Part shown: in pieces, positions 1-64,000 of the stretch
Position numbering within the stretch: the first letter of the stretch is position 1
Layout of the letters: each line of letters begins with the position of its first letter
Assembly (NCBI GenBank): GCA_963708025.1
Contig: CAVPSB010000016.1
Coordinates: forward strand, 64,001 to 128,000
Direction: 5' to 3'
Source: an uncultured Candidatus Rokubacteria bacterium
Lineage (GTDB): Bacteria; Methylomirabilota; Methylomirabilia; Rokubacteriales; DASRDR01
Length of the DNA: 64,000 nt
Program-made: the position numbers and the translations under genes
Notes under the pieces: model-generated
What the model saw: the letters and a program-made list of their open reading frames with translations, nothing else
What the model was told of the DNA's origin: nothing
Databases searched by the model: none

Positions 1-22
1 CTGGCTAGCCCGCGCCGCGGGA

Positions 23-439
23 GTGGTGCTTCCCCCGCTCGCGCTGGTGATCGCGGCCGGTCTCTACTTCCGGGAGATCCTTCCGCTGCCCGAGCCCCAG
101 CGTTACTTCGGCGGCGACTTCGCCAGCTATTTCTACCCGGTGTATCGCTACGTCGCCGAAGAGACCGGGGCCGGTCGGCTGCCGCACTGGACGCCGTACG
201 TCGGCGTCGGCTATCCCCTGCTGTCGGACATCGAGGCCAGCGTCCTCTACCCGCCGATCCGCCTCATGACGCTCTTCACCGGGCCCCCGAGCTACCTGGT
301 GCTGGAGCTGTACGCCATCGCCCACTTCGTCCTCGCCGGGCTCGGCATGCTGCTCCTCGGCCGGACGCTCGGGCTGCCGGTCGTCGCCGCCAGCGTGGCG
401 GCGGTCACCTTCGTGTTCTCCCGACGAAGGCCCCGATGA
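23..439 (+). CDS. Truncated YfhO/GT-C-like membrane protein (N-terminal part only; may start before the window)
   Basis: GD..YFYP...G.LP.W.PY...GYPLL.D....LYPP plus TM helices resemble YfhO-like N-termini; stops after ~138 aa, overlapping the next ATG. Confidence 0.5.
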   Translation: MVLPPLALVIAAGLYFREILPLPEPQRYFGGDFASYFYPVYRYVAEETGAGRLPHWTPYVGVGYPLLSDIEASVLYPPIRLMTLFTGPPSYLVLELYAIAHFVLAGLGMLLLGRTLGLPVVAASVAAVTFVFSRRRPR

Positions 440-1062
440 GGGCCTGCCTGGCCGCGCTCTGTCTGCTCGCGCTGGCGGCCGCCGCGCCGGAGGAGAGCGC
501 CCTCCTCGAGCAGCTCCGCCAGGGCAGCCCGACCGAGCGTCGGGCCGCGGCCGTCCGGCTGGCCGAGGTCGGCAGCCCGGCGGCGACGTCCGGGCTGGCC
601 CGGGCGCTGCGCGACGCCGACGCCGAGGTGCGAGGGCTGGCCCAGGCCGCCCTGTGGGCCATCTGGCTGCGCTCCGGCGACAGCGCCGTGGACGCGCTGC
701 TCCAGGACGGCATCAGGCTCATGGAGCAGGGGCGCTTCCCGGAAGCCGTCGACGTGTTCAGCGACGTGATCAAGCGGGCGCCGGCGTTCGCCGAAGGCTG
801 GAACAAGCGCGCCACCGTCTACTACCTGATGGGCGAGTACGACCGCTCGCTGGCCGACTGCGAGGAGGTCATCCGGCGGAACCCGATCCACTTCGGCGCC
901 CTCTCGGGATTCGGGCTCATCTACCTCGAGAAGGGCGACCTGGAGCACGCCGCCGAGTATTTCGAGCGAGCGCTGACCGTGAACCCCAACCTGGACCGGG
1001 TGGAAGCGGCGCTGGAGCAGATTCGAGAGGTGCTGAAGCAGCGCCGCCGCCAATCGATCTAG
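436..1062 (+). CDS. Exported HEAT-repeat + TPR protein
   Basis: Signal peptide, HEAT-like LARALRDADAEVR, TPRs (FAEGWNKRATVYY, HFGALSGFGLIY). Confidence 0.85.
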   Translation: MRACLAALCLLALAAAAPEESALLEQLRQGSPTERRAAAVRLAEVGSPAATSGLARALRDADAEVRGLAQAALWAIWLRSGDSAVDALLQDGIRLMEQGRFPEAVDVFSDVIKRAPAFAEGWNKRATVYYLMGEYDRSLADCEEVIRRNPIHFGALSGFGLIYLEKGDLEHAAEYFERALTVNPNLDRVEAALEQIREVLKQRRRQSI

Positions 1063-1126
1063 CGGGGGCCATCTGCTCGAGGAAGCTGAGCTTGAGGCTC
1101 CCGCCACTGACCTGAATGGAGGAAGC

Positions 1127-1825
1127 ATGACGACCCCGATCGATCCGAAGGTGCTCGACGAGCTGCGGAAGATCTCGTCACCGACGATCGCCAACGCCAT
1201 CGAGACGTTCAACGTGAAGCCGCGCAGCGCCGGCTTCGTCGGCCCCGAGATCGTCTGCCGCTTCCCCCGGCTGGGTGTGATGCTGGGCTACGCGGTGCCC
1301 GCCCTCATCCGGGCGGAGCCGGCGCCGGTCGATGGCCACCGGGCCGGCGAGTCCGCCTGGTGGGACCACGTGGCGGCCAGCCCGGGCCCTCGCGTGGTCG
1401 TCATGCACGACATCGACGAGCCGCGCGGCCAGGGCGCGTACTGGGGCGAGGTGCAGGCGAACATCCACAAGGCGCTCGGCTGCGTCGGGGTGGTCACCGA
1501 CGGCACCGTGCGGGACCTGCCGGAGGCCGAGGCGCTCGGCTTCCACTTCTTCTCGTCGCACGTCACGGTCTCCCACGCCTACGTCCACATGGTGGACTTC
1601 GGGCTGCCGGTCAAGGTCGGGGGCCTGTGGGTGCGGCCGGGCGAGCTGCTCCACGGCGACCAGCACGGCGTCGTGGTCGTCCCGCCGGAGATCGCGGCCC
1701 AGATCCCGGAGGCCGCCGCGAAGATCGAGGCGCGCGAGCGGAAGATGATCGCGGTCTGTCAGAAGCCGGGTGTCACGCTGGACGAGATCAAGGCCGCCCG
1801 CAAGGCTATGCAGCAGTCCTACTGA
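1127..1825 (+). CDS. RraA family / HMG aldolase-like protein
   Basis: SPTIANAIE, AYWGEV, GVVTDGTVRD, PGELLHGDQHGVVVVP; RBS GGAGG. Confidence 0.85.
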   Translation: MTTPIDPKVLDELRKISSPTIANAIETFNVKPRSAGFVGPEIVCRFPRLGVMLGYAVPALIRAEPAPVDGHRAGESAWWDHVAASPGPRVVVMHDIDEPRGQGAYWGEVQANIHKALGCVGVVTDGTVRDLPEAEALGFHFFSSHVTVSHAYVHMVDFGLPVKVGGLWVRPGELLHGDQHGVVVVPPEIAAQIPEAAAKIEARERKMIAVCQKPGVTLDEIKAARKAMQQSY

Positions 1826-1830
1826 GATGA

Positions 1831-1898
1831 TCGGGAGGGGGGCTGCGCCCCCCTCCCGGACCTCCCCTCGGAGCGGAGGCGCGGGCGGAGCCCGCGCC
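1831..1898. repeat. REP-like double hairpin after the rraA stop
   Basis: cgggaggggggc-tgc-gcccccctcccg and ggcgcgggc-gga-gcccgcgcc stems; similar hairpin at ~9690-9715. Confidence 0.55.
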
Positions 1899-1930
1899 AA
1901 GAGTGGACCGCCATGGCCTCGAGGCCTGAA

Positions 1931-2058
1931 GCCGCGCGTTGCGAGAAGCCAGCGCGGGCAGGATAAGCGGCCGCCCATCTCTTGACAGGCACTGAGCGCC
2001 TGGGCGGAAATGCCGGGGGCTCCATTCCCCGCCCGTCGGCTTCTCGCAACCCTCTGGC
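1931..2058. mobile_element. MITE-like element with terminal inverted repeats
   Basis: Perfect 13-bp IR GTTGCGAGAAGCC (1938-1950) / GGCTTCTCGCAAC (2038-2050), extending imperfectly; no ORF. Confidence 0.4.
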
Positions 2059-2081
2059 TCTGGCCACGCGGCGGTGGCGTT

Positions 2082-2155
2082 CCGCTTCGAGCCGCGGCTT
2101 CGCCGCGGCCTCCGAAGGGGGGCATCGGGGGGGTCTTCCGAGACCCCCCCGAAGA
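2082..2155 (-). repeat. Repeat family B, copy 1
   Basis: Reverse complement nearly identical to 30279-30344 (tcttcggggggtctcggaagaccccccgatgcccc...ggaggccgcggcgaagc). Confidence 0.8.
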
Positions 2156-2159
2156 TCTT

Positions 2160-3092
2160 TCAGCGGAAGGCGGGGGCGACCTCCGCGATGAAGCGGTCGA
2201 GCTGGGGGCGGGGGTCCCCGCCGGTCAGGATCGTCGGGATGAAGAGCATCTCGACGCCGGTCTCCCGCAGGCGGGCGAGCGTGTCCTGGGCCTCGGCGAC
2301 GCTCCCGCCGAGGATGGTGTCCCGGGCGGCCGCCTCGTCCCGGCCCATGCGGCGCATGAACTCGCTCCGGAGCCGCTCGACCTCGGCCCGGTCGTCGGAG
2401 ATCCGGAGAAGCATGTTGGCCGACCGGGTCAGGTTCTTCGGATCGCGGCCGGCCGCCGCGCAGTGCTCCTCCAGGATCCGCCCCTTCCGGGCGAGGATCT
2501 CGGGCCCGCCCCACACGTTCCAGTGATCCGCGTGTCGGGCGGCGATGCGGAGCGTCACCTTCTCCCCGCCTCCGCCTACCATCAGCTCCGGGTGAGGCCG
2601 CTGGACGGGCTTCGGCATGAGCGGGGCGTTGTCGAGCTGGTAGTAGCGGCCCTGGAAAGTGGTCCGCTCCTGGGTCCACAGCCCCTTGAGGATCTGGCAG
2701 GCCTCGTCGAGGCGAGCCAGCCGCTCGCCGAGGGTGTAGAAGGGTATCCCGTAGGCGCGGTGCTCGTTCTCCTGCCAGCCGGCGCCGATCCCACAGATGA
2801 GGCGGCCGCCGGAGACCACGTCGACCTGAACGGCCATCTTGGCCAGGACCGCGGGGTGCCGGTAGGTGTTCCCCGAGACGATGGTCCCGACCCGCAGGCG
2901 AGGGACCACCGCCGCTAGCGCTGCCAGGGTCGTCCAGCACTCCAGCGTGTCGCCGACCGCGTCGGGCGTGTTCGGCATGAAGTGGTCGGTGACGCACGCC
3001 GCGTCCCAGCCCGTCGCCTCGGCGTGCCGCGCGAGCGACAGCACCTCCGCCCAGGTGGTCTGGGTCAGTCCGATGAAGACGCCAAACCGCAC
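2160..3092 (-). CDS. LLM-class (probably F420-dependent) oxidoreductase
   Basis: DHFMP, LECWTTLAALAA, GNTYRHPAVLAKMA, GIGAGWQENEH, GGGGEKVTL. Confidence 0.9.
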   Translation of the reverse strand: MRFGVFIGLTQTTWAEVLSLARHAEATGWDAACVTDHFMPNTPDAVGDTLECWTTLAALAAVVPRLRVGTIVSGNTYRHPAVLAKMAVQVDVVSGGRLICGIGAGWQENEHRAYGIPFYTLGERLARLDEACQILKGLWTQERTTFQGRYYQLDNAPLMPKPVQRPHPELMVGGGGEKVTLRIAARHADHWNVWGGPEILARKGRILEEHCAAAGRDPKNLTRSANMLLRISDDRAEVERLRSEFMRRMGRDEAAARDTILGGSVAEAQDTLARLRETGVEMLFIPTILTGGDPRPQLDRFIAEVAPAFR

Positions 3093-3112
3093 GGCGCAGC
3101 CTCTATCGGGGT

Positions 3113-3216
3113 GGGCCGGGTCGAGGACCGAGCAGCCCCCGCAGGCCGAAGGCCGTCCGCCACAGGCCGAAGGCCGTCCGGAGGACGACGGGATGCGACG
3201 GTCATCGGCCCGGCCC
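3113..3216 (+). repeat. Structured repeat family A, copy 1 (short)
   Basis: Terminal IR gggccgggtcga/tcggcccggccc; two aggccgaaggccgtccg units; matches copies at 14023 and 16614. Confidence 0.85.
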
Positions 3217-4643
3217 TATCGATGCTCGCCGACCCGGTGCAGCTTCAGGAGGTTGACCGTACCACGCACCCAGAGCGGCGCGCCGGCCACGATGACCAGG
3301 ATGTCGTTGTAGCGCACCGAGCGGTCGGCCAGAAGGCTGGCCTCGATGGCCGAGACCATCTCGTCGATCGTGGTGAGCCGGGTGATCCCCCGGGGGAAGA
3401 CTCCCCAGTCGAGGGTGAGCCGGCGGCGGACCCGCTCGGAGGGCGCGAACGCGATGATGGGCACCGGCGGGCGATCCTGGGAGATGAGCCGCGCCGTCGA
3501 GCCGGACTGGGTGAAGGCCACGATGGCCCGCGCCTTCAGCTCCTGGGCCGAGAAGGCGGCGGCGTCGGAGATCGCCTGGGGAAACGACACCTCGCCGCGG
3601 CGCGGGCGGTCCATGGAGGCCGGCGGGAAGGCGGCCTCGGTCCGCCGGATGATGCGGTCGAGCGTGCGCACGGCCTCCACCGGGAAGGCTCCGGTCGCCG
3701 ACTCGGCCGACAGCATGACGGCGTCGGTGCCGTCGAGGATGGCGTTGGCGACGTCCGAGACCTCGGCCCGGGTCGGGCGCGGGGCGGAGACCATCGACTC
3801 GAGCATCTGGGTGGCGGTGATGACGGGTGTCCGGGTCAGCCGCGCCTTCCGGATGATCTCCTTCTGGGCCACCGGCACCTCCTCGAGCGGCATCTCGACG
3901 CCGAGGTCGCCCCGGGCCACCATCACCGCGCTGGTCGCGGCCAGGATCTCGTCGAGCCGCCCGAGCGCCTCGGGCCGCTCGAGCTTGGCGACGACTTGGG
4001 TGTCCGATCCGTGCTCGTTGATGAACTCCCGCACCTCCAGGACGTCGGCCGCCGAGCGCACGAAGGAGACGCCGATGTAGTCCACGCCGTGCCGCAGCCC
4101 GAAGGCCAGATCCTCGCGGTCCTTCTCCGTCAGCACGGCCATTCGCACGACGGTTCGCGGCAGGTTCACGCCCTTGTGGTCCTGGATCACCCCACCCGTC
4201 TCGACCCGGCAGACCACGTCGTCGCCCCGAACGTCCTCGACCTCCAGCGCGATGCGCCCGTCGTCGATGAGGACCCGGTCGCCGGGCTTCACGTCTCGGC
4301 AGAAGCCCTCGTAGGAGATGCTCGCCCGCTCCGCCGAGCCCGGTCCCGGCGTGGTCGTCAGGACGAAGGGCCGGCCGCGCCGGAGGGTGGCCGCGCCCCC
4401 CTCGAAGGCACCGAGCCGGATCTTCGGCCCCTGCAGATCCTGGAGGATCGCCAGCGGCTTGCCGATCCGCGCCTCCACCGACCGGATGCGCTCGATGGCC
4501 TGGCCGTGCTCCGCGTGGGTACCGTGGGAGAAGTTGAGCCGCGCCACGTCCATGCCGGCCCGGGCCATCTGCTCGATGATCCCCTCGGCGATGGACGCCG
4601 GCCCCAGTGTGCAGACGATCTTGGTGAGCCGCTCCGCCGTCAC
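3216..4643 (-). CDS. pyk: Pyruvate kinase
   Basis: TKIVCTLGPAS, RLNFSHG, DLQGPKIR, MVARGDLGVE, TQMLESM, PTRAEVSDVANA; GTG start overlaps upstream TGA. Confidence 0.97.
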   Translation of the reverse strand: MTAERLTKIVCTLGPASIAEGIIEQMARAGMDVARLNFSHGTHAEHGQAIERIRSVEARIGKPLAILQDLQGPKIRLGAFEGGAATLRRGRPFVLTTTPGPGSAERASISYEGFCRDVKPGDRVLIDDGRIALEVEDVRGDDVVCRVETGGVIQDHKGVNLPRTVVRMAVLTEKDREDLAFGLRHGVDYIGVSFVRSAADVLEVREFINEHGSDTQVVAKLERPEALGRLDEILAATSAVMVARGDLGVEMPLEEVPVAQKEIIRKARLTRTPVITATQMLESMVSAPRPTRAEVSDVANAILDGTDAVMLSAESATGAFPVEAVRTLDRIIRRTEAAFPPASMDRPRRGEVSFPQAISDAAAFSAQELKARAIVAFTQSGSTARLISQDRPPVPIIAFAPSERVRRRLTLDWGVFPRGITRLTTIDEMVSAIEASLLADRSVRYNDILVIVAGAPLWVRGTVNLLKLHRVGEHR

Positions 4644-5590
4644 CTGGTCGCCTCGGGGGCAACGATGGGGTTGGTCAGGCAGCCGACGCCGTCGATCTCC
4701 GCCTCGACCAGGTCGCCGATCTTGAGGTAGGCGCCGGTCGCCGCGCCGACCCCGGAGGGCGTCCCCGTGGCCAGGATGTCGCCGGGCTCCACCGTCATGC
4801 CGGCGGCCAGGGTGGCCAGCAGGGTCGCGACATCGAAGATCATCTGACCGGTGCTCGCCTCCTGCCGCGTCTGCCCATTGACCCGCAGGCGGATGCCGAG
4901 GGCCTGCGGATCCGGGATCTCGTCGGCGGTGACGAGGACGGGGCCCATCGGGCAGAAGGTGTCGAGCGACTTCCCCTTGAACCACTGCTGGTGCGCCTTC
5001 TGGAGATCGCGCGCGGTCACGTCGTTCAGCACGGTGTAGCCGAAGACGTGCGCGAGCGCCTCCTCGCGGCCGAAGTCGCGCCCCGCGCGCCCCACCACCG
5101 CCGCCAGCTCCACCTCGTAGTCCAGCTCCTGCGTGACCGGGTGGTGGACGATGCCGGCGCCCGGCCCGACGACGGCGGTGGGCGGCTTCGTGAAGAAGAC
5201 CGGCCGCTCCGGCGGAGCCGCGCCGCGCTCGGCGGCGTGCTCGGTGTAGTTCCGACCCATGCAGAAGATGTTCTTCCGAGGCCGCGGAATGGGGGCCAGG
5301 AGCCGCGTCCCGCCGAGGGGCCGGGCGACTTTCCGACGGCGGAGGTCGGCCGGATCCATCCGATCGACCAGTGCCCGGCCGTAGTCCCACACGGCCTGGG
5401 CCCGGGCCCAGACCTCCGGCCCGCCCTCGATCAGCGCCAGCATCGTCGCCGGCACCAGGGCGGCGCGGGCGGGCCGGGCCTCGCGCTGGGCGGCCATGTC
5501 GGCCGACAGCGCGGGAAGGTCCAGCACCGTGTCGTGCCAGACGGCTCCCAGGCGCGGGCTCCTCCCCGACAGGTAGCTCACGAGGTGCAT
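4640..5590 (-). CDS. Fumarylacetoacetate hydrolase family protein
   Basis: CMGRNYTEH, FFTKPPT, DYEVELA, NDVTARDLQ, GKSLDTFCPMGP, TGTPSGVG. Confidence 0.93.
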   Translation of the reverse strand: MHLVSYLSGRSPRLGAVWHDTVLDLPALSADMAAQREARPARAALVPATMLALIEGGPEVWARAQAVWDYGRALVDRMDPADLRRRKVARPLGGTRLLAPIPRPRKNIFCMGRNYTEHAAERGAAPPERPVFFTKPPTAVVGPGAGIVHHPVTQELDYEVELAAVVGRAGRDFGREEALAHVFGYTVLNDVTARDLQKAHQQWFKGKSLDTFCPMGPVLVTADEIPDPQALGIRLRVNGQTRQEASTGQMIFDVATLLATLAAGMTVEPGDILATGTPSGVGAATGAYLKIGDLVEAEIDGVGCLTNPIVAPEATR

Positions 5591-5664
5591 CGGCCCCCCA
5601 TCATACCCAGAATGCGCCCGATTCCTGGCAGTCAACGTTCTCGGCGCGAAAGCCCACGAAGCCC

Positions 5665-6927
5665 TCAGAACGCGCCGCGATCCAGCGAGTAGAAGTTCCC
5701 GTAGATCGACTCGCAGTCGGCCGCGAGGCGCCGCCGGTCTCCGTAGCGGGCGCCGAACCGCGTGAGCGACTGACTGGCCGTATCCGCCCGCGTCCGGCCC
5801 TCCAGCACCAGCTCGCTCAGCCACTCCCCGATGAGGAGCGAGCCGGCGATGCCGATGGCGTTGCAGCCGGCCGCCACGTAGAGACCGTCGATCGTCGGCA
5901 CCGGTCCCAGGAGATACTGGCCGTCGGGCGTGAAGGTCGGCAGGCCGGCGCAGCCCTTGAGGACCGGGGCGTTGTCGAGCGCCGGGAACGCGCGGGTGAG
6001 CCCGGCGGCCAGCTCGTCGAGGACGCCGAGGTCCTTCTCGGTGTGCTCGATCTCGAACGCCGGCGGCAGCTCCGCCATGGAGAAGGCCTTGGGATGGGCC
6101 TCGAAGCCGCCGAGCATGAGTCCGCCCACCTCGGGGCGGATGTAGACGGAGGCGTCGGGGACCCGCACGACCGGCAGGTCCCGGGGCACGGCGTCCATCG
6201 GCGCCGTCGTCCAGTGCTGGTGCCGGAGCGGGACGGTGTCGAAGGCGAGTCCCACCGCCTCGCCGACGCGCTCGACCCAGGGGCCGGCGGCCACCACGAC
6301 CCGGGGGGCGGCCAGCGGGCCGGCGGGCGTGTCGACGCCGCGAACGCGGCCGTCCCGGACGGTGATGCCGGTCACCGGGCGCTGGGTCTCGAACCGGACC
6401 CCGCGCGCCCGCGCGGCCCGCGCGATGGCCATGGCCAGGGTGTACGGCTCGACGTAGCCGTCGCCGGGGATCCACGCCACGCCCTTGACGCCGCCCGGGT
6501 CGAGGAAGGGGACGCGGGCCTGGGCGGCCGTCGGGCTGATCAGCTCGACCGCGAGGCCCCAGCTCCGCGCCTGGGCGACGTGCGTTTCCAGCTCGCGCAG
6601 GCGGCCCTCGGTCAGGGCCACCTTGAGGCTGCCGACCTGGCGGAAGCCGCAGTCCTCCCCGTGCTCGCTGGCCCACCCCTCGAGCCGGCGCACCACGGTC
6701 TGGATCGAGCGGCACATCAGCTCGGAGGCGCGGAGCTGTCCCACCAGTCCGGCCGCCTGGGGCGTGTTCCCGGAGGCCAGCTCCCGCCGCTCGAGGACGA
6801 CCACCTCGGAGAGGCCGGCCCGGGCCAGATGGTAGGCGATCGAGCAACCCCAAATGCCGCCGCCCACCACCACGGCACTCGCCTCCTGCGCCAGACTCGC
6901 GCTCACCGGGTTCCTCGAAGTAGCCAA
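5665..6927 (-). CDS. FAD-dependent oxidoreductase (sarcosine/dimethylglycine dehydrogenase FAD-domain-like)
   Basis: GGGIWG Rossmann motif, SGNTPQAAGL, LMLGGFE, FTPDG; no C-terminal GcvT domain. Confidence 0.85.
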   Translation of the reverse strand: MATSRNPVSASLAQEASAVVVGGGIWGCSIAYHLARAGLSEVVVLERRELASGNTPQAAGLVGQLRASELMCRSIQTVVRRLEGWASEHGEDCGFRQVGSLKVALTEGRLRELETHVAQARSWGLAVELISPTAAQARVPFLDPGGVKGVAWIPGDGYVEPYTLAMAIARAARARGVRFETQRPVTGITVRDGRVRGVDTPAGPLAAPRVVVAAGPWVERVGEAVGLAFDTVPLRHQHWTTAPMDAVPRDLPVVRVPDASVYIRPEVGGLMLGGFEAHPKAFSMAELPPAFEIEHTEKDLGVLDELAAGLTRAFPALDNAPVLKGCAGLPTFTPDGQYLLGPVPTIDGLYVAAGCNAIGIAGSLLIGEWLSELVLEGRTRADTASQSLTRFGARYGDRRRLAADCESIYGNFYSLDRGAF

Positions 6928-6953
6928 GTCATGCCTGACGAGTCAAGTCGCGC

Positions 6954-7135
6954 GGGGGCGGGGCCGAGGAGCGAGCAGCGCTAGGACGCAGGGAGTCGCC
7001 AACCCCAGGCGTACGCCGCGTACCCCGAGGATGGGCGACGACCGAGGACGACCATAGGTCGGGACGGACGCGAGGCCGTAGGCCGAGCGCGTCCCGACCG
7101 AGATGAACGTTGCGAAGCTCATCGGCCCCGCCCCC
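6954..7135 (+). repeat. Structured repeat family A, copy 2 (subtype A2)
   Basis: Terminal IR gggggcggggccga/tcggccccgccccc; near-identical to 31217-31397. Confidence 0.9.
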
Positions 7136-7138
7136 TCC

Positions 7139-7909
7139 CTAGTAGTTGCCCCAGCCGGCGTAGGCGACCCACCCCCCATCCACGTCGATCGAGGTCCCGG
7201 TCACGTAGGCGGAGTCGTCCGAGGCGAGCCACACCGCGGCCGTGGCCACATCCGCCGCCGAGCCGAACCGACCGGCCGGGGTGCGCCGGGTGATGTCCGC
7301 GTCGGTGTAGTCGCCGACCGACTGGTCGTGGACGTCCATCGGGGTCTTGATGTACCCGGGGTTGATGCAGTTCACCCGGACGCCCTGGCGGCCCCACTCG
7401 ACGCCGACGACCTTGGTGAGCCCGATCAGGCCGTGCTTGGAGGCGCAATAGGCAGCCCGCTTCGGCAGCCCGAGCTGACCGAGAATCGAGCCGATGTTGA
7501 TGATCGACCCGGCCCGCCGGGGCAGCATGACCCGGGCCGCCGCCTGGCATCCGAGGAAGGCCCCGGTCAGGTTGAGGTCGAGGGTCCGCCGCCAGTCGGC
7601 CTCGGCCAGCTCCACGGAGGGCGCGATCATGGAGGTCCCGGCGTTGTTCACCATGACGTCGAGCCGGCTCCAGCGCCGGACGGCCTCGTCCACGAGTCGG
7701 TCGACCCCCACCTGGGTGGCGACGTCGGCGGCCACCGCCGCCGCCTCCCCGCCCGGCCGGGTCAGCCGGGCGGCGGCCTCGTCGGCCCGCTTCTGCTCCC
7801 GCGAGTTCACCACCACCCGCGCCCCCTCACGCAGGAAGGCGGCGGCGATCGCTTCCCCGATGCCCATGCTGGAGCCCGTCACGATGGCGACGCGGCCGGC
7901 GAGCTTCAT
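7139..7909 (-). CDS. Short-chain dehydrogenase/reductase
   Basis: TGSSMGIG, NNAG, YCASK, NCINPG, VDGG. Confidence 0.95.
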   Translation of the reverse strand: MKLAGRVAIVTGSSMGIGEAIAAAFLREGARVVVNSREQKRADEAAARLTRPGGEAAAVAADVATQVGVDRLVDEAVRRWSRLDVMVNNAGTSMIAPSVELAEADWRRTLDLNLTGAFLGCQAAARVMLPRRAGSIINIGSILGQLGLPKRAAYCASKHGLIGLTKVVGVEWGRQGVRVNCINPGYIKTPMDVHDQSVGDYTDADITRRTPAGRFGSAADVATAAVWLASDDSAYVTGTSIDVDGGWVAYAGWGNY

Positions 7910-7982
7910 GCCGTCATCTCCCGAGGACCGAAGGGTGTCAGGACGCGACCCCGGCGCGGGGTCCGGGTCGGGGCCCGTCCGA

Positions 7983-8993
7983 TCAGCTGGAAGGCGATGA
8001 AGCGGCCAGCCGCTTGCCGGACAGGCGCGCGATCTCGATCAGCTCGTGGGGCAGGCCGAACCGCACGTCCTCCTCGATCACGTTCAGCTCGCGGACCACC
8101 GGGCTCGTGCGGGACGACAGGTACGCGATCACCTCGCGGACGAGGAACTCGGGGGTGGAGGCTCCGGCCGTCACACCGACGCGGCTCACCCCTTCCAGCC
8201 ACTCCGGCCGGATGTCCCGGACGTCGTTGATCAGGTGGGCGCGGGTGCCCAGCACCGCCGCCACCTCGCGGAGCCGGTTGGCGTTCGAGCTGTTGGCCGC
8301 CCCGAGCACCAGGACGAGGTCCACGCCGGCGGCCAGCTGCTTCACGGCCGCCTGGCGGTTCTGCGTCGCGTAGCAGATGTCGTCCTTCGACGGGCCGACG
8401 ATCGCGGGGAACCGGCGGCGGAGAACCTCCACGATGGCGCGGGTGTCGTCGACCGAGAGGGTCGTCTGGGTGAGATAGGCGACCTTCTCGGGGTTCTCGA
8501 CCTCGAGGCGCTCGGCCTCTCCGACCGAGGCGATGACGACGATCCGCTCGGGCGCCTCGCCGGTGGTGCCGATCACCTCGTCGTGGTCGGCGTGGCCGAC
8601 CAGCACGATGGTGTAGCTCTCCCGGGCGTAGCGCTGCGCTTCCACGTGCACCTTCGTCACCAGCGGACAGGTGGCGTCGATCACCCGGAGCCCGCGAGCC
8701 CGGGCATCGTCCCGCACGGCGGGCGAGATGCCGTGAGCGCTGAAGATCACGGTGGCGCCGGCCGGCACCTCGTCGAGCTCGTCGACGAAGATCGCGCCCT
8801 TCTCGCGCAGAGCCTCGACGACGTGCCGGTTGTGCACGATCTCCCGCCGCACGTAGATGGGACCGCCGACGACGTCGAGCGCCCGCTCCACGACCTCGAT
8901 GGCGCGCTCGACGCCCGCGCAGAAGCCGCGGGGTCCGGCCAGGACGATCTCGTCGAGGGCGGGGCGCGATCCGGACGCTTCGGGCATGCTCAT
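7983..8993 (-). CDS. ispH: 4-hydroxy-3-methylbut-2-enyl diphosphate reductase
   Basis: PRGFCAGVERAI, EIVHN, FSAHG, DATCPLV, QTTLS, DICYATQNRQ, NSSN, TAGASTP. Confidence 0.97.
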   Translation of the reverse strand: MSMPEASGSRPALDEIVLAGPRGFCAGVERAIEVVERALDVVGGPIYVRREIVHNRHVVEALREKGAIFVDELDEVPAGATVIFSAHGISPAVRDDARARGLRVIDATCPLVTKVHVEAQRYARESYTIVLVGHADHDEVIGTTGEAPERIVVIASVGEAERLEVENPEKVAYLTQTTLSVDDTRAIVEVLRRRFPAIVGPSKDDICYATQNRQAAVKQLAAGVDLVLVLGAANSSNANRLREVAAVLGTRAHLINDVRDIRPEWLEGVSRVGVTAGASTPEFLVREVIAYLSSRTSPVVRELNVIEEDVRFGLPHELIEIARLSGKRLAASSPSS

Positions 8994-9066
8994 CCTCCCT
9001 GGCTCACCTGGAGGCGAAACCGCTCCTCAGTATAGGGACCGGCCCCCGGCAACGCAAGGCGCGCGA

Positions 9067-9675
9067 TCACGGGAAGAAGTGGCTCACGCCGAGCATGAAG
9101 AGGCTCGAGTTGATGCCGAGGTTCTGGTCGCACCGGCTGGCGTTCGAGATGTGCTGCACGCGGTAGCCGGCGGTGATGGCGACTCGCTCCGAGACCAGCC
9201 ACAGGAATCCGGGCCCGCCCTCGGCGATGAAGTTCACGTCGCAGCTCGTCTGGCGGATGTCGAACTGGCCATTCAGGATGCCGAGCCCGAGCTCGAAGTA
9301 GGGACGCACCACCCACCCGGCCCCGAAGACCCAGCGCCCGAGGACCGCGAACCCTGCCGCGGTGGCCGAGTCCGGCTTGGCCCTGAAGGTCACGACCGTC
9401 GGCTCGGCCAGCAGCTCGAAGTTCCCGCGCAGCCAGCCGGGGCCGTGCTCGTCGGTGAGGAAGACGCCGAAGTGCGGGAGGGCCTGGAAGCTGTGGACGA
9501 CCGGGCCGGGCTCCGTGTCGACGGTGCTGTGGCTGACCGAGTAGCCCCCGGCGATGTTCAGCTCCGTGGTGCCGAAGCGGAAGCGCTCCTCCGCCGACGA
9601 CACGGGAGCCGGTTGGATCCCGAGCCCCAGCAGGACAGCGCCCAGCCACCCGCCCCACCACCGGAGGTTCCCCAC
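9067..9675 (-). CDS. PagL-like acyloxyacyl hydrolase / lipid A 3-O-deacylase beta-barrel
   Basis: Signal peptide, amphipathic strands, catalytic-type HISNA...NLGIN, C-terminal aromatic. Confidence 0.75.
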   Translation of the reverse strand: MGNLRWWGGWLGAVLLGLGIQPAPVSSAEERFRFGTTELNIAGGYSVSHSTVDTEPGPVVHSFQALPHFGVFLTDEHGPGWLRGNFELLAEPTVVTFRAKPDSATAAGFAVLGRWVFGAGWVVRPYFELGLGILNGQFDIRQTSCDVNFIAEGGPGFLWLVSERVAITAGYRVQHISNASRCDQNLGINSSLFMLGVSHFFP

Positions 9676-9719
9676 GCCCCTCCTCGAACCGGAGGGAGGC
9701 GGAGCCCCCTCCCGAGAGC

Positions 9720-10743
9720 CTACGGGTAGACGAGAACCTTCAGCGCCTCGCCCCGGCTCATCCGGGCCAGCGCGTCGGGCACGTCGGCCAGCCCGACCTC
9801 GCCGGTGAGGAGCGGTGTCGGATCCAGCTCACCGGCGGCCAGCAGTGAGACCGCACGCCGGATGAGCGCCGGCGTGTGGTGGAAGACCCCGAGGAGCCGC
9901 AGCTCCTCGTAGTGCACCCGGCGGGTGTCGAGCCGGATGCCGGTTCCCGGCGCGCAGCCGCCGAAGAACAGCACCGTCCCGCCCTTGTCGGTCGCGGCGA
10001 TCGCCTGCTCCCACGCCTCGGGCCGGCCGGTGGCGTCGATGGCGCAGCGGACCCCGCCCCCGGCCGCACCGCGGACGAGGCCCGCCGGGTCGTCCGTCGC
10101 CGTCACGTCGAGACAGGCGGCGAACCCGAGTCGGGCGGCGACGGCGAGTCGCGGGCCGGCCTTGCCGGCCAGGACGACGTGGGCTCCCGCCCGCTGGGCC
10201 AGGAGCCCGAGCAGCAGTCCGAGCGGACCATGTCCGAAGACGGCGAACCAGTCCCCCGGTCGGATCGCGGCCAGGTCGATCGCGTGGAGGCAGCAGGCGA
10301 CGGGCTCGGCGAAGGCGACCCGGACCACCGGAACGCCGGCGGGAACGGGGACGAGGTTCTTGGCGACCAGCCGGGCCGGCAGCGCGATGTACTCGGCGTA
10401 GGCGCCGTTCACGAACAGGAGGTCGTCGCAGAGGTTGGCCTGACCGCGCCCGCACGGCGGGCAGACGCCGCACGGCGCGGAGTTGGCGGCGACCACCCGG
10501 TCGCCCGGCCGGAATCCCTCGACGCCGGGGCCGAGGCGCGACGATCGTCCCCGCCAGCTCGTGGCCGAACACGGTCGGGAGCTTCGGGATCATGACCGGG
10601 TGGCCGCGCCGCAGCGTCTTGACGTCCGTCCCGCAGGTCAGGGCCACCTCGATGCGCAGGAGCACCTCGCCGGGGCCGGGCTCCGGGACCGGGATGTCCT
10701 CGTAGCGCAGATCACCCGGGCCGTGGAAGACCTGCGCTTTCAC
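9720..10743 (-). CDS. Zinc-dependent alcohol dehydrogenase (+1 frameshift near 10535)
   Basis: TCGTD and FGHE in one frame; CGVCPPC...C and EPVACC in the next; one extra C in GCGCCTCGGC. Confidence 0.85.
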
Positions 10744-11786
10744 TCCGCCATCCCGTCGCCGACCGCCATCGCTCCGCCTTCGACCGTGGCCACGTCGACG
10801 TAGACCTTCAGCGCCTCCAGCCGCTCGGCGAGCAGCACCGCTTCGGTGAGCCGCTCCAGCGGCAGGCGGTGGGAGCAGAGATCGGCGACCTGGATGGCTC
10901 CGGTCACGACGAGCTGGAACGCCTCGGCGAGATCGGCGGGCGACGAGGAGTAGGTCGCGGAGAGCGTCAGCTCCCGGTGGTAGATCTCCCCGATGGGGAG
11001 CGGCCCCTCGCCCTCGCCGACGAAGAGGTGGACCTGGCCGCCGTCCCGCACCCAGCCGAGGGCATCGCGCACCACCTCGGGGGCGCCCACGGTGAGGATG
11101 ACGCAGTCGGCGCCGCGCCGGTCGCTGAGCGGCGCCAGGGCGCCCAGCACGGCTTCCGGCGGCGCCGCCACCGCGCCGAGCGATCGCGCCAGCTCCCGGC
11201 GCGCCGGCAGGAGGTCGGTCCCCACGACCTGGGCGCCGGCCCGGCCCGCGAGCTGGACCAGCAGGCTCCCGATCGCCCCGAGGCCGACCACGACCACGGT
11301 GTCCCCCGGGCCGACGCCGGTCCGGCGGATGGCGCGCAGGCAGCAGGCCAGCGGCTCCGTGAAGGCGGCGACGGCGTCGGGCACCTCGGGGGGCACGCGG
11401 AAGGTGGCGTGCTGGACGTTCTCGCGGGGGACCCGCACGTACTCGGCGAAGCCCCCCGGGTCCAGGTTCGACTCCTTGAACCCCCGGCACATCGAGACGC
11501 TGCCCCGGCGGCAGTAGTGGCAGGCGAAGCAGGGGACATGGTGCGCGACGACAACCCGGTCGCCGACCTCGAAGCCGGTCACGCCCTCCCCCGCCCCGAC
11601 GACATCGCCGACCACCTCGTGACCGAGGACGATCGGCAGCCGGCTGGGGGCGCGAAGCTTGGCCAGGTCGGAGCCGCAGAGACCGCAGCCGCGGACGCGG
11701 ACGAGCAGCTCCCCCGGGCCAATGGTGGGCGTGGGCTGGTACTCGAGACGGATGACCCCGGGCGCCGTGGTCACGGCCACGCGCAT
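10740..11786 (-). CDS. Zinc-dependent alcohol dehydrogenase
   Basis: LCGSD, LGHE, CFACHYC...C, EPLACC, GLGAIG; ATG at 11786. Confidence 0.92.
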   Translation of the reverse strand: MRVAVTTAPGVIRLEYQPTPTIGPGELLVRVRGCGLCGSDLAKLRAPSRLPIVLGHEVVGDVVGAGEGVTGFEVGDRVVVAHHVPCFACHYCRRGSVSMCRGFKESNLDPGGFAEYVRVPRENVQHATFRVPPEVPDAVAAFTEPLACCLRAIRRTGVGPGDTVVVVGLGAIGSLLVQLAGRAGAQVVGTDLLPARRELARSLGAVAAPPEAVLGALAPLSDRRGADCVILTVGAPEVVRDALGWVRDGGQVHLFVGEGEGPLPIGEIYHRELTLSATYSSSPADLAEAFQLVVTGAIQVADLCSHRLPLERLTEAVLLAERLEALKVYVDVATVEGGAMAVGDGMAE

Positions 11787-11923
11787 CTGACCAGAAGGGG
11801 GGGGAGTCCCAACCGCCGGATCGCCTGGACGCCTCGGTGCGTCCCGCCCCTCCGGTGGTGCCCCCCCTTGACCCCCCCGATCTCCACCGTGCGGGGGTCT
11901 CTCGCCGCCGCCAAACCTGGCGG

Positions 11924-12769
11924 TCAAGGGACTTGAGCCCGGAGGTAGACGCCGACCGCGATGGCCAGCTTCCGGGCGGCCGAGAGGCGGATCCGGCGGT
12001 CGAAGACCCGGAAGCGGCGTGCCTCGATGGCCCGGAGCAGCGCGTGGTAGATGACACCCATGATCTCGGCGGCGACCAGCCGCCGCCGGTCCACCCGCGG
12101 CAGCGCGGCCCGGGCCGCCCGGTAGTAGGCGTGCGTGCGGTCGGCCTGGAAGCGCATCAGCTCGAGGTAGGCCTGGGTGGAGCGGCCGCGGAGGAGGTCT
12201 TCCTCCGGATACCCGAAGCGTCGCAGCTCGTCGAGGGGCAGGTAGATCCGCCCACGGTCGCCGTCGGTCTTCAGGTCGCGCATGATGTTGGTGAGCTGGA
12301 GAGCCACCCCCAGGTTCACGGCGTAGTCACGCGCCCGCGGGTCCGTGTACCCGAAGATCTCGATACAGGCCAACCCGACAGCGGCGGCGACCCGGTAGCA
12401 GTACTCGTACAGCTCCTCGAAGCTCGCGTACCGGCGCTTGTCGATGTCCATCTCGACGCCGTCCAGGATGGCCTCGAGGTGCTCCGGCGGAATCGGGAAG
12501 TCCCGCACCACTTCGGCCAGCCGAACGGCGATCGGCTGGGTGGGGCGGCCGCTGTAGACGCGTCGCAGCTCCGCCCGCCACTCGGCCAGGACCCGCCGCT
12601 GATCCCCGACGCTCCCGCCTCCCTGGTCGACCGCGTCGTCCACCGTCCGGCAGAACGCGTAGAGCGCGTACATGGCCTCGCGCTTCCGGCGCGGCAGGAA
12701 GAGAAACGAGTAGTAGAAGTTGGACCCGCTGCGGCGAGTCAGGCTGGCGACCAGCTCGGCTGCGTTCAT
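11924..12769 (-). CDS. hpnD: Presqualene diphosphate synthase (squalene/phytoene synthase family)
   Basis: SGSNFYYSFLFLP, YAFCRTVDDAVD, YCYRVA, ALQLTNIMRD, GRIYLP; hopanoid context; TATAAT at 12810-12815. Confidence 0.88.
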   Translation of the reverse strand: MNAAELVASLTRRSGSNFYYSFLFLPRRKREAMYALYAFCRTVDDAVDQGGGSVGDQRRVLAEWRAELRRVYSGRPTQPIAVRLAEVVRDFPIPPEHLEAILDGVEMDIDKRRYASFEELYEYCYRVAAAVGLACIEIFGYTDPRARDYAVNLGVALQLTNIMRDLKTDGDRGRIYLPLDELRRFGYPEEDLLRGRSTQAYLELMRFQADRTHAYYRAARAALPRVDRRRLVAAEIMGVIYHALLRAIEARRFRVFDRRIRLSAARKLAIAVGVYLRAQVP

Positions 12770-12850
12770 GTGCCGGTGATGAGGCCGGAGCCCCGGCGCT
12801 GCGGAGCCATTATACACCGCGGGTTCGAGCCGGCTCGCTCGACGCCGGGC

Positions 12851-13894
12851 CTACGGGCCGGCCGGTGGCATTCGGCCGGGACGATCCGTCGCTCCCTTCC
12901 GGCGCGCGGCGTAGCCGTGCGCCCAGAACCAGTCCACCGCGTCACGGAGCGCCTCGTCGACGGGCGTCTGGGGGAGGCCGAGCTCCCGGATCGCCTTGGC
13001 CGGATCGAAGAACATCCGCTTCGCCGCCATCCGCACCGCCGTGCGGGAGGCGAGCGGCTCGCGGCCGCTCACCCGCGAGACGCCCTCGAGGACGGCGGCG
13101 ATGGCGAGCGCCGCGCCGTGCGGGAGCCGGACCCGGGGCGCCGGGATGCCGGCGTAGGGCGCGAGCTGCTGGAAGATCGTGGGGAGCCCGAGGTTCCCCG
13201 CCCCGTGCCCCAAGATGTAGCGCTCCCCCACGCGCCCTCGCTCCGCCGCCTGGATGTGGCCGCGGGCCACGTCCCGCACGTGAACGAGGTTCAGGCCGGT
13301 GTCGAGGTAGGCGAGCATCCGGCCCCGGAGGTAGTCGACGAGCATCTTGCCGGTCGGCGTCGGCTTCCAGTCCCACGGCCCGATCGGCGCCGAGGGATTC
13401 ACGATGACCACCGGGAGGCCACGGGCAGCGGCCGCCTCCGCCTCCCGCTCGGCCAGGAACTTGGAGCGCTTGTAGTCGCCCACCATGTCGGCCAGCGCCA
13501 CCGGTGTCGTCTCGGTGCCGGGCGTCCCGTCCGCCGGGATACCGAGCGTCCCGACGCTGGAGGTGTAGACGATCCGCGAGACACCCGCTGACTCGGCGGC
13601 CGCCAGCAGCGCCCGGGTGCCGTCGACGTTCACCCGGTAGAGCAGCGACGGATCGGGCGCCCAGAGCCGATAGTCGGCTGCCACGTGGTACAGCACCCGC
13701 ACGCCGGCCAGGGCGGCCGGCAGGGAGGCCGGATCGAGCAGGTCGCCGGCGACCACGTCGACCGGCAGGCCGGCGATGGCCCGCCGGTCGCTCGTGGGCC
13801 GCGCCAGGACCCGCACCCTCACCCCGTCGGCCACCAGCTCGCGCACGAGATTGGCCCCGACGAACCCCGTCCCCCCCGTCACCAGCACCGTCAC
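12851..13894 (-). CDS. hpnA: Hopanoid-associated sugar epimerase
   Basis: TGGTGFVG, HVAADYRLW, YKRSK, NPSAPIGPWDWKPTPTG, DTGLN. Confidence 0.92.
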   Translation of the reverse strand: MTVLVTGGTGFVGANLVRELVADGVRVRVLARPTSDRRAIAGLPVDVVAGDLLDPASLPAALAGVRVLYHVAADYRLWAPDPSLLYRVNVDGTRALLAAAESAGVSRIVYTSSVGTLGIPADGTPGTETTPVALADMVGDYKRSKFLAEREAEAAAARGLPVVIVNPSAPIGPWDWKPTPTGKMLVDYLRGRMLAYLDTGLNLVHVRDVARGHIQAAERGRVGERYILGHGAGNLGLPTIFQQLAPYAGIPAPRVRLPHGAALAIAAVLEGVSRVSGREPLASRTAVRMAAKRMFFDPAKAIRELGLPQTPVDEALRDAVDWFWAHGYAARRKGATDRPGRMPPAGP

Positions 13895-14022
13895 GCGCCC
13901 ACCCCCCGACCGACTCTATTCACGAAGTCATCATAGCGGCGCGAAGTCTCTCGCCGGACCCGCTCCTCAGAGGAACCCTGACCGCGGACATCATCCGTGG
14001 TTACCGTGTGCGGAAGTTCTCG

Positions 14023-14190
14023 GGTGCGGGGCCGAGGAGCGAGCAGCGCCCACAGGCCGAAGGCCGTCCGACAGACGCAGGGAGTCGCCCACCGGAGGCG
14101 TATACCGCATACGCCGAGGATCGGAGACGACCCCAAAGGCCGAAGGCCGTCCGAACGACGACGCGATGCGACGCTCATCGGGCCCGCACC
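14023..14190 (+). repeat. Structured repeat family A, copy 3 (subtype A1)
   Basis: Terminal IR ggtgcggggccga/tcgggcccgcacc; near-identical to 16614-16779. Confidence 0.9.
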
Positions 14191-14192
14191 AG

Positions 14193-15437
14193 CTAAAACG
14201 GATAGTCGAGGCCGACGAAGACGGCCGGCCCCTCCCGGCTCACGCCGATCTCGATGCGTCCGACGATGCTCGGGGGCGCCAGACCGCGGATCGCGATCCC
14301 CGGAGTCACCTCGAACCCGCTCCCGACGAGCTGGTCCGTCGAGCTGAACACCTTCCCCATGTCCAGGAAGGGCGCGGCCTGGAGCTCCGTCGTCACCCCG
14401 AACAGACGCATGACGAACAGCCGGACCCGACTCTCGAGGTTGGCGAGGACGCGGGCGTCCCCGTAGAAGCGGTTCTGGCTGAACCCCCGGAGGGTCGTGG
14501 CGCCGCCGAGGGTGGGCCGGACCTCGAAAGGAACGTCGCTCCCGGCGCTGATCGCCTCCACCAGCCCCCGGGCGACGAGGACCACGCGCCCTTCCCAGAC
14601 CGGCTGCAGGTACGCCCCTTCGGCGCCCCACTTGATGTAGTCGCTGCTGCTGCCCAGGAGCTCCGCCGACGCTTCCGCGTAGACGGTCAGCGAGACGCCC
14701 CGGGTGGGCGTCGTCTGCGAGTCGCGGTTGTCGTAGGCGAGCGCGACCCGCTGGCTGTGGATGAACGCCCCGTTGACGCCCGGGAGCGTCGGGAAGACGG
14801 TTCCCGTGAACGGCAGCCCCGGGATGCTCCCGCGCAGGACGTCGAACTGCTCCACCGTCTCCGTGAGGGACAGCCGGGTGGTCGGCGTGACGTTGACCCC
14901 GAAGGTCCCGAAGAAGCCCGCGACCTGAAGCGTCATGTTCGTCTCGTTGACCCGCTTCGAGAAGGGCCCCAGGCCGAAGAACCGCACGGTCGAGTCGCGG
15001 TCGAAGAGGAGCTGGACGTCGGAATGGAAGCGCTCGCCGAACAGGGCCAGGTTCCGGTAGTGGAGGTTGAGCCGGCGCTCGATCGTCTCCGAGTACCCTG
15101 CCTCGAAATCGAACCGCTCGCCCACGGTGGGAAATGCGTAGTAGCGGAACGTGCCGGTCCAGCCCCGGAATTCGTTGTAAGTCACCGAGGGGGCGATGAT
15201 GGTGCGCAGCGCCTCGTCCGCCTGGTCCTTCAGGAGGAGGACGGGCAGGACTCCGTAGGTGGCGCCGGCGTTCGGATCGGTGTCGATGGACGGGAGCGGG
15301 ATGAAGGAGTACTCGGCAGCCGCCGTCCGCGGCGGCCACAGCAGCAGGAGGATCAGGAGCGCGAGACCGAGGCGTCTCAGGGCCGGAGCGTCGTGAAGGC
15401 GGCGAGGAAGCGCGCCAGGTGGTCGAGGGCGGTGCAT
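14193..15437 (-). CDS. Omp85/BamA-TamA family outer-membrane barrel, apparently without POTRA domains (start uncertain)
   Basis: Signal peptide, YDNRD, LGGATTLRGF..NRF (lid loop), C-terminal GLDYPF. Confidence 0.8.
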   Translation of the reverse strand: MHRPRPPGALPRRLHDAPALRRLGLALLILLLLWPPRTAAAEYSFIPLPSIDTDPNAGATYGVLPVLLLKDQADEALRTIIAPSVTYNEFRGWTGTFRYYAFPTVGERFDFEAGYSETIERRLNLHYRNLALFGERFHSDVQLLFDRDSTVRFFGLGPFSKRVNETNMTLQVAGFFGTFGVNVTPTTRLSLTETVEQFDVLRGSIPGLPFTGTVFPTLPGVNGAFIHSQRVALAYDNRDSQTTPTRGVSLTVYAEASAELLGSSSDYIKWGAEGAYLQPVWEGRVVLVARGLVEAISAGSDVPFEVRPTLGGATTLRGFSQNRFYGDARVLANLESRVRLFVMRLFGVTTELQAAPFLDMGKVFSSTDQLVGSGFEVTPGIAIRGLAPPSIVGRIEIGVSREGPAVFVGLDYPF

Positions 15438-16162
15438 GACCGGCGCCACGTCCGCCACGCGGCGCCGACGAGAGTGGGGCGGGTGACCCAGCCCAGCACT
15501 GCGGCCGGCCGCAAGCGGCCCGCCGCGTCGATCCCCCGGAGAAGAGCCGGCGGCAGGGTGTCGGCCGGCCCGTCGGCGACCGCGCGCACGGCCAGCGCCG
15601 GCAGCCCTGCCTCCCGAGCCCACCGCAGCACGTGGGCGCTCTCCATGTCGACGGCAAGCGCGCCGTGGGCGCGCCAGCAGTCGGCCTTCGCGCCCGGCGT
15701 CGCCACGATCTCCTCGACCGTGAGGAGCGGGCCCACCCGGTGGTTCAGGCCGGCGCCGGTCAGCGCGGCCAGTGCCCGTTGCTCGAGATCCCTGTCGGGC
15801 GCCAGCCACGTCCGGTCCCCCGCCGAGCCGACCCGGCTGCCCACCAGGATGTCGCCCGTGCTCACGTCGGGCGCGCAGCCACCAGCGAGCCCGGCGACGA
15901 GCACCCCGGAAGGCCGCAGCGCGGTCAGCGCCGGAGCCAGGCGAGGCAGCTCGGCCCCCGCCGGACCGATCCGCTGGAGCACCACGCCGGGCCGGGCAGG
16001 CTCGCCGGCGGGGCCGGGAGGCGAAGACCACCCGGCCAGGCCGAGCCGGCGGGCGAGGAGTCGGGCCTCGAAATCCACGGCGACGACGAGGAGCAGGGGT
16101 CCAGGGCGGGGGGCGGCGGTTACGCTCCGGCCGGACGGCTCAGATCGGGACCTCCCGGCCAC
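15377..16162 (-). CDS. hpnG: Hopanoid-associated nucleoside phosphorylase
   Basis: GLAGG, GALAVDMESA, LAVRAVAD; next to hpnH. Confidence 0.75.
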   Translation of the reverse strand: MAGRSRSEPSGRSVTAAPRPGPLLLVVAVDFEARLLARRLGLAGWSSPPGPAGEPARPGVVLQRIGPAGAELPRLAPALTALRPSGVLVAGLAGGCAPDVSTGDILVGSRVGSAGDRTWLAPDRDLEQRALAALTGAGLNHRVGPLLTVEEIVATPGAKADCWRAHGALAVDMESAHVLRWAREAGLPALAVRAVADGPADTLPPALLRGIDAAGRLRPAAVLGWVTRPTLVGAAWRTWRRSCTALDHLARFLAAFTTLRP

Positions 16163-16194
16163 CTCCCCAGCTCCCCTCCCCCACTGCCATCTCT

Positions 16195-16560
16195 TCAGCG
16201 CGCGTGATGGTCATCGTGAGCCCGGCCGCCGGCGGCATCGCCGCCCCTCTCCTGCTCCCTCCGCCGGTGCCACGCAGCATACGACCTGCCGGCAGCCATG
16301 TCCTTGCCGGCGAACCGGATCGTCCGGATCTCGGAGTATGGGATCCGGTGGGGGCCGGTCCCGTCGACATCGAACATCTCGATGAAGGGCTCGGCCGCAT
16401 CGGCGTCGCGGTTGAAGAGGTAGCCGTCCAGCGCGCGGCCGTCCACCGTCACCACCGTCGTGTTGCCCCGATAGTCGAAGGCCAGGTCGATGATGCGCCC
16501 GAGGGGCAGCTCCGAGCTCGGCTGGGGCTGCCAGCCCTCGAGCGAGTGCTCCTCCTCCAC
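16195..16560 (-). CDS. Conserved hypothetical protein
   Basis: AFDYRG.TT...DG..LDGYLFNR...IPYSEI..I.F.GKD.AAG.S; co-oriented between hpnH and hpnG. Confidence 0.75.
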   Translation of the reverse strand: MEEEHSLEGWQPQPSSELPLGRIIDLAFDYRGNTTVVTVDGRALDGYLFNRDADAAEPFIEMFDVDGTGPHRIPYSEIRTIRFAGKDMAAGRSYAAWHRRREQERGGDAAGGRAHDDHHAR

Positions 16561-16613
16561 GACCCTAGGTCCCTTGACGCGTCAAAGTCATGGTAGATGA
16601 GTCACGTTTTCGG

Positions 16614-16779
16614 GGGCGGGGCCGAGGAGCGAGCAGCGCCCAAAGGCCGAAGGCCGTCCGAAGGACGCAGGGAGTCGCCCACCGCAGGCGTACTCCGAGT
16701 ACGCCGAGGATCGGAGACGACCCCAAAGGCCGAAGGCCGTCCGAACGACGACGCGATGCGACGCTCATCGGCCCCGCCC
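16614..16779 (+). repeat. Structured repeat family A, copy 4 (subtype A1)
   Basis: Terminal IR gggcggggccga/tcggccccgccc; GCGTAC-N5-GTACGC hairpin. Confidence 0.9.
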
Positions 16780-16780
16780 G

Positions 16781-17803
16781 CTAGGGGCGCCCGGTCACCG
16801 TCGCCACCACAGTGTCCCGGAATCCCCTCCAGCTCCCGAAGGTCTCGTTCACGGCCGTGGGCTCGAAGCCGCAGTGCACCATGCAGTCCTGGCACTTCGG
16901 GTTCCCACTCCGCCGGCCGTACCGCTCCCACTGCGTCGTCGCCAGGAGCTCCGCGAAGGTCGAGGCGTAGCCCTCCTGCAGGAGGTAGCAGGGGCGTTGC
17001 CAGCCGAACATGTTGAAGGTGGGGTTGCCCCACGGGGTGCAGTCGTACTCGCGCTTGCCCATCAAGAACTGAAGGAAAAGCGGCGACTGGTTGAAGCGCC
17101 AGCCACGCTTCGGGTTCGCGAGGACCCGGGCGAAGAGCTGCTGGGTCTTGGCGCGGCGGAGGAAGTGCTCCTGGTCGGGCGCCTTGGAGTAGCTGTAGCC
17201 GGGGGAGACCATCATCCCCTCGACGCCGAGGCTCACCATCTCGTCGAAGAACTCCCGGACCCGGAGCGGCTGCGCCCCGTCGAACAGCGTCGTGTTGGTG
17301 GTGACGCGAAAGCCTCGGCGGAGCGCTTCCCCGATCGCCTCCACCGCCCGGTCGTACACACCATCCCGGCAAACGGCATCGTCGTGCTCCTCCCGGAGCC
17401 CGTCCATGTGCACGCTGAAGCTCAGATACTTGGAGGGCGTGAAGAGGCCGGCCTCCAGCTTCTCCTTGAGCAGCAGCGCGTTGGTGCAGAGGTAGACGTA
17501 CTTCTTGCGACGGACCAGTTCCTCCACCAGCCGGCCGATCTCGGGATACATGAGGGGCTCGCCCCCCGGGATCGAGACGATGGGCGTCCCGCACTCCTCG
17601 ACGGCCCCCAGGCACTGCTCGACCGTCAGGTGCTTGCGGAGGATCTGGGCCGGGTACTGGATCTTGCCGCAGCCCGCGCAAGCCAGGTTGCAGCGGAACA
17701 GCGGCTCCAGCATGAGGACCAACGGGTAGCGCTTCCGTCCGCGGAGCCGCTGCCTCAGCACGTAGGCAGCCACGGTCCACATCTGGGACACGGGCACACT
17801 CAT
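16781..17803 (-). CDS. hpnH: Adenosyl-hopene transferase (radical SAM)
   Basis: YPLVLMLEPLFRCNLACAGCGK, SIPGGEPL, CTPWGNPT, WQRPCYL, CQDCMVHCGFEPTAV. Confidence 0.96.
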   Translation of the reverse strand: MSVPVSQMWTVAAYVLRQRLRGRKRYPLVLMLEPLFRCNLACAGCGKIQYPAQILRKHLTVEQCLGAVEECGTPIVSIPGGEPLMYPEIGRLVEELVRRKKYVYLCTNALLLKEKLEAGLFTPSKYLSFSVHMDGLREEHDDAVCRDGVYDRAVEAIGEALRRGFRVTTNTTLFDGAQPLRVREFFDEMVSLGVEGMMVSPGYSYSKAPDQEHFLRRAKTQQLFARVLANPKRGWRFNQSPLFLQFLMGKREYDCTPWGNPTFNMFGWQRPCYLLQEGYASTFAELLATTQWERYGRRSGNPKCQDCMVHCGFEPTAVNETFGSWRGFRDTVVATVTGRP

Positions 17804-17867
17804 CCATCCACTCCGGAGGCGGGGAAGCGTGAAGCAGACATCACCGCCAGGGCCTTCCCCGACCTCG

Positions 17868-18659
17868 TCAGGCCGGCTCCCCCGCGTAGGGGGCACGTTC
17901 GGAAACAGAAGATGAAGACGCCAGACAGGATACCACGACCGCCGCGAGCGGGAGGTGGGCCGCGACCCCGGCCCAGAACAGCGTCGCCTCCGCCACCATG
18001 GCCGTGACCGTCAGGTTGAAGGCCAGGACGAGGTAGTAGACGGCGACCGGAGCGTAGCGGCGTCCCGGCACACACGCCGCCCAGGCCGGCGGAGCCCCGC
18101 CGAGGCGCGGCTCGACGGCCAGCCAGACCCCGACGATGATCGTGCCGAGCAGGGCCCACCCCGCGAAGTTCGCGAACGGCACCCCGAAATACCAGCCCGG
18201 CTCGGGGTAGTAGAAGATGCGCCCGAGAAACCAGCGGTCCCCCCTGACGGCCAGCGGGTCGATGACCACGTCGAGCCAGGTCATGAGGACGCCGCTCGTC
18301 GCCGCGACCGCCAGGCGCCCCGGCTGGCACCGACCCAGGAGGAGGCGTGCCATCCCCAGGCTGGCGTAGGCCAGGAAGGTGAACGACAGCGGGTCGAAGA
18401 ACGGCACGTTGGCGAGATACAGCTCCCGCCCCCGGGTGATGCCGGTGTAGTGGTAGAGACCGAACGGGACGCCGATCCGCGTCGAGGCCAGCTCGGCTCC
18501 GAGGGCGAGCCCGCCGGCCAGTCCGGTGAAAGCCAGCGCGCGCCGCCAGCCCCGCTCGGCCGCAGCAGCCGCGAGGTAGACGGCGAGGAAGCCGAAGACG
18601 TACGGGCGGAGGAGCAGGCTGCCCCAGAGGAGGGTCGCGGCGCCGGGGGTCTCGGACAT
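17868..18659 (-). CDS. CruF-like carotenoid biosynthesis membrane protein (DUF422)
   Basis: AELASTRIGVPFGLYHY, NVPFFD, LDVVIDPLA, YFGVPFANFAGW. Confidence 0.8.
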   Translation of the reverse strand: MSETPGAATLLWGSLLLRPYVFGFLAVYLAAAAAERGWRRALAFTGLAGGLALGAELASTRIGVPFGLYHYTGITRGRELYLANVPFFDPLSFTFLAYASLGMARLLLGRCQPGRLAVAATSGVLMTWLDVVIDPLAVRGDRWFLGRIFYYPEPGWYFGVPFANFAGWALLGTIIVGVWLAVEPRLGGAPPAWAACVPGRRYAPVAVYYLVLAFNLTVTAMVAEATLFWAGVAAHLPLAAVVVSCLASSSSVSERAPYAGEPA

Positions 18660-18819
18660 GCTCGTGGCCGAGCATAACGCCCGCGACGCCGGGTGACAAC
18701 CGCCGACAACGCACTGCGTCGTGCCGGAAGTTCGGCAGTCGGGGCGCGAGGTTGGGAATCTCCCACTTCCTCGGCTCCCGGCGCCATGCTACACTACGCG
18801 CGTTCATCCGCTGACGCGC

Positions 18820-20706
18820 ATGCTCGACACGTCGGTCGCCGCAGCTATCCACCGGGCGCAGGACCATCTGCTCGAGCTTCAGGACCCCGCCGGATTCTGG
18901 CTGGGCGAGCTCGAGGCCGACGTCACCATCACATCCGAGTACCTCCTGCTCCGCCACCTTCTCGGCACCCCGGACCCCGCCCTCGAGGCCAAGGCGGTGC
19001 GGTACATCCGGGAGCGCCAGAGCCCCGACGGCTCGTGGAACCTCTACGAGGCCGGCACCGGCGACATCTCGGCCAGCATCAAGGCCTATTTCGCGATGAA
19101 GATGGCCGGGGTCGCCCCCGGCGATGCCGCGATGGTCCGGGCCCGGCAGTGGATCCTCGACCACGGCGGGCCGGTCCAGGCCAACGTTTTCACGAAGATC
19201 ACGCTGGCGCTCTTCGGCCAGTACCCCTGGGGCGGCGTGCCCGCGATGCCCGTCGAGATCATGCTCCTCCCCCGGTGGTCGTACTTCAACATCTACGCGG
19301 TCTCGTACTGGTCACGCACGGTGATCGTTCCGCTCCTTGTCCTCATGGACCGCCGTCCGGTTCACCCCTTGCCCGGCGAGCGGGGTCTCGACGAGCTGTG
19401 GGCCCATCACCTCCACCTGGAGGATCCCTCCTACGCCCGACGGCGCTGGCTCTCCTGGAAGAACGTTTTCATCGGGATGGACGGGTTCGTCAAGGCCTGG
19501 GAGGGCTACGGCCCGCGCCCGTGGCGGCAGCGCGCCATCCGCGCCGCGCACGACTGGCTCGTGCCCCGGCTCTCGGTCCCCGGCGGACTCGGCGGCATCT
19601 ACCCGGCGATGACCAACGCGGTGCTCGCGCTGCGGCTGCTCGGCTACGCCGACGATCACCCGCTCGTCGCCGGTCAGCTCAAGGAGCTGGAAGCCCTCGG
19701 CCTCGAGGAGCCCGAGCGGTTCCACGTGCAGCCGTGTCTGTCGCCGGTGTGGGACACCTGCCTCGCCCTGAACGCGCTCCGTGACTCGGGGTTGCCGGCG
19801 GGGCACCCCGCGCTCGTCCGGGCCACCGACTGGCTGCTCGACCGGCAGATCCTGGAGCCTGGCGACTGGCAGCGGAGCCGCCCGGGACTCGAGCCAGGCG
19901 GCTGGCCGTTCCAGTTCGACAACGATTTCTACCCCGATCTCGACGACACGGCGATGGTGCTGATGGGTATTGCCCAGGTCGACCACCCCGATCCAGCGCG
20001 CCTGCGCCAGGCGGTGGACCGCGGCACGCGCTGGCTCCTGGGCATGCAGGGCCGGGACGGCGGCTGGGGGTCCTTCGACGTGGACCAGACCCGGCTCCAG
20101 CTCAACAACATCCCGTTCGCCGATCACGGAGCCCTCCTCGACCCCGCGACCGAGGACCTGACCGCCCGCTGCCTGGAGTGCTTCGCGCGCCTCGGGATGA
20201 AGACGGACCATCGCGCGATCGAGGCCGGCCTGGCCCTCCTCCGGCGGCGCCAGACCCCGGAGGGTGCCTGGTACGGCCGCTGGGGCGTGAACTACATCTA
20301 CGGCACCTGGTCGGTGCTGCGCGCGCTGGGGGCGGTGGGTCTGCCGTCCGACCACGAGATGGTGCGGCGGGCCGCCGACTGGCTCGAGCGCCGGCAGAAC
20401 CCTGACGGCGGCTGGGGGGAGAGCTGCGATTCCTACACGGACCCGGGTGAGGCCGGCGCCGGCCGCTCCACGCCGAGCCAGACGGCCTGGGCGCTGCTGG
20501 GGCTCTTCGCGGCCGGCCGCGACCGGGGCTCGGCGGTGGAGGGCGGGATCGAGTACCTCGTGCGCGCGCAGCGCGCGGATGGGGGCTGGGACGACGCCTA
20601 CTGGAACGGCACCGGCTTCCCCCGCGTCTTCTACCTGAAGTATCACCTCTACGCCCACTACTTCCCGCTCTGGGCGCTAGGGGTCTGGCGGCAGCGGCGG
20701 CCCTGA
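18820..20706 (+). CDS. shc: Squalene-hopene cyclase
   Basis: YPDLDDTA (DxDD), QW repeats (QSPDGSW, QNPDGGWGE), WYGRWGVNYIYGT, GTGFPRVFYLKYHLY; TGCTACACT upstream. Confidence 0.98.
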   Translation: MLDTSVAAAIHRAQDHLLELQDPAGFWLGELEADVTITSEYLLLRHLLGTPDPALEAKAVRYIRERQSPDGSWNLYEAGTGDISASIKAYFAMKMAGVAPGDAAMVRARQWILDHGGPVQANVFTKITLALFGQYPWGGVPAMPVEIMLLPRWSYFNIYAVSYWSRTVIVPLLVLMDRRPVHPLPGERGLDELWAHHLHLEDPSYARRRWLSWKNVFIGMDGFVKAWEGYGPRPWRQRAIRAAHDWLVPRLSVPGGLGGIYPAMTNAVLALRLLGYADDHPLVAGQLKELEALGLEEPERFHVQPCLSPVWDTCLALNALRDSGLPAGHPALVRATDWLLDRQILEPGDWQRSRPGLEPGGWPFQFDNDFYPDLDDTAMVLMGIAQVDHPDPARLRQAVDRGTRWLLGMQGRDGGWGSFDVDQTRLQLNNIPFADHGALLDPATEDLTARCLECFARLGMKTDHRAIEAGLALLRRRQTPEGAWYGRWGVNYIYGTWSVLRALGAVGLPSDHEMVRRAADWLERRQNPDGGWGESCDSYTDPGEAGAGRSTPSQTAWALLGLFAAGRDRGSAVEGGIEYLVRAQRADGGWDDAYWNGTGFPRVFYLKYHLYAHYFPLWALGVWRQRRP

Positions 20707-20713
20707 TCCTCCG

Positions 20714-21523
20714 GTGATCGACCGGCCACCGTCGGGCACCGTGTTCGCCTCGATCCTCGATCCGGTCCAGCGGCTCGGCCAGGCGACCCTCGGCGGCCTG
20801 AGCGCGATGGGCCGCTTCGGCATCTTCTTCGGGCAGGCCCTCTTCTACCTGGTCGTCCCGCCGTTCAAGGTCGGCCAGACGCTCTCGCGGATCTCCTTCA
20901 TCGGGGTCCGGTCGATGTCCATCATCCTGCTGACCGGCGCGTTCACCGGGATGGTGCTGGGCCTCCAGGGCGTCCTGATGCTCCGCCGGGTCGGCTCGGA
21001 GGCGTTCGTGGGGCCGGCGGTCGCCGTGTCCCTCGTGCGGGAGCTGGGCCCGGTCCTGTCGGCCCTCATGGTGACCGGGCGCGCCGGCTCGGCGCTGGCC
21101 GCCGAGATCGGCGTCATGCGCATCACCGAGCAGATCGACGCGCTCACCGTCATGGCGCTGAACCCCATGCGGTACCTGGTCGTCCCCACGCTGGTGGCCG
21201 GGGTGATCGCCCTGCCCATCCTGGGTTGGGTCTTCGACAGCGTCGGCATTTTCGGGGGCTACCTGATCGCGGTCAAGCTCTTCGGCCTCTCCGGCGGCAC
21301 CTACTTCGGCCAGATCCAGGCGTTCCTCTCCACCACCGACATCTGGGTCGGCTTCTGGAAGTCGCTGGCGTTCGGGATCGTGATCGCGTGGGTGGCCTGC
21401 TACAAGGGCTTCTACGTCGGGCACGGCGCCGCGGGCGTCGGCCGGGCCACGACGGAGTCGGTCGTCCTGGCGTCGGTGCTGATCTTCCTCCTCGACTACG
21501 TCATGGGCTCCGTGCTGCCGTGA
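20714..21523 (+). CDS. mlaE: Mla-type ABC permease
   Basis: RELGPVL.ALMVTGRAGSA.AAEIGVMRITEQIDAL, GVGRATT. Confidence 0.95.
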   Translation: MIDRPPSGTVFASILDPVQRLGQATLGGLSAMGRFGIFFGQALFYLVVPPFKVGQTLSRISFIGVRSMSIILLTGAFTGMVLGLQGVLMLRRVGSEAFVGPAVAVSLVRELGPVLSALMVTGRAGSALAAEIGVMRITEQIDALTVMALNPMRYLVVPTLVAGVIALPILGWVFDSVGIFGGYLIAVKLFGLSGGTYFGQIQAFLSTTDIWVGFWKSLAFGIVIAWVACYKGFYVGHGAAGVGRATTESVVLASVLIFLLDYVMGSVLP

Positions 21524-21527
21524 CCCC

Positions 21528-22328
21528 ATGGTGACGGTAGAGCCCGCCCTCCGCGAGCGCGATCCGTCAGGAGCCGGCGGTGCACCGTCGATCCGGATCG
21601 AGGGCCTGCAGAAGCGCTTCGCCGACCAGCCGGTCCTCCGCGGGGTCGATCTCCACGTCGAGCCCGGCGAGCTGATGGTGGTGATCGGCCGCTCGGGCGG
21701 GGGCAAGTCCGTGCTCCTCCGGCACATCCTCGGGCTCGTCCGCCCCGACGCCGGCCGGATCCTGATCGGGGACCAGGACATCACGACGCTGCGGGGCCGC
21801 GCGCTGGACCAGGTGCGGGAGCAGTTCGGGGTCGTGTTCCAGGGCGGCGCCCTCTTCGACTCGCTCACCGTCCTCCAGAACGTGATGTTCCCGATCAAGG
21901 AGAAGGGCCGGCTCCCCCTGGCCCAGATCGTCCCCCGGGCGCTGGAAGCGCTGGCCCAGGTGGGCCTGGCCGACATGGGCCACAAGTTCCCGGCCGAGAT
22001 CTCGGGCGGCATGCGGAAGCGCGTCGCCATCGCCCGGGCGCTGGTGACGGAGCCGCTGGTGGTGTTCCTCGACGAGCCGACCACCGGCCTCGACCCGATC
22101 CTGGTCAACTCGATCCACCACCTCATCGTGACGCTCCACCGGCGGTTCAACTTCACCGCGATCATGGTCAGCCACGAGATCCCGGAGATCTTTCAAATCT
22201 CCGACCGGGTCGCGGTGCTTCACGACGGTCGCATCCGCCAGGTCGGCCGGCCGGCCGAGATCGAAGGCTCGCCGGACCCGGCCGTCCGGCAGTTCATCCA
22301 GGGCGAGATCGAAACCGAGGTCAGGTAG
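21528..22328 (+). CDS. mlaF: Mla-type ABC ATPase
   Basis: GRSGGGKS, FQGGALFDSLTV, ISGGMRKRVA, DEPTTGLDP. Confidence 0.95.
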   Translation: MVTVEPALRERDPSGAGGAPSIRIEGLQKRFADQPVLRGVDLHVEPGELMVVIGRSGGGKSVLLRHILGLVRPDAGRILIGDQDITTLRGRALDQVREQFGVVFQGGALFDSLTVLQNVMFPIKEKGRLPLAQIVPRALEALAQVGLADMGHKFPAEISGGMRKRVAIARALVTEPLVVFLDEPTTGLDPILVNSIHHLIVTLHRRFNFTAIMVSHEIPEIFQISDRVAVLHDGRIRQVGRPAEIEGSPDPAVRQFIQGEIETEVR

Positions 22329-22345
22329 CGGGCGGAGGGCGAGGC

Positions 22346-22783
22346 ATGCGCCGCGAGATCGAGATCGGAGTCGGGCTCTTCATGGTAGTCGGCGTCCTCG
22401 CGCTGGCCTACCTCTCGGTCCGGCTCGGGCAGGTGGACCTCTTCGGGACCCGGGGCTACACCGTGTACGCCGACTTTCCGACCGTCGGGGGGCTCAAGAG
22501 CGGCTCGACCGTGGAGATCGCCGGGGTCCGGGTCGGCCGTGTCGAGTCCATCCGCCTCAAGGAGTACCAGGCCCGGGTGGCGATGGAGATCGACAACGGG
22601 GTCGCGCTCCAGTCGGACGCCATCGTCTCCGTGAAGACGAAGGGGCTGATCGGTGAGAAGTTCGTGCAGATCAGCCCCGGGGGCTCGGACAAGCTCGTCC
22701 CCCCCGGCGGCCGGCTCACCGAGGTGGAGTCCCCGGTTGACATCGAGGAGTTGATCTCGAAGTACGTCTTCGGCAGAATCTAG
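22346..22783 (+). CDS. mlaD: MCE-domain protein
   Basis: EIGVGLF, GGLKSGSTVEIAGVRVGRV, TKGLIGEKFVQISPGG. Confidence 0.95.
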   Translation: MRREIEIGVGLFMVVGVLALAYLSVRLGQVDLFGTRGYTVYADFPTVGGLKSGSTVEIAGVRVGRVESIRLKEYQARVAMEIDNGVALQSDAIVSVKTKGLIGEKFVQISPGGSDKLVPPGGRLTEVESPVDIEELISKYVFGRI

Positions 22784-22787
22784 GGCC

Positions 22788-24214
22788 ATGGTCACCCCAC
22801 GCCCGATCCGGCTGGCCTCGATCGCGCTCGCCCTGTGGCTGACCGCTCCGGCCGCCGCCCTCGGCCAGACCCCGGCCCCCGCCGGCGAGCGGCGGGTCAC
22901 CCTGACCCTCGAAGAGAGCCTGAAGGCCGCGCTCACCCGCGCCCCCGAGGTCCGGCAGAGCGAGGCCGAGGTGGAAGGGATCCGGGGCAAGCAGCTCCAG
23001 GCGAAGGGGCTTGGCTATCCGCAGGTCGAGGTCACGGCGGGGCTGGGCGCCTCACCCCGGGCCCGCGGGGACCAGGTCTCGTCCCCCGACAAGAAGTACG
23101 ATCTCGACATCAGCGGCGTGTTCGTCCGGGCCAGCTTCGAGATCATCCAGCCCATCTTCACCTGGGGCCTGATCGAGAACGCGCGGCTGGCGGCCGACCA
23201 TGGGGTCCGGGCGACGCAGGCCGGCGTGGACGTCAAGGCCACCGAGGTCGCCCTGAAGGTCAAGCAGGCCTACTGGGGGCTGGTGGTCGCCAAGACCATC
23301 CGCGACTTCCTCCTCGATGTCCGGGGCCAGGTCGACGACGCGATCGCCCGGAGCGAGCGCCTCGTCGACAGCGGCTTCACCACCGACGCTCGACGTGTAC
23401 CGGCTGCGGGCCGGCAAGGGCGAGCTCGAGAAGAACCTGAACCTGGTCGAGAAGAACATCGGGCTGGCCCGGACTCGCGCTCGCCACCTGGACGGGGCAG
23501 CCGGCGGGGGTCGTCGTCGAGCCGGCCGATGCCGGCCCCCCCAGCCAGCTGCGCGACCTGCGCGCGCTCATGGCCTACGTCGACGATGCCCGGGCTCGGC
23601 GGCCCGAGTTCACCCAGCTCGAGCAGGGCATCAAGGCGCGCCAGAACCTGGTGGAGGTCGAGCGGAAGAAGCGCTATCCGCTGTTCTTCCTGGGCGTCCT
23701 CGGCGTCGTCGCCTACGCCACCAACCGGGACCGGGTCGACAACCCGTTCATCTACGATCCGCTCAACGACTCGTTCGTCAGCCCGATCGTCGGGTTCAAG
23801 TACAACCTCGACTTCGGCATCGCGGACGGCAAGATCAAGGAGGCCCAGGCCGAGGTCCAGAAGCTGGAGGCCCTGCGCGACTACGCCCGTGACGGGATCC
23901 CGCTCCAGGTGCAGCAGGCGTATGACGGGGTGGTGGAGGCCCAGCGGAACGTCAAGGCCTTCGACGAGGCGCACCAGAATGCCCGGAGGTGGCTGGTGGC
24001 CGCCTCGTCCAACTTCGACCTGGGGGTCGGGGAGCCGCGCGATCTCGCGGACGCGTTCATGGCCTACGCCAAGACCCGGGGCGAGTACCTCCTGGCCCTC
24101 TACGGCCACGTGTACGGCCTGGAGGAGCTGGCGCACGCCGCGGGGCTGGACGTCGAGGAGGTCCACCGGCTGGCGCCCCCGTCGGCCCGGACCGCGGCGG
24201 GAGGACAGCGATGA
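22788..24214 (+). CDS. TolC-family outer-membrane protein (two +1 frameshifts near 23388 and 23473)
   Basis: Signal peptide, LTLEESLKAAL, QPIFTWG, VKQAYW, RPEF.QL, VQQAY spread over three successive frames. Confidence 0.8.
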
Positions 24215-24840
24215 GGCAGGGGCTGGCGATCCTGGCGCTGCTCGGTCTGGTGGCCCTGGGGCCGCCGGTCGAGGCGGGGGCGCCGACCGATCAGCTCAAG
24301 GGGGCGACCGACCGGGTCCTGGGCATCTTGCAGGATCCCCAGCTCAAGGATCCGGCGCGGGTGGACGAGCGCCGGAAGCAGATCCGGGCCGTGGCCAACG
24401 AGATCTTCGACTGGCAGGAGACGGGCAAGCGGGCCCTCGGCCGCAGCACCCAGGCCTGCACCGCCCAGCAGCGGGAGGAGTTCTCCCCCCTCTTCGCCGA
24501 CCTCATCGAGCGCTCGTACGTCGGCAAGCTCGAGCTCTACAGCGGCGAGCGCATCGTCTACGGCGGCGAGTCGATGGAGGGCGACCAGGCCACGGTCCGC
24601 ACCAGGCTCTTCACCAAGTCCAACACCGAGATCCCCATCGACTACCGGATGCTCAAGCAAGGCGACCGCTGGCGGGCGTACGACGTCGTGATCGAGAACG
24701 TGAGCCTGGTGTCGAACTACCGGAGCCAGTTCAACCGCATCGTCCAGCAGTCGAATTGCGGCGAGCTGATCAAGAAGCTCAAGACGAAGCAGGCCGAGCT
24801 GGTCTTCGAGGACGCGGACAAGGCCAAGCCGAAGCCATGA
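24211..24840 (+). CDS. mlaC: MlaC/Ttg2D (HpnM-like) periplasmic lipid-binding protein
   Basis: FDWQETGKRALG, IPIDYRM, WRAYDVVIENVSLVSNYRSQF. Confidence 0.9.
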   Translation: MRQGLAILALLGLVALGPPVEAGAPTDQLKGATDRVLGILQDPQLKDPARVDERRKQIRAVANEIFDWQETGKRALGRSTQACTAQQREEFSPLFADLIERSYVGKLELYSGERIVYGGESMEGDQATVRTRLFTKSNTEIPIDYRMLKQGDRWRAYDVVIENVSLVSNYRSQFNRIVQQSNCGELIKKLKTKQAELVFEDADKAKPKP

Positions 24841-25596
24841 GGGCCCTCGTCCTCGCCGCCGGCCTCGGCAAGCGGCTGGCGCCGTTGACCGAGGAGCGCC
24901 CCAAGGGGCTCATCGAGCTGGGGGGCCGGAGCCTCCTGGCCCGGCTCCTCGACGGCCTCCAGGGCCGCCGGCGTGGCGGAGACCACGCTGGTCGTCGGCT
25001 ACCGCCAGGAGCAGATCCGCGCCCACCTCGGCGACTCGCACGCCGGGATGCCGGTCCGGTACCTCGAGAACCCGCAGTACACCCGGAGCGCGCTGCTGTC
25101 CTTGTGGACCGGCCGGGCCGAGTTCGAGCGTGACGAGGTGATCCTGGCCGACGGCGACGTGCTGTTCGCGCCGCCGCTCCTCGAGCGCGTCGTCCGCTCC
25201 CCGGAGCCCAACGTCTTCCTGGGCGAGCCCGACTTCGTCGACACCGGCGAGGAGCAGAACCTGTACGTGCGCGGCGACCACGTCATGGCGATCCGCCGCG
25301 GCGTGATGGGACCACCCGATGCGCTCTACGAGGCCCGGGCCGAGTGGGTGGGCTTCGTCAAGGTCGGGCGCGCGGCCGGGGTCGAGCTGGCGGCGACCCT
25401 GGACGCGTTCGTTCGCGAGGGGCGCGCCGACGGGGACTACGAGCGCGCCCTCGACAGCCTGCTGCCCCGCCACCGCTTCTCGGTCTGCCTCACCGGGGGG
25501 CTGCCGTGGATCGAGATCGACTTTCCTCAGGATCTGCAGGCGGCCGAGACGGAAGTGCTGCCGCAGATCCGTCTGCTCTCGGGTGCGGGCGCGTGA
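24837..25596 (+). CDS. Phosphocholine/phosphonate cytidylyltransferase family (LicC/PntC-like; +1 frameshift near 24962)
   Basis: LAAGLGKRL..LT...PKGL, VVGY, ADGDVLF, EWVGFVK, WIEIDFPQDL. Confidence 0.82.
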
Positions 25597-25689
25597 TGCG
25601 CGGCCGGGGTTGGCAGGGGACCGACGATTCCACGCGGTCGAGGCGGCCGCACCGCTCGGCGGCGAGGGTCGGGACCAGTCCGGCCGGCA

Positions 25690-25705
25690 GGGCACGCGGC
25701 TTGCA
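25690..25705 (+). promoter_or_regulatory. Sigma-54 promoter (-24/-12)
   Basis: GGGCAC-GCGGC-TTGCA, 13 nt before the transglycosylase ATG. Confidence 0.6.
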
Positions 25706-25718
25706 CCCATACGCGGGA

Positions 25719-26375
25719 ATGCGGCTCTGGCTCACCGCTCTGGTAACGTTGTTGCCACTAGCGGCGCCGGCCGCGGCCCAGATCGTCCGGATCGAGGACG
25801 AGACCGGCGCGATCCACTACACGAACAACCCCTGCCACCCGACCTATCGGCGCCTCGCGCCGGACGCCTGCCCGCCGCCACCCGCCACAGGGGCGCCGGC
25901 GGTGGCGGCGACCATCGCGGACCCCGTGCCCGTCCCCGGCTATCGGCAGGAGATCGCGCACACCGCGACCCGCTACGGCGTGGATCACCGCCTGGTCCAG
26001 GCCGTCGTGCAGGTCGAGTCGGGCGGCAATCCCAGGGCGGTGTCGCCGAAAGGCGCTCAGGGGCTGATGCAGCTCATGCCGGCCCGGGCCGCGCTCCTCG
26101 GCGTCGCCGACGCCTTCGATCCCCGGGCGAACCTGGACGGCGGCGTCCGGCACCTGAGGGAGCTGCTGCTCCGCTATGACGGCAACGTCAGGCTGGCGCT
26201 CGCCGCCTACAACGCGGGAGAGGACGCCGTCCGGCTCCACGGCGGCGTGCCTCCGTTTCCGGAGACGCAGGAGTACGTCCGGAAGGTCCTGTCGCTCTAC
26301 GCCCCCCTGGCACCGGCCGGGACCGTGCCTGTGAAGCCACCCACCCGACGCTCCCCGGCCCGATCGCGGCTCTAG
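25719..26375 (+). CDS. Lytic transglycosylase (DUF4124-like N-terminus + SLT domain)
   Basis: Signal peptide, GAIHYTN, VES.GNPRAVSPKGAQGLMQLMP, ALAAYNAG, ETQEYV. Confidence 0.92.
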   Translation: MRLWLTALVTLLPLAAPAAAQIVRIEDETGAIHYTNNPCHPTYRRLAPDACPPPPATGAPAVAATIADPVPVPGYRQEIAHTATRYGVDHRLVQAVVQVESGGNPRAVSPKGAQGLMQLMPARAALLGVADAFDPRANLDGGVRHLRELLLRYDGNVRLALAAYNAGEDAVRLHGGVPPFPETQEYVRKVLSLYAPLAPAGTVPVKPPTRRSPARSRL

Positions 26376-26475
26376 CCCGAATGATTCGCGGAGCGTGTCA
26401 CGCGCCGCCTCCACACCTTCGTGAATAAGTCAGACTAGGACCGGGCGCGCGAGTCGTCGGGCCCCAGAGGCCCGC

Positions 26476-27654
26476 TCAGGAAAGAATCTCCTCCAGCACT
26501 CGCCCCTGCACGGCCCCGGCGTCGATGCCGAGCAGGTGGCAGAGGGTCGGCATCAGGTCCACGGTCCGGCCGTTCTCGATCGTGGCCCCGGCTCGGACGC
26601 CGGCGCCGGCCACCACCATCGGGATCCGCTGCTCGTGCTTGGAGCCGTGGGAACGGAGCCCGGTCTCATCGCGCCGGGCCGGCCCTTCGTTCCAGGTCCC
26701 GAGCGCGGTGTCCCGCGCGGCCCAGCAAATGAGGTCGCCGACCCGGTCGGACGGCAGGCGGTCGCGGCCCGCCTCCTCGCGGGCCACGACCTCGTCGATC
26801 CCCGCCGCGCCGGCCAGCAGGTCGCGGGCGGGGCCGATCGCCGCTGGATCGCGGAAGTAGAGGTAGAGAGCGCCGCCGAGGTCACGGTGGTGCGCAAAGA
26901 GGCCGTCGCGGATCAGCGGGACGCCGTGGGCCTCGATCCCGGCCTCGGCCAGCACCCGGACCGGCGACAGTGAGCGGGGCTTTGCGTTCATCCCGTGGTC
27001 GGCGGTGAACATGACCACGGTCTCGTCGAGGTCGTAGGCGTCGAGGAGACGACCGAGCTCCTCGTCGCTCTGCTCGAGGTAGGTCTGCATCGCCGGCTCG
27101 TCCGGCCCGAGCTTGTGCTGGGGGTAGTCCGTGGTGGCGACGTAGAGGAAGTCCGGCCGGAGACCCCTGGCCACCTCCCGGGCCATCCGGAGCACCCACA
27201 GGTTGATCTCCAGGGAGAAGATGTCGGGGGGAGCGCCGACCGCCGCCTGGAAGGCGGCGGGATGGCTCTTCATGTCCACGCAGTGATCGAGCCCTCGGCG
27301 GAGGAGCCGGGTCAGCTTCTCCTTGGCGGTCACCAGGGCCGTTGACCAGCCGGCCGCCCGGAGGCGCTCGAACAGGAGCGGCTCCTTCACGAACGAGACC
27401 TGGTCCATGAAGACCTCGCTCCAGGCGTCCCGGTCGAAATAGAAGTTGGTGGAGAGCCCGTGGCGCTCGGGATAGGTGCCGGTCAGGAGCGAGACGTGGT
27501 TGACGTTGGTGAGGCTGGGCAGCACGCCCCGGCCGTCGAGCGTCGAGGCGCCGCCCTTCATCAGGGCCGCCAGTCGCGGCATCCGCTCCGGCTGGACGTA
27601 GGCCGGGTCGAACCCGTTGACGAGGAAGACCAGCGCCTTCTTCGGCCGCGTCAC
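26476..27654 (-). CDS. phnA: Phosphonoacetate hydrolase-like (alkaline phosphatase superfamily)
   Basis: PSLTNVN, TAKEKL, TTDYPQHK, TADHGMNAK, LRSHG..EQRIP; GTG coupled to phnW stop. Confidence 0.75.
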   Translation of the reverse strand: MTRPKKALVFLVNGFDPAYVQPERMPRLAALMKGGASTLDGRGVLPSLTNVNHVSLLTGTYPERHGLSTNFYFDRDAWSEVFMDQVSFVKEPLLFERLRAAGWSTALVTAKEKLTRLLRRGLDHCVDMKSHPAAFQAAVGAPPDIFSLEINLWVLRMAREVARGLRPDFLYVATTDYPQHKLGPDEPAMQTYLEQSDEELGRLLDAYDLDETVVMFTADHGMNAKPRSLSPVRVLAEAGIEAHGVPLIRDGLFAHHRDLGGALYLYFRDPAAIGPARDLLAGAAGIDEVVAREEAGRDRLPSDRVGDLICWAARDTALGTWNEGPARRDETGLRSHGSKHEQRIPMVVAGAGVRAGATIENGRTVDLMPTLCHLLGIDAGAVQGRVLEEILS

Positions 27655-28781
27655 CGCGCCCTCCCGGCGGCGCCGCTTCGCGCCGCCACCCCCAGCTCCT
27701 CGAGGACGGCGGCGAAGGCCGCCACGACATCCGCCATGTCGCGTGGGGTCAGGGTCCCCATGTTGGCCACCCGGAACGCGTACCGCCGGATGTCGCCCTG
27801 CCCCGCGTAGATGATGTAGCCGCGGCGCTTCATCGCGTCGTGGAGCGCGTCGTAGGCCAGGCCCGGTGGGAGCCGGAACGTCGTGAGGACGTTGGAGCGC
27901 GCGGGCTCCGGCACCAGGATGTCGAAGCCCAGCCCGGCCATGCCGGCCCGGAGGACCCGCGCGTTCTCCGCGTACCGGGCGATCCGGGCCTCCACTCCCT
28001 CTCGCTCGAGCTCGCCGAGCGCCTCCCGCATGGCGTGAAGCACCTGGACGGCGGGGGTGAACGGGGTGTTGTCCGCCTCCTGGGTGACGTAGTGGTGGTA
28101 GAGGTCCAGGTAGACGCTGCGGGGAGGCTGGCCCTTCAGGGCCTCGATCGCGGCGCGGCGGGCCAGGACGAAGGCGATCCCCGGGATGCCCTGCAGGCAC
28201 TTGTTCGCGCTGGCCATGACGAAGTCCACGCCGTCGGCGGCGACGTCGAGCGGCTCGCCGAACAGCGAGCTCATGGCGTCCACGAGCACCCGCCGGCCCA
28301 GCCGGGCGGCCACCCCGGCGACGGCCTCGACCGGGTTGAGGAGTCCGGTCGTCGTCTCGTGATGAACGAGCGCCACGTGACTGACCTCGGGATGCGCCCG
28401 GAGCGCCTTCTCCACGTCGCCCGGCGGCACCGGGGTGACGGCGTCGTAGGCGAGAACCTCGGCGCGGATCCCGTGCGCCTCGGCGATCCGCGCCAGCCGG
28501 TCACCGTATACGCCGTTCTTCACCACCAGCAGGTCACGGTCCCGGGGCACCGTCGAGCAGACGGCGGCCTCGACCGCCGCGGTGCCGGAGCCGGTGAAGA
28601 GCACGGCCGTGAGGCGCTCCGCGTCCCCCACGAGGCGGACCAGCCGCTCCCGGCAGTCGCGCATCACCTCGAAGAACTCGGGCTCGCGGTGGCAGAGATC
28701 CGGGGTGAGGAGAGCGCGGCGGACCTCCGGGCTCGTGTTGGCGGGACCCGGGTTGAGCAGCACCCATTCACGCTCGGTCAT
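27651..28781 (-). CDS. phnW: 2-aminoethylphosphonate aminotransferase
   Basis: LLNPGP, DLCHRE, GSGTAAVEA, NGVYG, VHHETTTGLLNP, DAMSS, SANKCLQGIPG, IYAGQG. Confidence 0.9.
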   Translation of the reverse strand: MTEREWVLLNPGPANTSPEVRRALLTPDLCHREPEFFEVMRDCRERLVRLVGDAERLTAVLFTGSGTAAVEAAVCSTVPRDRDLLVVKNGVYGDRLARIAEAHGIRAEVLAYDAVTPVPPGDVEKALRAHPEVSHVALVHHETTTGLLNPVEAVAGVAARLGRRVLVDAMSSLFGEPLDVAADGVDFVMASANKCLQGIPGIAFVLARRAAIEALKGQPPRSVYLDLYHHYVTQEADNTPFTPAVQVLHAMREALGELEREGVEARIARYAENARVLRAGMAGLGFDILVPEPARSNVLTTFRLPPGLAYDALHDAMKRRGYIIYAGQGDIRRYAFRVANMGTLTPRDMADVVAAFAAVLEELGVAARSGAAGRAR

Positions 28782-28992
28782 CGCCCCACCCCTTCCGGGT
28801 CTCCGGCGTTTCGCGCGCTCTCGAGCCACGATAGAATGGCGAAGGCGCGGCCGTCGAGCTCTGTCGCTTCATGGAATCCTACACCAGAAAGTCCACGTTC
28901 ACGCCCCTCGGCTGCGCCCCGCTCCCGAGGCCGGCGCGTCACTCCGAGTGTCCGGCCCCGAGGGTGACGGCGTCCGACCGGCGGGGGGACCG

Positions 28993-30001
28993 GTGAGGTG
29001 GCTACGCGCGCTGGCCGCCGTCGCCGGCGTGGCGGTCATCGCGTGGCTCGTCCGGGAGATCGGACCGCGGGCCCTCTGGACCCAGCTCGCGGCGCTCTCC
29101 TGGCGGGGGCCGGTCCTCGTCCTGCCGTACGGCCTGGTGGCGGTCCTGGACGCCGCCGGCTGGCGCTACGCCTTCCCCGGACGGCTGCCGCCGCTGCCGC
29201 TCTGCGTGGCCGTGCGCCTGGCCGGGGAGGCGGTGAACGTGACGACGCCGACGGCGACGCTCGGGGGAGAGCCGGTGAAGGCGTGGCTCATGACGCGGAG
29301 GGGGGTGCCGATCGTGGACGGCCTGGTCTCGGTGGTCATCGCCAAGACCACCCTGGTCGTCTCCCATCTCGGCTTCCTCGCCCTCGGGCTGATGCTGGCC
29401 GCTGCCCGGTTGCGGCCGGCCTCCGGGCTGCTGACCTCCATGGCGCTGCTGACCGGCGTGGGAATGCTGGCGATCGGGACGTTCGTCTGGGCTCAGCAGC
29501 GCGGGCTCTTCGGCGCCAGCGGGCGCGCCCTCGGCTGGATGGGGCTCGGCGCTCCCGTGGTCGGACACCTGACCCGCCTGGACGACCACGTGCGGGCCTT
29601 CTACCAGGGCCAGCGCGCTCGGCTGGGTCTCTCGCTGCTCTTTCACTTCCTCGGCTGGATCGCCGGCAGCGTCGAGGTCTGGCTGGCGCTCCGGTTCCTC
29701 GGCTCTCCGGTTCGACTTCGGCACCGCCATCGTCATCGAGGCGTTCGCCAGCGCGATCCGGTCGGCCACGTTCCTGATCCCCGCCTCGCTCGGCGTCCAG
29801 GAGGGGGGTCTCGTGGGGATCTTCTTCGCGCTCGGACTGGACGCCAGCGCCGGGCTGAGCTTCGGTCTGATCCGCCGCGTGCGGGAGGTCACGTGGGCCC
29901 TGGTCGGCTACGGCTTCCTCGTGGCGTGGCGTGACGCGCGGGACCCGACCGCGCCCCTCGGCGGGCCTCCGGTCGCGGGCGGGCGGGGCGCCGTGGGCTA
30001 A
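28993..30001 (+). CDS. Lysylphosphatidylglycerol synthase TM / flippase-like protein (HpnL/UPF0104-like; +1 frameshift near 29711)
   Basis: RLAGEAVN..TP...LGGEPVKA; IPASLGVQEGG and LIRRVRE in the next frame. Confidence 0.8.
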
Positions 30002-30052
30002 GATGGAAGCCGGCCCCGGGGTGGTCGATCACGGCGGGCCGGGAGGCACACA

Positions 30053-30277
30053 GTGGCCAAGCTTGCGCTGCTCATTTCGCTGATCGCGCTGGTGATCGCG
30101 ATCCTGGCCTACAAGGAAGCCGGGGGGACGCGCGCGCTGGACGAGCACGTCCGCGCGCTGCAGGGGGCCCTCGACGCTGCCCGGCGGGAGAGCGCCGACG
30201 CCCTCGCCCGGCTGGAGCGAGCCCTCCGGTCGTCGGACACCCAGGAGAGCGCGCCCGCCAAGCCGGCCCCCAAGTGA
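30053..30277 (+). CDS. Small membrane-anchored helical hypothetical protein
   Basis: RBS GGAGG, N-terminal TM, heptad-like tail. Confidence 0.65.
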   Translation: MAKLALLISLIALVIAILAYKEAGGTRALDEHVRALQGALDAARRESADALARLERALRSSDTQESAPAKPAPK

Positions 30278-30278
30278 C

Positions 30279-30344
30279 TCTTCGGGGGGTCTCGGAAGAC
30301 CCCCCGATGCCCCCGCGGAGGCCGCGGCGAAGCGAAGGCAGCGG
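30279..30344 (+). repeat. Repeat family B, copy 2
   Basis: Matches reverse complement of 2082-2155; starts right after a stop codon. Confidence 0.8.
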
Positions 30345-30393
30345 AGAGGGCCCCTGTTTGATCCGGTCCGATCAGGGGCCCCCCCCGGAGGAC

Positions 30394-30615
30394 TTACAGC
30401 CCGAAGCCGAGGGGAGCGCGGGAGGCCGGAGACTCCACCCCCCGCCGCCGAAACTCGGCCCGGAGCACCCCGCCATCGGGCCCTCGCATCGCCTCTCGCA
30501 GCGCGACTTCGGGGGTGAGCGGGCCGGGGGCCGTCTCCTCCAGCCGGTGCGAGATCTCGAGCAGACCCACGAACAATCCCATGATTCCGCCGAGCGCCGC
30601 CAGCTCAATCAGCAT
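30394..30615 (-). CDS. Small hypothetical protein with N-terminal TM
   Basis: RBS GAGGAGG 5 nt upstream; follows 30626-31006 in an operon. Confidence 0.55.
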   Translation of the reverse strand: MLIELAALGGIMGLFVGLLEISHRLEETAPGPLTPEVALREAMRGPDGGVLRAEFRRRGVESPASRAPLGFGL

Positions 30616-30625
30616 GGCATCCTCC

Positions 30626-31006
30626 TCACGCGACCTTCATGCGCGGGGCGATCACCGCCAGGTGCCCGACGATCCGCGCCGGCTCCTCCTGGGGGGTGAG
30701 CACCACCTCGTACCCGCTCGCGCACGTCCGATCCAGCACGCGCTGCGTGATGGCGAGGACGCGCGTGACCAGCGCGGGACGAGAGAACGGCACGGCGATC
30801 CGCACCTGCCAGGGGCGTCCCACCGGCCGGGCGACGATCGGCGCGACCACGGAGCCCAGCTCGGCGCCGATGGCATCGGTAAGCGCGATCTGGCGCGCGA
30901 TGGCCGCGTCGATCCGGCGCTCCCGCCAGGCAGTGAGCTGCAGCAGGACCACGACCGCGATCAGGGGCGACAGCGTGAGTCCCAAGACGGCCAGCGATGT
31001 GATCAT
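30626..31006 (-). CDS. Hypothetical protein with N-terminal TM
   Basis: Strong RBS AAGGAGG; candidate ECF promoter upstream. Confidence 0.7.
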   Translation of the reverse strand: MITSLAVLGLTLSPLIAVVVLLQLTAWRERRIDAAIARQIALTDAIGAELGSVVAPIVARPVGRPWQVRIAVPFSRPALVTRVLAITQRVLDRTCASGYEVVLTPQEEPARIVGHLAVIAPRMKVA

Positions 31007-31025
31007 GTTGTCCTCCTTCGCCCCC

Positions 31026-31054
31026 TATGACCCCGCAAGAACGCCCCCGTGAAA
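31026..31054 (-). promoter_or_regulatory. Candidate ECF sigma promoter
   Basis: TTTCAC-N14-GGGGTCATA, same motif found twice upstream of the ECF gene. Confidence 0.6.
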
Positions 31055-31216
31055 CGCTCAGCGGAGAAAAACCGGTGGGAGGAGATGTCGGGCGGAGCCA
31101 ACGCGGGGCGGAGGCCCGCCGAGGCGGGCCAGCGACCGAGGACGAAGCTAGGCGCAGCTAGGCTTCGCCTAGTCGTCAACGTGAGGCGGGCATCCCGAGT
31201 CGAGGGGGGCGAGGAA

Positions 31217-31419
31217 GGCGCGGAGCCGAGGAGCGAGCCGCGCTAGGACGCAGGGAGTCGCCCACCGCAGGCGTATGCCGCATACGCCGAGGATGGGCGA
31301 CGAACCGAGGACGACCATAGGTCGGGACGGACGCGAGGCCGTAGGCCGAGCGCGTCCCGGCCGAGATGGACGTCGCGAAGCTCATCGGCCCCGCGCCCGA
31401 AGCTCATCGGCCCCGCGCC
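31217..31419 (+). repeat. Structured repeat family A, copy 5 (A2) with 22-bp tandem duplication of its end
   Basis: Near-identical to 6954-7135; cgaagctcatcggccccgcgcc at 31376-31397 and 31398-31419. Confidence 0.9.
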
Positions 31420-32363
31420 AGGGGGTGGAGGTCGGGGCGGCACGAGGTGCACGGCGCCAGCCCGACGGCTTCCGCCCGCGCCCGGGAGCCGAACAGCCGA
31501 CCCCCCAGCGGGAACGGATCGACGGAGGCGCAGCTCGGCAGGCAGTACTCGCGGTCACCCGGCGCCAGCACGTACATGGCGTCCCGCACGACGTGGAGAT
31601 CGTCGTGCCCTCGCACGATCGGGATCCCCTCCGCCTCCAGCAGCTTCCGCTTGGTCGCCTCGCCACCCGCGTAGCCGGTGAGCGCCCCCGAGCTGCCGAT
31701 CACCCGGTGGCAGGGGATCACGATCGGCAGCGGGTTCCAGCGCAGAGCCTGCGCCGCCGCCCGCACCGCGCGCGGTCGCCCGACCTCGCGGGCCAAGCCG
31801 GCGTACGACGCGACCGCCCCGTACGGGATCGCGGCCGTCGCCTGCAGCACGTCCCGATGGAAGTCGCTCTGCACCAGCCGGAGGTCGAGCGGCCAGGAGA
31901 GGCGCGCCCGACGGCCGTCCAGGTACTCCAGCAGCTCGCCGTGCAGCACCTCGACGTCGTCCCCCTCCACCAGCTCCGCTCCGAGGCGCCGCAGCCTGGA
32001 GGTGTCGGGCCGGTGGGCCCGCCCGAGGAACTCGATCAGCAGCACGCCCTGCTCGGACCGCGCGATGAGGATGTTGCCGATCGGCGACGGAAAGACCCGG
32101 TAGGCGACGAGCCGGCTCCGGAGATCCGCGAGCCTCGACTCCAGCTCGGCCCGCGCCCGCGTGACGTGGGGGGCCGCCAGGAGATGGCTCCGCATGGCCG
32201 TCACCTCGCCCTCGATGGCCCGATACCGCGCCAGCTCGTCACGGCAGGGGCCGCACCGCTCGACGTGGGACTGGACCCGGTGCGCGGTCGCGGCCTCCGC
32301 CTCGCCGACCGCGGTGGCGACCAGGTCGGGCTCGATGTCCACGCAGACCGCAGACTTGCTCAC
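31404..32363 (-). CDS. Fusion: zinc anti-sigma (ZAS) domain + methylated-DNA-protein-cysteine methyltransferase + Ada-type Zn domain
   Basis: C-x25-HVERCGPC; IPYG..SY, NPLPIVIPCHRVI, GYAGG; YCLPSC-x26-CTSCRP. Confidence 0.88.
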   Translation of the reverse strand: MSKSAVCVDIEPDLVATAVGEAEAATAHRVQSHVERCGPCRDELARYRAIEGEVTAMRSHLLAAPHVTRARAELESRLADLRSRLVAYRVFPSPIGNILIARSEQGVLLIEFLGRAHRPDTSRLRRLGAELVEGDDVEVLHGELLEYLDGRRARLSWPLDLRLVQSDFHRDVLQATAAIPYGAVASYAGLAREVGRPRAVRAAAQALRWNPLPIVIPCHRVIGSSGALTGYAGGEATKRKLLEAEGIPIVRGHDDLHVVRDAMYVLAPGDREYCLPSCASVDPFPLGGRLFGSRARAEAVGLAPCTSCRPDLHPLARGR

Positions 32364-32893
32364 CGCCGCGACTCCTTCCTCTCCGACAGCCCGCGCCCGT
32401 CGAGGGCCCGCCGGATCTTGCGCAGCGCCTGGAAGACGTGGGCCCGCGCGCTCTCGGCCGAGCAGCTCAGGCTCCGGCCGATGGCCTCGTAATCGAGATC
32501 GTGGATCTTTCGCTGGAGGAAGGCGACCCGCTGCTTGAACGGCAGGCCCGCGACGACCGCCTCGACGGCGGCCCCCACCTCGCGCGAGATCGCCACCCGA
32601 TCCGGTCCCGCACAATCGGCCTCGACCATCACACCCGACACGGCGGCATAGGCCAGCCGGCGACGCTTCATGCCCCGGAAGTAGTTCCGGCAAAGGTTCG
32701 TCGCGATGGTGAAGAGCCAGGCCCGCACGTTGGCGTCCTTCGGCAACGCCCGGTATGCCCGGTACGCCCGGAGAAACGTCTCCTGGGACAGGTCGTCGGC
32801 GTCGCCCGTCCGCCCGGTCGTGCGTAGGACGTATCGATAGATCTCCGCGTGGTGCGTGGCCACCATTTCCTCGAACTCCGCATCGTCAATCAC
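32360..32893 (-). CDS. ECF sigma-70 factor (alternative in-frame GTG at 32974)
   Basis: ADDLSQETFLRAY, RAWLFTIATNLCRN, LPFKQRVAF, YEAIGRSL.CS.ESARAHVFQAL. Confidence 0.93.
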   Translation of the reverse strand: MIDDAEFEEMVATHHAEIYRYVLRTTGRTGDADDLSQETFLRAYRAYRALPKDANVRAWLFTIATNLCRNYFRGMKRRRLAYAAVSGVMVEADCAGPDRVAISREVGAAVEAVVAGLPFKQRVAFLQRKIHDLDYEAIGRSLSCSAESARAHVFQALRKIRRALDGRGLSERKESRR

Positions 32894-32898
32894 CTGAT

Positions 32899-33007
32899 GA
32901 GACCCCGTGACCGGCCCCGGTGTGAAAGCGCCCCTTCGTGCCTCGTCTCGGGCGCCGTGACGCTCCCCGATCACTTACTGAAACCCCGGCCGGGACGCGA
33001 TGTGAAA
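32899..33007 (-). promoter_or_regulatory. Two tandem candidate ECF promoters
   Basis: TTTCAC-N14-GGGGTTTC (33007-32980) and TTTCAC-N15-GGGGTCTC (32927-32899), each 5 nt before an in-frame GTG. Confidence 0.6.
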
Positions 33008-33030
33008 CGGCCCGGCCCCGGCTGGCGGGT

Positions 33031-35853
33031 CTAGGAGGGGGCATCGAGGATCTCGCGCACCCTGCCGGCCAAGGTGGCAGGCGAAAAGGGCTTGTGGAGC
33101 AGGGCCGCGGCCGGCAGGCCATCCCCGGCCTCCGCCACCCGGTCGGCGTAGCCCGAGACGTACAGGAGCCGCACGCCCGGCCGGATGGACGCCAGGCGCC
33201 GGGCGAGCCCGGGACCGTCCATCCCGGGCATGACCACGTCGGTCAGCAGGAGAGCGATCGGTCCCCGGTGCGCCTCGGCGATCTCGAGAGCCTGGTGGCC
33301 GTGACGCGCCTCCAGCACCGTGTACCCCCCCGATTGTAAGACCTCGCGGGCCAGATCCCGCACGGCGTCCTCGTCCTCGACCAGCAGGATCGTCTCGGTC
33401 CCCCCCGGCGCCTCGCCTTCGGCCCGGCCCGGCCGCGCCGGCTCGACCGGCTCCCCGACCTGGGGCAGGAAGATGGCGAAGGTGCTGCCCGAGCCCGGCG
33501 CGCTGCGCACGGCGATGGCGCCACCGCTCTGCTTGACGATCCCGTACACGGTGGCCAGCCCCAGCCCCGTCCCCTTCCCCAGCTCCTTGGTCGTGAAGAA
33601 CGGCTCGAAGAGATGGGCCCGGGTGCCGGCTGACATCCCGACGCCGGTGTCGCTGACCGACAGCCGGACGTAGGTGCCGGCGGGGATGTCGAGCGGTGCC
33701 TCGACCGGCGCCGCCGTCACCTCCACGTTGGCCGTCTCGATGGTCAGCGTGCCGCCGGCGGGCATCGCGTCGCGCGCGTTGACGACCAGGTTCAGGATCA
33801 CCTGCTCGAGCTGGCCGGGGTCCGCCCGGATCGCGCCCAGGTCCGGCGCCAGCGTGGTGCGCAGCTCGATGTCCTCGCCGATCAGCCGGCGGAGCATGTT
33901 CTCGATCCCGTCGACGATGACGTTCAGGTCGAGGACGCGCGGGTCGAGCATCTGCTTGCGGCTGAACGCCAGCAGCTGGCGGGTCAGCGAGGCGGCCCGG
34001 TCGGCCGTCTGCTCGACGAGGGCGATCTGGCGCCGCAGCGGGTCGTCCGGCCCGAGCCGCTGGAGGACGAGCTGGCTTCGCCCCTTGATGACGGTCAGGA
34101 GGTTGTTGAAGTCGTGGGCGATCCCGCCTGCCAGCCGGCCGATCGCTTCCATCTTCTGAGCCTGGGCGAGCTGGTCCTGGGTCCGCGCCAGCTCGTCGTA
34201 GGCGCGGGTGGTCTCATCCACCTTCTGCTGGTGCTCCCCGAGGAGCCGGGCGGTCTCGGCGTAGAGGCGGGCGTTCTCCAGGGCGATCGCGGCCTGGTTG
34301 GCGAAGGCCTGAAGCAGGTGGCCATCCTCGTCGTCGAAGAGCCGGCCGGGCCGGTCGCGGACGGACAGGGCGCCGATCACGCGGCTCCCCACGAGCAGCG
34401 GCGCCGCCAGGACCGCCAGAACCGAGCGATGAGGCGGGTCCTCGCGCCCGGCGCCGGTCGGTGGGGAGGCCGTCAGCCGGGGATCCGCCTGGAAATCCGG
34501 TGTCGCCACCGGCCGCCGCTCACGCACCGCCAGGTGAACCACCTCGGTGTCGGCGCCGGCATCTGCTGTTTCGGAAGCGACGGCCTCGCCCGACACGGCC
34601 AGGACATCGAGCGTGTTCGTCACCGGATGCAGACGGAACAGGGTCGCGCGGGTCGTGCCGAGCATCAGCCGGACGCTGTCCGCGATGCGCTGCCGGACCT
34701 CGTCGGGATCCAGCGATTGCGACACGAGGCGGCCGACATCGGCCAGGCTCTCCGCCGCCCGGCGCCGCCGATCGGCCTCCGCGTAGAGCCGGCCGTTGTG
34801 GATGGCGACCGCCGCCTGATCGGCCACTCGAAAGAGCACCGACTCGTCCAGATCGGTGAACGGCCGCGGGGCGCGGTTGTCGACGTAGAGGAGACCCTCG
34901 ACCTCGTCGCCGATCCGGATCGGCACCACCATCTCGCAGACGACTCCTTCGTCACGGATGACGTCGAGGTAGTCCTTGGTGATCCGGGGATCGCCGGCGT
35001 AGTCGTCGGTCCGGAACGGTTGCCCGGTCACCAGCACCAGCCCGCCCGCGCCCTTCCCGCGCTCGACGATCATCACGGCGTCCTGGGGAGATCGGGCGCC
35101 GACCCGGTAGCGCGGGACCACGTTGGCCGTGAGCCGATCCCGCAGGCCGACCCAGGCCACGTCGGCCTCGCACAATTCACGGGCGGCCTCGGCGACCTGC
35201 TGGAGCACCGTATCGAGGTCGAGCGAGGCGTTGATGGTGCGGGCGATGTCGGCAATCACCTCGGCCTCGCGCCCGCGGCGCTGGGCTTCCTCGTAGAGCC
35301 GGGCGTTGCCGATCGCGATCGCCGCCTGCTGGGCGATCCCGTCCACCAGCCGCAGCTCCTCGGGCGTGAACCGATGCGCCGCGGTCAGCCACACCGCGGC
35401 GAAGCACCCCACGACCTCGCCCTTGAGCAGCATCGGCTGGACCAGGGCGGACCGGTGGGGCACGTTCCGGAGCGGCGGGTACTCGAACCGGCGATCGGCC
35501 TGGCTGTCCTCGGCGTAGATCGGACCCCCGAGCCGCGCCGCCGCCTCCATGAGGGGATGGCGGGCGTCGACGGCGTTCTGCCGGAGCGTATCGAGCACTG
35601 CCGGGGGGACGTGATAGCCGGCGAGCGGGACGAGCTGACGGCGGTCGGCGCTCAGACCCCAGGCGCCACCGGTATCCGCCCCGAGCGCCCGGACCAGGGC
35701 GCGGGTGGCGCGCCGGACCACCTCCCGGAGCTGGAGCGTGGAGCCGACCGCCTGACTGACGGCCAGCAGCGTCTCCGCCTCGGTCGGTCGCGCCTCGAAC
35801 GGCCGGCTGGGCTCCGGAGTGTCACGCGCTCGGGAGCGATCGGCGTCGGCCAC
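33031..35853 (-). CDS. Cytoplasmic hybrid histidine kinase (3 GAF + HisKA + HATPase + REC)
   Basis: Three GAF repeats ending IAIxNARLY-like, AGGIAHDFNNLL, NARDAM, GTGLGL, LLVEDE...TDVVMP. Confidence 0.95.
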   Translation of the reverse strand: MADADRSRARDTPEPSRPFEARPTEAETLLAVSQAVGSTLQLREVVRRATRALVRALGADTGGAWGLSADRRQLVPLAGYHVPPAVLDTLRQNAVDARHPLMEAAARLGGPIYAEDSQADRRFEYPPLRNVPHRSALVQPMLLKGEVVGCFAAVWLTAAHRFTPEELRLVDGIAQQAAIAIGNARLYEEAQRRGREAEVIADIARTINASLDLDTVLQQVAEAARELCEADVAWVGLRDRLTANVVPRYRVGARSPQDAVMIVERGKGAGGLVLVTGQPFRTDDYAGDPRITKDYLDVIRDEGVVCEMVVPIRIGDEVEGLLYVDNRAPRPFTDLDESVLFRVADQAAVAIHNGRLYAEADRRRRAAESLADVGRLVSQSLDPDEVRQRIADSVRLMLGTTRATLFRLHPVTNTLDVLAVSGEAVASETADAGADTEVVHLAVRERRPVATPDFQADPRLTASPPTGAGREDPPHRSVLAVLAAPLLVGSRVIGALSVRDRPGRLFDDEDGHLLQAFANQAAIALENARLYAETARLLGEHQQKVDETTRAYDELARTQDQLAQAQKMEAIGRLAGGIAHDFNNLLTVIKGRSQLVLQRLGPDDPLRRQIALVEQTADRAASLTRQLLAFSRKQMLDPRVLDLNVIVDGIENMLRRLIGEDIELRTTLAPDLGAIRADPGQLEQVILNLVVNARDAMPAGGTLTIETANVEVTAAPVEAPLDIPAGTYVRLSVSDTGVGMSAGTRAHLFEPFFTTKELGKGTGLGLATVYGIVKQSGGAIAVRSAPGSGSTFAIFLPQVGEPVEPARPGRAEGEAPGGTETILLVEDEDAVRDLAREVLQSGGYTVLEARHGHQALEIAEAHRGPIALLLTDVVMPGMDGPGLARRLASIRPGVRLLYVSGYADRVAEAGDGLPAAALLHKPFSPATLAGRVREILDAPS

Positions 35854-35987
35854 GGCATCTCCTTCGCGGGCCCGTCGGTGTCCGGGCGCGGAAGGGCCTC
35901 GCCACTGGACGCCGGCGTGGTCTGACCAGGGGCCTCATGATACACCCCCCCCTGGCCGGCGAGGGCCCGGAATGGCCGCCCGAGGAA

Positions 35988-36143
35988 TCAGGCCGCGAAG
36001 GCGCGCGGCGGGGCGGGGTCCGAGACGGGTCGGGCCCCGGCAGCGACCGCGAGAATGTAGTCGGCGAACCGTGCGGTGGGGTCGAACCCCAGGAGCGCCG
36101 GCGCGTCGGTGACGAAGTTGGACGTCGCGTTCACGTCGTAGAA
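35988..36143 (-). pseudogene. C-terminal remnant of a RimK-like ATP-grasp protein
   Basis: FYDVNATSNFVTDAPALLGFDPTARFADYIL, no in-frame start before the upstream gene. Confidence 0.5.
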
Positions 36144-36198
36144 GGAGACGCAAGGCCGCGGCTTCGGGGGGCCGGGGGCGGGCCGGATCAGGCAGCGG

Positions 36199-38304
36199 TC
36201 AGGACGTCGTGGCCCGGGCCAGGTGCTGCCAGGCGTCGCGCGCCGACGCCTCCGCGCGCTCGACTTCCACCTGCGTCGAGTGGAAGGCTGGCCCGCCGCC
36301 CATGTCCGCCACCTTGTCGGAGGTCAGCACGTTGACCCCCCGGCCGCCCGGCATGAACTTGTGCCACCAGATGCCCTCGACCACCACCTGGCCGGGCGGG
36401 GTGTCGTCGCTCAGGACTGCGGTGAAGAGCGCTCGCCCGCGGTCGTTCCTGACGGCCACCAGGTCGCCCGAGCTGACGGCCCGGGCCGCGGCATCGTCGG
36501 GGTGGACGAAGACCACCGGACCCGCCTGACGCGTTCTCAAGAGCGCCGACTGGCTGAACGACGAGTTCAGGAAGAAGCGGTTCGGCGGCACGTGACAGCG
36601 GAGCGGATACCGCCGGCCGACCTCCGGCTCGTCCGCGCTCTCGGTCAGGGGGACGTACGTCGGGAGCGGGGGCAGTCCCTGGCTCGCCAGCGTCTCCGAG
36701 TACAGCTCGACCTTGCCCGAGGGCGTGGGGGCTCCGTCGGCGAACGGCATGAAGGGCCGCGGCAGGGCCAGGCGGACGGTGTGCTCGGCGCGGAGCCGCT
36801 CGTAGCTGATGCCCTCCGCCGGCGGCCCGCATGCCGCCAGATAGTCACGGATCAGGTCGGCGTCCCCCCGGGCGTAGTGGCCGTCCGCGCCGACGCCGAG
36901 GGCCCGGGCCAGCAGGGCAAAGACCTCCCGGTTCGGCCGGGCCCCGCCGAGCGGCGCGATGACGGGCTCGGCGAGCTGGAAGTAGAGATGGCCGAAGGAG
37001 CGGTAGAGGTCCGCGTGCTCCATGCTGGTCGTGGCCGGGAGCAGGATGTCCGCGTAGTCGGCGGTGTCGGTCTGGACCTGCTCGTGGACCACCGTGAAGA
37101 GGTCGTCCCGGGCCAGCCCCTGGAGGACCAGCTCGGCGTTCGGGCACACGGCGGCCGGGTTCGAGTTGTAGACGTAGAGCGCCATGACCGGCGGGCGAAG
37201 CGCCGGGTCCGTCAGCGCCCGGCCCAGGTGGATCATGTTGATCGTGCGGGGCGGCGGATCGGGCAGGAGGTCGCGGCGCTCGAGGACGGCGTCGCCCGGC
37301 CCGAAGGCGCCCGAACTGGCCAGCAGCGCGCCTCCCCCCGGATGGGCGTAGGCCCCAGTCAGGGCCGGCAGACAGGCGATCGCCCGACAAGTCATCCCGC
37401 CGTTCTCGTGCCGGGAAAGTCCGATGCCGACGCGGATGAACGCCGCCCGCGTGCCTCCGTAGCGCCGGGCGAGGCCGACGATGGCCGCCGCCGGCAGCCC
37501 GGTGATCTCGGCGACGCGCACCGGCGGATAGGCCCGCACGTGGGCGCGGAGCGCCTCGAAGCCGGTCGTCGCCCGGGCGAGGTAGCCGTGGTCGAGGAGG
37601 TCCTCCTCGACGAGGATGTGCATGAGCCCGAGGGCCAGCGCTCCGTCGGTGCCGGAGCGGATCATCAGGTGCTCGTCGGCCTGCCGGGCGGTGCGGGTCC
37701 GATAGGGATCGATGCAGATCACGCGGGCGCCGCGGGCCCGGGCCTGCTTGACGAGTGTCATCAGGTTGATGTGGGTGTAGGCGGCGTTGATGCCCCACAG
37801 GACGATCAGCTCGGCGTCCACCATCTGCTCGGCATCGTTGCCGGCCACGGTCCCGACCGTCGCCCTCCAGCCGGCGTACGCCGTCGAGACGCAGATCGTG
37901 CGGTCGAGCTGGCTGGCACCGAGGGCATGGAAGAGCGGATGGCCCGCGTAGTACTGGAGGCGTCCGAGCGTGCCCGCGTACGAGTAGGGCAGGATCGCCT
38001 CCGGCCCCCACTGGGCCATCACGCGGGTGAAGCGATGCACGATCTCCTCGATCGCGTCGTCCCACGAGATGCACTCGAATTCGCCGGCCCCCTTCGCTCC
38101 CACCCGGCGCATCGGGTGGAGGACGCGGAGCGGCGAGTAGACGCGCTCGGTGTAGTCGTGGACCTTGCCGCAGATCACGCCCTGCGTGAAGGGGTGATCG
38201 GGGTCGCCCACCACGTCGAGGAGCCGGCCGTCCTCGACGGAGACGGACAGGCTGCACGCCGACGGGCAATCGTGGGGACAGACCGAATGGTGGGTCGTTC
38301 TCAC
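36199..38304 (-). CDS. Molybdopterin oxidoreductase with N-terminal Fe-S cluster
   Basis: CPHDCPSAC...CGK, PYSYAGT, RTIC, YNSNPA, TDTADYADILLPA, FLNSSF. Confidence 0.93.
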   Translation of the reverse strand: MRTTHHSVCPHDCPSACSLSVSVEDGRLLDVVGDPDHPFTQGVICGKVHDYTERVYSPLRVLHPMRRVGAKGAGEFECISWDDAIEEIVHRFTRVMAQWGPEAILPYSYAGTLGRLQYYAGHPLFHALGASQLDRTICVSTAYAGWRATVGTVAGNDAEQMVDAELIVLWGINAAYTHINLMTLVKQARARGARVICIDPYRTRTARQADEHLMIRSGTDGALALGLMHILVEEDLLDHGYLARATTGFEALRAHVRAYPPVRVAEITGLPAAAIVGLARRYGGTRAAFIRVGIGLSRHENGGMTCRAIACLPALTGAYAHPGGGALLASSGAFGPGDAVLERRDLLPDPPPRTINMIHLGRALTDPALRPPVMALYVYNSNPAAVCPNAELVLQGLARDDLFTVVHEQVQTDTADYADILLPATTSMEHADLYRSFGHLYFQLAEPVIAPLGGARPNREVFALLARALGVGADGHYARGDADLIRDYLAACGPPAEGISYERLRAEHTVRLALPRPFMPFADGAPTPSGKVELYSETLASQGLPPLPTYVPLTESADEPEVGRRYPLRCHVPPNRFFLNSSFSQSALLRTRQAGPVVFVHPDDAAARAVSSGDLVAVRNDRGRALFTAVLSDDTPPGQVVVEGIWWHKFMPGGRGVNVLTSDKVADMGGGPAFHSTQVEVERAEASARDAWQHLARATTS

Positions 38305-38308
38305 GCGG

Positions 38309-41300
38309 TCAAGGTACCACGGGGGAGGCGGCCGCCGGGAGCGTGGACCGGGTGGCGCGGATCCGGTCGAGGAGGAGCGAGGGCGACTCCGCGAGGGCCG
38401 CCGCCTGGTCCAGACACTCCCGCGCCGGCCCCCAGCGCCGCCGCGCCAGGAGCAGGAGCGCCTGATCGTGAAGGGCGCGGGCCTGGATGGCGGAGAGTCC
38501 CAGCTCCCGCGCGGCCCGCACGGCCACTTCCAGGTGCCGGCGCGCCCGGCGGGCCGCGCACGGCAGCGCCGCGACGATGAACCCGAGGTTCTTCACGACG
38601 ACCGACCAGGACGGACTTTCGCTCCTCAGCGCGAGGTGGAGGTAGATCTCGCCCAGGACCAGGTGCCCGAGGGCGGGCCCCCGGGCGTAGCCCCACTCCT
38701 CGAACCGTTGCATGGCCGCCTGGATCGCCCGGAGCCCGTCGGCCATCCGCCCGGTGACGATCATGGCCACGCCGAAGGGCAGGTCGAACCACCCGAGGAG
38801 CACGGTGCCCCCGCCCGTCTCCAGCTCGTGCCGGGCCTCGGCGACCATCTCGACGCCGGCGGGATTCCGGCTACCCAGGGCCAGCGCGAGTCCCTTGTTG
38901 GCCCCGGCGCAGAGCCGGTCCAGCGGGTCGGGCGAGATCGCCAGGGATTCCTCCGCATACCGGACGGCGTCGTCGTAGCGCTCATCGTAGATCGCGACCA
39001 TGCCGAGCGCATTCAGCCCCATGCCGATCGTGCGCGGATCGCCGGTCTCCCGGCCGAGCTGGATGATCCGCTCGGCGAACGCCCGGCCAGCCGTGTACCG
39101 GCCGCTGGACACCGCGTGCTGCCAAAACCCGAGCAGGCACTTCGAGGCCAGGTAGACGTCGCCGCCGGCCTCGGCGATGGCGAGCCCGCGCGCGGCGAGC
39201 CGCTCGACGATCTCCGGCGGGCGGTCGCCGATCTTGAGGCCGTACAGGTAGGTGAGCCCCATGCACGCGTAGCCGACGCACTCGCGATCGTCGAGCGCCT
39301 CGCCCAGCGCCAGCGCCCGGTCGAGGAGCGGCCGCGCCGCCTCCGCCCGGGCGCCGAAGATGTGGGCGAAGCCCAGCCAGAAGAGGAGCAGTGAGAGCGC
39401 GCGCGTCTGGCCGGCGGCTTCCACCGCCGGGAGGTAGCGCTCGAGCGCCAGGAGCCCCGTGAAGTCCTTCCGGTAGTAGTGCGCGCGGGCCCACGCCAGG
39501 AGCACGTCGCCCAGGAAGGCGGCGTCGAGGGCGCCGGGGGCCGCGTCCACGAGGGCCAGGACGTCGCGGAAGCGCTGATGGGCCTCCTCGACCGAGTACA
39601 CTCGGAGGCTCTTCTCGCCCGCCAGCGCGGTGTAGCGCGCAGCCTTCTCCGTTTGGGCGGTGTGGCCGTAGTGGTAGGCCAGCACCTCGGCCCACTCGGC
39701 CAGCCGATCGGCGTGGAGTCGCTCGATCGCCTCCGCGACCCGCCGGTGCAGCTCCTCGCGCCGCGGCCGGAGGAGGCTCTCGTAGATCGCGTCCTGCACC
39801 AGCGCGTGCTTGAACCGGTACTCCTCGCCCCCGCCCGCCGCCGGGAAGACCAGCTCCTGCTCCTCCAGCGCCCGGAGCGGCCGGGCGAGCCCCTCGGGGG
39901 CGTCGGCCACCGCGCGCAGGAGCGCCGTCGGAAAGCGCCGACCGATGACCGAGGCCACCTGGAGGATGTGCCGCGGCGTCTCGGCCAGCCGATCGACCCG
40001 CGCCATGATGAGGTCCTGCAGGGTGGCGGGCATCCCGATCCGCGGGCCGTCGAGGCGCAGGGAGACGCCGTGCTCGGTCCGGGCGAGCCGCTCGCTCTCC
40101 AGCAGATAGCGAAGCATCTCCTCGGCGAAGAGGGGGTTCCCCTCGGTGGTGTCGACGATCAGCCGCGCCAGCTCTCCGGGAACGTCGGCCGACCCCAGCC
40201 GGTGGCGGACCAGATCGACGCAGCCCTCCTCCGACAGCGGCTCCAGGCCCAGCTCGAGGACGTTCGCCCGCCCCGTCCAGGGCGGCCGGTAGTCCGGACG
40301 GTAGGCGCACACCATCAGCAGCCGCATGGGCGCCTCGCTCTGGACGAGGCGCATGATGAGCTGCTCCGAGGCACGGTCGATCCAGTGGAGGTCCTCCACG
40401 ATCAGCACCGTCGGGGCCCGGCGGCACTGGGCGTCGATCCAGGCGGCGAGGGCCTCCCGCGTCCGCGCCCCGACGATCTCGCCATCCAGCCCGCGGAGCG
40501 TGTCGCTCGCCACCTCCAGGCCCACCAGCGTCCCCAGGAAGGGCAGCGTCTCCTCGACCTTCAGGCCCAGCTCGCCGAGACCCGCCGCCAGCTTCTGCCG
40601 GGCCTCGGCCGGGTCGTCGCCCTCGGCGAGGGCGAACGCGCCGCGGATCGTCTCGATGAACGGCAGGAACGCCGTGGTGCGCCCGTACGGCGAGCAATGG
40701 CCCTGCAGGACCACCGCGGCGACCGGCAGTCGCCGGCGCAGCTCGTAGACCACGCGGGACTTGCCGATGCCGGCCTCCCCGAGCACGTCGGCCACCCGCG
40801 AGCCGCCCCGCTGGGCGTCCCGGTAGCACGCCTCGAGGATGTCGAGCTCCCGCTCCCGCCCGACCAGCCGCGTCAGGCCCTGCTGGAGCGAGAGCTGGAA
40901 GCGGCTGGCGGTCCGGGTGCCGTCCAGCCGGTAGACCGGCTGCGGCACCGCCTTGCCCCGGACCGCCCACTCGCCGACGAACCGGCCCTCCACCGCCCCC
41001 TCGGTCTGCCGGTGGGTCGCCTCGCTCATCACGATGGTCCCCGGCTCGGCGAGCTGCTGGAGGCGCGCCGCCAGGTTCGTGGTGTCCCCGATCGCCGTGT
41101 AGTCCATCCGGAGGTTGTCGCCGATCTTCCCCACGACGACGCCGCCGGTGTTCAGCCCCATGCGGACCGCCAGCGCGGTCCCGGGGGGGAGGCCCGCCTC
41201 GCCGCGCACCGTGGCCAGCGCCCGGCGGATCCCGACCGCGGCCAGCGCCGCGCGCCGGGCGTGGTCCTCGTGGGCCAGCGGGGCGCCGAACAGCGCCATG

Positions 41301-41728
41301 AAGCCGTCGCCGAGGAACTGGTTGACCGTGCCCTCGTACCGGTGCACCTCGACCAGCACCGCCTCGAAGAACCGGTTCAGGAACGCGTGCATCGCCTCGG
41401 CTCCGAGCCGCTCGGCCAGCGCGGTCGAGTTGGCGATGTCGCAGAAGAGGACCGTCACCTGCTTGCGCTGGCCCTCGAGGGCGGGGCCGTCCGCCACGAT
41501 CCGCTCGGCCAGATGCCGCGGGGTGTAGCTCGCGGGCGCGTCCAGGTGGGCGGGGGCCGGGCCGCCGGTCGGGGTGCGGCCGAGGGGAAGGCCGCAGGCG
41601 TCGCAGAAGTTGCTGCCGGGCGCCACCGGCACCTCGCAGCGAGGGCAGCGTCCCGTGAGCTGGCGCCCGCAGTCACGGCAGAACTGGGCGCCGTCGCGAT
41701 TCTCCGCGTGGCACTCGGGACAGTCCAT
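38309..41728 (-). CDS. Adenylate/guanylate cyclase with double zinc ribbon, AAA ATPase and TPR-like tail
   Basis: Four CxxC, VTVLFCD, FLGDGFMALFG, GDTTNLAARL, GEAGIGKS, EDLHWID, GNPLFAEE. Confidence 0.95.
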   Translation of the reverse strand: MDCPECHAENRDGAQFCRDCGRQLTGRCPRCEVPVAPGSNFCDACGLPLGRTPTGGPAPAHLDAPASYTPRHLAERIVADGPALEGQRKQVTVLFCDIANSTALAERLGAEAMHAFLNRFFEAVLVEVHRYEGTVNQFLGDGFMALFGAPLAHEDHARRAALAAVGIRRALATVRGEAGLPPGTALAVRMGLNTGGVVVGKIGDNLRMDYTAIGDTTNLAARLQQLAEPGTIVMSEATHRQTEGAVEGRFVGEWAVRGKAVPQPVYRLDGTRTASRFQLSLQQGLTRLVGRERELDILEACYRDAQRGGSRVADVLGEAGIGKSRVVYELRRRLPVAAVVLQGHCSPYGRTTAFLPFIETIRGAFALAEGDDPAEARQKLAAGLGELGLKVEETLPFLGTLVGLEVASDTLRGLDGEIVGARTREALAAWIDAQCRRAPTVLIVEDLHWIDRASEQLIMRLVQSEAPMRLLMVCAYRPDYRPPWTGRANVLELGLEPLSEEGCVDLVRHRLGSADVPGELARLIVDTTEGNPLFAEEMLRYLLESERLARTEHGVSLRLDGPRIGMPATLQDLIMARVDRLAETPRHILQVASVIGRRFPTALLRAVADAPEGLARPLRALEEQELVFPAAGGGEEYRFKHALVQDAIYESLLRPRREELHRRVAEAIERLHADRLAEWAEVLAYHYGHTAQTEKAARYTALAGEKSLRVYSVEEAHQRFRDVLALVDAAPGALDAAFLGDVLLAWARAHYYRKDFTGLLALERYLPAVEAAGQTRALSLLLFWLGFAHIFGARAEAARPLLDRALALGEALDDRECVGYACMGLTYLYGLKIGDRPPEIVERLAARGLAIAEAGGDVYLASKCLLGFWQHAVSSGRYTAGRAFAERIIQLGRETGDPRTIGMGLNALGMVAIYDERYDDAVRYAEESLAISPDPLDRLCAGANKGLALALGSRNPAGVEMVAEARHELETGGGTVLLGWFDLPFGVAMIVTGRMADGLRAIQAAMQRFEEWGYARGPALGHLVLGEIYLHLALRSESPSWSVVVKNLGFIVAALPCAARRARRHLEVAVRAARELGLSAIQARALHDQALLLLARRRWGPARECLDQAAALAESPSLLLDRIRATRSTLPAAASPVVP

Positions 41729-41913
41729 GCCGGCTCCTCCGGGGGCGGGCGCCGCGCCGCCCGCCGCCTATGCTACACCCTCCGAACCCCGCTCCTCGCC
41801 GCCTGGGCGTGCGCCGTGCGGCCCGAATCGTGACACGGTGACACGATCATACACGCGGTGTACCATTTCGGCGCCGGGTGGCCCGGTCGAGCGCCCGAGC
41901 CAGGAGGGCCAGT

Positions 41914-42234
41914 ATGTTCTTCGAGCTCCGGCAGTACCAGGTTCGCCCAGGACAGCGCGACGCCTGGGTCAAGTGCATGGAAGAGGAGATCATCCCGTTC
42001 CAGGTGAAAATGGGCATGGTGATCGTCGGCAGCTTCGCCGGCGAGGAGGACGAGAGCGTCTACGTCTGGATTCGTCGATTCGAGAACGAGCAGGAGCGCA
42101 AGCGCCTCTACGACGCCGTGTACCAGAGCGACTACTGGAAAAACGAGATCGCTCCCAGGGTCCCGCTCTTGATCGACCGCGAGCAGATCAAGGTCACTCG
42201 CCTGGTAGCGACGCCTCGCTCGGTCATCCAGTAA
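41914..42234 (+). CDS. NIPSNAP family protein
   Basis: MFFELRQY, VWIRRF, YQSDYW; RBS AGGAGG. Confidence 0.85.
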   Translation: MFFELRQYQVRPGQRDAWVKCMEEEIIPFQVKMGMVIVGSFAGEEDESVYVWIRRFENEQERKRLYDAVYQSDYWKNEIAPRVPLLIDREQIKVTRLVATPRSVIQ

Positions 42235-42529
42235 GGCGCCGGCCGCTCCCCGACGTCAACAGTCTGGCCATACCTCGACCCGCATCCCCGGGAGCTCCCG
42301 GCTCGTCTTCGGGCGGATGCTGCGCGGCATCGCGGACCGGGTGAGGCGCCGGACGGGATCGCGATGCGCGTCCTGATCGCCGGCTGCGGCGTCCGTCGTG
42401 GTACAACAGGTCGAGGTCGTAGTGCGGCGTCTTCTCGTGGGCGGTCGAGGCGTACAAGGCGAGCGCGAGCAGCATGGAGTCTCCTTCGGGAGGCGGCGCA
42501 CGTTATCCTGGAAACCCCGGAGCACTACC

Positions 42530-43897
42530 ATGTCATCCCCCACCGAAGCCCCGCGCCCCAAGGCCGTGCTCGTCGGCGTGCAACTTCCAGGCGTCACCGA
42601 CGCGGAACAGCGGTCGTCGCTGAAGGAGCTCAAGCGCCTGTGCGAGACGCTCGGCTTCGAGGTCGTCGGCGAGGTGACGCAGAAGCGCAAGGGCCTCGGC
42701 GCTGCCACGCTGCTCGGCGAGGGCAAGCTGGTGGAGCTGGCCGCCTGGACCGGCGGCACGGGCGTCGTCCCCAAGGGACCCCCCGGCAAGAAGAAAGCGA
42801 CCGAAGAAGACGAAGAGGAGGACGAGACCGAACCGCTGCACCTCGACGCGCCGCCCGCGCCCACCGGGGAGCCGCGCGCCACCGTCGTCGTCATCGACCA
42901 CGAGCTGTCGCCTCGCCAGCTCCGCCACATCGAGGGCGCGACCTCGGCCGCGGCGGTCCTGGATCGCACGGGCGTGATCATCGAGATCTTCCACCGGCAC
43001 GCGTCGAGCCGACCGGCGCGGCTGCAGGTCGAGATCGCGCGGCTCACCTATGTGGCCCCCCGGTTGCGCGAGACCGGCGGCGGCGAGCGCCAGCGCGGCG
43101 GCATCGGGCTGAGGGGCGCGGGGGAGTCCTCCGTGGAGCTCGATCGCCGCAAGATCCGCGACCGCATCTCCGAGCTCAAGGCGGAGCTGGCCGCCATCGA
43201 AGACGAGTCGAAGACGCGACGGGCGAGGCGTCAGGAGGCGCTGCGCGTCGCGCTGGTCGGGTACACCAACGCGGGCAAGTCGTCGCTGATGCGCGCGCTC
43301 ACCGGCTCGCACGTGCTCGTCGCCGACAAGCTGTTCGCGACCCTCGACACCACCGTCCGTGCGCTGTGGCCCGAGACTCGGCCGCGCATCTTGGTTTCGG
43401 ACACGGTTGGTTTCATCAAGAAGCTCCCGCACGACCTCGTCGCCAGCTTCCGCTCGACGCTCGACGAGGCGCTCGAAGCGTCACTGCTGCTGCAGATCGT
43501 CGATGCGGCCGACCCGGTCTTCCGCGCCCAGATGCAGGTCACCCGCGAGGTGCTGGACGAGATCGGCGCCGGCGACGTGCCGTGGATCCTCGTCCTCAAC
43601 AAGATCGACAAGGTCGCCCAGACCGATCGGGAGGAGCTGTTGAAGGAGTTCCCGGCCGCGCTGCTCGTCTCGGCCAAGGACCCGGCGGACGTCGGGCGCG
43701 TGCGGGACGCGATCATCGGGGCCTTCGAGGCGGACATGACCGAGGTCGAGCTCGTCGTCCCGTACGACGCGGGCAGCGCGATCGGCGAGATCCACAAGGT
43801 CCACGTGATCTCGGAGTCCTACGAAGGGGACGGCGTGCACTACCGAGTGAGGGCCCCCGAGGCCGCGATCGAGCGGATACGGGCGATGCTGCGCTAG
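42530..43897 (+). CDS. hflX: GTPase HflX
   Basis: LDRTGVIIEIF, LQVEIARL, GAGES..ELDRR, GYTNAGKS, LFATLDT, DTVGFI, NKID. Confidence 0.95.
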   Translation: MSSPTEAPRPKAVLVGVQLPGVTDAEQRSSLKELKRLCETLGFEVVGEVTQKRKGLGAATLLGEGKLVELAAWTGGTGVVPKGPPGKKKATEEDEEEDETEPLHLDAPPAPTGEPRATVVVIDHELSPRQLRHIEGATSAAAVLDRTGVIIEIFHRHASSRPARLQVEIARLTYVAPRLRETGGGERQRGGIGLRGAGESSVELDRRKIRDRISELKAELAAIEDESKTRRARRQEALRVALVGYTNAGKSSLMRALTGSHVLVADKLFATLDTTVRALWPETRPRILVSDTVGFIKKLPHDLVASFRSTLDEALEASLLLQIVDAADPVFRAQMQVTREVLDEIGAGDVPWILVLNKIDKVAQTDREELLKEFPAALLVSAKDPADVGRVRDAIIGAFEADMTEVELVVPYDAGSAIGEIHKVHVISESYEGDGVHYRVRAPEAAIERIRAMLR

Positions 43898-43913
43898 AGG
43901 GCGCGGTCGAAGC

Positions 43914-44183
43914 TCATCGGGGTGCTCCAGAGGATCTGCCCGAAGGCTCTTTGGATGCTGGCTCCCGCTCGCTTTCCCGCAGCAGCTGTAACAGCTCGCC
44001 TACGCGGCGAAGCTCTTCGCTGGCACGCGTGAGGGCAGAGGCCGCGGCATCCAGCAGGGTTTTCACCGAATCCTCATGCGCCGCGGCGAGACTCGGCGCC
44101 TGTCCTTCGCCAAACCCCGTCCTGTCCCAATAGTCGGCCGGGGCCTCCTGCCCGATGGGGATTCGAACCTGTGCTTTCCGCAT
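43914..44183 (-). CDS. Hypothetical protein or remnant, lower GC
   Basis: 89-aa ORF with atypical composition; stop supplied by a family A repeat fragment. Confidence 0.3.
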   Translation of the reverse strand: MRKAQVRIPIGQEAPADYWDRTGFGEGQAPSLAAAHEDSVKTLLDAAASALTRASEELRRVGELLQLLRESEREPASKEPSGRSSGAPR

Positions 44184-44236
44184 TGACGAGCGCCAGTCGG
44201 CGGCCCTTTCGATCAGTAAGTCCGCTCCCGCTGGCC

Positions 44237-44560
44237 TCAGCGTTCGGGGGCGCGCTGGCGAAGCAGATGCGCGTGGCCCCGGCGCAGCCACTTGAGCGCG
44301 CCCGGCAGGTCCCCGGGCTCGACGATGTCGCACTCGATCCAGCCCCGGCCGGCGAAGCGGCGGTGGGGCCGGACGCCGGCGAAGGCCAGCGCCCGCTCCT
44401 GGTCGGCGCGTGACAGGCGCACCCAGAGGTCGTGGTCCTTGAGGCGCATCGGGTAGCAGCCGAACAGCTCGCCGCCGACGAAGTAGCCCCACCGGCCGAA
44501 CATCGGCGTGATCCGGACCCCCTCCCAGCCCTCCAGCACGTGGTTGAGGACGCCGGCCAT
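44237..44560 (-). CDS. TfoX-N / YjbR-like small protein
   Basis: PMFGRWGYFVGGELF, LWVRL, GWI, ALKWLRR. Confidence 0.6.
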   Translation of the reverse strand: MAGVLNHVLEGWEGVRITPMFGRWGYFVGGELFGCYPMRLKDHDLWVRLSRADQERALAFAGVRPHRRFAGRGWIECDIVEPGDLPGALKWLRRGHAHLLRQRAPER

Positions 44561-44657
44561 CCCCTCGCCCCCGCGCCGGATGGTCCGGCGATCGCGCCGG
44601 GGCCGCCCCGTTCCCCGCGGCGTCGGCACTCCGCCGCGCGCCGGACGTCTCACCGGG

Positions 44658-44741
44658 TCACCCGGGGACGATCCGGATCGCCGCCCAGAGGACGATGAGG
44701 ACCACGACCACCGGCGGAACGATCCCGACGACGCTCTCCAT
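44658..44741 (-). pseudogene. 27-aa stub resembling an SPFH/slipin N-terminus
   Basis: RBS GGGAGG; MESVVGIVPPVVVVLIVLWAAIRIVPG*. Confidence 0.45.
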
Positions 44742-44773
44742 GCGCTCCCCTCCCTGACTTGCGCCGGCGCGGC

Positions 44774-45139
44774 CTACGGGTAGATCTGCCGGTACGCCAG
44801 GCGGATCCGATCCCCGGCCCCGCCGAAGCGGCGGTCATAGTCCTCGGTCATGGCCCGCAGGGTGTCCGAGGCGACGAACGCGCGGAGAGACGCCTCGGAG
44901 TCGAACTCGTAGCACACCATGTACTGCCAGGGCTCGGCTCCGCCATGCGGGGTGTCGAGCGACAGCGCGACGTAGCGCCGCATGGCCAGGCAGCCGGGCA
45001 CCCGGGCGGCCTGTCGGGCGCGGACGGAATCGTACCACTCGTTGAAGGCCGCCTCGCGCTCCGGTGTGATCGTGGCCTTCACGACGAACAGCGCGGGCCG
45101 CGGGGCGGGCGCCCGGAGCTCAGCCGACACCGACCGCAC
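44774..45139 (-). CDS. DUF4286/EthD-like dimeric alpha-beta barrel protein
   Basis: EAAFNEWY, VPGCLAMRRY, YMVCYEFDS. Confidence 0.65.
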   Translation of the reverse strand: MRSVSAELRAPAPRPALFVVKATITPEREAAFNEWYDSVRARQAARVPGCLAMRRYVALSLDTPHGGAEPWQYMVCYEFDSEASLRAFVASDTLRAMTEDYDRRFGGAGDRIRLAYRQIYP

Positions 45140-46109
45140 TCCCGCGCGCCAGATCCAGCGCTGCGCGCTCGACGCGACCGACGTCGACCCCCTGCCAGGG
45201 ATCGGCCGCCGTCAACCCGCTGCCGCGCACGACCATCACCCGGGGGCCGACCGGAGCCCACACCGCCGGGTCGGTCGGCCCGAACAGGACCAGGCTGGCA
45301 CAGCCAACCCCGGCGGCGAGGTGGCTGAGGCCGGAGTCGTTGCCCACGAAGACGGCCGCTCGCTCGAAGAGCGCGGCGAGCTGACGGAGGGACAAGTCCC
45401 GCGCCACCCGGGCCTCGGGGAGACCGGCCGCCGCCGCCAGCCCCGCCACCCTCCCGGCCTCGGCCGGCCCCGTCACCACCACGACCGGCAACCCCAGGAT
45501 CGCGAGGCGGCGGGCCAGCGTCGGGAAGCCGGGCCACACCTTCGTCGGGCTTCCGGCGCCCGGGTGGAGCACCGCCACCGTCCCCGGCGCGAGGCCGCGC
45601 TCCTCGAGCCAGCCCGCGGCCCAGTCGCGCTCGCCGGCGCCGGCGGTCAGCCGGACGGGCGGCAGGGTCGCGGGAGGCGGACCGAGGGCGGCCAGCGTGT
45701 CGAGCAAGTGCCAGGCGGCGTGGCGGCCCAGCCCGGGGGGCGGCGTCGCGCGGGCGATGACGATCCGGCACCCGGGGCGCTCGCCGATCGCCCCGAGGTG
45801 CTCCCGGTACGCCGCGTCGCCGGCGCCGAGCCACGAGACGACCGCGTCGTAGCCGGCGAGCGGCTGGAGCGCGCTCGGGTCGGCCACGGCGGTGAACAGG
45901 CGGTGGAGCCCGAGCGCCTCCAGGTCGATGGTCTCCTCCACGTACGCCGACCCGTCGAGCAACGCCGCCAGCCGCGGCGCGACCGCCAGCACCCGGCGGG
46001 CGCCCGGGGCCAGCCGGGCAAGGTGGGCCAGCGCCGGGAGCGCCAGCAGAACGTCGCCGAGCGCGCCGGGATGGATGACCAGCGCGCGAGCCGTCCCCGT
46101 CGCCGTCAC
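45120..46109 (-). CDS. Glycosyltransferase family 9 (heptosyltransferase-like)
   Basis: GALGDVLL, HPGAGS..KVW, GNDSGLSHLA, LFGPTDP..W. Confidence 0.9.
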   Translation of the reverse strand: MTATGTARALVIHPGALGDVLLALPALAHLARLAPGARRVLAVAPRLAALLDGSAYVEETIDLEALGLHRLFTAVADPSALQPLAGYDAVVSWLGAGDAAYREHLGAIGERPGCRIVIARATPPPGLGRHAAWHLLDTLAALGPPPATLPPVRLTAGAGERDWAAGWLEERGLAPGTVAVLHPGAGSPTKVWPGFPTLARRLAILGLPVVVVTGPAEAGRVAGLAAAAGLPEARVARDLSLRQLAALFERAAVFVGNDSGLSHLAAGVGCASLVLFGPTDPAVWAPVGPRVMVVRGSGLTAADPWQGVDVGRVERAALDLARGSAVGVG

Positions 46110-46849
46110 GAAGACGGCGTCCCGGGCCCTGCCTTCAGGGCCGCCTCGATGGGCCAGGCGGCCAGCCGCCGCGGGAGGAACCGATCGGCGAGCCACTGAC
46201 CCAGGTGGCCTCCCCACCAGCCGATGACGGCGCCTCCCAGGACGTCGGAGAGGAAGTGCGCGTTGAGCAGCACCCGGGAGGCGCCGATGCCGCCGGCGAC
46301 GGCGAGCCAGACACGGCGCCGTCCCGGCGCCGCGCGGGCCAGGGCCGCCGCCACCGCGAAGGCCGTCGTGGCGTGGCCGGAGGGGAAGCTGTGGTACCGC
46401 GAGTCGACGAGACAGGGCCAGTGGAAGAAGCCGGTGCTTCCCGGGTCCGCGACCGCGGAGGCCGGCGGGGACGGGCCGGCGCCGGGCGCCGGCACGGCGT
46501 CCACACCCCACCCGTCCACGAGTCGCGGCCGCGCCCGGCAGGCGACCTGCTTGACCACGTGGGCCGCCGCGTTCGCCACCGCGATGCCGGCGAGACCCCC
46601 GAGGCTGGCCCGCCACAGATCGAGGTCGGCCGTGCGGTACGCCGCGAGCGCGAGGCCACCGAGGAGGCCGGCGCCGGCCCACGCGGTGCCGAGCAGGGTC
46701 ACGCCGTTGGCGAGCAGCCGCACCTCGTGGGAGTCGACGTGCCGTAACGCGAGGCGGTGGAGGATCGGATCGAGCGGCAGGGTGAGGACGAGCGCGATGA
46801 CCCCGGCGATCAGCGTTCGGGCGCCAGCCGCCCTCGGGAGCCGCAGCAT
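46106..46849 (-). CDS. PAP2 family phosphatase
   Basis: K...RARP, SFPSGHA, SRVLLNAHFLSDV; TTGACA at 46885-46880. Confidence 0.9.
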   Translation of the reverse strand: MLRLPRAAGARTLIAGVIALVLTLPLDPILHRLALRHVDSHEVRLLANGVTLLGTAWAGAGLLGGLALAAYRTADLDLWRASLGGLAGIAVANAAAHVVKQVACRARPRLVDGWGVDAVPAPGAGPSPPASAVADPGSTGFFHWPCLVDSRYHSFPSGHATTAFAVAAALARAAPGRRRVWLAVAGGIGASRVLLNAHFLSDVLGGAVIGWWGGHLGQWLADRFLPRRLAAWPIEAALKAGPGTPSS

Positions 46850-46924
46850 GGCCTCTGACTAGCACCCGGGCCCGAGCCGTGTCAAGCGCGGACCCCCGAC
46901 CGGCGAGGAGCTACCGGGCCCGCC

Positions 46925-48590
46925 TCACCAGACCCGCAGCCCCGGCGTCGTGAGCGGCGTGGTCAGCGCCAGGCGAAGCAGCGTCGGCCCGTAGGCGACG
47001 GCGATCAGGAGCGCCGCCAGGGCGAGCCAGGGCCGCCAGCGGTCCAGGATCGGCGGGGCGTGCTCCGGGCCGGAGAGCGCGTCCGCGAACGCCGGCATCG
47101 CCGGCGCCGGCTGGCGCGACGCCCACACGGTCAGCGCCATGTTGAGGAAGTAGAGCAGGGCGCTCACGAACAGGACCGTCCCGCCGATGCCCACCAGGGG
47201 CAGCACCGCCTTCCAGGCCGGCTGCAGGTAGGGGGCGGCGCCGAGCATCGTCCGGCGCGGCGCTCCCATGAGCCCCAGGCGGTGGAGGGCGTTCGAGAAG
47301 ACGAGCATCCCGCCGAACCAGAGCCACACCTGGGCGAGCGCCAGCCGGCGACTCCAGAGCCCGCGGCCGGCCAGGTACGGGACCAGCCAGTACGTGATGC
47401 CCATGAAGCTCAGCGTGACGGCCGTGCCCACCGTGAGGTGGAGGTGGCCGGGGATCCACGCCGTGTTGTGGACGACGAGGTTCAGGTTGTACGAGGCGTT
47501 GATGAGGCCCCCGATCCCGCCGAACGTGAAGAGGAGCATCGCCAGCACCTGCGCCGCGAGCGACGGATCGCCCCACGGCAGCTTCCCGAACCACGCGACC
47601 CAGCCCCTCCCACCCCGCGCGCGGGCGCCGCTCTCGAGGGAGGCCACGACGTTGAAGAAGGTGAGCAGGCTCGGGAAGAAGACGGCGAACGTGAGGAACG
47701 CGTGGACGAGCTTCCAGCCGCGGTCGATGCCCGGGTCCGTGTACTGGTGATGGAAGCCGAGCGGCGTCGACAGCACCAGGAAGAGGATGAACGAGGTGCG
47801 GGCCAGCGGGTCGCTGAACAGCCGCCCGCCGGCCTGGCGCGGGACGAGGGTATACCAGGAGACGTACGCGGGCAGCAGCCAGAAGTAGACGATCGGATGG
47901 CCGGTGAACCAGAAGAGGGCGCGGGCGAGGAGCGCGTCGGTACCGGCCACCAACCCGAGCGACCACGGGATCAGCATGAGCAGCATCTCGGCCGCGAGCC
48001 CCAGCGAGGCGATCGTCCACATCGCGAAGGTCACCAGCGACATGAACGCCGCCAGGGGGGTGCGCGTGCCCGGGTGCTCCCGGCGCCAGGCCCGGCAGGT
48101 GAGCGCGAGATTGAGCGTCACCAGCCAGGTGCCCACCACCACCAGCGTCAGGCCGACGTAGAAGGCCCAGTGCGCCTGGAGCGGCGGGTAGAACGTGAAC
48201 ATGACGGTGGCCGCGTTCCCGACCAGGGGGATCGCCGCGAGGACGAGGCCCCCGGTCATGAGCCAGAAGGTCCCCCAGGCCAGCCGCAGGCTGTGGAGGC
48301 GCATCCCCAGCGCCCGGGCCGTGAGGAACGGAAGGAACCCGCAGATGAAGAAGGTCGTCCAGACGAGCACGTTCAGGACGCCGTGAAGGCTCAGTCCGTG
48401 GTAGTAGGAGCGGATCACCGGGTCGAGCGCCGGGTAGAGGTCCAGCCCGGCATTCTCGAGCGCCTGGAACAGGCCGGTCAGGACGCCGCCGAAGAGCGCG
48501 ACCAGCGCCACCGCCAGGTAGGCGGCGGTCAGGCGTCCGTCGGCGGCTCGAGCGTCGGGTGCGGGGGGTGTCGGGCGCGCCGCGCGCCAT
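46925..48590 (-). CDS. cbaA: ba3-type (B-family) cytochrome c oxidase subunit I (probable +1 error in G-run at 48563-48568; uninterrupted ORF from 48511)
   Basis: YYHGLSLHGV, FWFTGHPIVYFWLLPAY, GFHHQY, HNTAWIPGHLHLTVG, GAPRR. Confidence 0.93.
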
Positions 48591-48616
48591 GCCGGGACCC
48601 TCCGGCGCCGGCCGCG

Positions 48617-49105
48617 TCACGAGCGCGGCTCCACGATGACCTTCCCCCACATCGTCTGGTGCGCGATCCCGCAGTACTCGTGGCAGACGAACGGATACTC
48701 GCCGGGCCGCTCGAAGCGCGCCGTCGCCCGGGCGATCTGCCCCGGCAAGAGCATCACGTTGACGTTGGCCCCGTGGATCAGGAGGCCGTGGACCACGTCC
48801 TGGCTCGTGGCGACGAACGTCACGGTCGAGCCGGCCGGCACCCGGATCTCGCCCGGCGCGAAGAACCAGATGCCGGCGACCATCCGCACCTCGTACTGGC
48901 CGGGGCCCACGGCCACGACGCCCGGCTGGTCGAAGGGCGCCGTCTCGGCGACGCGGGTCGGGTCCACCCGGCCTTCCTGGCCGGGCAGATGGATGTGAGC
49001 GCCGAACGCGGTGACCATGAGCGCGGCCAGCATCCCCACCGGGATGGCGACGCTCGGGAGGATCCAGGCCAGCTCGTAGAGATAGACGGTCGTCCCCTGT
49101 CGCAT
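48617..49105 (-). CDS. cbaB: ba3-type oxidase subunit II (CuA)
   Basis: DVVHG, CHEYCGIAHQTM, single TM. Confidence 0.93.
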   Translation of the reverse strand: MRQGTTVYLYELAWILPSVAIPVGMLAALMVTAFGAHIHLPGQEGRVDPTRVAETAPFDQPGVVAVGPGQYEVRMVAGIWFFAPGEIRVPAGSTVTFVATSQDVVHGLLIHGANVNVMLLPGQIARATARFERPGEYPFVCHEYCGIAHQTMWGKVIVEPRS

Positions 49106-49109
49106 CGGC

Positions 49110-49217
49110 TCACCCCGTCCACAGCTTCAGATAGGCATTGGTCCACAGGAGGGCCAGCAGCAGCAGGTAGACCAGCATGAACAGCAAGGCGCCCTTCGGA
49201 TGGTCGTGTTCGTCCAC
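49110..49217 (-). CDS. cbaD: ba3-type oxidase subunit IIa (35 aa, not in ORF track)
   Basis: MDEHDHPKGALLFMLVYLLLLALLWTNAYLKLWTG; PKGAL motif, RBS GAGGAGG, directly before cbaB. Confidence 0.8.
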   Translation of the reverse strand: MDEHDHPKGALLFMLVYLLLLALLWTNAYLKLWTG

Positions 49218-49232
49218 GGCCTGGCCCCTCCT

Positions 49233-51332
49233 CTATGCCTGCGGCACTCTCGGATCCAGCCGGGCGCGCGCGTTGACGGCGATCGCGCCGGCCGGACTCG
49301 CCATCAGCGGGTTCAGCTCGATCTCGGCGAGCTCCGGCACGTTGACGCCGAGCCGGGCGAACCGCACGATCACCTCCGCCAGGGCGGCGCGATCGACCGG
49401 CGGCTCGCCCCGCACCCCCCGCAGCACGGGCGCCATGCGCAGCTCGTCGAGCATCGCGAGGGCCTCGGACGGCGTGAGCGGCGCCAGCCGCATGGCGGTG
49501 TCCCTGAGGACCTCGACGTAGATGCCCCCGAACCCGACGACGACCAGCGGTCCGAACTGCGGGTCACGCACCACCCCGAGCAGCAGCTCCCGGCCGGACA
49601 CCATGCGCTGGACCAGGAGGCCCCGGATCGTCGCCATCGGCTGGTCCCGCCGGACACGCGCCAGCATCGCGACCGCTGCCTCCCGCACGGCCTCCGCTGT
49701 GCCGAGCCCCAGCCGGACGCCCCCGACGTCGGTCTTGTGGCTGATGTCCGGCGAGAGAAGCTTGAGCGCGACCGGCGCTCCGAGTCGCGTCGCCGCGGCC
49801 GCCGCCTCGTCGGGGGTCGACGCCACCTCGCTGGACGCGGCCGGGATCCCGTATGCCGCCAGCAAGGGCCCCAGCTCGCACCAGCCGAGTCCCGTCGCGC
49901 CGCCGCGACGGAGCGCGGCGACGTGCGCGGAGGCCTCGGGCGGCGGCGCCGGGGAGGAAACGGCGACGGCCCGCTCGCGCCGGCGCTCGGACACCAGCGC
50001 CATCCCGGCCAGCGTGAGGACCGCGGGCTCGGGAAACGGGTAACAGGGAATCCCGGCGTCCTCCAGAGCCCGGACACCGGGGGCGACGCGCGCGCCTCCC
50101 ACGAGGGCCGCCGCCACCGGGATCGGCCAGTCGCGGACCGCGCCGATCACGGCCCGCGCCACGCCGAGACTGTCGGTCGCGGCCTGGGCGGTCATGAGGA
50201 TCAGCGCCGCGTCGGCGGAGGGGCCGACGGCGCGGAGGGCGTTCCCGTACCGCGCGGCATCGGCATCCCCGACGAGGTCCACCGGGTTGCCGACGCTCGC
50301 CGTGGGCGGCAGCCCCGCCCGCAGCCGGGCCTGCGTCCCCGCGGCGAGCGGGGCGACCTCGAGCCCGGCCTCTCGCGCCGCGTCGGTCGCGACGATGCCG
50401 ACTCCTCCGCCGTTGGTCACCACCAGGAGCCGCCGCCCTCGCGGCAGGGGTTGGCTGGCAAGCCCACGCGCCAGGTCGAACAGCTCCTCGACGGTGCGGG
50501 CCCGCACCGCGCCCGCCTGCCGGACTGCCGCGTCGAAGGCCTGGTCGGAGCCGGCCAGGGCCCCCGTGTGCGAGGCGACGGCCCGGGCGCCCTCGACGGA
50601 CCGGCCCGTCTTGAGGAGGATCACCGGCTTGACCGCGGCGGCCGCACGAAGGGCCTCGAAGAAGCGCCGCCCGTCGGCCACACCCTCGATGTAGCCCACG
50701 ACGACCCGGGTCTCGGCGTCGGCGGCCACGGCGTCGAGCAGATCGGATTCGTTCAGGTCCACCTGGTTGCCGAGGCTCGCGAACAGGGAGAAGCCGAGGT
50801 GCCGGTCACGGGCCCAGTCCAGGATCGCCGTGGCCAGGGCTCCCGAGTGGGAGACGAACGCGATCGTGCCCGTCCGCGGCATCCCGGGCGCGAAGGTGAC
50901 GTTGAGCCGGCGCGACGGTCGGATCCACCCGAGGCAGTTCGGACCGAGGACGCGGAGCGGCTGCGCGCGAAGCCAGGCCGCGAGTTCGGCTTCCCGGGCC
51001 CGACCCTCCGCTCCGCTCTCGCGGAATCCCGCGGTGATGACGACGGCCGCGCCCACCGACTTCGCCGCGCACTCCTTCAGCGTGGGCAAGACGGCGGGGG
51101 CCGGGACGGCGACCACCGCCAGGTCGATCGGGCCGTCGACCGCGAGAAGCGACGGCGCCGCGGCCAGGCCCTGGACGATATCAGCCGCGGCATTGACCGG
51201 GACGACGCGGCCCTCGAACCCGGCCGCCCGGAGGTTCGCCAGGACGCTGCCGCCCACCTTGGAGGGATCGCGGGAGGCTCCGATGACGGCGACGCTGCGA
51301 GGCTCGAAGAGCGCCGTCAGCGAACCCTTCAC
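49233..51332 (-). CDS. ADP-forming acetate/acyl-CoA ligase (alpha-beta fusion, no GNAT)
   Basis: PRSVAVIGAS, GPNCLG, SHTGALAG, NPVDL, SHKTDVGGV, DPQFGP, ELNPL. Confidence 0.9.
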   Translation of the reverse strand: MKGSLTALFEPRSVAVIGASRDPSKVGGSVLANLRAAGFEGRVVPVNAAADIVQGLAAAPSLLAVDGPIDLAVVAVPAPAVLPTLKECAAKSVGAAVVITAGFRESGAEGRAREAELAAWLRAQPLRVLGPNCLGWIRPSRRLNVTFAPGMPRTGTIAFVSHSGALATAILDWARDRHLGFSLFASLGNQVDLNESDLLDAVAADAETRVVVGYIEGVADGRRFFEALRAAAAVKPVILLKTGRSVEGARAVASHTGALAGSDQAFDAAVRQAGAVRARTVEELFDLARGLASQPLPRGRRLLVVTNGGGVGIVATDAAREAGLEVAPLAAGTQARLRAGLPPTASVGNPVDLVGDADAARYGNALRAVGPSADAALILMTAQAATDSLGVARAVIGAVRDWPIPVAAALVGGARVAPGVRALEDAGIPCYPFPEPAVLTLAGMALVSERRRERAVAVSSPAPPPEASAHVAALRRGGATGLGWCELGPLLAAYGIPAASSEVASTPDEAAAAATRLGAPVALKLLSPDISHKTDVGGVRLGLGTAEAVREAAVAMLARVRRDQPMATIRGLLVQRMVSGRELLLGVVRDPQFGPLVVVGFGGIYVEVLRDTAMRLAPLTPSEALAMLDELRMAPVLRGVRGEPPVDRAALAEVIVRFARLGVNVPELAEIELNPLMASPAGAIAVNARARLDPRVPQA

Positions 51333-51404
51333 CGCCCGGCCATCCGGTGGCGCACGGCGCCGTCGAGGTCGGGGTGCCAGTCCACCATGGCGGACGTCAG
51401 GAGG

Positions 51405-51420
51405 TGCAACGGGGGTGCCA
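51405..51420 (-). promoter_or_regulatory. Sigma-54 promoter
   Basis: TGGCAC-CCCCG-TTGCA. Confidence 0.8.
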
Positions 51421-51482
51421 CGCAGATCCGTGCATGCGGCGCGACGCCACCGCCGGTTGGCCCCGCCGGACGCGGACCCCTC

Positions 51483-51519
51483 CGAGGCGCCGACGCCCCA
51501 GCGGGACACGGCCGCCCCA
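51483..51519. promoter_or_regulatory. Tandem palindromic enhancer-like sites
   Basis: CGAGGCG-N4-CGCCCCA and CGGGACA-N4-CGCCCCA. Confidence 0.5.
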
Positions 51520-51591
51520 CCCGAAGTCCAGCCGGGCGGCCACGCACGGGACCGGGGCGACCACCGCCGCCCCTCTCCGGGCGCCTCCCGG

Positions 51592-52071
51592 TCACCGGCC
51601 GCGGACGGTCAGGACCGGGCACGGGGCCGACGCCACCACCCGCGCCGCCACGCTGCCGAGAAAGAACCGGGCCAGCCCGGTGCGCCCGTGGGTGCCGATC
51701 ACCGCCACGTCGGTCCGGCGGGATCGGAGCGCGCGGACGAGCCGCTCGTGGGGCGTGCCCGTGAGCAGCAGGCCGCTCGCGCGGACGCCCGCCGCCCTCG
51801 CCCTGGCGACGAGCCGGTCGAGTTGCTTCCGGGCGGCAGCCCGGGCCGAGGCCTCGATCTGGTCGTAGGTCTGGGCAAGCACGTAGCCCTCGCCCGTGAC
51901 CGGCACCACCGGGGTGAGCACGTGCGCCACCGTCAAGGCCGCGCGGTTGGCGCGGGCGAGGGAGAGCGCGGTCGCGAATGCCCTCGCCGACGCGCGCGAG
52001 AAGTCGGAGGCGTGCAGGATCCGGCGGAAGGCGACGGACCGGCGGCCGCCCCCGGCCCTGGCCCTAGCCAT
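51592..52071 (-). CDS. Universal stress protein
   Basis: ILHASDFS, IGTHGRTGL..FFLGSVA..VV..APCPVL. Confidence 0.93.
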   Translation of the reverse strand: MARARAGGGRRSVAFRRILHASDFSRASARAFATALSLARANRAALTVAHVLTPVVPVTGEGYVLAQTYDQIEASARAAARKQLDRLVARARAAGVRASGLLLTGTPHERLVRALRSRRTDVAVIGTHGRTGLARFFLGSVAARVVASAPCPVLTVRGR

Positions 52072-52549
52072 TGCCGCCGCCGGCCACCGCCGCCGCGCGC
52101 CCGATCGGCCGCTCCAGGCTGGCGCCGTCCGGCCGGAGCAGGAAGATCGGCGTTGCCGTCCCCCGAAGCACCGACTCGGCCACGCTGCCGAGGATGAGCC
52201 GGCTGATGCCGGTGCGGCCGTGGGTCGTCATGACGATCAGGCCCACGTGGTGGAACTGCGCTGCCTCGATGATCGCCACCGCCGCCGGCCCGTACCAGAC
52301 GGCGGTCTCGACGTCACCGACGCCACTCGTCGCCAGTCGGGCTGTCACCTGGCCCAGATAGGTCTCGGCTTCGTGGACGACCCTGACCTCGGCTTCGGTG
52401 GGATCCACGCCGGGCAGCGTGTGCGCCTGCGCTGCCCGGAGCAGGAGAATCCGGGCGCCCAGCGTCCCGGCGAGATCGACGGCGGTGGCGAGCGCCGCCT
52501 CCGCCACGGGGGAACCGTCCAGGGGCACCAGGATCTTGTCGATCTTCAT
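52064..52549 (-). CDS. Universal stress protein
   Basis: ILVPLDGS, MTTHGRTG..RLILGSVAE; RBS AAGGAGG. Confidence 0.93.
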   Translation of the reverse strand: MKIDKILVPLDGSPVAEAALATAVDLAGTLGARILLLRAAQAHTLPGVDPTEAEVRVVHEAETYLGQVTARLATSGVGDVETAVWYGPAAVAIIEAAQFHHVGLIVMTTHGRTGISRLILGSVAESVLRGTATPIFLLRPDGASLERPIGRAAAVAGGGNG

Positions 52550-52592
52550 CCGTCGCCTCCTTACCTCGCGTGTGTCGGACGTGGGCGATGGG

Positions 52593-52608
52593 TGCAACGT
52601 GGGTGCCA
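52593..52608 (-). promoter_or_regulatory. Sigma-54 promoter
   Basis: TGGCAC-CCACG-TTGCA. Confidence 0.8.
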
Positions 52609-52658
52609 CGCCCCCGGCGAGCAAGTAGCCGGGGGAGCGTGCCTGCGGCTCACCCGGC

Positions 52659-52695
52659 TGGGGCACGACCGCCCCACCGTGGCGCCACCGTCCCA
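52659..52695. promoter_or_regulatory. Tandem palindromic enhancer-like sites
   Basis: TGGGGCA-N4-CGCCCCA and CGTGGCG-N4-CGTCCCA. Confidence 0.5.
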
Positions 52696-52739
52696 CCGCG
52701 AGTCGGCGCGATGCCGGGCAGATCGGAGTCGTCTCCCCG

Positions 52740-53262
52740 GTCCGCGCCGAAGAGTCGCCGCTTGGCGACTTCGACGAGCCCAGCCGCTTCTCCAGCAGGA
52801 TGATGTCGGCGGCGTCCGAGCCGGCACCTCCCGGACCGCCCCGTCTCGCACGACGGTCGCCGCGTGCGCGACCTGCCGCTGCAGGCGCCGCGCGGCGGAC
52901 TGCGAGCGGTAGGCCTGGGTCACGTTGAGCGCGACGCTTAGGACCAGCATCAGCGCGATGACCACGGAGCTGGGCACCTGCCCGAGGGCCGCCGAGGCGC
53001 CGCTGGCGACGAGCAGGATCAGGACCAGCGGGTTGGCCAGGTAGCGCGCGATCCCGCGGAGCGCCTCGAAGCGCGGCGGCGGCTTCAGCTCGTTGGGGCC
53101 GTGGCGGCGGAGGCGGGCGACGGCCTCGGCGGTGGAGAGCCCGGTCGGACTGCCGCCGACGTCCTCGAGCGCCTCGACGGGGGAGCGGGTCCAGAAGGGT
53201 CTCCGGGGATCGGCCGCCGCCGCGCCCCGCGGCCGGCTCGCCGGGACGATGCGGCTCAGCAT
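52740..53262 (-). pseudogene. mgtA: Mg2+-transporting P-type ATPase remnant with two large internal deletions
   Basis: GLSTAEAVARL..HGPNEL, NPLVLILL, ATVVRDG, then DAADIILLEK, then LVEVAKRRLF in shifted frames. Confidence 0.7.
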
Positions 53263-53311
53263 CCGGTCGGCGCCCGGGCGGCGGTCCGGCACCGGTCCCC
53301 GTCCGCGGCGG

Positions 53312-53749
53312 TCAATCCTCGGGCTGTCGGACGCTGACCACCGGACACGGCGCCGTGCGGATCACCCGGTCCGCCACGCTGCCGAGGAATGCCCGCTCCA
53401 GCCCGCCCCGGCCCCGGGTGCCGATCACGATGTAATCGGCGCCTTCGGTCGCCGCCGCCTTCACGATCTCCGCGTGCGGCACGCCGGTCTTCAGGAGGAA
53501 GCGCGCGGTCAGCCCGAGCTCCCGGATCGCCGCGACCCGCTCGTCCAGAGTGCTCGTCGCCCACCTCCGCGCCGCCTCGTAGACTTCACGCACCTCTTTC
53601 CGGTTCATCAGCCCCTCACCGTAGAGCGGCGTGTCCACGGTCACGTGGAGCACGATGATCTCGGCGCCTAGGCCCTGGGCCAGCCGGATCGCCTCCTTCT
53701 GCGCCCGGTCGGCGTGCTCGGAGAAGTCGGTCGGATGCAGGATCTTCAT
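53312..53749 (-). CDS. Universal stress protein
   Basis: ILHPTDFS, IGTRGRGGL..FLGSVADRVIRTAPCPV. Confidence 0.93.
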   Translation of the reverse strand: MKILHPTDFSEHADRAQKEAIRLAQGLGAEIIVLHVTVDTPLYGEGLMNRKEVREVYEAARRWATSTLDERVAAIRELGLTARFLLKTGVPHAEIVKAAATEGADYIVIGTRGRGGLERAFLGSVADRVIRTAPCPVVSVRQPED

Positions 53750-53819
53750 CGCCGGGCCCGCCCGTATCGCTCCGCCATCCACCCGCCGACTCCGGAAAAC
53801 CGACCGGGTCTCATCGCGG

Positions 53820-54293
53820 TCATGGTGCGCTCGCCTCCAGGGGCGCGGCCGCCCGCGCCGTCATCCGGATCATGAGGACGGGGACCGGGGCCGACCGGAG
53901 CACGGTCTCGGCGACGGAGCCGAATGCCACGCGGCCGAGCCCGCCTCGCCCGTGCGTGGCCATGGCGATCAGGTCGGCGTGCTCGGTCCGGGCGACCTCC
54001 AGGATCTCGGCCGCGGGCGCCCCGAGCCCGAGCACGGTCCGGACGCGGACGCCCTTGGCCTCGAGACGGGCCGCGACCTCGGCCAGGTATCTCTTCATTT
54101 CCACCTGGCGGAGAAAGAGGGCGTCGGGCCCGACCACGCCAGCGCTGGCCAGTCCGGTCACGACGGAGATCGGCTCCACCACGGAGAGGAGCACGACCTC
54201 CGTGTTGACCGGGCCGGCGATCCGCTCGGCCACGGGCAGGATGGCTTCGGCCGGCTCGGATCCATCCAGGGGGATCAGCATGCGCCTGTACAT
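53820..54293 (-). CDS. Universal stress protein
   Basis: MLIPLDGS, MATHGRGGL..FGSVAE; RBS AAAGGAG. Confidence 0.93.
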   Translation of the reverse strand: MYRRMLIPLDGSEPAEAILPVAERIAGPVNTEVVLLSVVEPISVVTGLASAGVVGPDALFLRQVEMKRYLAEVAARLEAKGVRVRTVLGLGAPAAEILEVARTEHADLIAMATHGRGGLGRVAFGSVAETVLRSAPVPVLMIRMTARAAAPLEASAP

Positions 54294-54348
54294 CGCGACT
54301 CCTTTCGGTGACGCGACCTCGTGTTCACCGGTGGCCGGAGGGGAGGTT

Positions 54349-54364
54349 TGCAACGAGAATGCCG
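54349..54364 (-). promoter_or_regulatory. Sigma-54 promoter
   Basis: CGGCAT-TCTCG-TTGCA. Confidence 0.7.
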
Positions 54365-54436
54365 CGTGGCGCCGGGGGCCAGACCGCCGCGCGGTCGCGC
54401 GGTTGGCCGGAGCCCATGCCTGACCCCGTCGCTTCC

Positions 54437-54474
54437 TGGGGCGTCGGTGCCCCGATCGAGGCGCCGCCGCCCCA
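54437..54474. promoter_or_regulatory. Tandem palindromic enhancer-like sites
   Basis: TGGGGCG-N4-TGCCCCG and CGAGGCG-N4-CGCCCCA. Confidence 0.5.
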
Positions 54475-54518
54475 GCCGCCGCCCCAGCCGGAGGTCGGCC
54501 ACGGTGGCGTGAGCCCCG

Positions 54519-54848
54519 TCACCGCAGGCTGGCTAGGTAGGCGGCGAGGGCGCGGATGTCCGCCTCGGTGAGGTCCAGCTTCGGCATATGGGCGCCTGGC
54601 TTGTGAACCGCCGGGTCGCGGAGGCGTCGGGACAGCTCACCCTCGGTCTGGAAGGAGCCGACGTGGGAGAGATCCGGGGCGATCGGGGTCCCGGTACCGA
54701 GAACCGTGTGGCAGCCGTAGCAGCCGTACTCGGTGTAGAGCCGGCGTCCCTGCGCGGCCGGTTGCTCGGGCGGTTGCGAAGCGACGGAGCAGGCGCTCAC
54801 GCTCAGGACGAAACCGACGAGTGCGATGGCCAGTCGTGAGGTGTTCAT
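54519..54848 (-). CDS. Monoheme cytochrome c lipoprotein
   Basis: Lipobox-like VSAC, CYGCH, APDLS, distal Met in HMP. Confidence 0.88.
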   Translation of the reverse strand: MNTSRLAIALVGFVLSVSACSVASQPPEQPAAQGRRLYTEYGCYGCHTVLGTGTPIAPDLSHVGSFQTEGELSRRLRDPAVHKPGAHMPKLDLTEADIRALAAYLASLR

Positions 54849-54861
54849 GCCGCGCTGGTCG

Positions 54862-54877
54862 TGCAACGCCAGTGCCA
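54862..54877 (-). promoter_or_regulatory. Sigma-54 promoter
   Basis: TGGCAC-TGGCG-TTGCA. Confidence 0.8.
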
Positions 54878-54893
54878 CCGTCCACGGTCAGCC

Positions 54894-54909
54894 TGGCAGA
54901 GCGCTTGCT
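54894..54909 (+). promoter_or_regulatory. Sigma-54 promoter (divergent)
   Basis: TGGCAG-AGCGC-TTGCT. Confidence 0.7.
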
Positions 54910-54923
54910 TGACGATGATCCCG

Positions 54924-55343
54924 ATGCCTTCGCCCTTCGATGCCCACGGCCACGATCCACCGGGTTTCCCCCGCAAGGTGCTGGTCGTCGACGACGAGCC
55001 GGACATGCTGGAGAACGTGGCGCGCATCCTGCGGCGTGGCGCCTACGAGTGTCTGACCGCCGGGGGAGGCCGGGAGGCGCTGGTCATCCTCGCCCGCGAC
55101 CACCCCGATCTGATCCTCACCGATCTCCGGATGCCGGAGATGGATGGGCTCGCGCTCCTCCGCGCGGCGAAGCAGCTCTCGCCGCCCACCCCGATCGTCG
55201 TGTTCACCGCCTACGCCTCCGAGGCCGCCGCCCGGAATGCCCTCGCGGCCGGCGCCGCGGCCTTCCTGGCGAAGCCCTTCACGGCGCTCCAGCTCCTGGA
55301 GACGGTGCGATCGATGCTGAACGATGGAGGATCCGCCCCGTAA
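54924..55343 (+). CDS. Single-domain response regulator
   Basis: VLVVDDE, TDLRMPEMDG, FTAY, AKPF. Confidence 0.9.
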   Translation: MPSPFDAHGHDPPGFPRKVLVVDDEPDMLENVARILRRGAYECLTAGGGREALVILARDHPDLILTDLRMPEMDGLALLRAAKQLSPPTPIVVFTAYASEAAARNALAAGAAAFLAKPFTALQLLETVRSMLNDGGSAP

Positions 55344-55391
55344 GGCAATCGGCCCCCGACCCCCCGCGGGGTGGGCGGAGGCTCCGGGTCA

Positions 55392-58049
55392 TCAAGCTGG
55401 CCGGCTCGCCGGCGCCGATCGCACCGCCTTTACGGCTTCGAGGAGCGCCACCGGCCACACCACGGCCAGGCTCACGACGAGCCAGTCGGTCGCCTCGAGG
55501 GGCGCGGTGTGGAGCAGCGTCGCCAGCGGGAGCCACGCGACGGTCAGCGCCTGGACGCCGGCCAGGACGGCCAGGGAGACCCAGACGAGGCGGTTGGGCG
55601 GCAGCCGCCACCAGCCGACCGTCTCCGAGCGGCAGGCGAGCGCCTGGAGCGGGTGGATCAGCACGAGCGCGAGGAAGGCGATCGTGTTCGCCCGCGGCCC
55701 CGGCCCGTCCTGCCACACTGCCCACAGGTACGCGGTCGAGACGCCCGCGGCCAGGAGCGCGCCCTCGAGAAGCATGCGCCCGCCGAGCCGCCAGGTGACG
55801 AGCGGCTCGCGTGGGTCGCGGGGGGGACGCCGCATGGCATCCGGCTCGGCGGGGTCACGGATCAGCGCCATCGCCGGCAGGATGTCGGTGACCAGGTTGA
55901 CCCAGAGGATCTGGAGCGGCAGGAGCGGCGCCGGCAGCCCGAACAGGATGGCCCCGAAGATCGTGAGGATCTCGGAGAGGTTGCAGGAGAAGAGGAAGCG
56001 GATCACCTTGCGCAGGTTCGCGTAGATGACGCGGCCCTCCTCGACGGCCCGCACGATGGTCGCGAAGTTGTCGTCGGTGAGCACCAGATGGGCGGCCTCG
56101 CGGGCGACGTCCGTCCCGTGCCGGCCCATCGCCACGCCGATGTCGGCCCGCGCGAGCGCCGGCGCGTCGTTGACGCCGTCCCCGGTCATCGCGACGACCT
56201 CGCCGGCGGCCTGCAGGCCGGTGACCAGCTCGAGCTTGCCTTCCGGCGAGACGCGGCTCCGGATGGCGTCGGGGGGAAGCCCCAGCTCGCGCCCGACCGC
56301 CTCGGCCGTCGAGCGCTGGTCGCCGGTCAGCATGACGGTGCGAATCCCCGCCTCGGCGCAGCGCGCGATCGCCTCGCGGACGCCGGGGCGGATCGGATCC
56401 TCCAGCCCGACGAGGCCGAGAAAAGTCAGACCGTCCACCCGCGCCTCGGCGGGCCCGCCGTCAGGCCGGCAGGCGATGGCCAGCACCCGCAGGCCACGAC
56501 CGGCCAGCGTCCGGTTGGCCTCCAGCAGCGCGGCGCGGTCGCGGTCGTCGAGGGGCGCCACGGTCGCCCCGACCTGCCGGTGGGTGGCGCGCTCCAGCAC
56601 GACCCCGGGCGCGCCCTTCACCGCCAGCAGCCGCCCGCCGTCCGGTGACACGTGGAACGTCGCCATGAAGCGCGTGGCCGAATCGAACGGGATCGCGCGC
56701 TGGCGCGGCCACTGGCGAGCGAGCGCCCGGGCCTCGAGGCCGGCTTTGAGCGCCAGGACGAGGAGCGCCGTCTCGGTCGGGTCGCCATGGAGGGCCAGCC
56801 CATCGGGCTTCGCCTCGATGCTCGCGTCGTTGACGAGCGCCGCGACGGTGAGCAGGCGGGCGAGTCCCGGATCGGCGAGCGGGTCCAGCGGGCGGCCGTC
56901 CTCCAGGAAGGCGCCGGCGGCGGAGCGTCCCCCGCCGGTGACCGTGATCAGCCGGCCACCGAGCTCCACGCGGGTGACCGTCATCTGGTTCTCCGTCATG
57001 GTGCCCGTCTTGTCCGCACAGATCACGGTGGTCGCACCGAGGGTCTCCACCGCCGGGAGCCGGCGGATCAAGCCACCGGCCCGGGCCAGCCGCCACAGCC
57101 CGGCGGCGAGCGCGACCGCCGTGACCGCGGGCAGCCCCTCGGGAATCGCGGCGACCGCGAGGCTGATCGCGGTCTCGAGCATGAGCCCGACCGGCTGGCC
57201 GCGAAGGATGCCGACCAGGCCCACGACCGCGCAGATCGCGACGGCCAGCCCGATCAACCGTCGGCCCAGGCCCTCGACCTGGCGCTCGAGCGGCGTCGTC
57301 CGCTCGCCGGCCTCGCTCACGAGCTGGCCGATGCGGCCCAGCTCGGTGGTGGCGCCGGTCGCCGTGACGACGGCGAGGCCGCTGCCAGCCAGGACCGTCG
57401 TGCCCAGGTACACCATCGTCCGCCGCTCGGCGAGCGGGGTGTCGACTGCGAGTCGGGCCGACTCGTCTTTCTCCACTGCCTCGCTCTCGCCGGTCAGGGA
57501 AGCTTCCGAGACGCGGAGCGCCGAGGCCTGGACGAGCCGGCCGTCGGCCGGCACCTGCGCGCCGGCCTCGAGGACCACCACGTCGCCCGGCACCAGCTCG
57601 GCCGCGACGACGGCCGTGACGGTTCCACCGCGCCGCACGAGCGCCTGGGGGACCGCCAGCGCCCGCAGCTTCGCGAGCGACCGGCGCGCGTGCCACTCCG
57701 TCGCGAAGCCGATCGCGGCATTCAGGAGGAGCGCCGCGAGGATGGCGAGAGCCTCCACACGCTCGCCGAGGACCCAGGCGACGGCGGCGGCGGCCAGGAG
57801 CAGGAGGACAACCAGGCTGCGGAACTGGCGGAGTGCGAGACGCCAGAGGGGCGTGTCGGGCCGGTCGGCGATCCGGTTGGGGCCGACCCGGGCGAGGCGG
57901 CGCTCGACCTCGCCCGGGTCCAGGCCCTCATCGGACCCGACGCCCAGGAGCGCGAGGACGTCGCCCGACGGGAGCGCGTGCCACGCCCGCGGGGCGGCCC
58001 CATCACGCGGCGCCCCGACCGCCGAGAGCGGAGCGTTGGACCGTCGCAC
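55392..58049 (-). CDS. Cation-transporting P-type ATPase (type IIA-like)
   Basis: SLTGES, AIPEGL, DKTGT, KGAP, MLTGD, GDGVNDAPAL, WVNLVTD. Confidence 0.95.
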   Translation of the reverse strand: MRRSNAPLSAVGAPRDGAAPRAWHALPSGDVLALLGVGSDEGLDPGEVERRLARVGPNRIADRPDTPLWRLALRQFRSLVVLLLLAAAAVAWVLGERVEALAILAALLLNAAIGFATEWHARRSLAKLRALAVPQALVRRGGTVTAVVAAELVPGDVVVLEAGAQVPADGRLVQASALRVSEASLTGESEAVEKDESARLAVDTPLAERRTMVYLGTTVLAGSGLAVVTATGATTELGRIGQLVSEAGERTTPLERQVEGLGRRLIGLAVAICAVVGLVGILRGQPVGLMLETAISLAVAAIPEGLPAVTAVALAAGLWRLARAGGLIRRLPAVETLGATTVICADKTGTMTENQMTVTRVELGGRLITVTGGGRSAAGAFLEDGRPLDPLADPGLARLLTVAALVNDASIEAKPDGLALHGDPTETALLVLALKAGLEARALARQWPRQRAIPFDSATRFMATFHVSPDGGRLLAVKGAPGVVLERATHRQVGATVAPLDDRDRAALLEANRTLAGRGLRVLAIACRPDGGPAEARVDGLTFLGLVGLEDPIRPGVREAIARCAEAGIRTVMLTGDQRSTAEAVGRELGLPPDAIRSRVSPEGKLELVTGLQAAGEVVAMTGDGVNDAPALARADIGVAMGRHGTDVAREAAHLVLTDDNFATIVRAVEEGRVIYANLRKVIRFLFSCNLSEILTIFGAILFGLPAPLLPLQILWVNLVTDILPAMALIRDPAEPDAMRRPPRDPREPLVTWRLGGRMLLEGALLAAGVSTAYLWAVWQDGPGPRANTIAFLALVLIHPLQALACRSETVGWWRLPPNRLVWVSLAVLAGVQALTVAWLPLATLLHTAPLEATDWLVVSLAVVWPVALLEAVKAVRSAPASRPA

Positions 58050-58058
58050 CCGCCCGGC

Positions 58059-58160
58059 TCAGAGCCCGGCGAGATCGAGCCGGCTCGCGAAGACGTGAAC
58101 CGCGGTCGACGCCCCTGCCCGCGCCTCGAGGCACTGGATGGCGCTGCCGGTGCCATTCAT
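58059..58160 (-). CDS. 33-aa small ORF ahead of the P-type ATPase
   Basis: RBS AAAAGGAG; MNGTGSAIQCLEARAGASTAVHVFASRLDLAGL; first ORF after a sigma-54 promoter. Confidence 0.4.
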   Translation of the reverse strand: MNGTGSAIQCLEARAGASTAVHVFASRLDLAGL

Positions 58161-58210
58161 CGCGGCTCGCTCCTTTTCCTGGGGCGTCTCGGCCCCTGCG
58201 TCGTTGGCGG

Positions 58211-58226
58211 TGCAACGAGGGTACCA
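58211..58226 (-). promoter_or_regulatory. Sigma-54 promoter
   Basis: TGGTAC-CCTCG-TTGCA; palindrome TGGGGCG-CTTT-CGCCTCA at 58344-58361. Confidence 0.75.
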
Positions 58227-58669
58227 CGCGCCTCGGGCGTCGCCTCCGCGGCGGAAGCCAGGCCGCTCCCCGCCACACCGGGGGAATCCTCCCGGAACCC
58301 GGACCCGGCGATCGCCGGACGCTGTCCCCCCGCCTGGGCAGGTTGGGGCGCTTTCGCCTCACACGAGCCGGGTGGCCGCAGAGGGTGGTTGCTTGACCCG
58401 ATTCGTGGCGACGGGCTAAGCTCGGCGCGACCGCGGGCGAGACGCTGGAGAGGGCGCCATGACTGCTGGCCGCAACCCCGAATCCTCGTGGTCGGCCACG
58501 ACCTGGCCACCCCAGCGACGCCGGGATGGATGGGCTGACGGCGCTCCGCCACTTCTGAAGGACCTCCCGAAGCTTCCGGAGCCGCCGCACCGATTCCGTC
58601 GATTGGCGGCTCGCGACGTCGGGGCGGTGAGCCGCGGGTGGCGTGACCGTCCCGAACAGGGGGGAGCCG

Positions 58670-59119
58670 ATGACAGCTGAGCCGCTGACGCTCGAAGCGC
58701 TGACGCGACGTCTCGAAGGCCTGGAGCAGGCCCACCGCCGTCTGAAGCGCGGATTCGGGGTGATGGTGGTCGGGGTGGCCGGGCTCCTGCTGATGGGCCA
58801 GGGGTCCGACCGCGTGACCGCGGCGACGGTGGTCGCCCGGAGCGTCGAGACCCAGAGCCTGATGCTCCGCGATGCGACAGGAAAGATCCGGGCCCTGCTC
58901 GACGCCGACACGGTGGGCCCCGTGTCGCTCACCTTGTCCGACAAGGACGGCCGGGAGCGGGCCGCGATCGGCGTGGGACCGGCCGGCGGCGTCGGCGTGG
59001 TGTTCCGCGACCGGGAAGGCGTGATCCAAGCGGCGCTCGGGGTCAACCCTCAGGGCCGTCCATTCCACCTGCCGAAGCGGGGGCCGGGCGGCGAGGACGC
59101 CCGACCCCGCAAGGAGTGA
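58670..59119 (+). CDS. Hypothetical protein (coiled coil + TM + beta-repeat)
   Basis: LTRRLEGLEQ, TM, repeated L.D..G..RA.L/IG units; RBS GGGGAG. Confidence 0.75.
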   Translation: MTAEPLTLEALTRRLEGLEQAHRRLKRGFGVMVVGVAGLLLMGQGSDRVTAATVVARSVETQSLMLRDATGKIRALLDADTVGPVSLTLSDKDGRERAAIGVGPAGGVGVVFRDREGVIQAALGVNPQGRPFHLPKRGPGGEDARPRKE

Positions 59120-59195
59120 GCGGCTCCCCCGCTCCTTCCGGTCCCCGGGCCGGCGCGGCGCCCGGCCGCGTCCCATGGCGAGTACAATCGGGCGC

Positions 59196-60857
59196 GTGAT
59201 CGTACGCCGGCAGGCGGCCGTCCTCCTCGGGCTCCTCGTCGTCCTCCTCTTCGCGGGTCTGGGCGCCACCGCCCTCACCGACCGTGACGAGGGCGCCAAC
59301 GCCGAGACCGCCCGCGAGATGCGCGAGCAGGCATCCTGGGTCTCACCGACCCTGAACTACGTGCCGCGGTTCGCGAAGCCCCCCCTGGTCTACTGGCTGA
59401 TGGCCGGCGGCTACGCGACGCTCGGGGTCGGCGAGACGGCCGCGCGCCTGCCCTCGGCGATCGCCATCGCCGCCCTCGTCCTCCTCCAGTACGCCTTCGC
59501 CCGCTGGGCCTTCGACCCGTCCACCGCGTTCCGCGCCGCCCTCATCCTCTTGCTCACCGGCCTCGTGGTGGCGCTGGGACGCCTGGCCCTGACCGACGCC
59601 CTGCTCGTCCTGTGCACCACCGCGGCCGGCTTCGCCTTCTTCCGCGCTCACCACGGGCCCCCGCCGCGCCGGCCCTGGTACGCCGCGATGTACGGGGCCC
59701 TGGCCCTCGGCACCCTGACCAAGGGACCGGTCGGCGTGCTCGTGCCCGCGATTGTCATCGCGTTCTATCTGGCGGTGGCCGGCGGCTGGCGGCGAGTGGG
59801 GCGGGAGGCCGGCCTCCCCTGGGGTCTGGCCCTCTTTCTCCTCGTCGCCGGGCCCTGGTTCGCGGCGATGTGGTGGCTCCACGGCGGGACGTTCCTCGCG
59901 CGGGCGCAGGGCGAGACCCTGGGCCGGGTGTTCCGGACGGTCACCGGGCCGGGCGGCACCGTGCTCTTCTACCTTCCGGTCGTCCTCGTCGGCCTCTTCC
60001 CCTGGAGCGCGCTCCTGCCGGGGACGCTCGTCGAGGCTCTCCGCGGGGCGCGCCGGCGCGCCGCCGAGAATCGCGTGGAGGCGGCGGGCGTCTTCACGGC
60101 GATCTGGGTCGTGGCGGTGCTCGTCCTCTTCTCGCTCTTCCAGAGCCGACTGCCCCACTACGTGGCCCCGCTGTTCCCGGCCGCCGCGCTCCTGCTCGCG
60201 GCCCGGTGGCCCGCGCGCGTGCCGGCCATGGCGCGTGTCCTGCTCGCCGCGCTCGGGCTCCTGTGCGGCGGCACGCTCATCGCCGCCACCGCGCTCGGGC
60301 CGATCATGGCCCGGCTCCTCACCCCGGCCTATCCGGCCGCCCGCGAGGCGGCGCTGCCAGGCAGCCTGGTGGTCCTCGGGCTGCTGGCCCTGGCGACCGG
60401 GGCCGCGGCGCTCTTCCGGGATGGCCGGCGGCTGTTCCCCCTGCTGGCCACCGCCACCGCGCTCCTGTTCGCGGTCGGCGTCCACCTCGCGTGGCCGGCC
60501 TTCGATGCCCGCTTCGTGGCCCCGGCCGGCCAGCTCGCCCGCGCCGCCGGGGCCATGGCCCGGCCGTGCGACGACGTCGTGGTGATCGAGCCCTACCGGC
60601 CGAGCCTCGCCTGGTACGCCCGCCGTCCGGTGCACTTCGTCGGCATCCGCGATGCCTCCCGGCTCGCCGAGATCGCCGCTCGGCCGGGCCGGCTCTTCGT
60701 CCTCACGCCGCGGCTGCGGGTGGGGGATCTCCCGGCGGCCGTCGCCGCGCTGGCGCCGCTCGACACGCGCGGGGGCTACGTGCTGCTGGGCAGCGCTCCG
60801 GTCGGCCCGTGTCCCGGCGCCGCCCCGGAGGCCCGAGCGGGTACAATCACCCCATGA
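59196..60857 (+). CDS. ArnT-like glycosyltransferase (GT39/GT83)
   Basis: DRDEG..AETAREM, KPPLVYW, ARLPSA, LTKGPVG, PHY; TACAAT 7 nt before GTG. Confidence 0.88.
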   Translation: MIVRRQAAVLLGLLVVLLFAGLGATALTDRDEGANAETAREMREQASWVSPTLNYVPRFAKPPLVYWLMAGGYATLGVGETAARLPSAIAIAALVLLQYAFARWAFDPSTAFRAALILLLTGLVVALGRLALTDALLVLCTTAAGFAFFRAHHGPPPRRPWYAAMYGALALGTLTKGPVGVLVPAIVIAFYLAVAGGWRRVGREAGLPWGLALFLLVAGPWFAAMWWLHGGTFLARAQGETLGRVFRTVTGPGGTVLFYLPVVLVGLFPWSALLPGTLVEALRGARRRAAENRVEAAGVFTAIWVVAVLVLFSLFQSRLPHYVAPLFPAAALLLAARWPARVPAMARVLLAALGLLCGGTLIAATALGPIMARLLTPAYPAAREAALPGSLVVLGLLALATGAAALFRDGRRLFPLLATATALLFAVGVHLAWPAFDARFVAPAGQLARAAGAMARPCDDVVVIEPYRPSLAWYARRPVHFVGIRDASRLAEIAARPGRLFVLTPRLRVGDLPAAVAALAPLDTRGGYVLLGSAPVGPCPGAAPEARAGTITP

Positions 60858-62617
60858 CGGGCCGCGTCGCACACCGTGATCCGGGCGGGGCCGAGAAGCG
60901 AGCCGCGCCCATCGGCGAACGACGCGGGGAGGAGCCGACCGCCGGCGCGCCCCGGTTGGCCGGGGCCGGGCTCATCGTCGCCCTGGGCCTCGCGCTCTAT
61001 CTGCCGGGGCTCGGCGCGGAGATCCTCCGCCATCCCCTGGAGGCGCGATACGCGCTGGCCGCGCGCGAGATGCTCCGCGGCGGCCCCCTGCTCGTCGCGC
61101 ATCTCTTCGGCGAGCTGTACCCGGACAAGCCCCCGCTCTACTTCTGGGTCACGGCGCTGTTCGGCTGGCTCGACGGGGGCCGGATCGGGGAGGCCACGGC
61201 GCGACTGCCTGCCGCGCTGGCCGCGCTGGCCGGACTGCTCCTGGTCTACCGGCTCGGCGGCGACCTCTTCGGCCGGCGGAGCGGTCTGCTGGCCGCGCTG
61301 GTGCTCGCGACCAGCAATCTCTTCTTCTGGTACGCGCGCCAGGGCCATCCGGATCAGTTCCTGACGGTATTCGTCACCCTCGCCTGTCTTGGCCTCTGGC
61401 GGGTGCTCGGCTCGCCCGGCGGTGCGGCCCGGAATGCCTGGGTCGCCGTCGCCTACGTGGCCATGGGGCTCGGCGTGCTGAGCAAGGGCCTCCTCGGGCT
61501 CGTCCTCCCGCTCCTCGCCGGGCTCGTGTACGCGGCGGCCACCGGTCCCCTCCGCGCGGTGCCGGCCCGCCTCCGTCTCGGCCCCGGCCTCGGGATCTTC
61601 CTGGCCGTCGTCCTCGCCTGGTACGGGCCGGCCGTCCTCCGCTACGGCACGAGCTATCTCTACGAGACGCTGGTTCACCAGCACGCGGTGCGTTACGCCG
61701 AGACGTGGGCGCACAAGGCGCCCTGGTACTACTACTTCGGCGAGTTCCCCTCGGGGTTCTTCCCCTGGGTACTCTTCCTGCCCGGGGCGTTCGTTCTCGG
61801 CTGGCGGCCCGGCGACGAGGAGGCGGGCGGCCGGGCCGGGTCGGGGTCCCGGCCGTTCCTCTTCCCGCTCGGCTGGTTCGTGGCCGGCTTCATCTTCTTC
61901 AGCTTCTCGTCCGGCAAGCGCGGCGCCTACCTGCTCCCTCTGTACCCGGCGGCGGCGCTCATGGTGGGCTGGGTGTGGGATCGGATGCTCGCGCGCGGAA
62001 CGGGCACCCGCTGGGTGGGGATCCCGCTGGGGGTAATGAGCGGGGCCGCGGCCTTCCTGGCGTTCGGCCTCCTGGCCATCGGCCTCGGCCTCGTGTCCCG
62101 CCGGCTCGTCCCGGGACGCATGGTGCACACGCTCGTGCCCGGCGACCCCCGGCTCCTGGGGGTGGCGGTCCTGCTCCTCCTCGCCGGCGCCGCCGCCGTG
62201 TGGCTCCTGTGGGCGCGCGGACGACCGGCCGGCACCTTCGCGGCGCTGGTGGCGGTGCAGGCGGTCCTGCTGCTCACGGTCGCCACCGTGCGCGCCCCGC
62301 AGTACGAGGCCGAGTATCCCGTCCGGGCGTTCGTCGCCCGTGTCCGGGCCGCGGTGCCGCCCGGCCAGCCGCTCTTCTCGCTGCTCTACGACTACGACAA
62401 CCTCGTCGCCTTCTACCTGGACCGGCCCATCCGGCCGCTGCCCGGCCCGTCGGAGCTGCTCGCCACCCGGGCCGCCGACGGGCCGCGCTACGGCCTCGTC
62501 GATAACGACGACCTCGCGATCCTGGAGCAGCCGGGCGTCTCCGTGCTCGCCGAGACCCGGCTCGGTCCCAAGCGCGTCGTGCTGATCCGCCTCGACCCCC
62601 GCCCGCCCGCCTCCTGA
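60854..62617 (+). CDS. ArnT-like glycosyltransferase (GT39/GT83)
   Basis: EARYALAAREM, DKPPLYFW, ARLPAA, LSKG, H.APWYYY, KR..YLLPLYP. Confidence 0.88.
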   Translation: MTGRVAHRDPGGAEKRAAPIGERRGEEPTAGAPRLAGAGLIVALGLALYLPGLGAEILRHPLEARYALAAREMLRGGPLLVAHLFGELYPDKPPLYFWVTALFGWLDGGRIGEATARLPAALAALAGLLLVYRLGGDLFGRRSGLLAALVLATSNLFFWYARQGHPDQFLTVFVTLACLGLWRVLGSPGGAARNAWVAVAYVAMGLGVLSKGLLGLVLPLLAGLVYAAATGPLRAVPARLRLGPGLGIFLAVVLAWYGPAVLRYGTSYLYETLVHQHAVRYAETWAHKAPWYYYFGEFPSGFFPWVLFLPGAFVLGWRPGDEEAGGRAGSGSRPFLFPLGWFVAGFIFFSFSSGKRGAYLLPLYPAAALMVGWVWDRMLARGTGTRWVGIPLGVMSGAAAFLAFGLLAIGLGLVSRRLVPGRMVHTLVPGDPRLLGVAVLLLLAGAAAVWLLWARGRPAGTFAALVAVQAVLLLTVATVRAPQYEAEYPVRAFVARVRAAVPPGQPLFSLLYDYDNLVAFYLDRPIRPLPGPSELLATRAADGPRYGLVDNDDLAILEQPGVSVLAETRLGPKRVVLIRLDPRPPAS

Positions 62618-62628
62618 CCGGGCTCGGT

Positions 62629-63879
62629 CTACCGCATCCCGCGGGCCAGGCGCGCGCTCTCCGGGCGGAGCCGGAGCCACACCGTCGAGGCCAGCCCCGC
62701 CAGCCCGCCGACGCCGAGGAGGGCGTAGGCCCAGCCCCACTCGGTGTAGGGTCGCCCGGTGTTGGTCGCGTCCAGCACCAGGCCGAAAGCCGACTGGGCG
62801 ATGGCGCCGGCACCGAAGCCGAGGAGCGAGCGGAGTGCCAGGGCCGAGCCGAGCACGTGGGGCGCCACCACCTCGGTCAGGCCGACCGAGAGCACCGGCG
62901 AGTCGCCCACCGCGCTGAACCCGTAGACGAGCCCGACGACGAGCAGGATCCAGAACGGCGCCGCCACCAGCCAGCCGAAGAGGAACGAGCAGGTCGTGCT
63001 CACCGCCAGCATGCCGATGATCACGGCGGTGCGGCCGAAGCGGTCGGACAGCCAGCCGGCGCTCAGCGAGGCCACGAAGCCCGTCAGGTGGAAGAGCGCG
63101 GTGAGCCGGGCGCCGCCGAAGGTCGCCTGCCCCAGCTCGACGCCATCCCGCATGAGGGAGGCCGAGAGGAAGGCGGGCGTCCAGGCCCACATGCCGAGCA
63201 GCTCCCAGGAGTGGAACGTGTAGGCGGCCATCAGGAGGAGCGCGCCCGGGTTCCTCAGCACCTCGGCGGCGAAGCCCTGGCCGGCGGCCGGCGGGTGGAC
63301 CCGGGTGGGCGTGTCCCACACGGTCCAGGCGGCGACGACGGCGGCGACGACGGGACCCAAGGAGGCGGCGGTCAGCGCGGCCCGCCAGCCCCAGCGGGCC
63401 AGGACGGCGCCGGTCAGGAAGAGGGACCCCGCGTACCCGATGGAGGTGGCGGCGAGGAAGAAGCCCGTGGCGCTCCCACGCGTGGACGCCGGGAAGCGGT
63501 CGGCGATGAGGATGAGCCCGGGCGTGTAGTTGCCGCCGATCATCAGCGCCGTCAGCCCGTAGAGGAGCGCGGCGGAGAGTGGTCCATCGGCGAGGAGGGC
63601 GAAGGCCATGGCGGCGGGAGCGCCGGCGAGGCTCGACCAAAGGAACACCGGCCGGGCGCCGATCCGGTCGGCCAGGAGGTTCCAGCCGACCAGGGAGATC
63701 GCGTAGCCGATCTGGAAGGCCGAGGCGACCGAGCCGGCCGCCGCCGCCGACATGTCCCAGTCCCGCTGGAGCACCGGGAGCACTGCGGCGTAGCTCGTGA
63801 AGACCAGGGCCATCAGGAAGCGCGACAGGCAGACCCCGGCCAGCCACGCCGTGTCACGGCGCGCCGTCGTGCTGGACAT
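62629..63879 (-). CDS. MFS transporter
   Basis: ~12 TM, LADRIGAR and LSDRFGR motifs, YTPG, WELLGMWAW. Confidence 0.92.
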   Translation of the reverse strand: MSSTTARRDTAWLAGVCLSRFLMALVFTSYAAVLPVLQRDWDMSAAAAGSVASAFQIGYAISLVGWNLLADRIGARPVFLWSSLAGAPAAMAFALLADGPLSAALLYGLTALMIGGNYTPGLILIADRFPASTRGSATGFFLAATSIGYAGSLFLTGAVLARWGWRAALTAASLGPVVAAVVAAWTVWDTPTRVHPPAAGQGFAAEVLRNPGALLLMAAYTFHSWELLGMWAWTPAFLSASLMRDGVELGQATFGGARLTALFHLTGFVASLSAGWLSDRFGRTAVIIGMLAVSTTCSFLFGWLVAAPFWILLVVGLVYGFSAVGDSPVLSVGLTEVVAPHVLGSALALRSLLGFGAGAIAQSAFGLVLDATNTGRPYTEWGWAYALLGVGGLAGLASTVWLRLRPESARLARGMR

Positions 63880-63896
63880 CGACGCCGGCCGCGGGG

Positions 63897-63998
63897 CTAG
63901 GTGCGGGCCTGGGCGGAGGGTCGGTAGGTCTTGGGCCCGAGCGGGACGATGCCCCCGTCCACGAAGATGGTGGTGCCGGTCGTGGACCGGGCATCGGC
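63897..63998 (-). CDS. C-terminus of an SDR-family protein (partial, window edge)
   Basis: ARSTTGTTIFVDGG. Confidence 0.65.
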   Translation of the reverse strand, partial: ADARSTTGTTIFVDGGIVPLGPKTYRPSAQART

Positions 63999-64000
63999 GG

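Follow-up and report, generated by a model that had tools for sequence, protein, structure and literature searches.

Family A, modular hairpin repeats docked on stop codons across an order of soil bacteria, with the features of a non-autonomous mobile element

The BOX elements of Streptococcus pneumoniae and S. suis (boxA-boxB(n)-boxC) are modular repeats whose outer arms pair and whose inner modules are optional and dispensable to the fold; they are non-coding, present in high copy number and often placed at the very 3′ end of a gene. In one account (PMC3049150), 36 of the 58 coding sequences (CDSs) overlapping a BOX do so at their 3′ end, where the BOX encodes the stop without evident truncation. 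IS-derived CTAG/TA MITEs (IS5-, IS982-, IS1182- and IS630-type; Correia/NEMIS, ERIC) carry an inverted repeat that spans the whole element. REP/BIME sequences with RAYT are extragenic palindromes of 20–40 nt in alternating pairs, found after genes in hundreds of copies and forming stop-proximal hairpins; Liang, Rudd and Deutscher are said to have found in 2015 that translation of a gene is reduced by a REP lying no more than about 15 nt from its stop. The attC sites of integrons begin at the stop codon of the cassette gene, run with one polarity, keep their structure while the sequence varies and are active as the bottom (antisense) strand. MIRUs of mycobacteria are intercistronic operon repeats that share the orientation of the genes and contact the neighbouring stop and start codons.

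Here a stretch of 64,000 nt (the window) was analysed, whose host order consists of uncultured, high-GC, diderm soil bacteria and in which a repeat family, Family A, occurs five times. Family A falls among the known small bacterial repeat elements and is not a separate kind. It shares with BOX all the traits listed above, with CTAG/TA MITEs the element-wide inverted repeat, filled and empty orthologous sites and a presumably co-transcribed position, with REP/BIME the copy number and the stop-proximal hairpins after genes, with attC the stop-codon start, the polarity, the preserved structure and the favoured antisense strand, and with MIRUs the intercistronic position and gene-wise orientation. 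Unlike BOX, with which it has no sequence similarity, it is GC-rich, bears an asymmetric tail with a putative Shine–Dalgarno (SD) motif and is conserved order-wide with covariation. It is longer than REP/BIME (105–330 nt), occurs in one orientation and is without Y1/RAYT; it consists of nested hairpins with no similarity to MIRUs, which are short tandem units with small ORFs; and, unlike attC, it shows no core sites or arrays, has housekeeping neighbours, conserves its internal sequence and lacks association with IntI.

The five window copies lie where they had been predicted, in a single orientation and with shared ends on alignment, and a minus-strand stop codon abuts each one (CTA in four and TCA in one, in forward-strand letters; Table 1). 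A sixth, fragmentary copy proposed at 43899–43922 has only about 13–16 nt in common with the right end and is absent from the BLAST loci on the contig, and was not confirmed. Copies 2 and 4 are extended to the left by a tail of about 45 nt. The reverse complement of the copy 4 tail ends in ...TCAAGGGACCTAG, with the GTG start of the downstream gene 4 nt further, and the right end of copy 5 (cgaagctcatcggccccgcgcc) is present as a tandem duplicate (about 31377–31398 and 31398–31419). For each of the four neighbour genes named, the C-terminus extends to the end of the profile, thus these genes are not truncated.

Table 1. Family A copies in the window and the stop codons adjoining them
Feature	Position	Strand	Description
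Copy 1, short variant	3113..3216	+	Outer inverted repeat GGGCCGGGTCGA/TCGGCCCGGCCC enclosing two small 'S' hairpins
TAG stop of pyruvate kinase	3216..3218	-	Overlaps final base of copy 1 right arm
Copy 2 tail (GGTTCCTCGAAGTAGCCAAGTCATGCCTGACGAGTCAAGTCGCGC)	6909..6953	+	Outer-end CTAG decayed
Copy 2 body	6954..7135	+	Outer stem, B hairpin and C hairpin modules
TAG stop of SDR oxidoreductase gene	7139..7141	-	3 nt past copy 2
Copy 3 tail, remnant only	14014..14022		aagttctcg
Copy 3 body	14023..14190	+	Outer stem GGTGCGGGGCCGA/TCGGGCCCGCACC, modules S-B-S
TAG stop of Omp85-family gene	14193..14195	-	2 nt past copy 3
Copy 4 left CTAG and tail	16565..16613	+	CTAG at 16565..16568, ~45-nt tail at 16569..16613
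Copy 4 body	16614..16779	+	Outer stem, modules S-B-S
CTAG containing hpnH TAG stop	16781..16784	-	TAG at 16781..16783; 1 nt past copy 4
Copy 5	31217..31419	+	B plus C modules
TGA stop of Ada/Ogt-like gene	31404..31406	-	Provided by the CCGATGAGC motif of copy 5 itself, within its duplicated right end

Genome-wide, the family is far more abundant than expected by chance: 314 BLAST loci of 28–275 nt each were found on 34 of the 49 contigs of the 8.17-Mb genome (G000), about 42 kb in total or roughly one per 26 kb (genes were called with an in-house GC3 caller, and the assembly is flagged as 8% contaminated). A 12–14 bp outer inverted repeat encloses optional hairpin modules of 21, 62 and 54 nt, giving length classes of 109, 130, 151, 163, 184 and 205 nt; the module length classes are not multiples of three, and the copies have no coding capacity. 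The predicted swap of internal arms between subtypes corresponds to this modular presence or absence of hairpins. Many copies carry in addition the asymmetric tail, often with CTAG at each end; the tail is present in 106 of 234 anchors of the alpha subfamily and missing from about half of copies; the element ends read CTAG-CGGGCGGGG... and ...CCCCCGAGAAC. In tailed copies the outer inverted repeat is subterminal and the left terminus (the tail) is unlike the right; because the tail makes the ends asymmetric, Family A appears to be without true terminal inverted repeats, and this broken symmetry sets it apart from the CTAG/TA MITEs. That the tail is a separate repeat or an IS end was ruled out, since 40 of 42 tail matches are joined to a body.

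A covariance model of the family found full-length matches in 76 of 101 genomes and in 34 of the 42 genera sampled from the order, the sample taking in the unpublished genomes G055, G038 and G083. No Rfam family was matched in the window at gathering score; with E up to 10, copy 4 had no match and copy 2 four at chance level (8.6–13.5 bits). In a scan of the genome collection with a 19-mer of the left arm, all 31 loci among the matches listed were chance matches of 19–40 nt. Word searches and searches with literal element motifs, in literature outside the subscription journals, found no description of Family A.

The compensatory changes quoted in the original prediction proved real: a set of 40 distinct genomic copies has 88.9% of its cells paired, and both sides change in 22 of the 45 pairs, a value equalled by none of 500 shuffles, with 6–10 pairs in slid controls. 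Furthermore, pairing is kept across genomes through double substitutions in 36 of the 45 pairs. Covariation is thus found both within the genome and across genomes, which supports the proposed structural selection; the CTAG/TA MITEs differ here too, as hairpins that covary across the order would not be expected if the ends alone mattered. Wobble pairs across genomes, read on the plus-orientation strand, are G.T in 83 cases versus A.C in 22, while the signal within G000 alone is weak (176 versus 197, with doubtful pairs still included). In 25 of 31 genomes, helix 3 contains two G.T pairs that become A.C if read in the mRNA. The plus strand folds with z = −5.5 and the opposite strand with −3.4. 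By its wobble asymmetry (G.T versus A.C), it is the antisense strand of the upstream gene, and not the mRNA strand, whose folding is favoured.

A coding frame enters the right end in 205 of 251 anchor-paired copies, and in 198 of these 205 the gene stops at or inside that end: 183 have their stop 5–16 nt past TCGG, 82 of them exactly at +9, and the other 15 end at an element-internal T(G/A)A. Such docking is far more regular than that of BOX, for which it concerns a minority. A frame enters the left end in only 29 of the 251. Likewise, in other genomes all 24 copies with an identifiable incoming frame have its stop within −4 to +8 nt of the match end. The elements are located where genes end, either right on the stop codon or 0–2 nt past it and, in tight operons, between overlapping stop and start; the upstream frame is kept intact, and in about 7% of copies the gene is ended by the element's own TGA or TAA. 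The orientation bias is strong, with the right end facing the incoming gene and orientation agreeing with the direction of the adjacent gene in about 97% of copies, versus just 64% for the sign of GC skew, and replication-strand targeting was rejected on this ground. One exception is an element reversed at the pyk junction in a relative (G002).

The choice of stop codon differs between subfamilies. The main subfamily is located at CTAG and so retains a TAG stop; in alpha copies CTAG stands at both ends and the neighbouring stop is TAG in 104 of 135 cases, versus 30% genome-wide. As in CTAG/TA MITEs, these ends are consistent with a duplicated TA or CTAG, the TAG stop being regenerated. Beta copies, on the other hand, dock also on TGA and TAA (TGA/TAG/TAA = 31/22/5), thus CTAG targeting cannot account for them. 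Nor does a preference for CTAG alone yield 97% stop docking, since no element is found at 1189 CTAG sites lying outside called genes; the tetramer is 9-fold depleted in the genome.

The hpnH, pyk and omp85 junctions were compared in 18 genomes each, and orthologous junctions are filled in some relatives and empty in others. That at hpnH is filled in G000, G002, G005 and G006. In 11 g5 genomes stop and start overlap there as GCGTGATGG, and 2 others of g5, together with G003, have an unoccupied spacer that is short or different. An element occupies the omp85 junction of G000, G001, G005, G006 and G016; in 10 congeners of G016 this junction is empty. Beta copies are flanked by direct repeats of at least 9 nt that hold the stop/start in 12 of 71 cases versus 0.9 expected; they vary from 9 to 15 nt, unlike those of CTAG/TA MITEs, and such variation is unusual for one transposase. 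Alpha copies show no excess of a direct repeat longer than CTAG. The best-matching DNA sequencing runs share 0.27–0.39 of the words. Among four metagenome contig runs, no contig bridging an element and no clean empty-site joint was seen, and of 38 loci that a 20-mer from the 3′ end of hpnH matched in metagenome contigs, none was homologous.

An autonomous partner of the HUH/RAYT or IS110 type had been suggested, and neither was borne out. The Y1 profile PF01797 has no match in G000 (99.67% complete), which rules out RAYT/IS200-IS605. The IS110 copies lie 3–230 kb from the nearest element, with no model match in their flanks. No element ends occur in G000 within 1.5 kb of 5 DDE_Tnp_1, 8 IS110 and 3 Y2-like loci; an IS91-like Y2 partner was dismissed, its three weak matches in G000 being remote from elements. 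The IS1182 DDE domain was not found in G000 by profile search, PF13751 having no match and PF13612 failing to reach the cut-off. No left–right pair of ends in G000 encloses an ORF; loose anchor pairing gave false pairs alone, apart from two composite elements as long as 376 and 580 nt. BOX has ISSpn2 and the CTAG/TA MITEs have their IS, whereas G000 holds no candidate IS with ends matching Family A.

Family A is best explained as a non-coding, non-autonomous mobile DNA element of the MITE/BOX/REP kind, with nested hairpins and gene-end targeting, that has spread through the order (probability roughly 0.7). Hundreds of dispersed copies without coding capacity, filled and empty junctions and direct repeats in a subset bear out the original prediction of a non-autonomous element; together with structural selection this part of it stands, and the HUH/RAYT and IS110 partner falls away; an ncRNA that tunes mRNA processing within operons, as it also proposed, is hypothetical. 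Insertion takes place directly on the stop codon or 0–2 nt after it and preserves the upstream frame. Read in the mRNA sense, the tail probably ends in an AAGGA-like SD motif just ahead of the downstream start (which lies 6–19 nt past the tail AAGG in 27 of 46 alpha copies), and this motif may substitute for the ribosome-binding site displaced by the insertion. If so, one orientation would be harmless and the near-absolute polarity would be explained. Selection may maintain the hairpins on a single strand only, the one that is antisense to the upstream gene; the simplest candidate is the DNA strand on which a putative recombinase acts during movement. On this reading Family A is a clean natural example of a selfish DNA element colonising a gene-dense, operon-rich genome almost harmlessly: landing exactly at the stop leaves both frames intact, and the element apparently supplies the next gene with a ribosome-binding site.

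The same position would suit a host-selected cis-acting RNA in the mRNA (3′-UTR or intercistronic), with mobility merely its route of spread. A terminating ribosome might melt the outer stem, whose far end lies beside the downstream start, and so unmask or re-couple downstream initiation, or the hairpin might stabilise the upstream mRNA or, like stop-proximal REPs, damp its translation. In most copies the stem starts 0–2 nt from the stop, within the footprint of a ribosome at the stop codon; in four genera, 3–40 nt separate the element from the downstream start at the hpnH junction, and the tail-to-start spacing in those 27 of 46 alpha copies also suits this reading. The family persists across the order with pairing conserved, and judging from position the mRNA strand should be transcribed wherever the flanking genes form one operon. 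However, the wobble asymmetry points to the antisense strand, the helix 3 G.T pairs being A.C in mRNA, and the housekeeping junctions are empty in most relatives, thus the module is dispensable. Moreover, the junction sequences show no U-tract past the stem, and a palindromic outer stem cannot by itself account for polarity. A cis-acting RNA is on balance unlikely, though it carries some weight. An intrinsic terminator was rejected by inspection, as the mRNA-sense outer stem is followed by GAGAACUUGACUCAUC without a U-tract. With its order-wide, strand-biased covariation, Family A lends itself to the question of whether such repeats are retained for the chemistry of transposition or for a role as RNA.

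Two further readings take up the antisense strand. Each element could be a small antisense RNA gene, with the left CTAGnnT as a TANNNT-type −10 box that would drive transcription of tail and body antisense to the upstream gene's 3′ end. The left-end TAGnnT is conserved in the G000 logo and in the family members L091, L096, L100 and L116, and the excess of G.T wobble and the plus-strand fold (z −5.5 versus −3.4) fall on the strand that would be transcribed. Yet on the opposite strand these bases spell AAGGA(G), and this accounts equally well for their conservation; the hexamer is not retained in other families of the order (TAGCCC, TAGAAC and TAGCTC in L094, L098, L104 and L105), no −35 box or terminator is seen, and the tail is missing from about half of copies, so that such a gene is very improbable. 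As for attC-like folded recombination sites of an integron-type tyrosine recombinase, suggested by position, polarity, an imperfect palindrome with conserved bulges, the antisense-strand asymmetry and an integron-integrase-like gene at the end of contig C24, they are barely credible: by inspection there are no RYYYAAC/GTTRRRY cores, copies are dispersed beside housekeeping genes at about one per 26 kb and not in cassette arrays, and the integrase model match in G000 is split over two reading frames. An integron attC was rejected, as IntI and the element are not associated across the 101 genomes (element in 29 of 43 with an IntI match versus 47 of 58 without).

The left arm of the beta subfamily bears on how the stop is found. 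Its outer 3–6 bp are complementary to target-derived bases adjoining the stop, which differ between copies, hence the arm is either a guide or rebuilt from the target at each insertion. That the element is no ordinary DDE-type MITE, folding strand-specifically and finding any type of stop by a structure- or pairing-guided mechanism, is a speculative and quite doubtful proposition. On that view the stem, once in place, would bring the stop of the upstream gene and the start of the downstream one together at the base of a single helix, and a terminating ribosome would open it, re-coupling translation over the 100–300 nt insert. If true, structure-guided stop recognition would be a targeting principle of interest.

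Contigs break off at Family A copies, where word depth rises 10–50 fold, and the family fragments metagenome assemblies of this widespread soil lineage; the covariance model is ready for use in masking or typing it.

All five predicted copies of the repeat (family A; copies 1 to 5, from left to right) were recovered at their predicted positions in a single (plus) orientation, with common left and right ends flanking variable interiors, and a minus-strand stop codon adjoins every one of them. In copy 5 the right end is tandemly duplicated (about 22 nt; window 31377-31419), and the incoming gene reads into the outer repeat before it terminates. A further 24-nt 'fragment' predicted at 43899-43922 has only about 13-16 nt in common with the right end and is absent from the BLAST loci of the contig, and was therefore left out of the copy count.

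Minus-strand stop codons at the five copies of the element (window positions)
Feature	Position	Strand	Gene and remarks
Stop beside copy 1	CTA at 3216-3218	-	pyruvate kinase gene
Stop beside copy 2	7139-7141	-	SDR oxidoreductase gene
Stop beside copy 3	14193-14195	-	Omp85-family protein gene
Stop beside copy 4	16781-16783	-	HpnH gene
Stop at copy 5	TGA, 31404-31406	-	Ada/Ogt-like gene; within tandemly duplicated right end

The genome-wide count and orientation check proposed with the original prediction were carried out on the source genome (G000; the window is C16:64001-128000), an assembly of 8.17 Mb, 71% GC and 49 contigs that is flagged as 99.67% complete and 8.18% contaminated. Used as BLASTN queries, the five copies yielded 1415 hits that collapsed to 314 loci, 148 of them plus and 166 minus, with a mean length of 135 nt and a sum of about 42 kb. 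Their polarity relative to the adjacent gene is near-absolute. These loci fall on 34 of the 49 contigs, each of the 15 copy-free contigs being shorter than 53 kb. Rfam, also proposed for comparison, returned no match at gathering score across the window; relaxing the threshold to E up to 10 gave four chance-level matches (8.6-13.5 bits) for copy 2 and none for copy 4.

Read in the direction of the window copies, the element is ordered as [CTAG], tail, left arm, modules, right arm, [CTAG], where the tail is an extension of about 45 nt (nnTCCTTGAAGCGCCAAAGTCATGGCAGATGAGTCAAGTTCTC), the left arm is GGGGGCGGGGCCGAGGAGCGAGCAGCGC and the right arm is GCGATGCGACGCTCATCGGCCCCGCCC(G/C). Different internal arms had been predicted for two subtypes; this reflects the presence or absence of internal modules (hairpin S, 21 nt, at up to three positions; hairpin B, 62 nt; hairpin C, 54 nt), which occur in many combinations. 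Two subfamilies differ in their outer arms. Among 251 anchor-paired G000 copies, 180 carry alpha arms (GAGGAGC.../...GCTCATC) and 71 carry beta arms (GAGA(A/C)CC.../...GG(G/T)TATC), the outer 3-6 bp of the beta stem being copy-specific in sequence with complementarity kept. The alpha length classes (109, 130, 151, 163, 184, 205 and 226 nt) are separated by exactly module units. The tail motif was found at 106 of 234 alpha left anchors and almost never alone, as the left arm follows 40 of 42 tail hits. An S-type hairpin (ATGCCAGAGGCCGAAGGCCGG) also occurs in about four tandem repeats outside any full element (G000:C15:314586-314620), and a second repeat family with G-run/C-run arms (CCCCCAGGTGGGGGGGTCC...GGGACTCCCCCCC; G000:C25:462311-462364 and C32:252238-252319) contains the same C-type inner hairpin; hairpin modules seem to be common to families with different outer frames.

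The predicted covarying pairing was borne out in two alignments. In the first (A2; 40 distinct 129-nt core copies from G000, with the structure hand-drawn from the sequences), standard pairs make up 88.9% of 1799 cells and 22 of 45 pairs changed on both sides (155 cells). None of the five measures was reached in any of 500 shuffles, and sliding the partners by 1-3 columns left 29.6-39.2% pairing and 6-10 double-changed pairs. In the second (A4; 31 full-length copies from 29 other genomes, aligned with a covariance model built from A2 and thus fitted to the model's own structure), 87.5% of cells are paired and 36 of 45 pairs changed on both sides (199 cells), against 12-18 pairs with slid partners; 0 of 500 shuffles reached the observed value. 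As copies and genomes share kinship, the shuffle results are not probabilities. Most copies retain tandem G.A/A.G mismatches in helix 2 (columns 41-45 against 86-92), with 137 G.A cells in A2 and 137 in A4, a pattern that would fit sheared G.A pairs within the fold; a minority of copies have Watson-Crick pairs there instead.

Non-Watson-Crick cells were also compared on the plus-orientation strand. In A4, G.T outnumbers A.C (83 versus 22); 50 of the G.T cells come from two helix 3 pairs at which 25 of 31 copies have G.T, and 17 of the A.C cells from one doubtful pair; without these three pairs the counts are 33 versus 5. The signal within G000 is weak: the outer stems of the 251 copies hold 176 G.T and 197 A.C cells, and about 90 of the latter are at a terminal position that is probably unpaired in copies with the C module. 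The wobble bias points to the strand antisense to the upstream gene, and by our reasoning deamination linked to transcription or replication would predict the opposite bias. We take this as moderate evidence for a selected fold on the antisense strand, as single-stranded DNA or antisense RNA. Single-sequence folding energy discriminates poorly between the strands (z = -5.5 for plus, -3.4 for minus).

At E ≤1e-5, the covariance model found full-length elements in 76 of 101 sampled genomes of the order (a tally that includes the unpublished G055). Among high-quality genomes 52 of 68 have the element, and 34 of 42 genera are represented, with at least 34 matches apiece in several genomes. In several genera the left arm is preceded by CTAG plus tail, whose reverse complement has AAGGAG or AAGGA at its end, then CTAG, in the taxonomic family of the window genome, and ACAAGCG in the other family. 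Identity of core copies is higher within G000 (median 0.876, 90th percentile 0.971) than between genomes (median 0.755), which is consistent with bursts inside lineages.

Docking on stop codons was determined with a home-made gene caller (GC3 above 0.82, GC1 above GC2), which called 6145 genes in G000 with 4003 TGA, 1857 TAG and 285 TAA stops. For 242 of 274 loci of at least 60 nt, the right end faces a gene stop, at most 20 nt away in 183 of the 242 (median 2 nt), and left ends lie that close to a stop in just 7 cases. A frame test independent of the caller, based on an open high-GC3 frame entering the element end, gave a similar polarity: among the 251 paired copies, a frame enters the right end in 205 and the left end in only 29. 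Of the 205 frames, 183 end 5-16 nt past the right-arm TCGG (82 at exactly +9), 15 use a T(G/A)A that the element itself supplies in CCGATGAGC, 3 run further into the element before stopping and 4 had no stop in range; stops of the left-end frames are spread from -80 to -20 nt of the left anchor, around the CTAG of the tail. In other genomes, an incoming frame was identifiable by the criterion used in 24 of 31 copies (7 had none), and all 24 end -4 to +8 nt from the match end (15 TAG, 7 TGA and 2 TAA). Stops beside alpha copies are mostly TAG (104, with 26 TGA and 5 TAA), and those beside beta copies are 31 TGA, 22 TAG and 5 TAA. CTAG itself is 9-fold under-represented in G000 (2458 observed versus 21,639 expected from base composition); 572 occurrences, about a quarter, are called stops, 73 of which adjoin an element.

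The four named neighbour proteins extend to the ends of their NCBIfam profiles, so that insertion is at the native stop rather than within the gene. The sign of GC skew matches orientation for no more than 64% of copies, a share near that of genes (58%), so that the gene rather than the replication fork sets orientation.

Occupied and empty junctions point to movement. At the hpnH junction, compared over 18 genomes of the window's taxonomic family, eleven genomes of one genus (g5) have an overlapping stop/start (...GCGTGATGGAGG...), two further g5 genomes have an unoccupied spacer that is short or different, and G003 has an unrelated 60-nt spacer. It is occupied in G000 (TAG), G002 (TGA), G005 (TAA) and G006 (TGA, a short element between two copies of CGTGAT), with one polarity, differing modules and the next gene starting 3-40 nt beyond the element. 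The omp85 junction is occupied in G000, G001, G005, G006 and G016 and lacks the element in ten other g5 genomes, G002 and G003; G013, also of g5, has a long spacer of unrelated sequence there. The G016 copy is therefore an apparent lineage-specific gain. At the pyk junction, G000 carries copy 1 and G001 is empty; G002 (L197) carries a 129-nt family member exactly between the pyruvate kinase TGA and the ATG with which the following gene starts, in the opposite orientation, an exception to the polarity rule, and in G006 (L196) and G005 (L198) the G-run/C-run hairpin repeat directly follows the pyruvate kinase stop. Direct repeats of at least 9 nt containing the stop, often as TCAT (= ATGA), flank 12 of 71 beta copies, where shuffled pairing would give 0.9; flanking repeats beyond CTAG are not in excess at alpha copies. 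In beta left arms, the copy-specific outer bases are complementary to target bases in the right flanking repeat (for instance, TGGC against GCCA in GCCATCAGT, and GATG against CATC in CATCACGCGT). This complementarity could stem from guide-like pairing or from template switching that extends the palindrome.

Of 70 tailed alpha copies, 46 have an identifiable downstream frame in the same direction, and in 27 of the 46 the first start codon lies 6-19 nt past the AAGG of the tail (copy 4: TCAAGGGACCTAGGGTCGTG). An insertion that splits a tight junction would deprive the downstream gene of its own Shine-Dalgarno motif, for which the tail would supply a replacement, making the observed orientation the harmless one; this role of the tail is inferred. 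On the opposite strand, the bases of the motif also read as TAGnnT, a -10-like hexamer.

A mobilising partner was sought in G000. The suggested flanking HUH (RAYT) or IS110 transposase was not seen there: Y1/RAYT is absent, and the ten IS110 matches lie 3-230 kb from the nearest element. Other matches were three weak Y2, five DDE_Tnp_1 and an IS982 domain below cut-off; the IS1182 DDE domain is absent, no ORF enclosed by an element arm pair was found, and the element model at E up to 1 had no match within about 1.5 kb of 16 transposase loci. An integron-integrase-like gene is located near a contig end (G000:C24:97846-98792, minus strand; L179 1489-2516), matching TIGR02249 positions 1-315 in two pieces (235.9 and 200.4 bits; cut-off 265 bits) in two reading frames, probably through a frameshift near GCCGGAGAGCCGGGTGGGTCGAGCTGCC. 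As the gene is 81 nt from the contig end, any adjoining attI or cassette array would be unassembled. Integron integrases are common across the order, with IntI at E ≤1e-40 in 43 of 101 genomes (35 over the cut-off) and in only 2 of 20 in the window's own taxonomic family. When the two surveys are cross-tabulated, 29 of the 43 genomes with IntI carry the element, but so do 47 of the 58 without (both tallies including the unpublished G038, G055 and G083).

The repeat is genuine and abundant, a structured element of MITE/BOX-like type that occurs across the order. Its closest described analogue is the pneumococcal BOX (PMC3049150), which is modular and MITE-like, has outer boxes that pair and dispensable inner boxes, and supplies the stop codon in 36 of 58 overlapping CDSs, truncation not being evident. 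CTAG/TA-targeting MITEs, REP/BIME, attC sites and MIRUs each resemble the element in some traits and differ in others. Its unusual traits are the very regular docking on all three stop codon types, the near-absolute polarity, the asymmetric tail and the conserved hairpins with strand bias. No published description was found by topic, and no occurrence of its literal motifs in the searchable literature, subscription literature lying outside the scope of both searches.

In four soil-metagenome sequencing runs (X1, X2, X3 and X7), contigs break at element borders (for example, at 6856-6864, 14159/14224 and 16564 within window 2900-17900), and the bins with copies 2 and 4 reach a summed word depth of 640-1900, up from tens. 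The element family is high-copy in these soils and fragments their assemblies.
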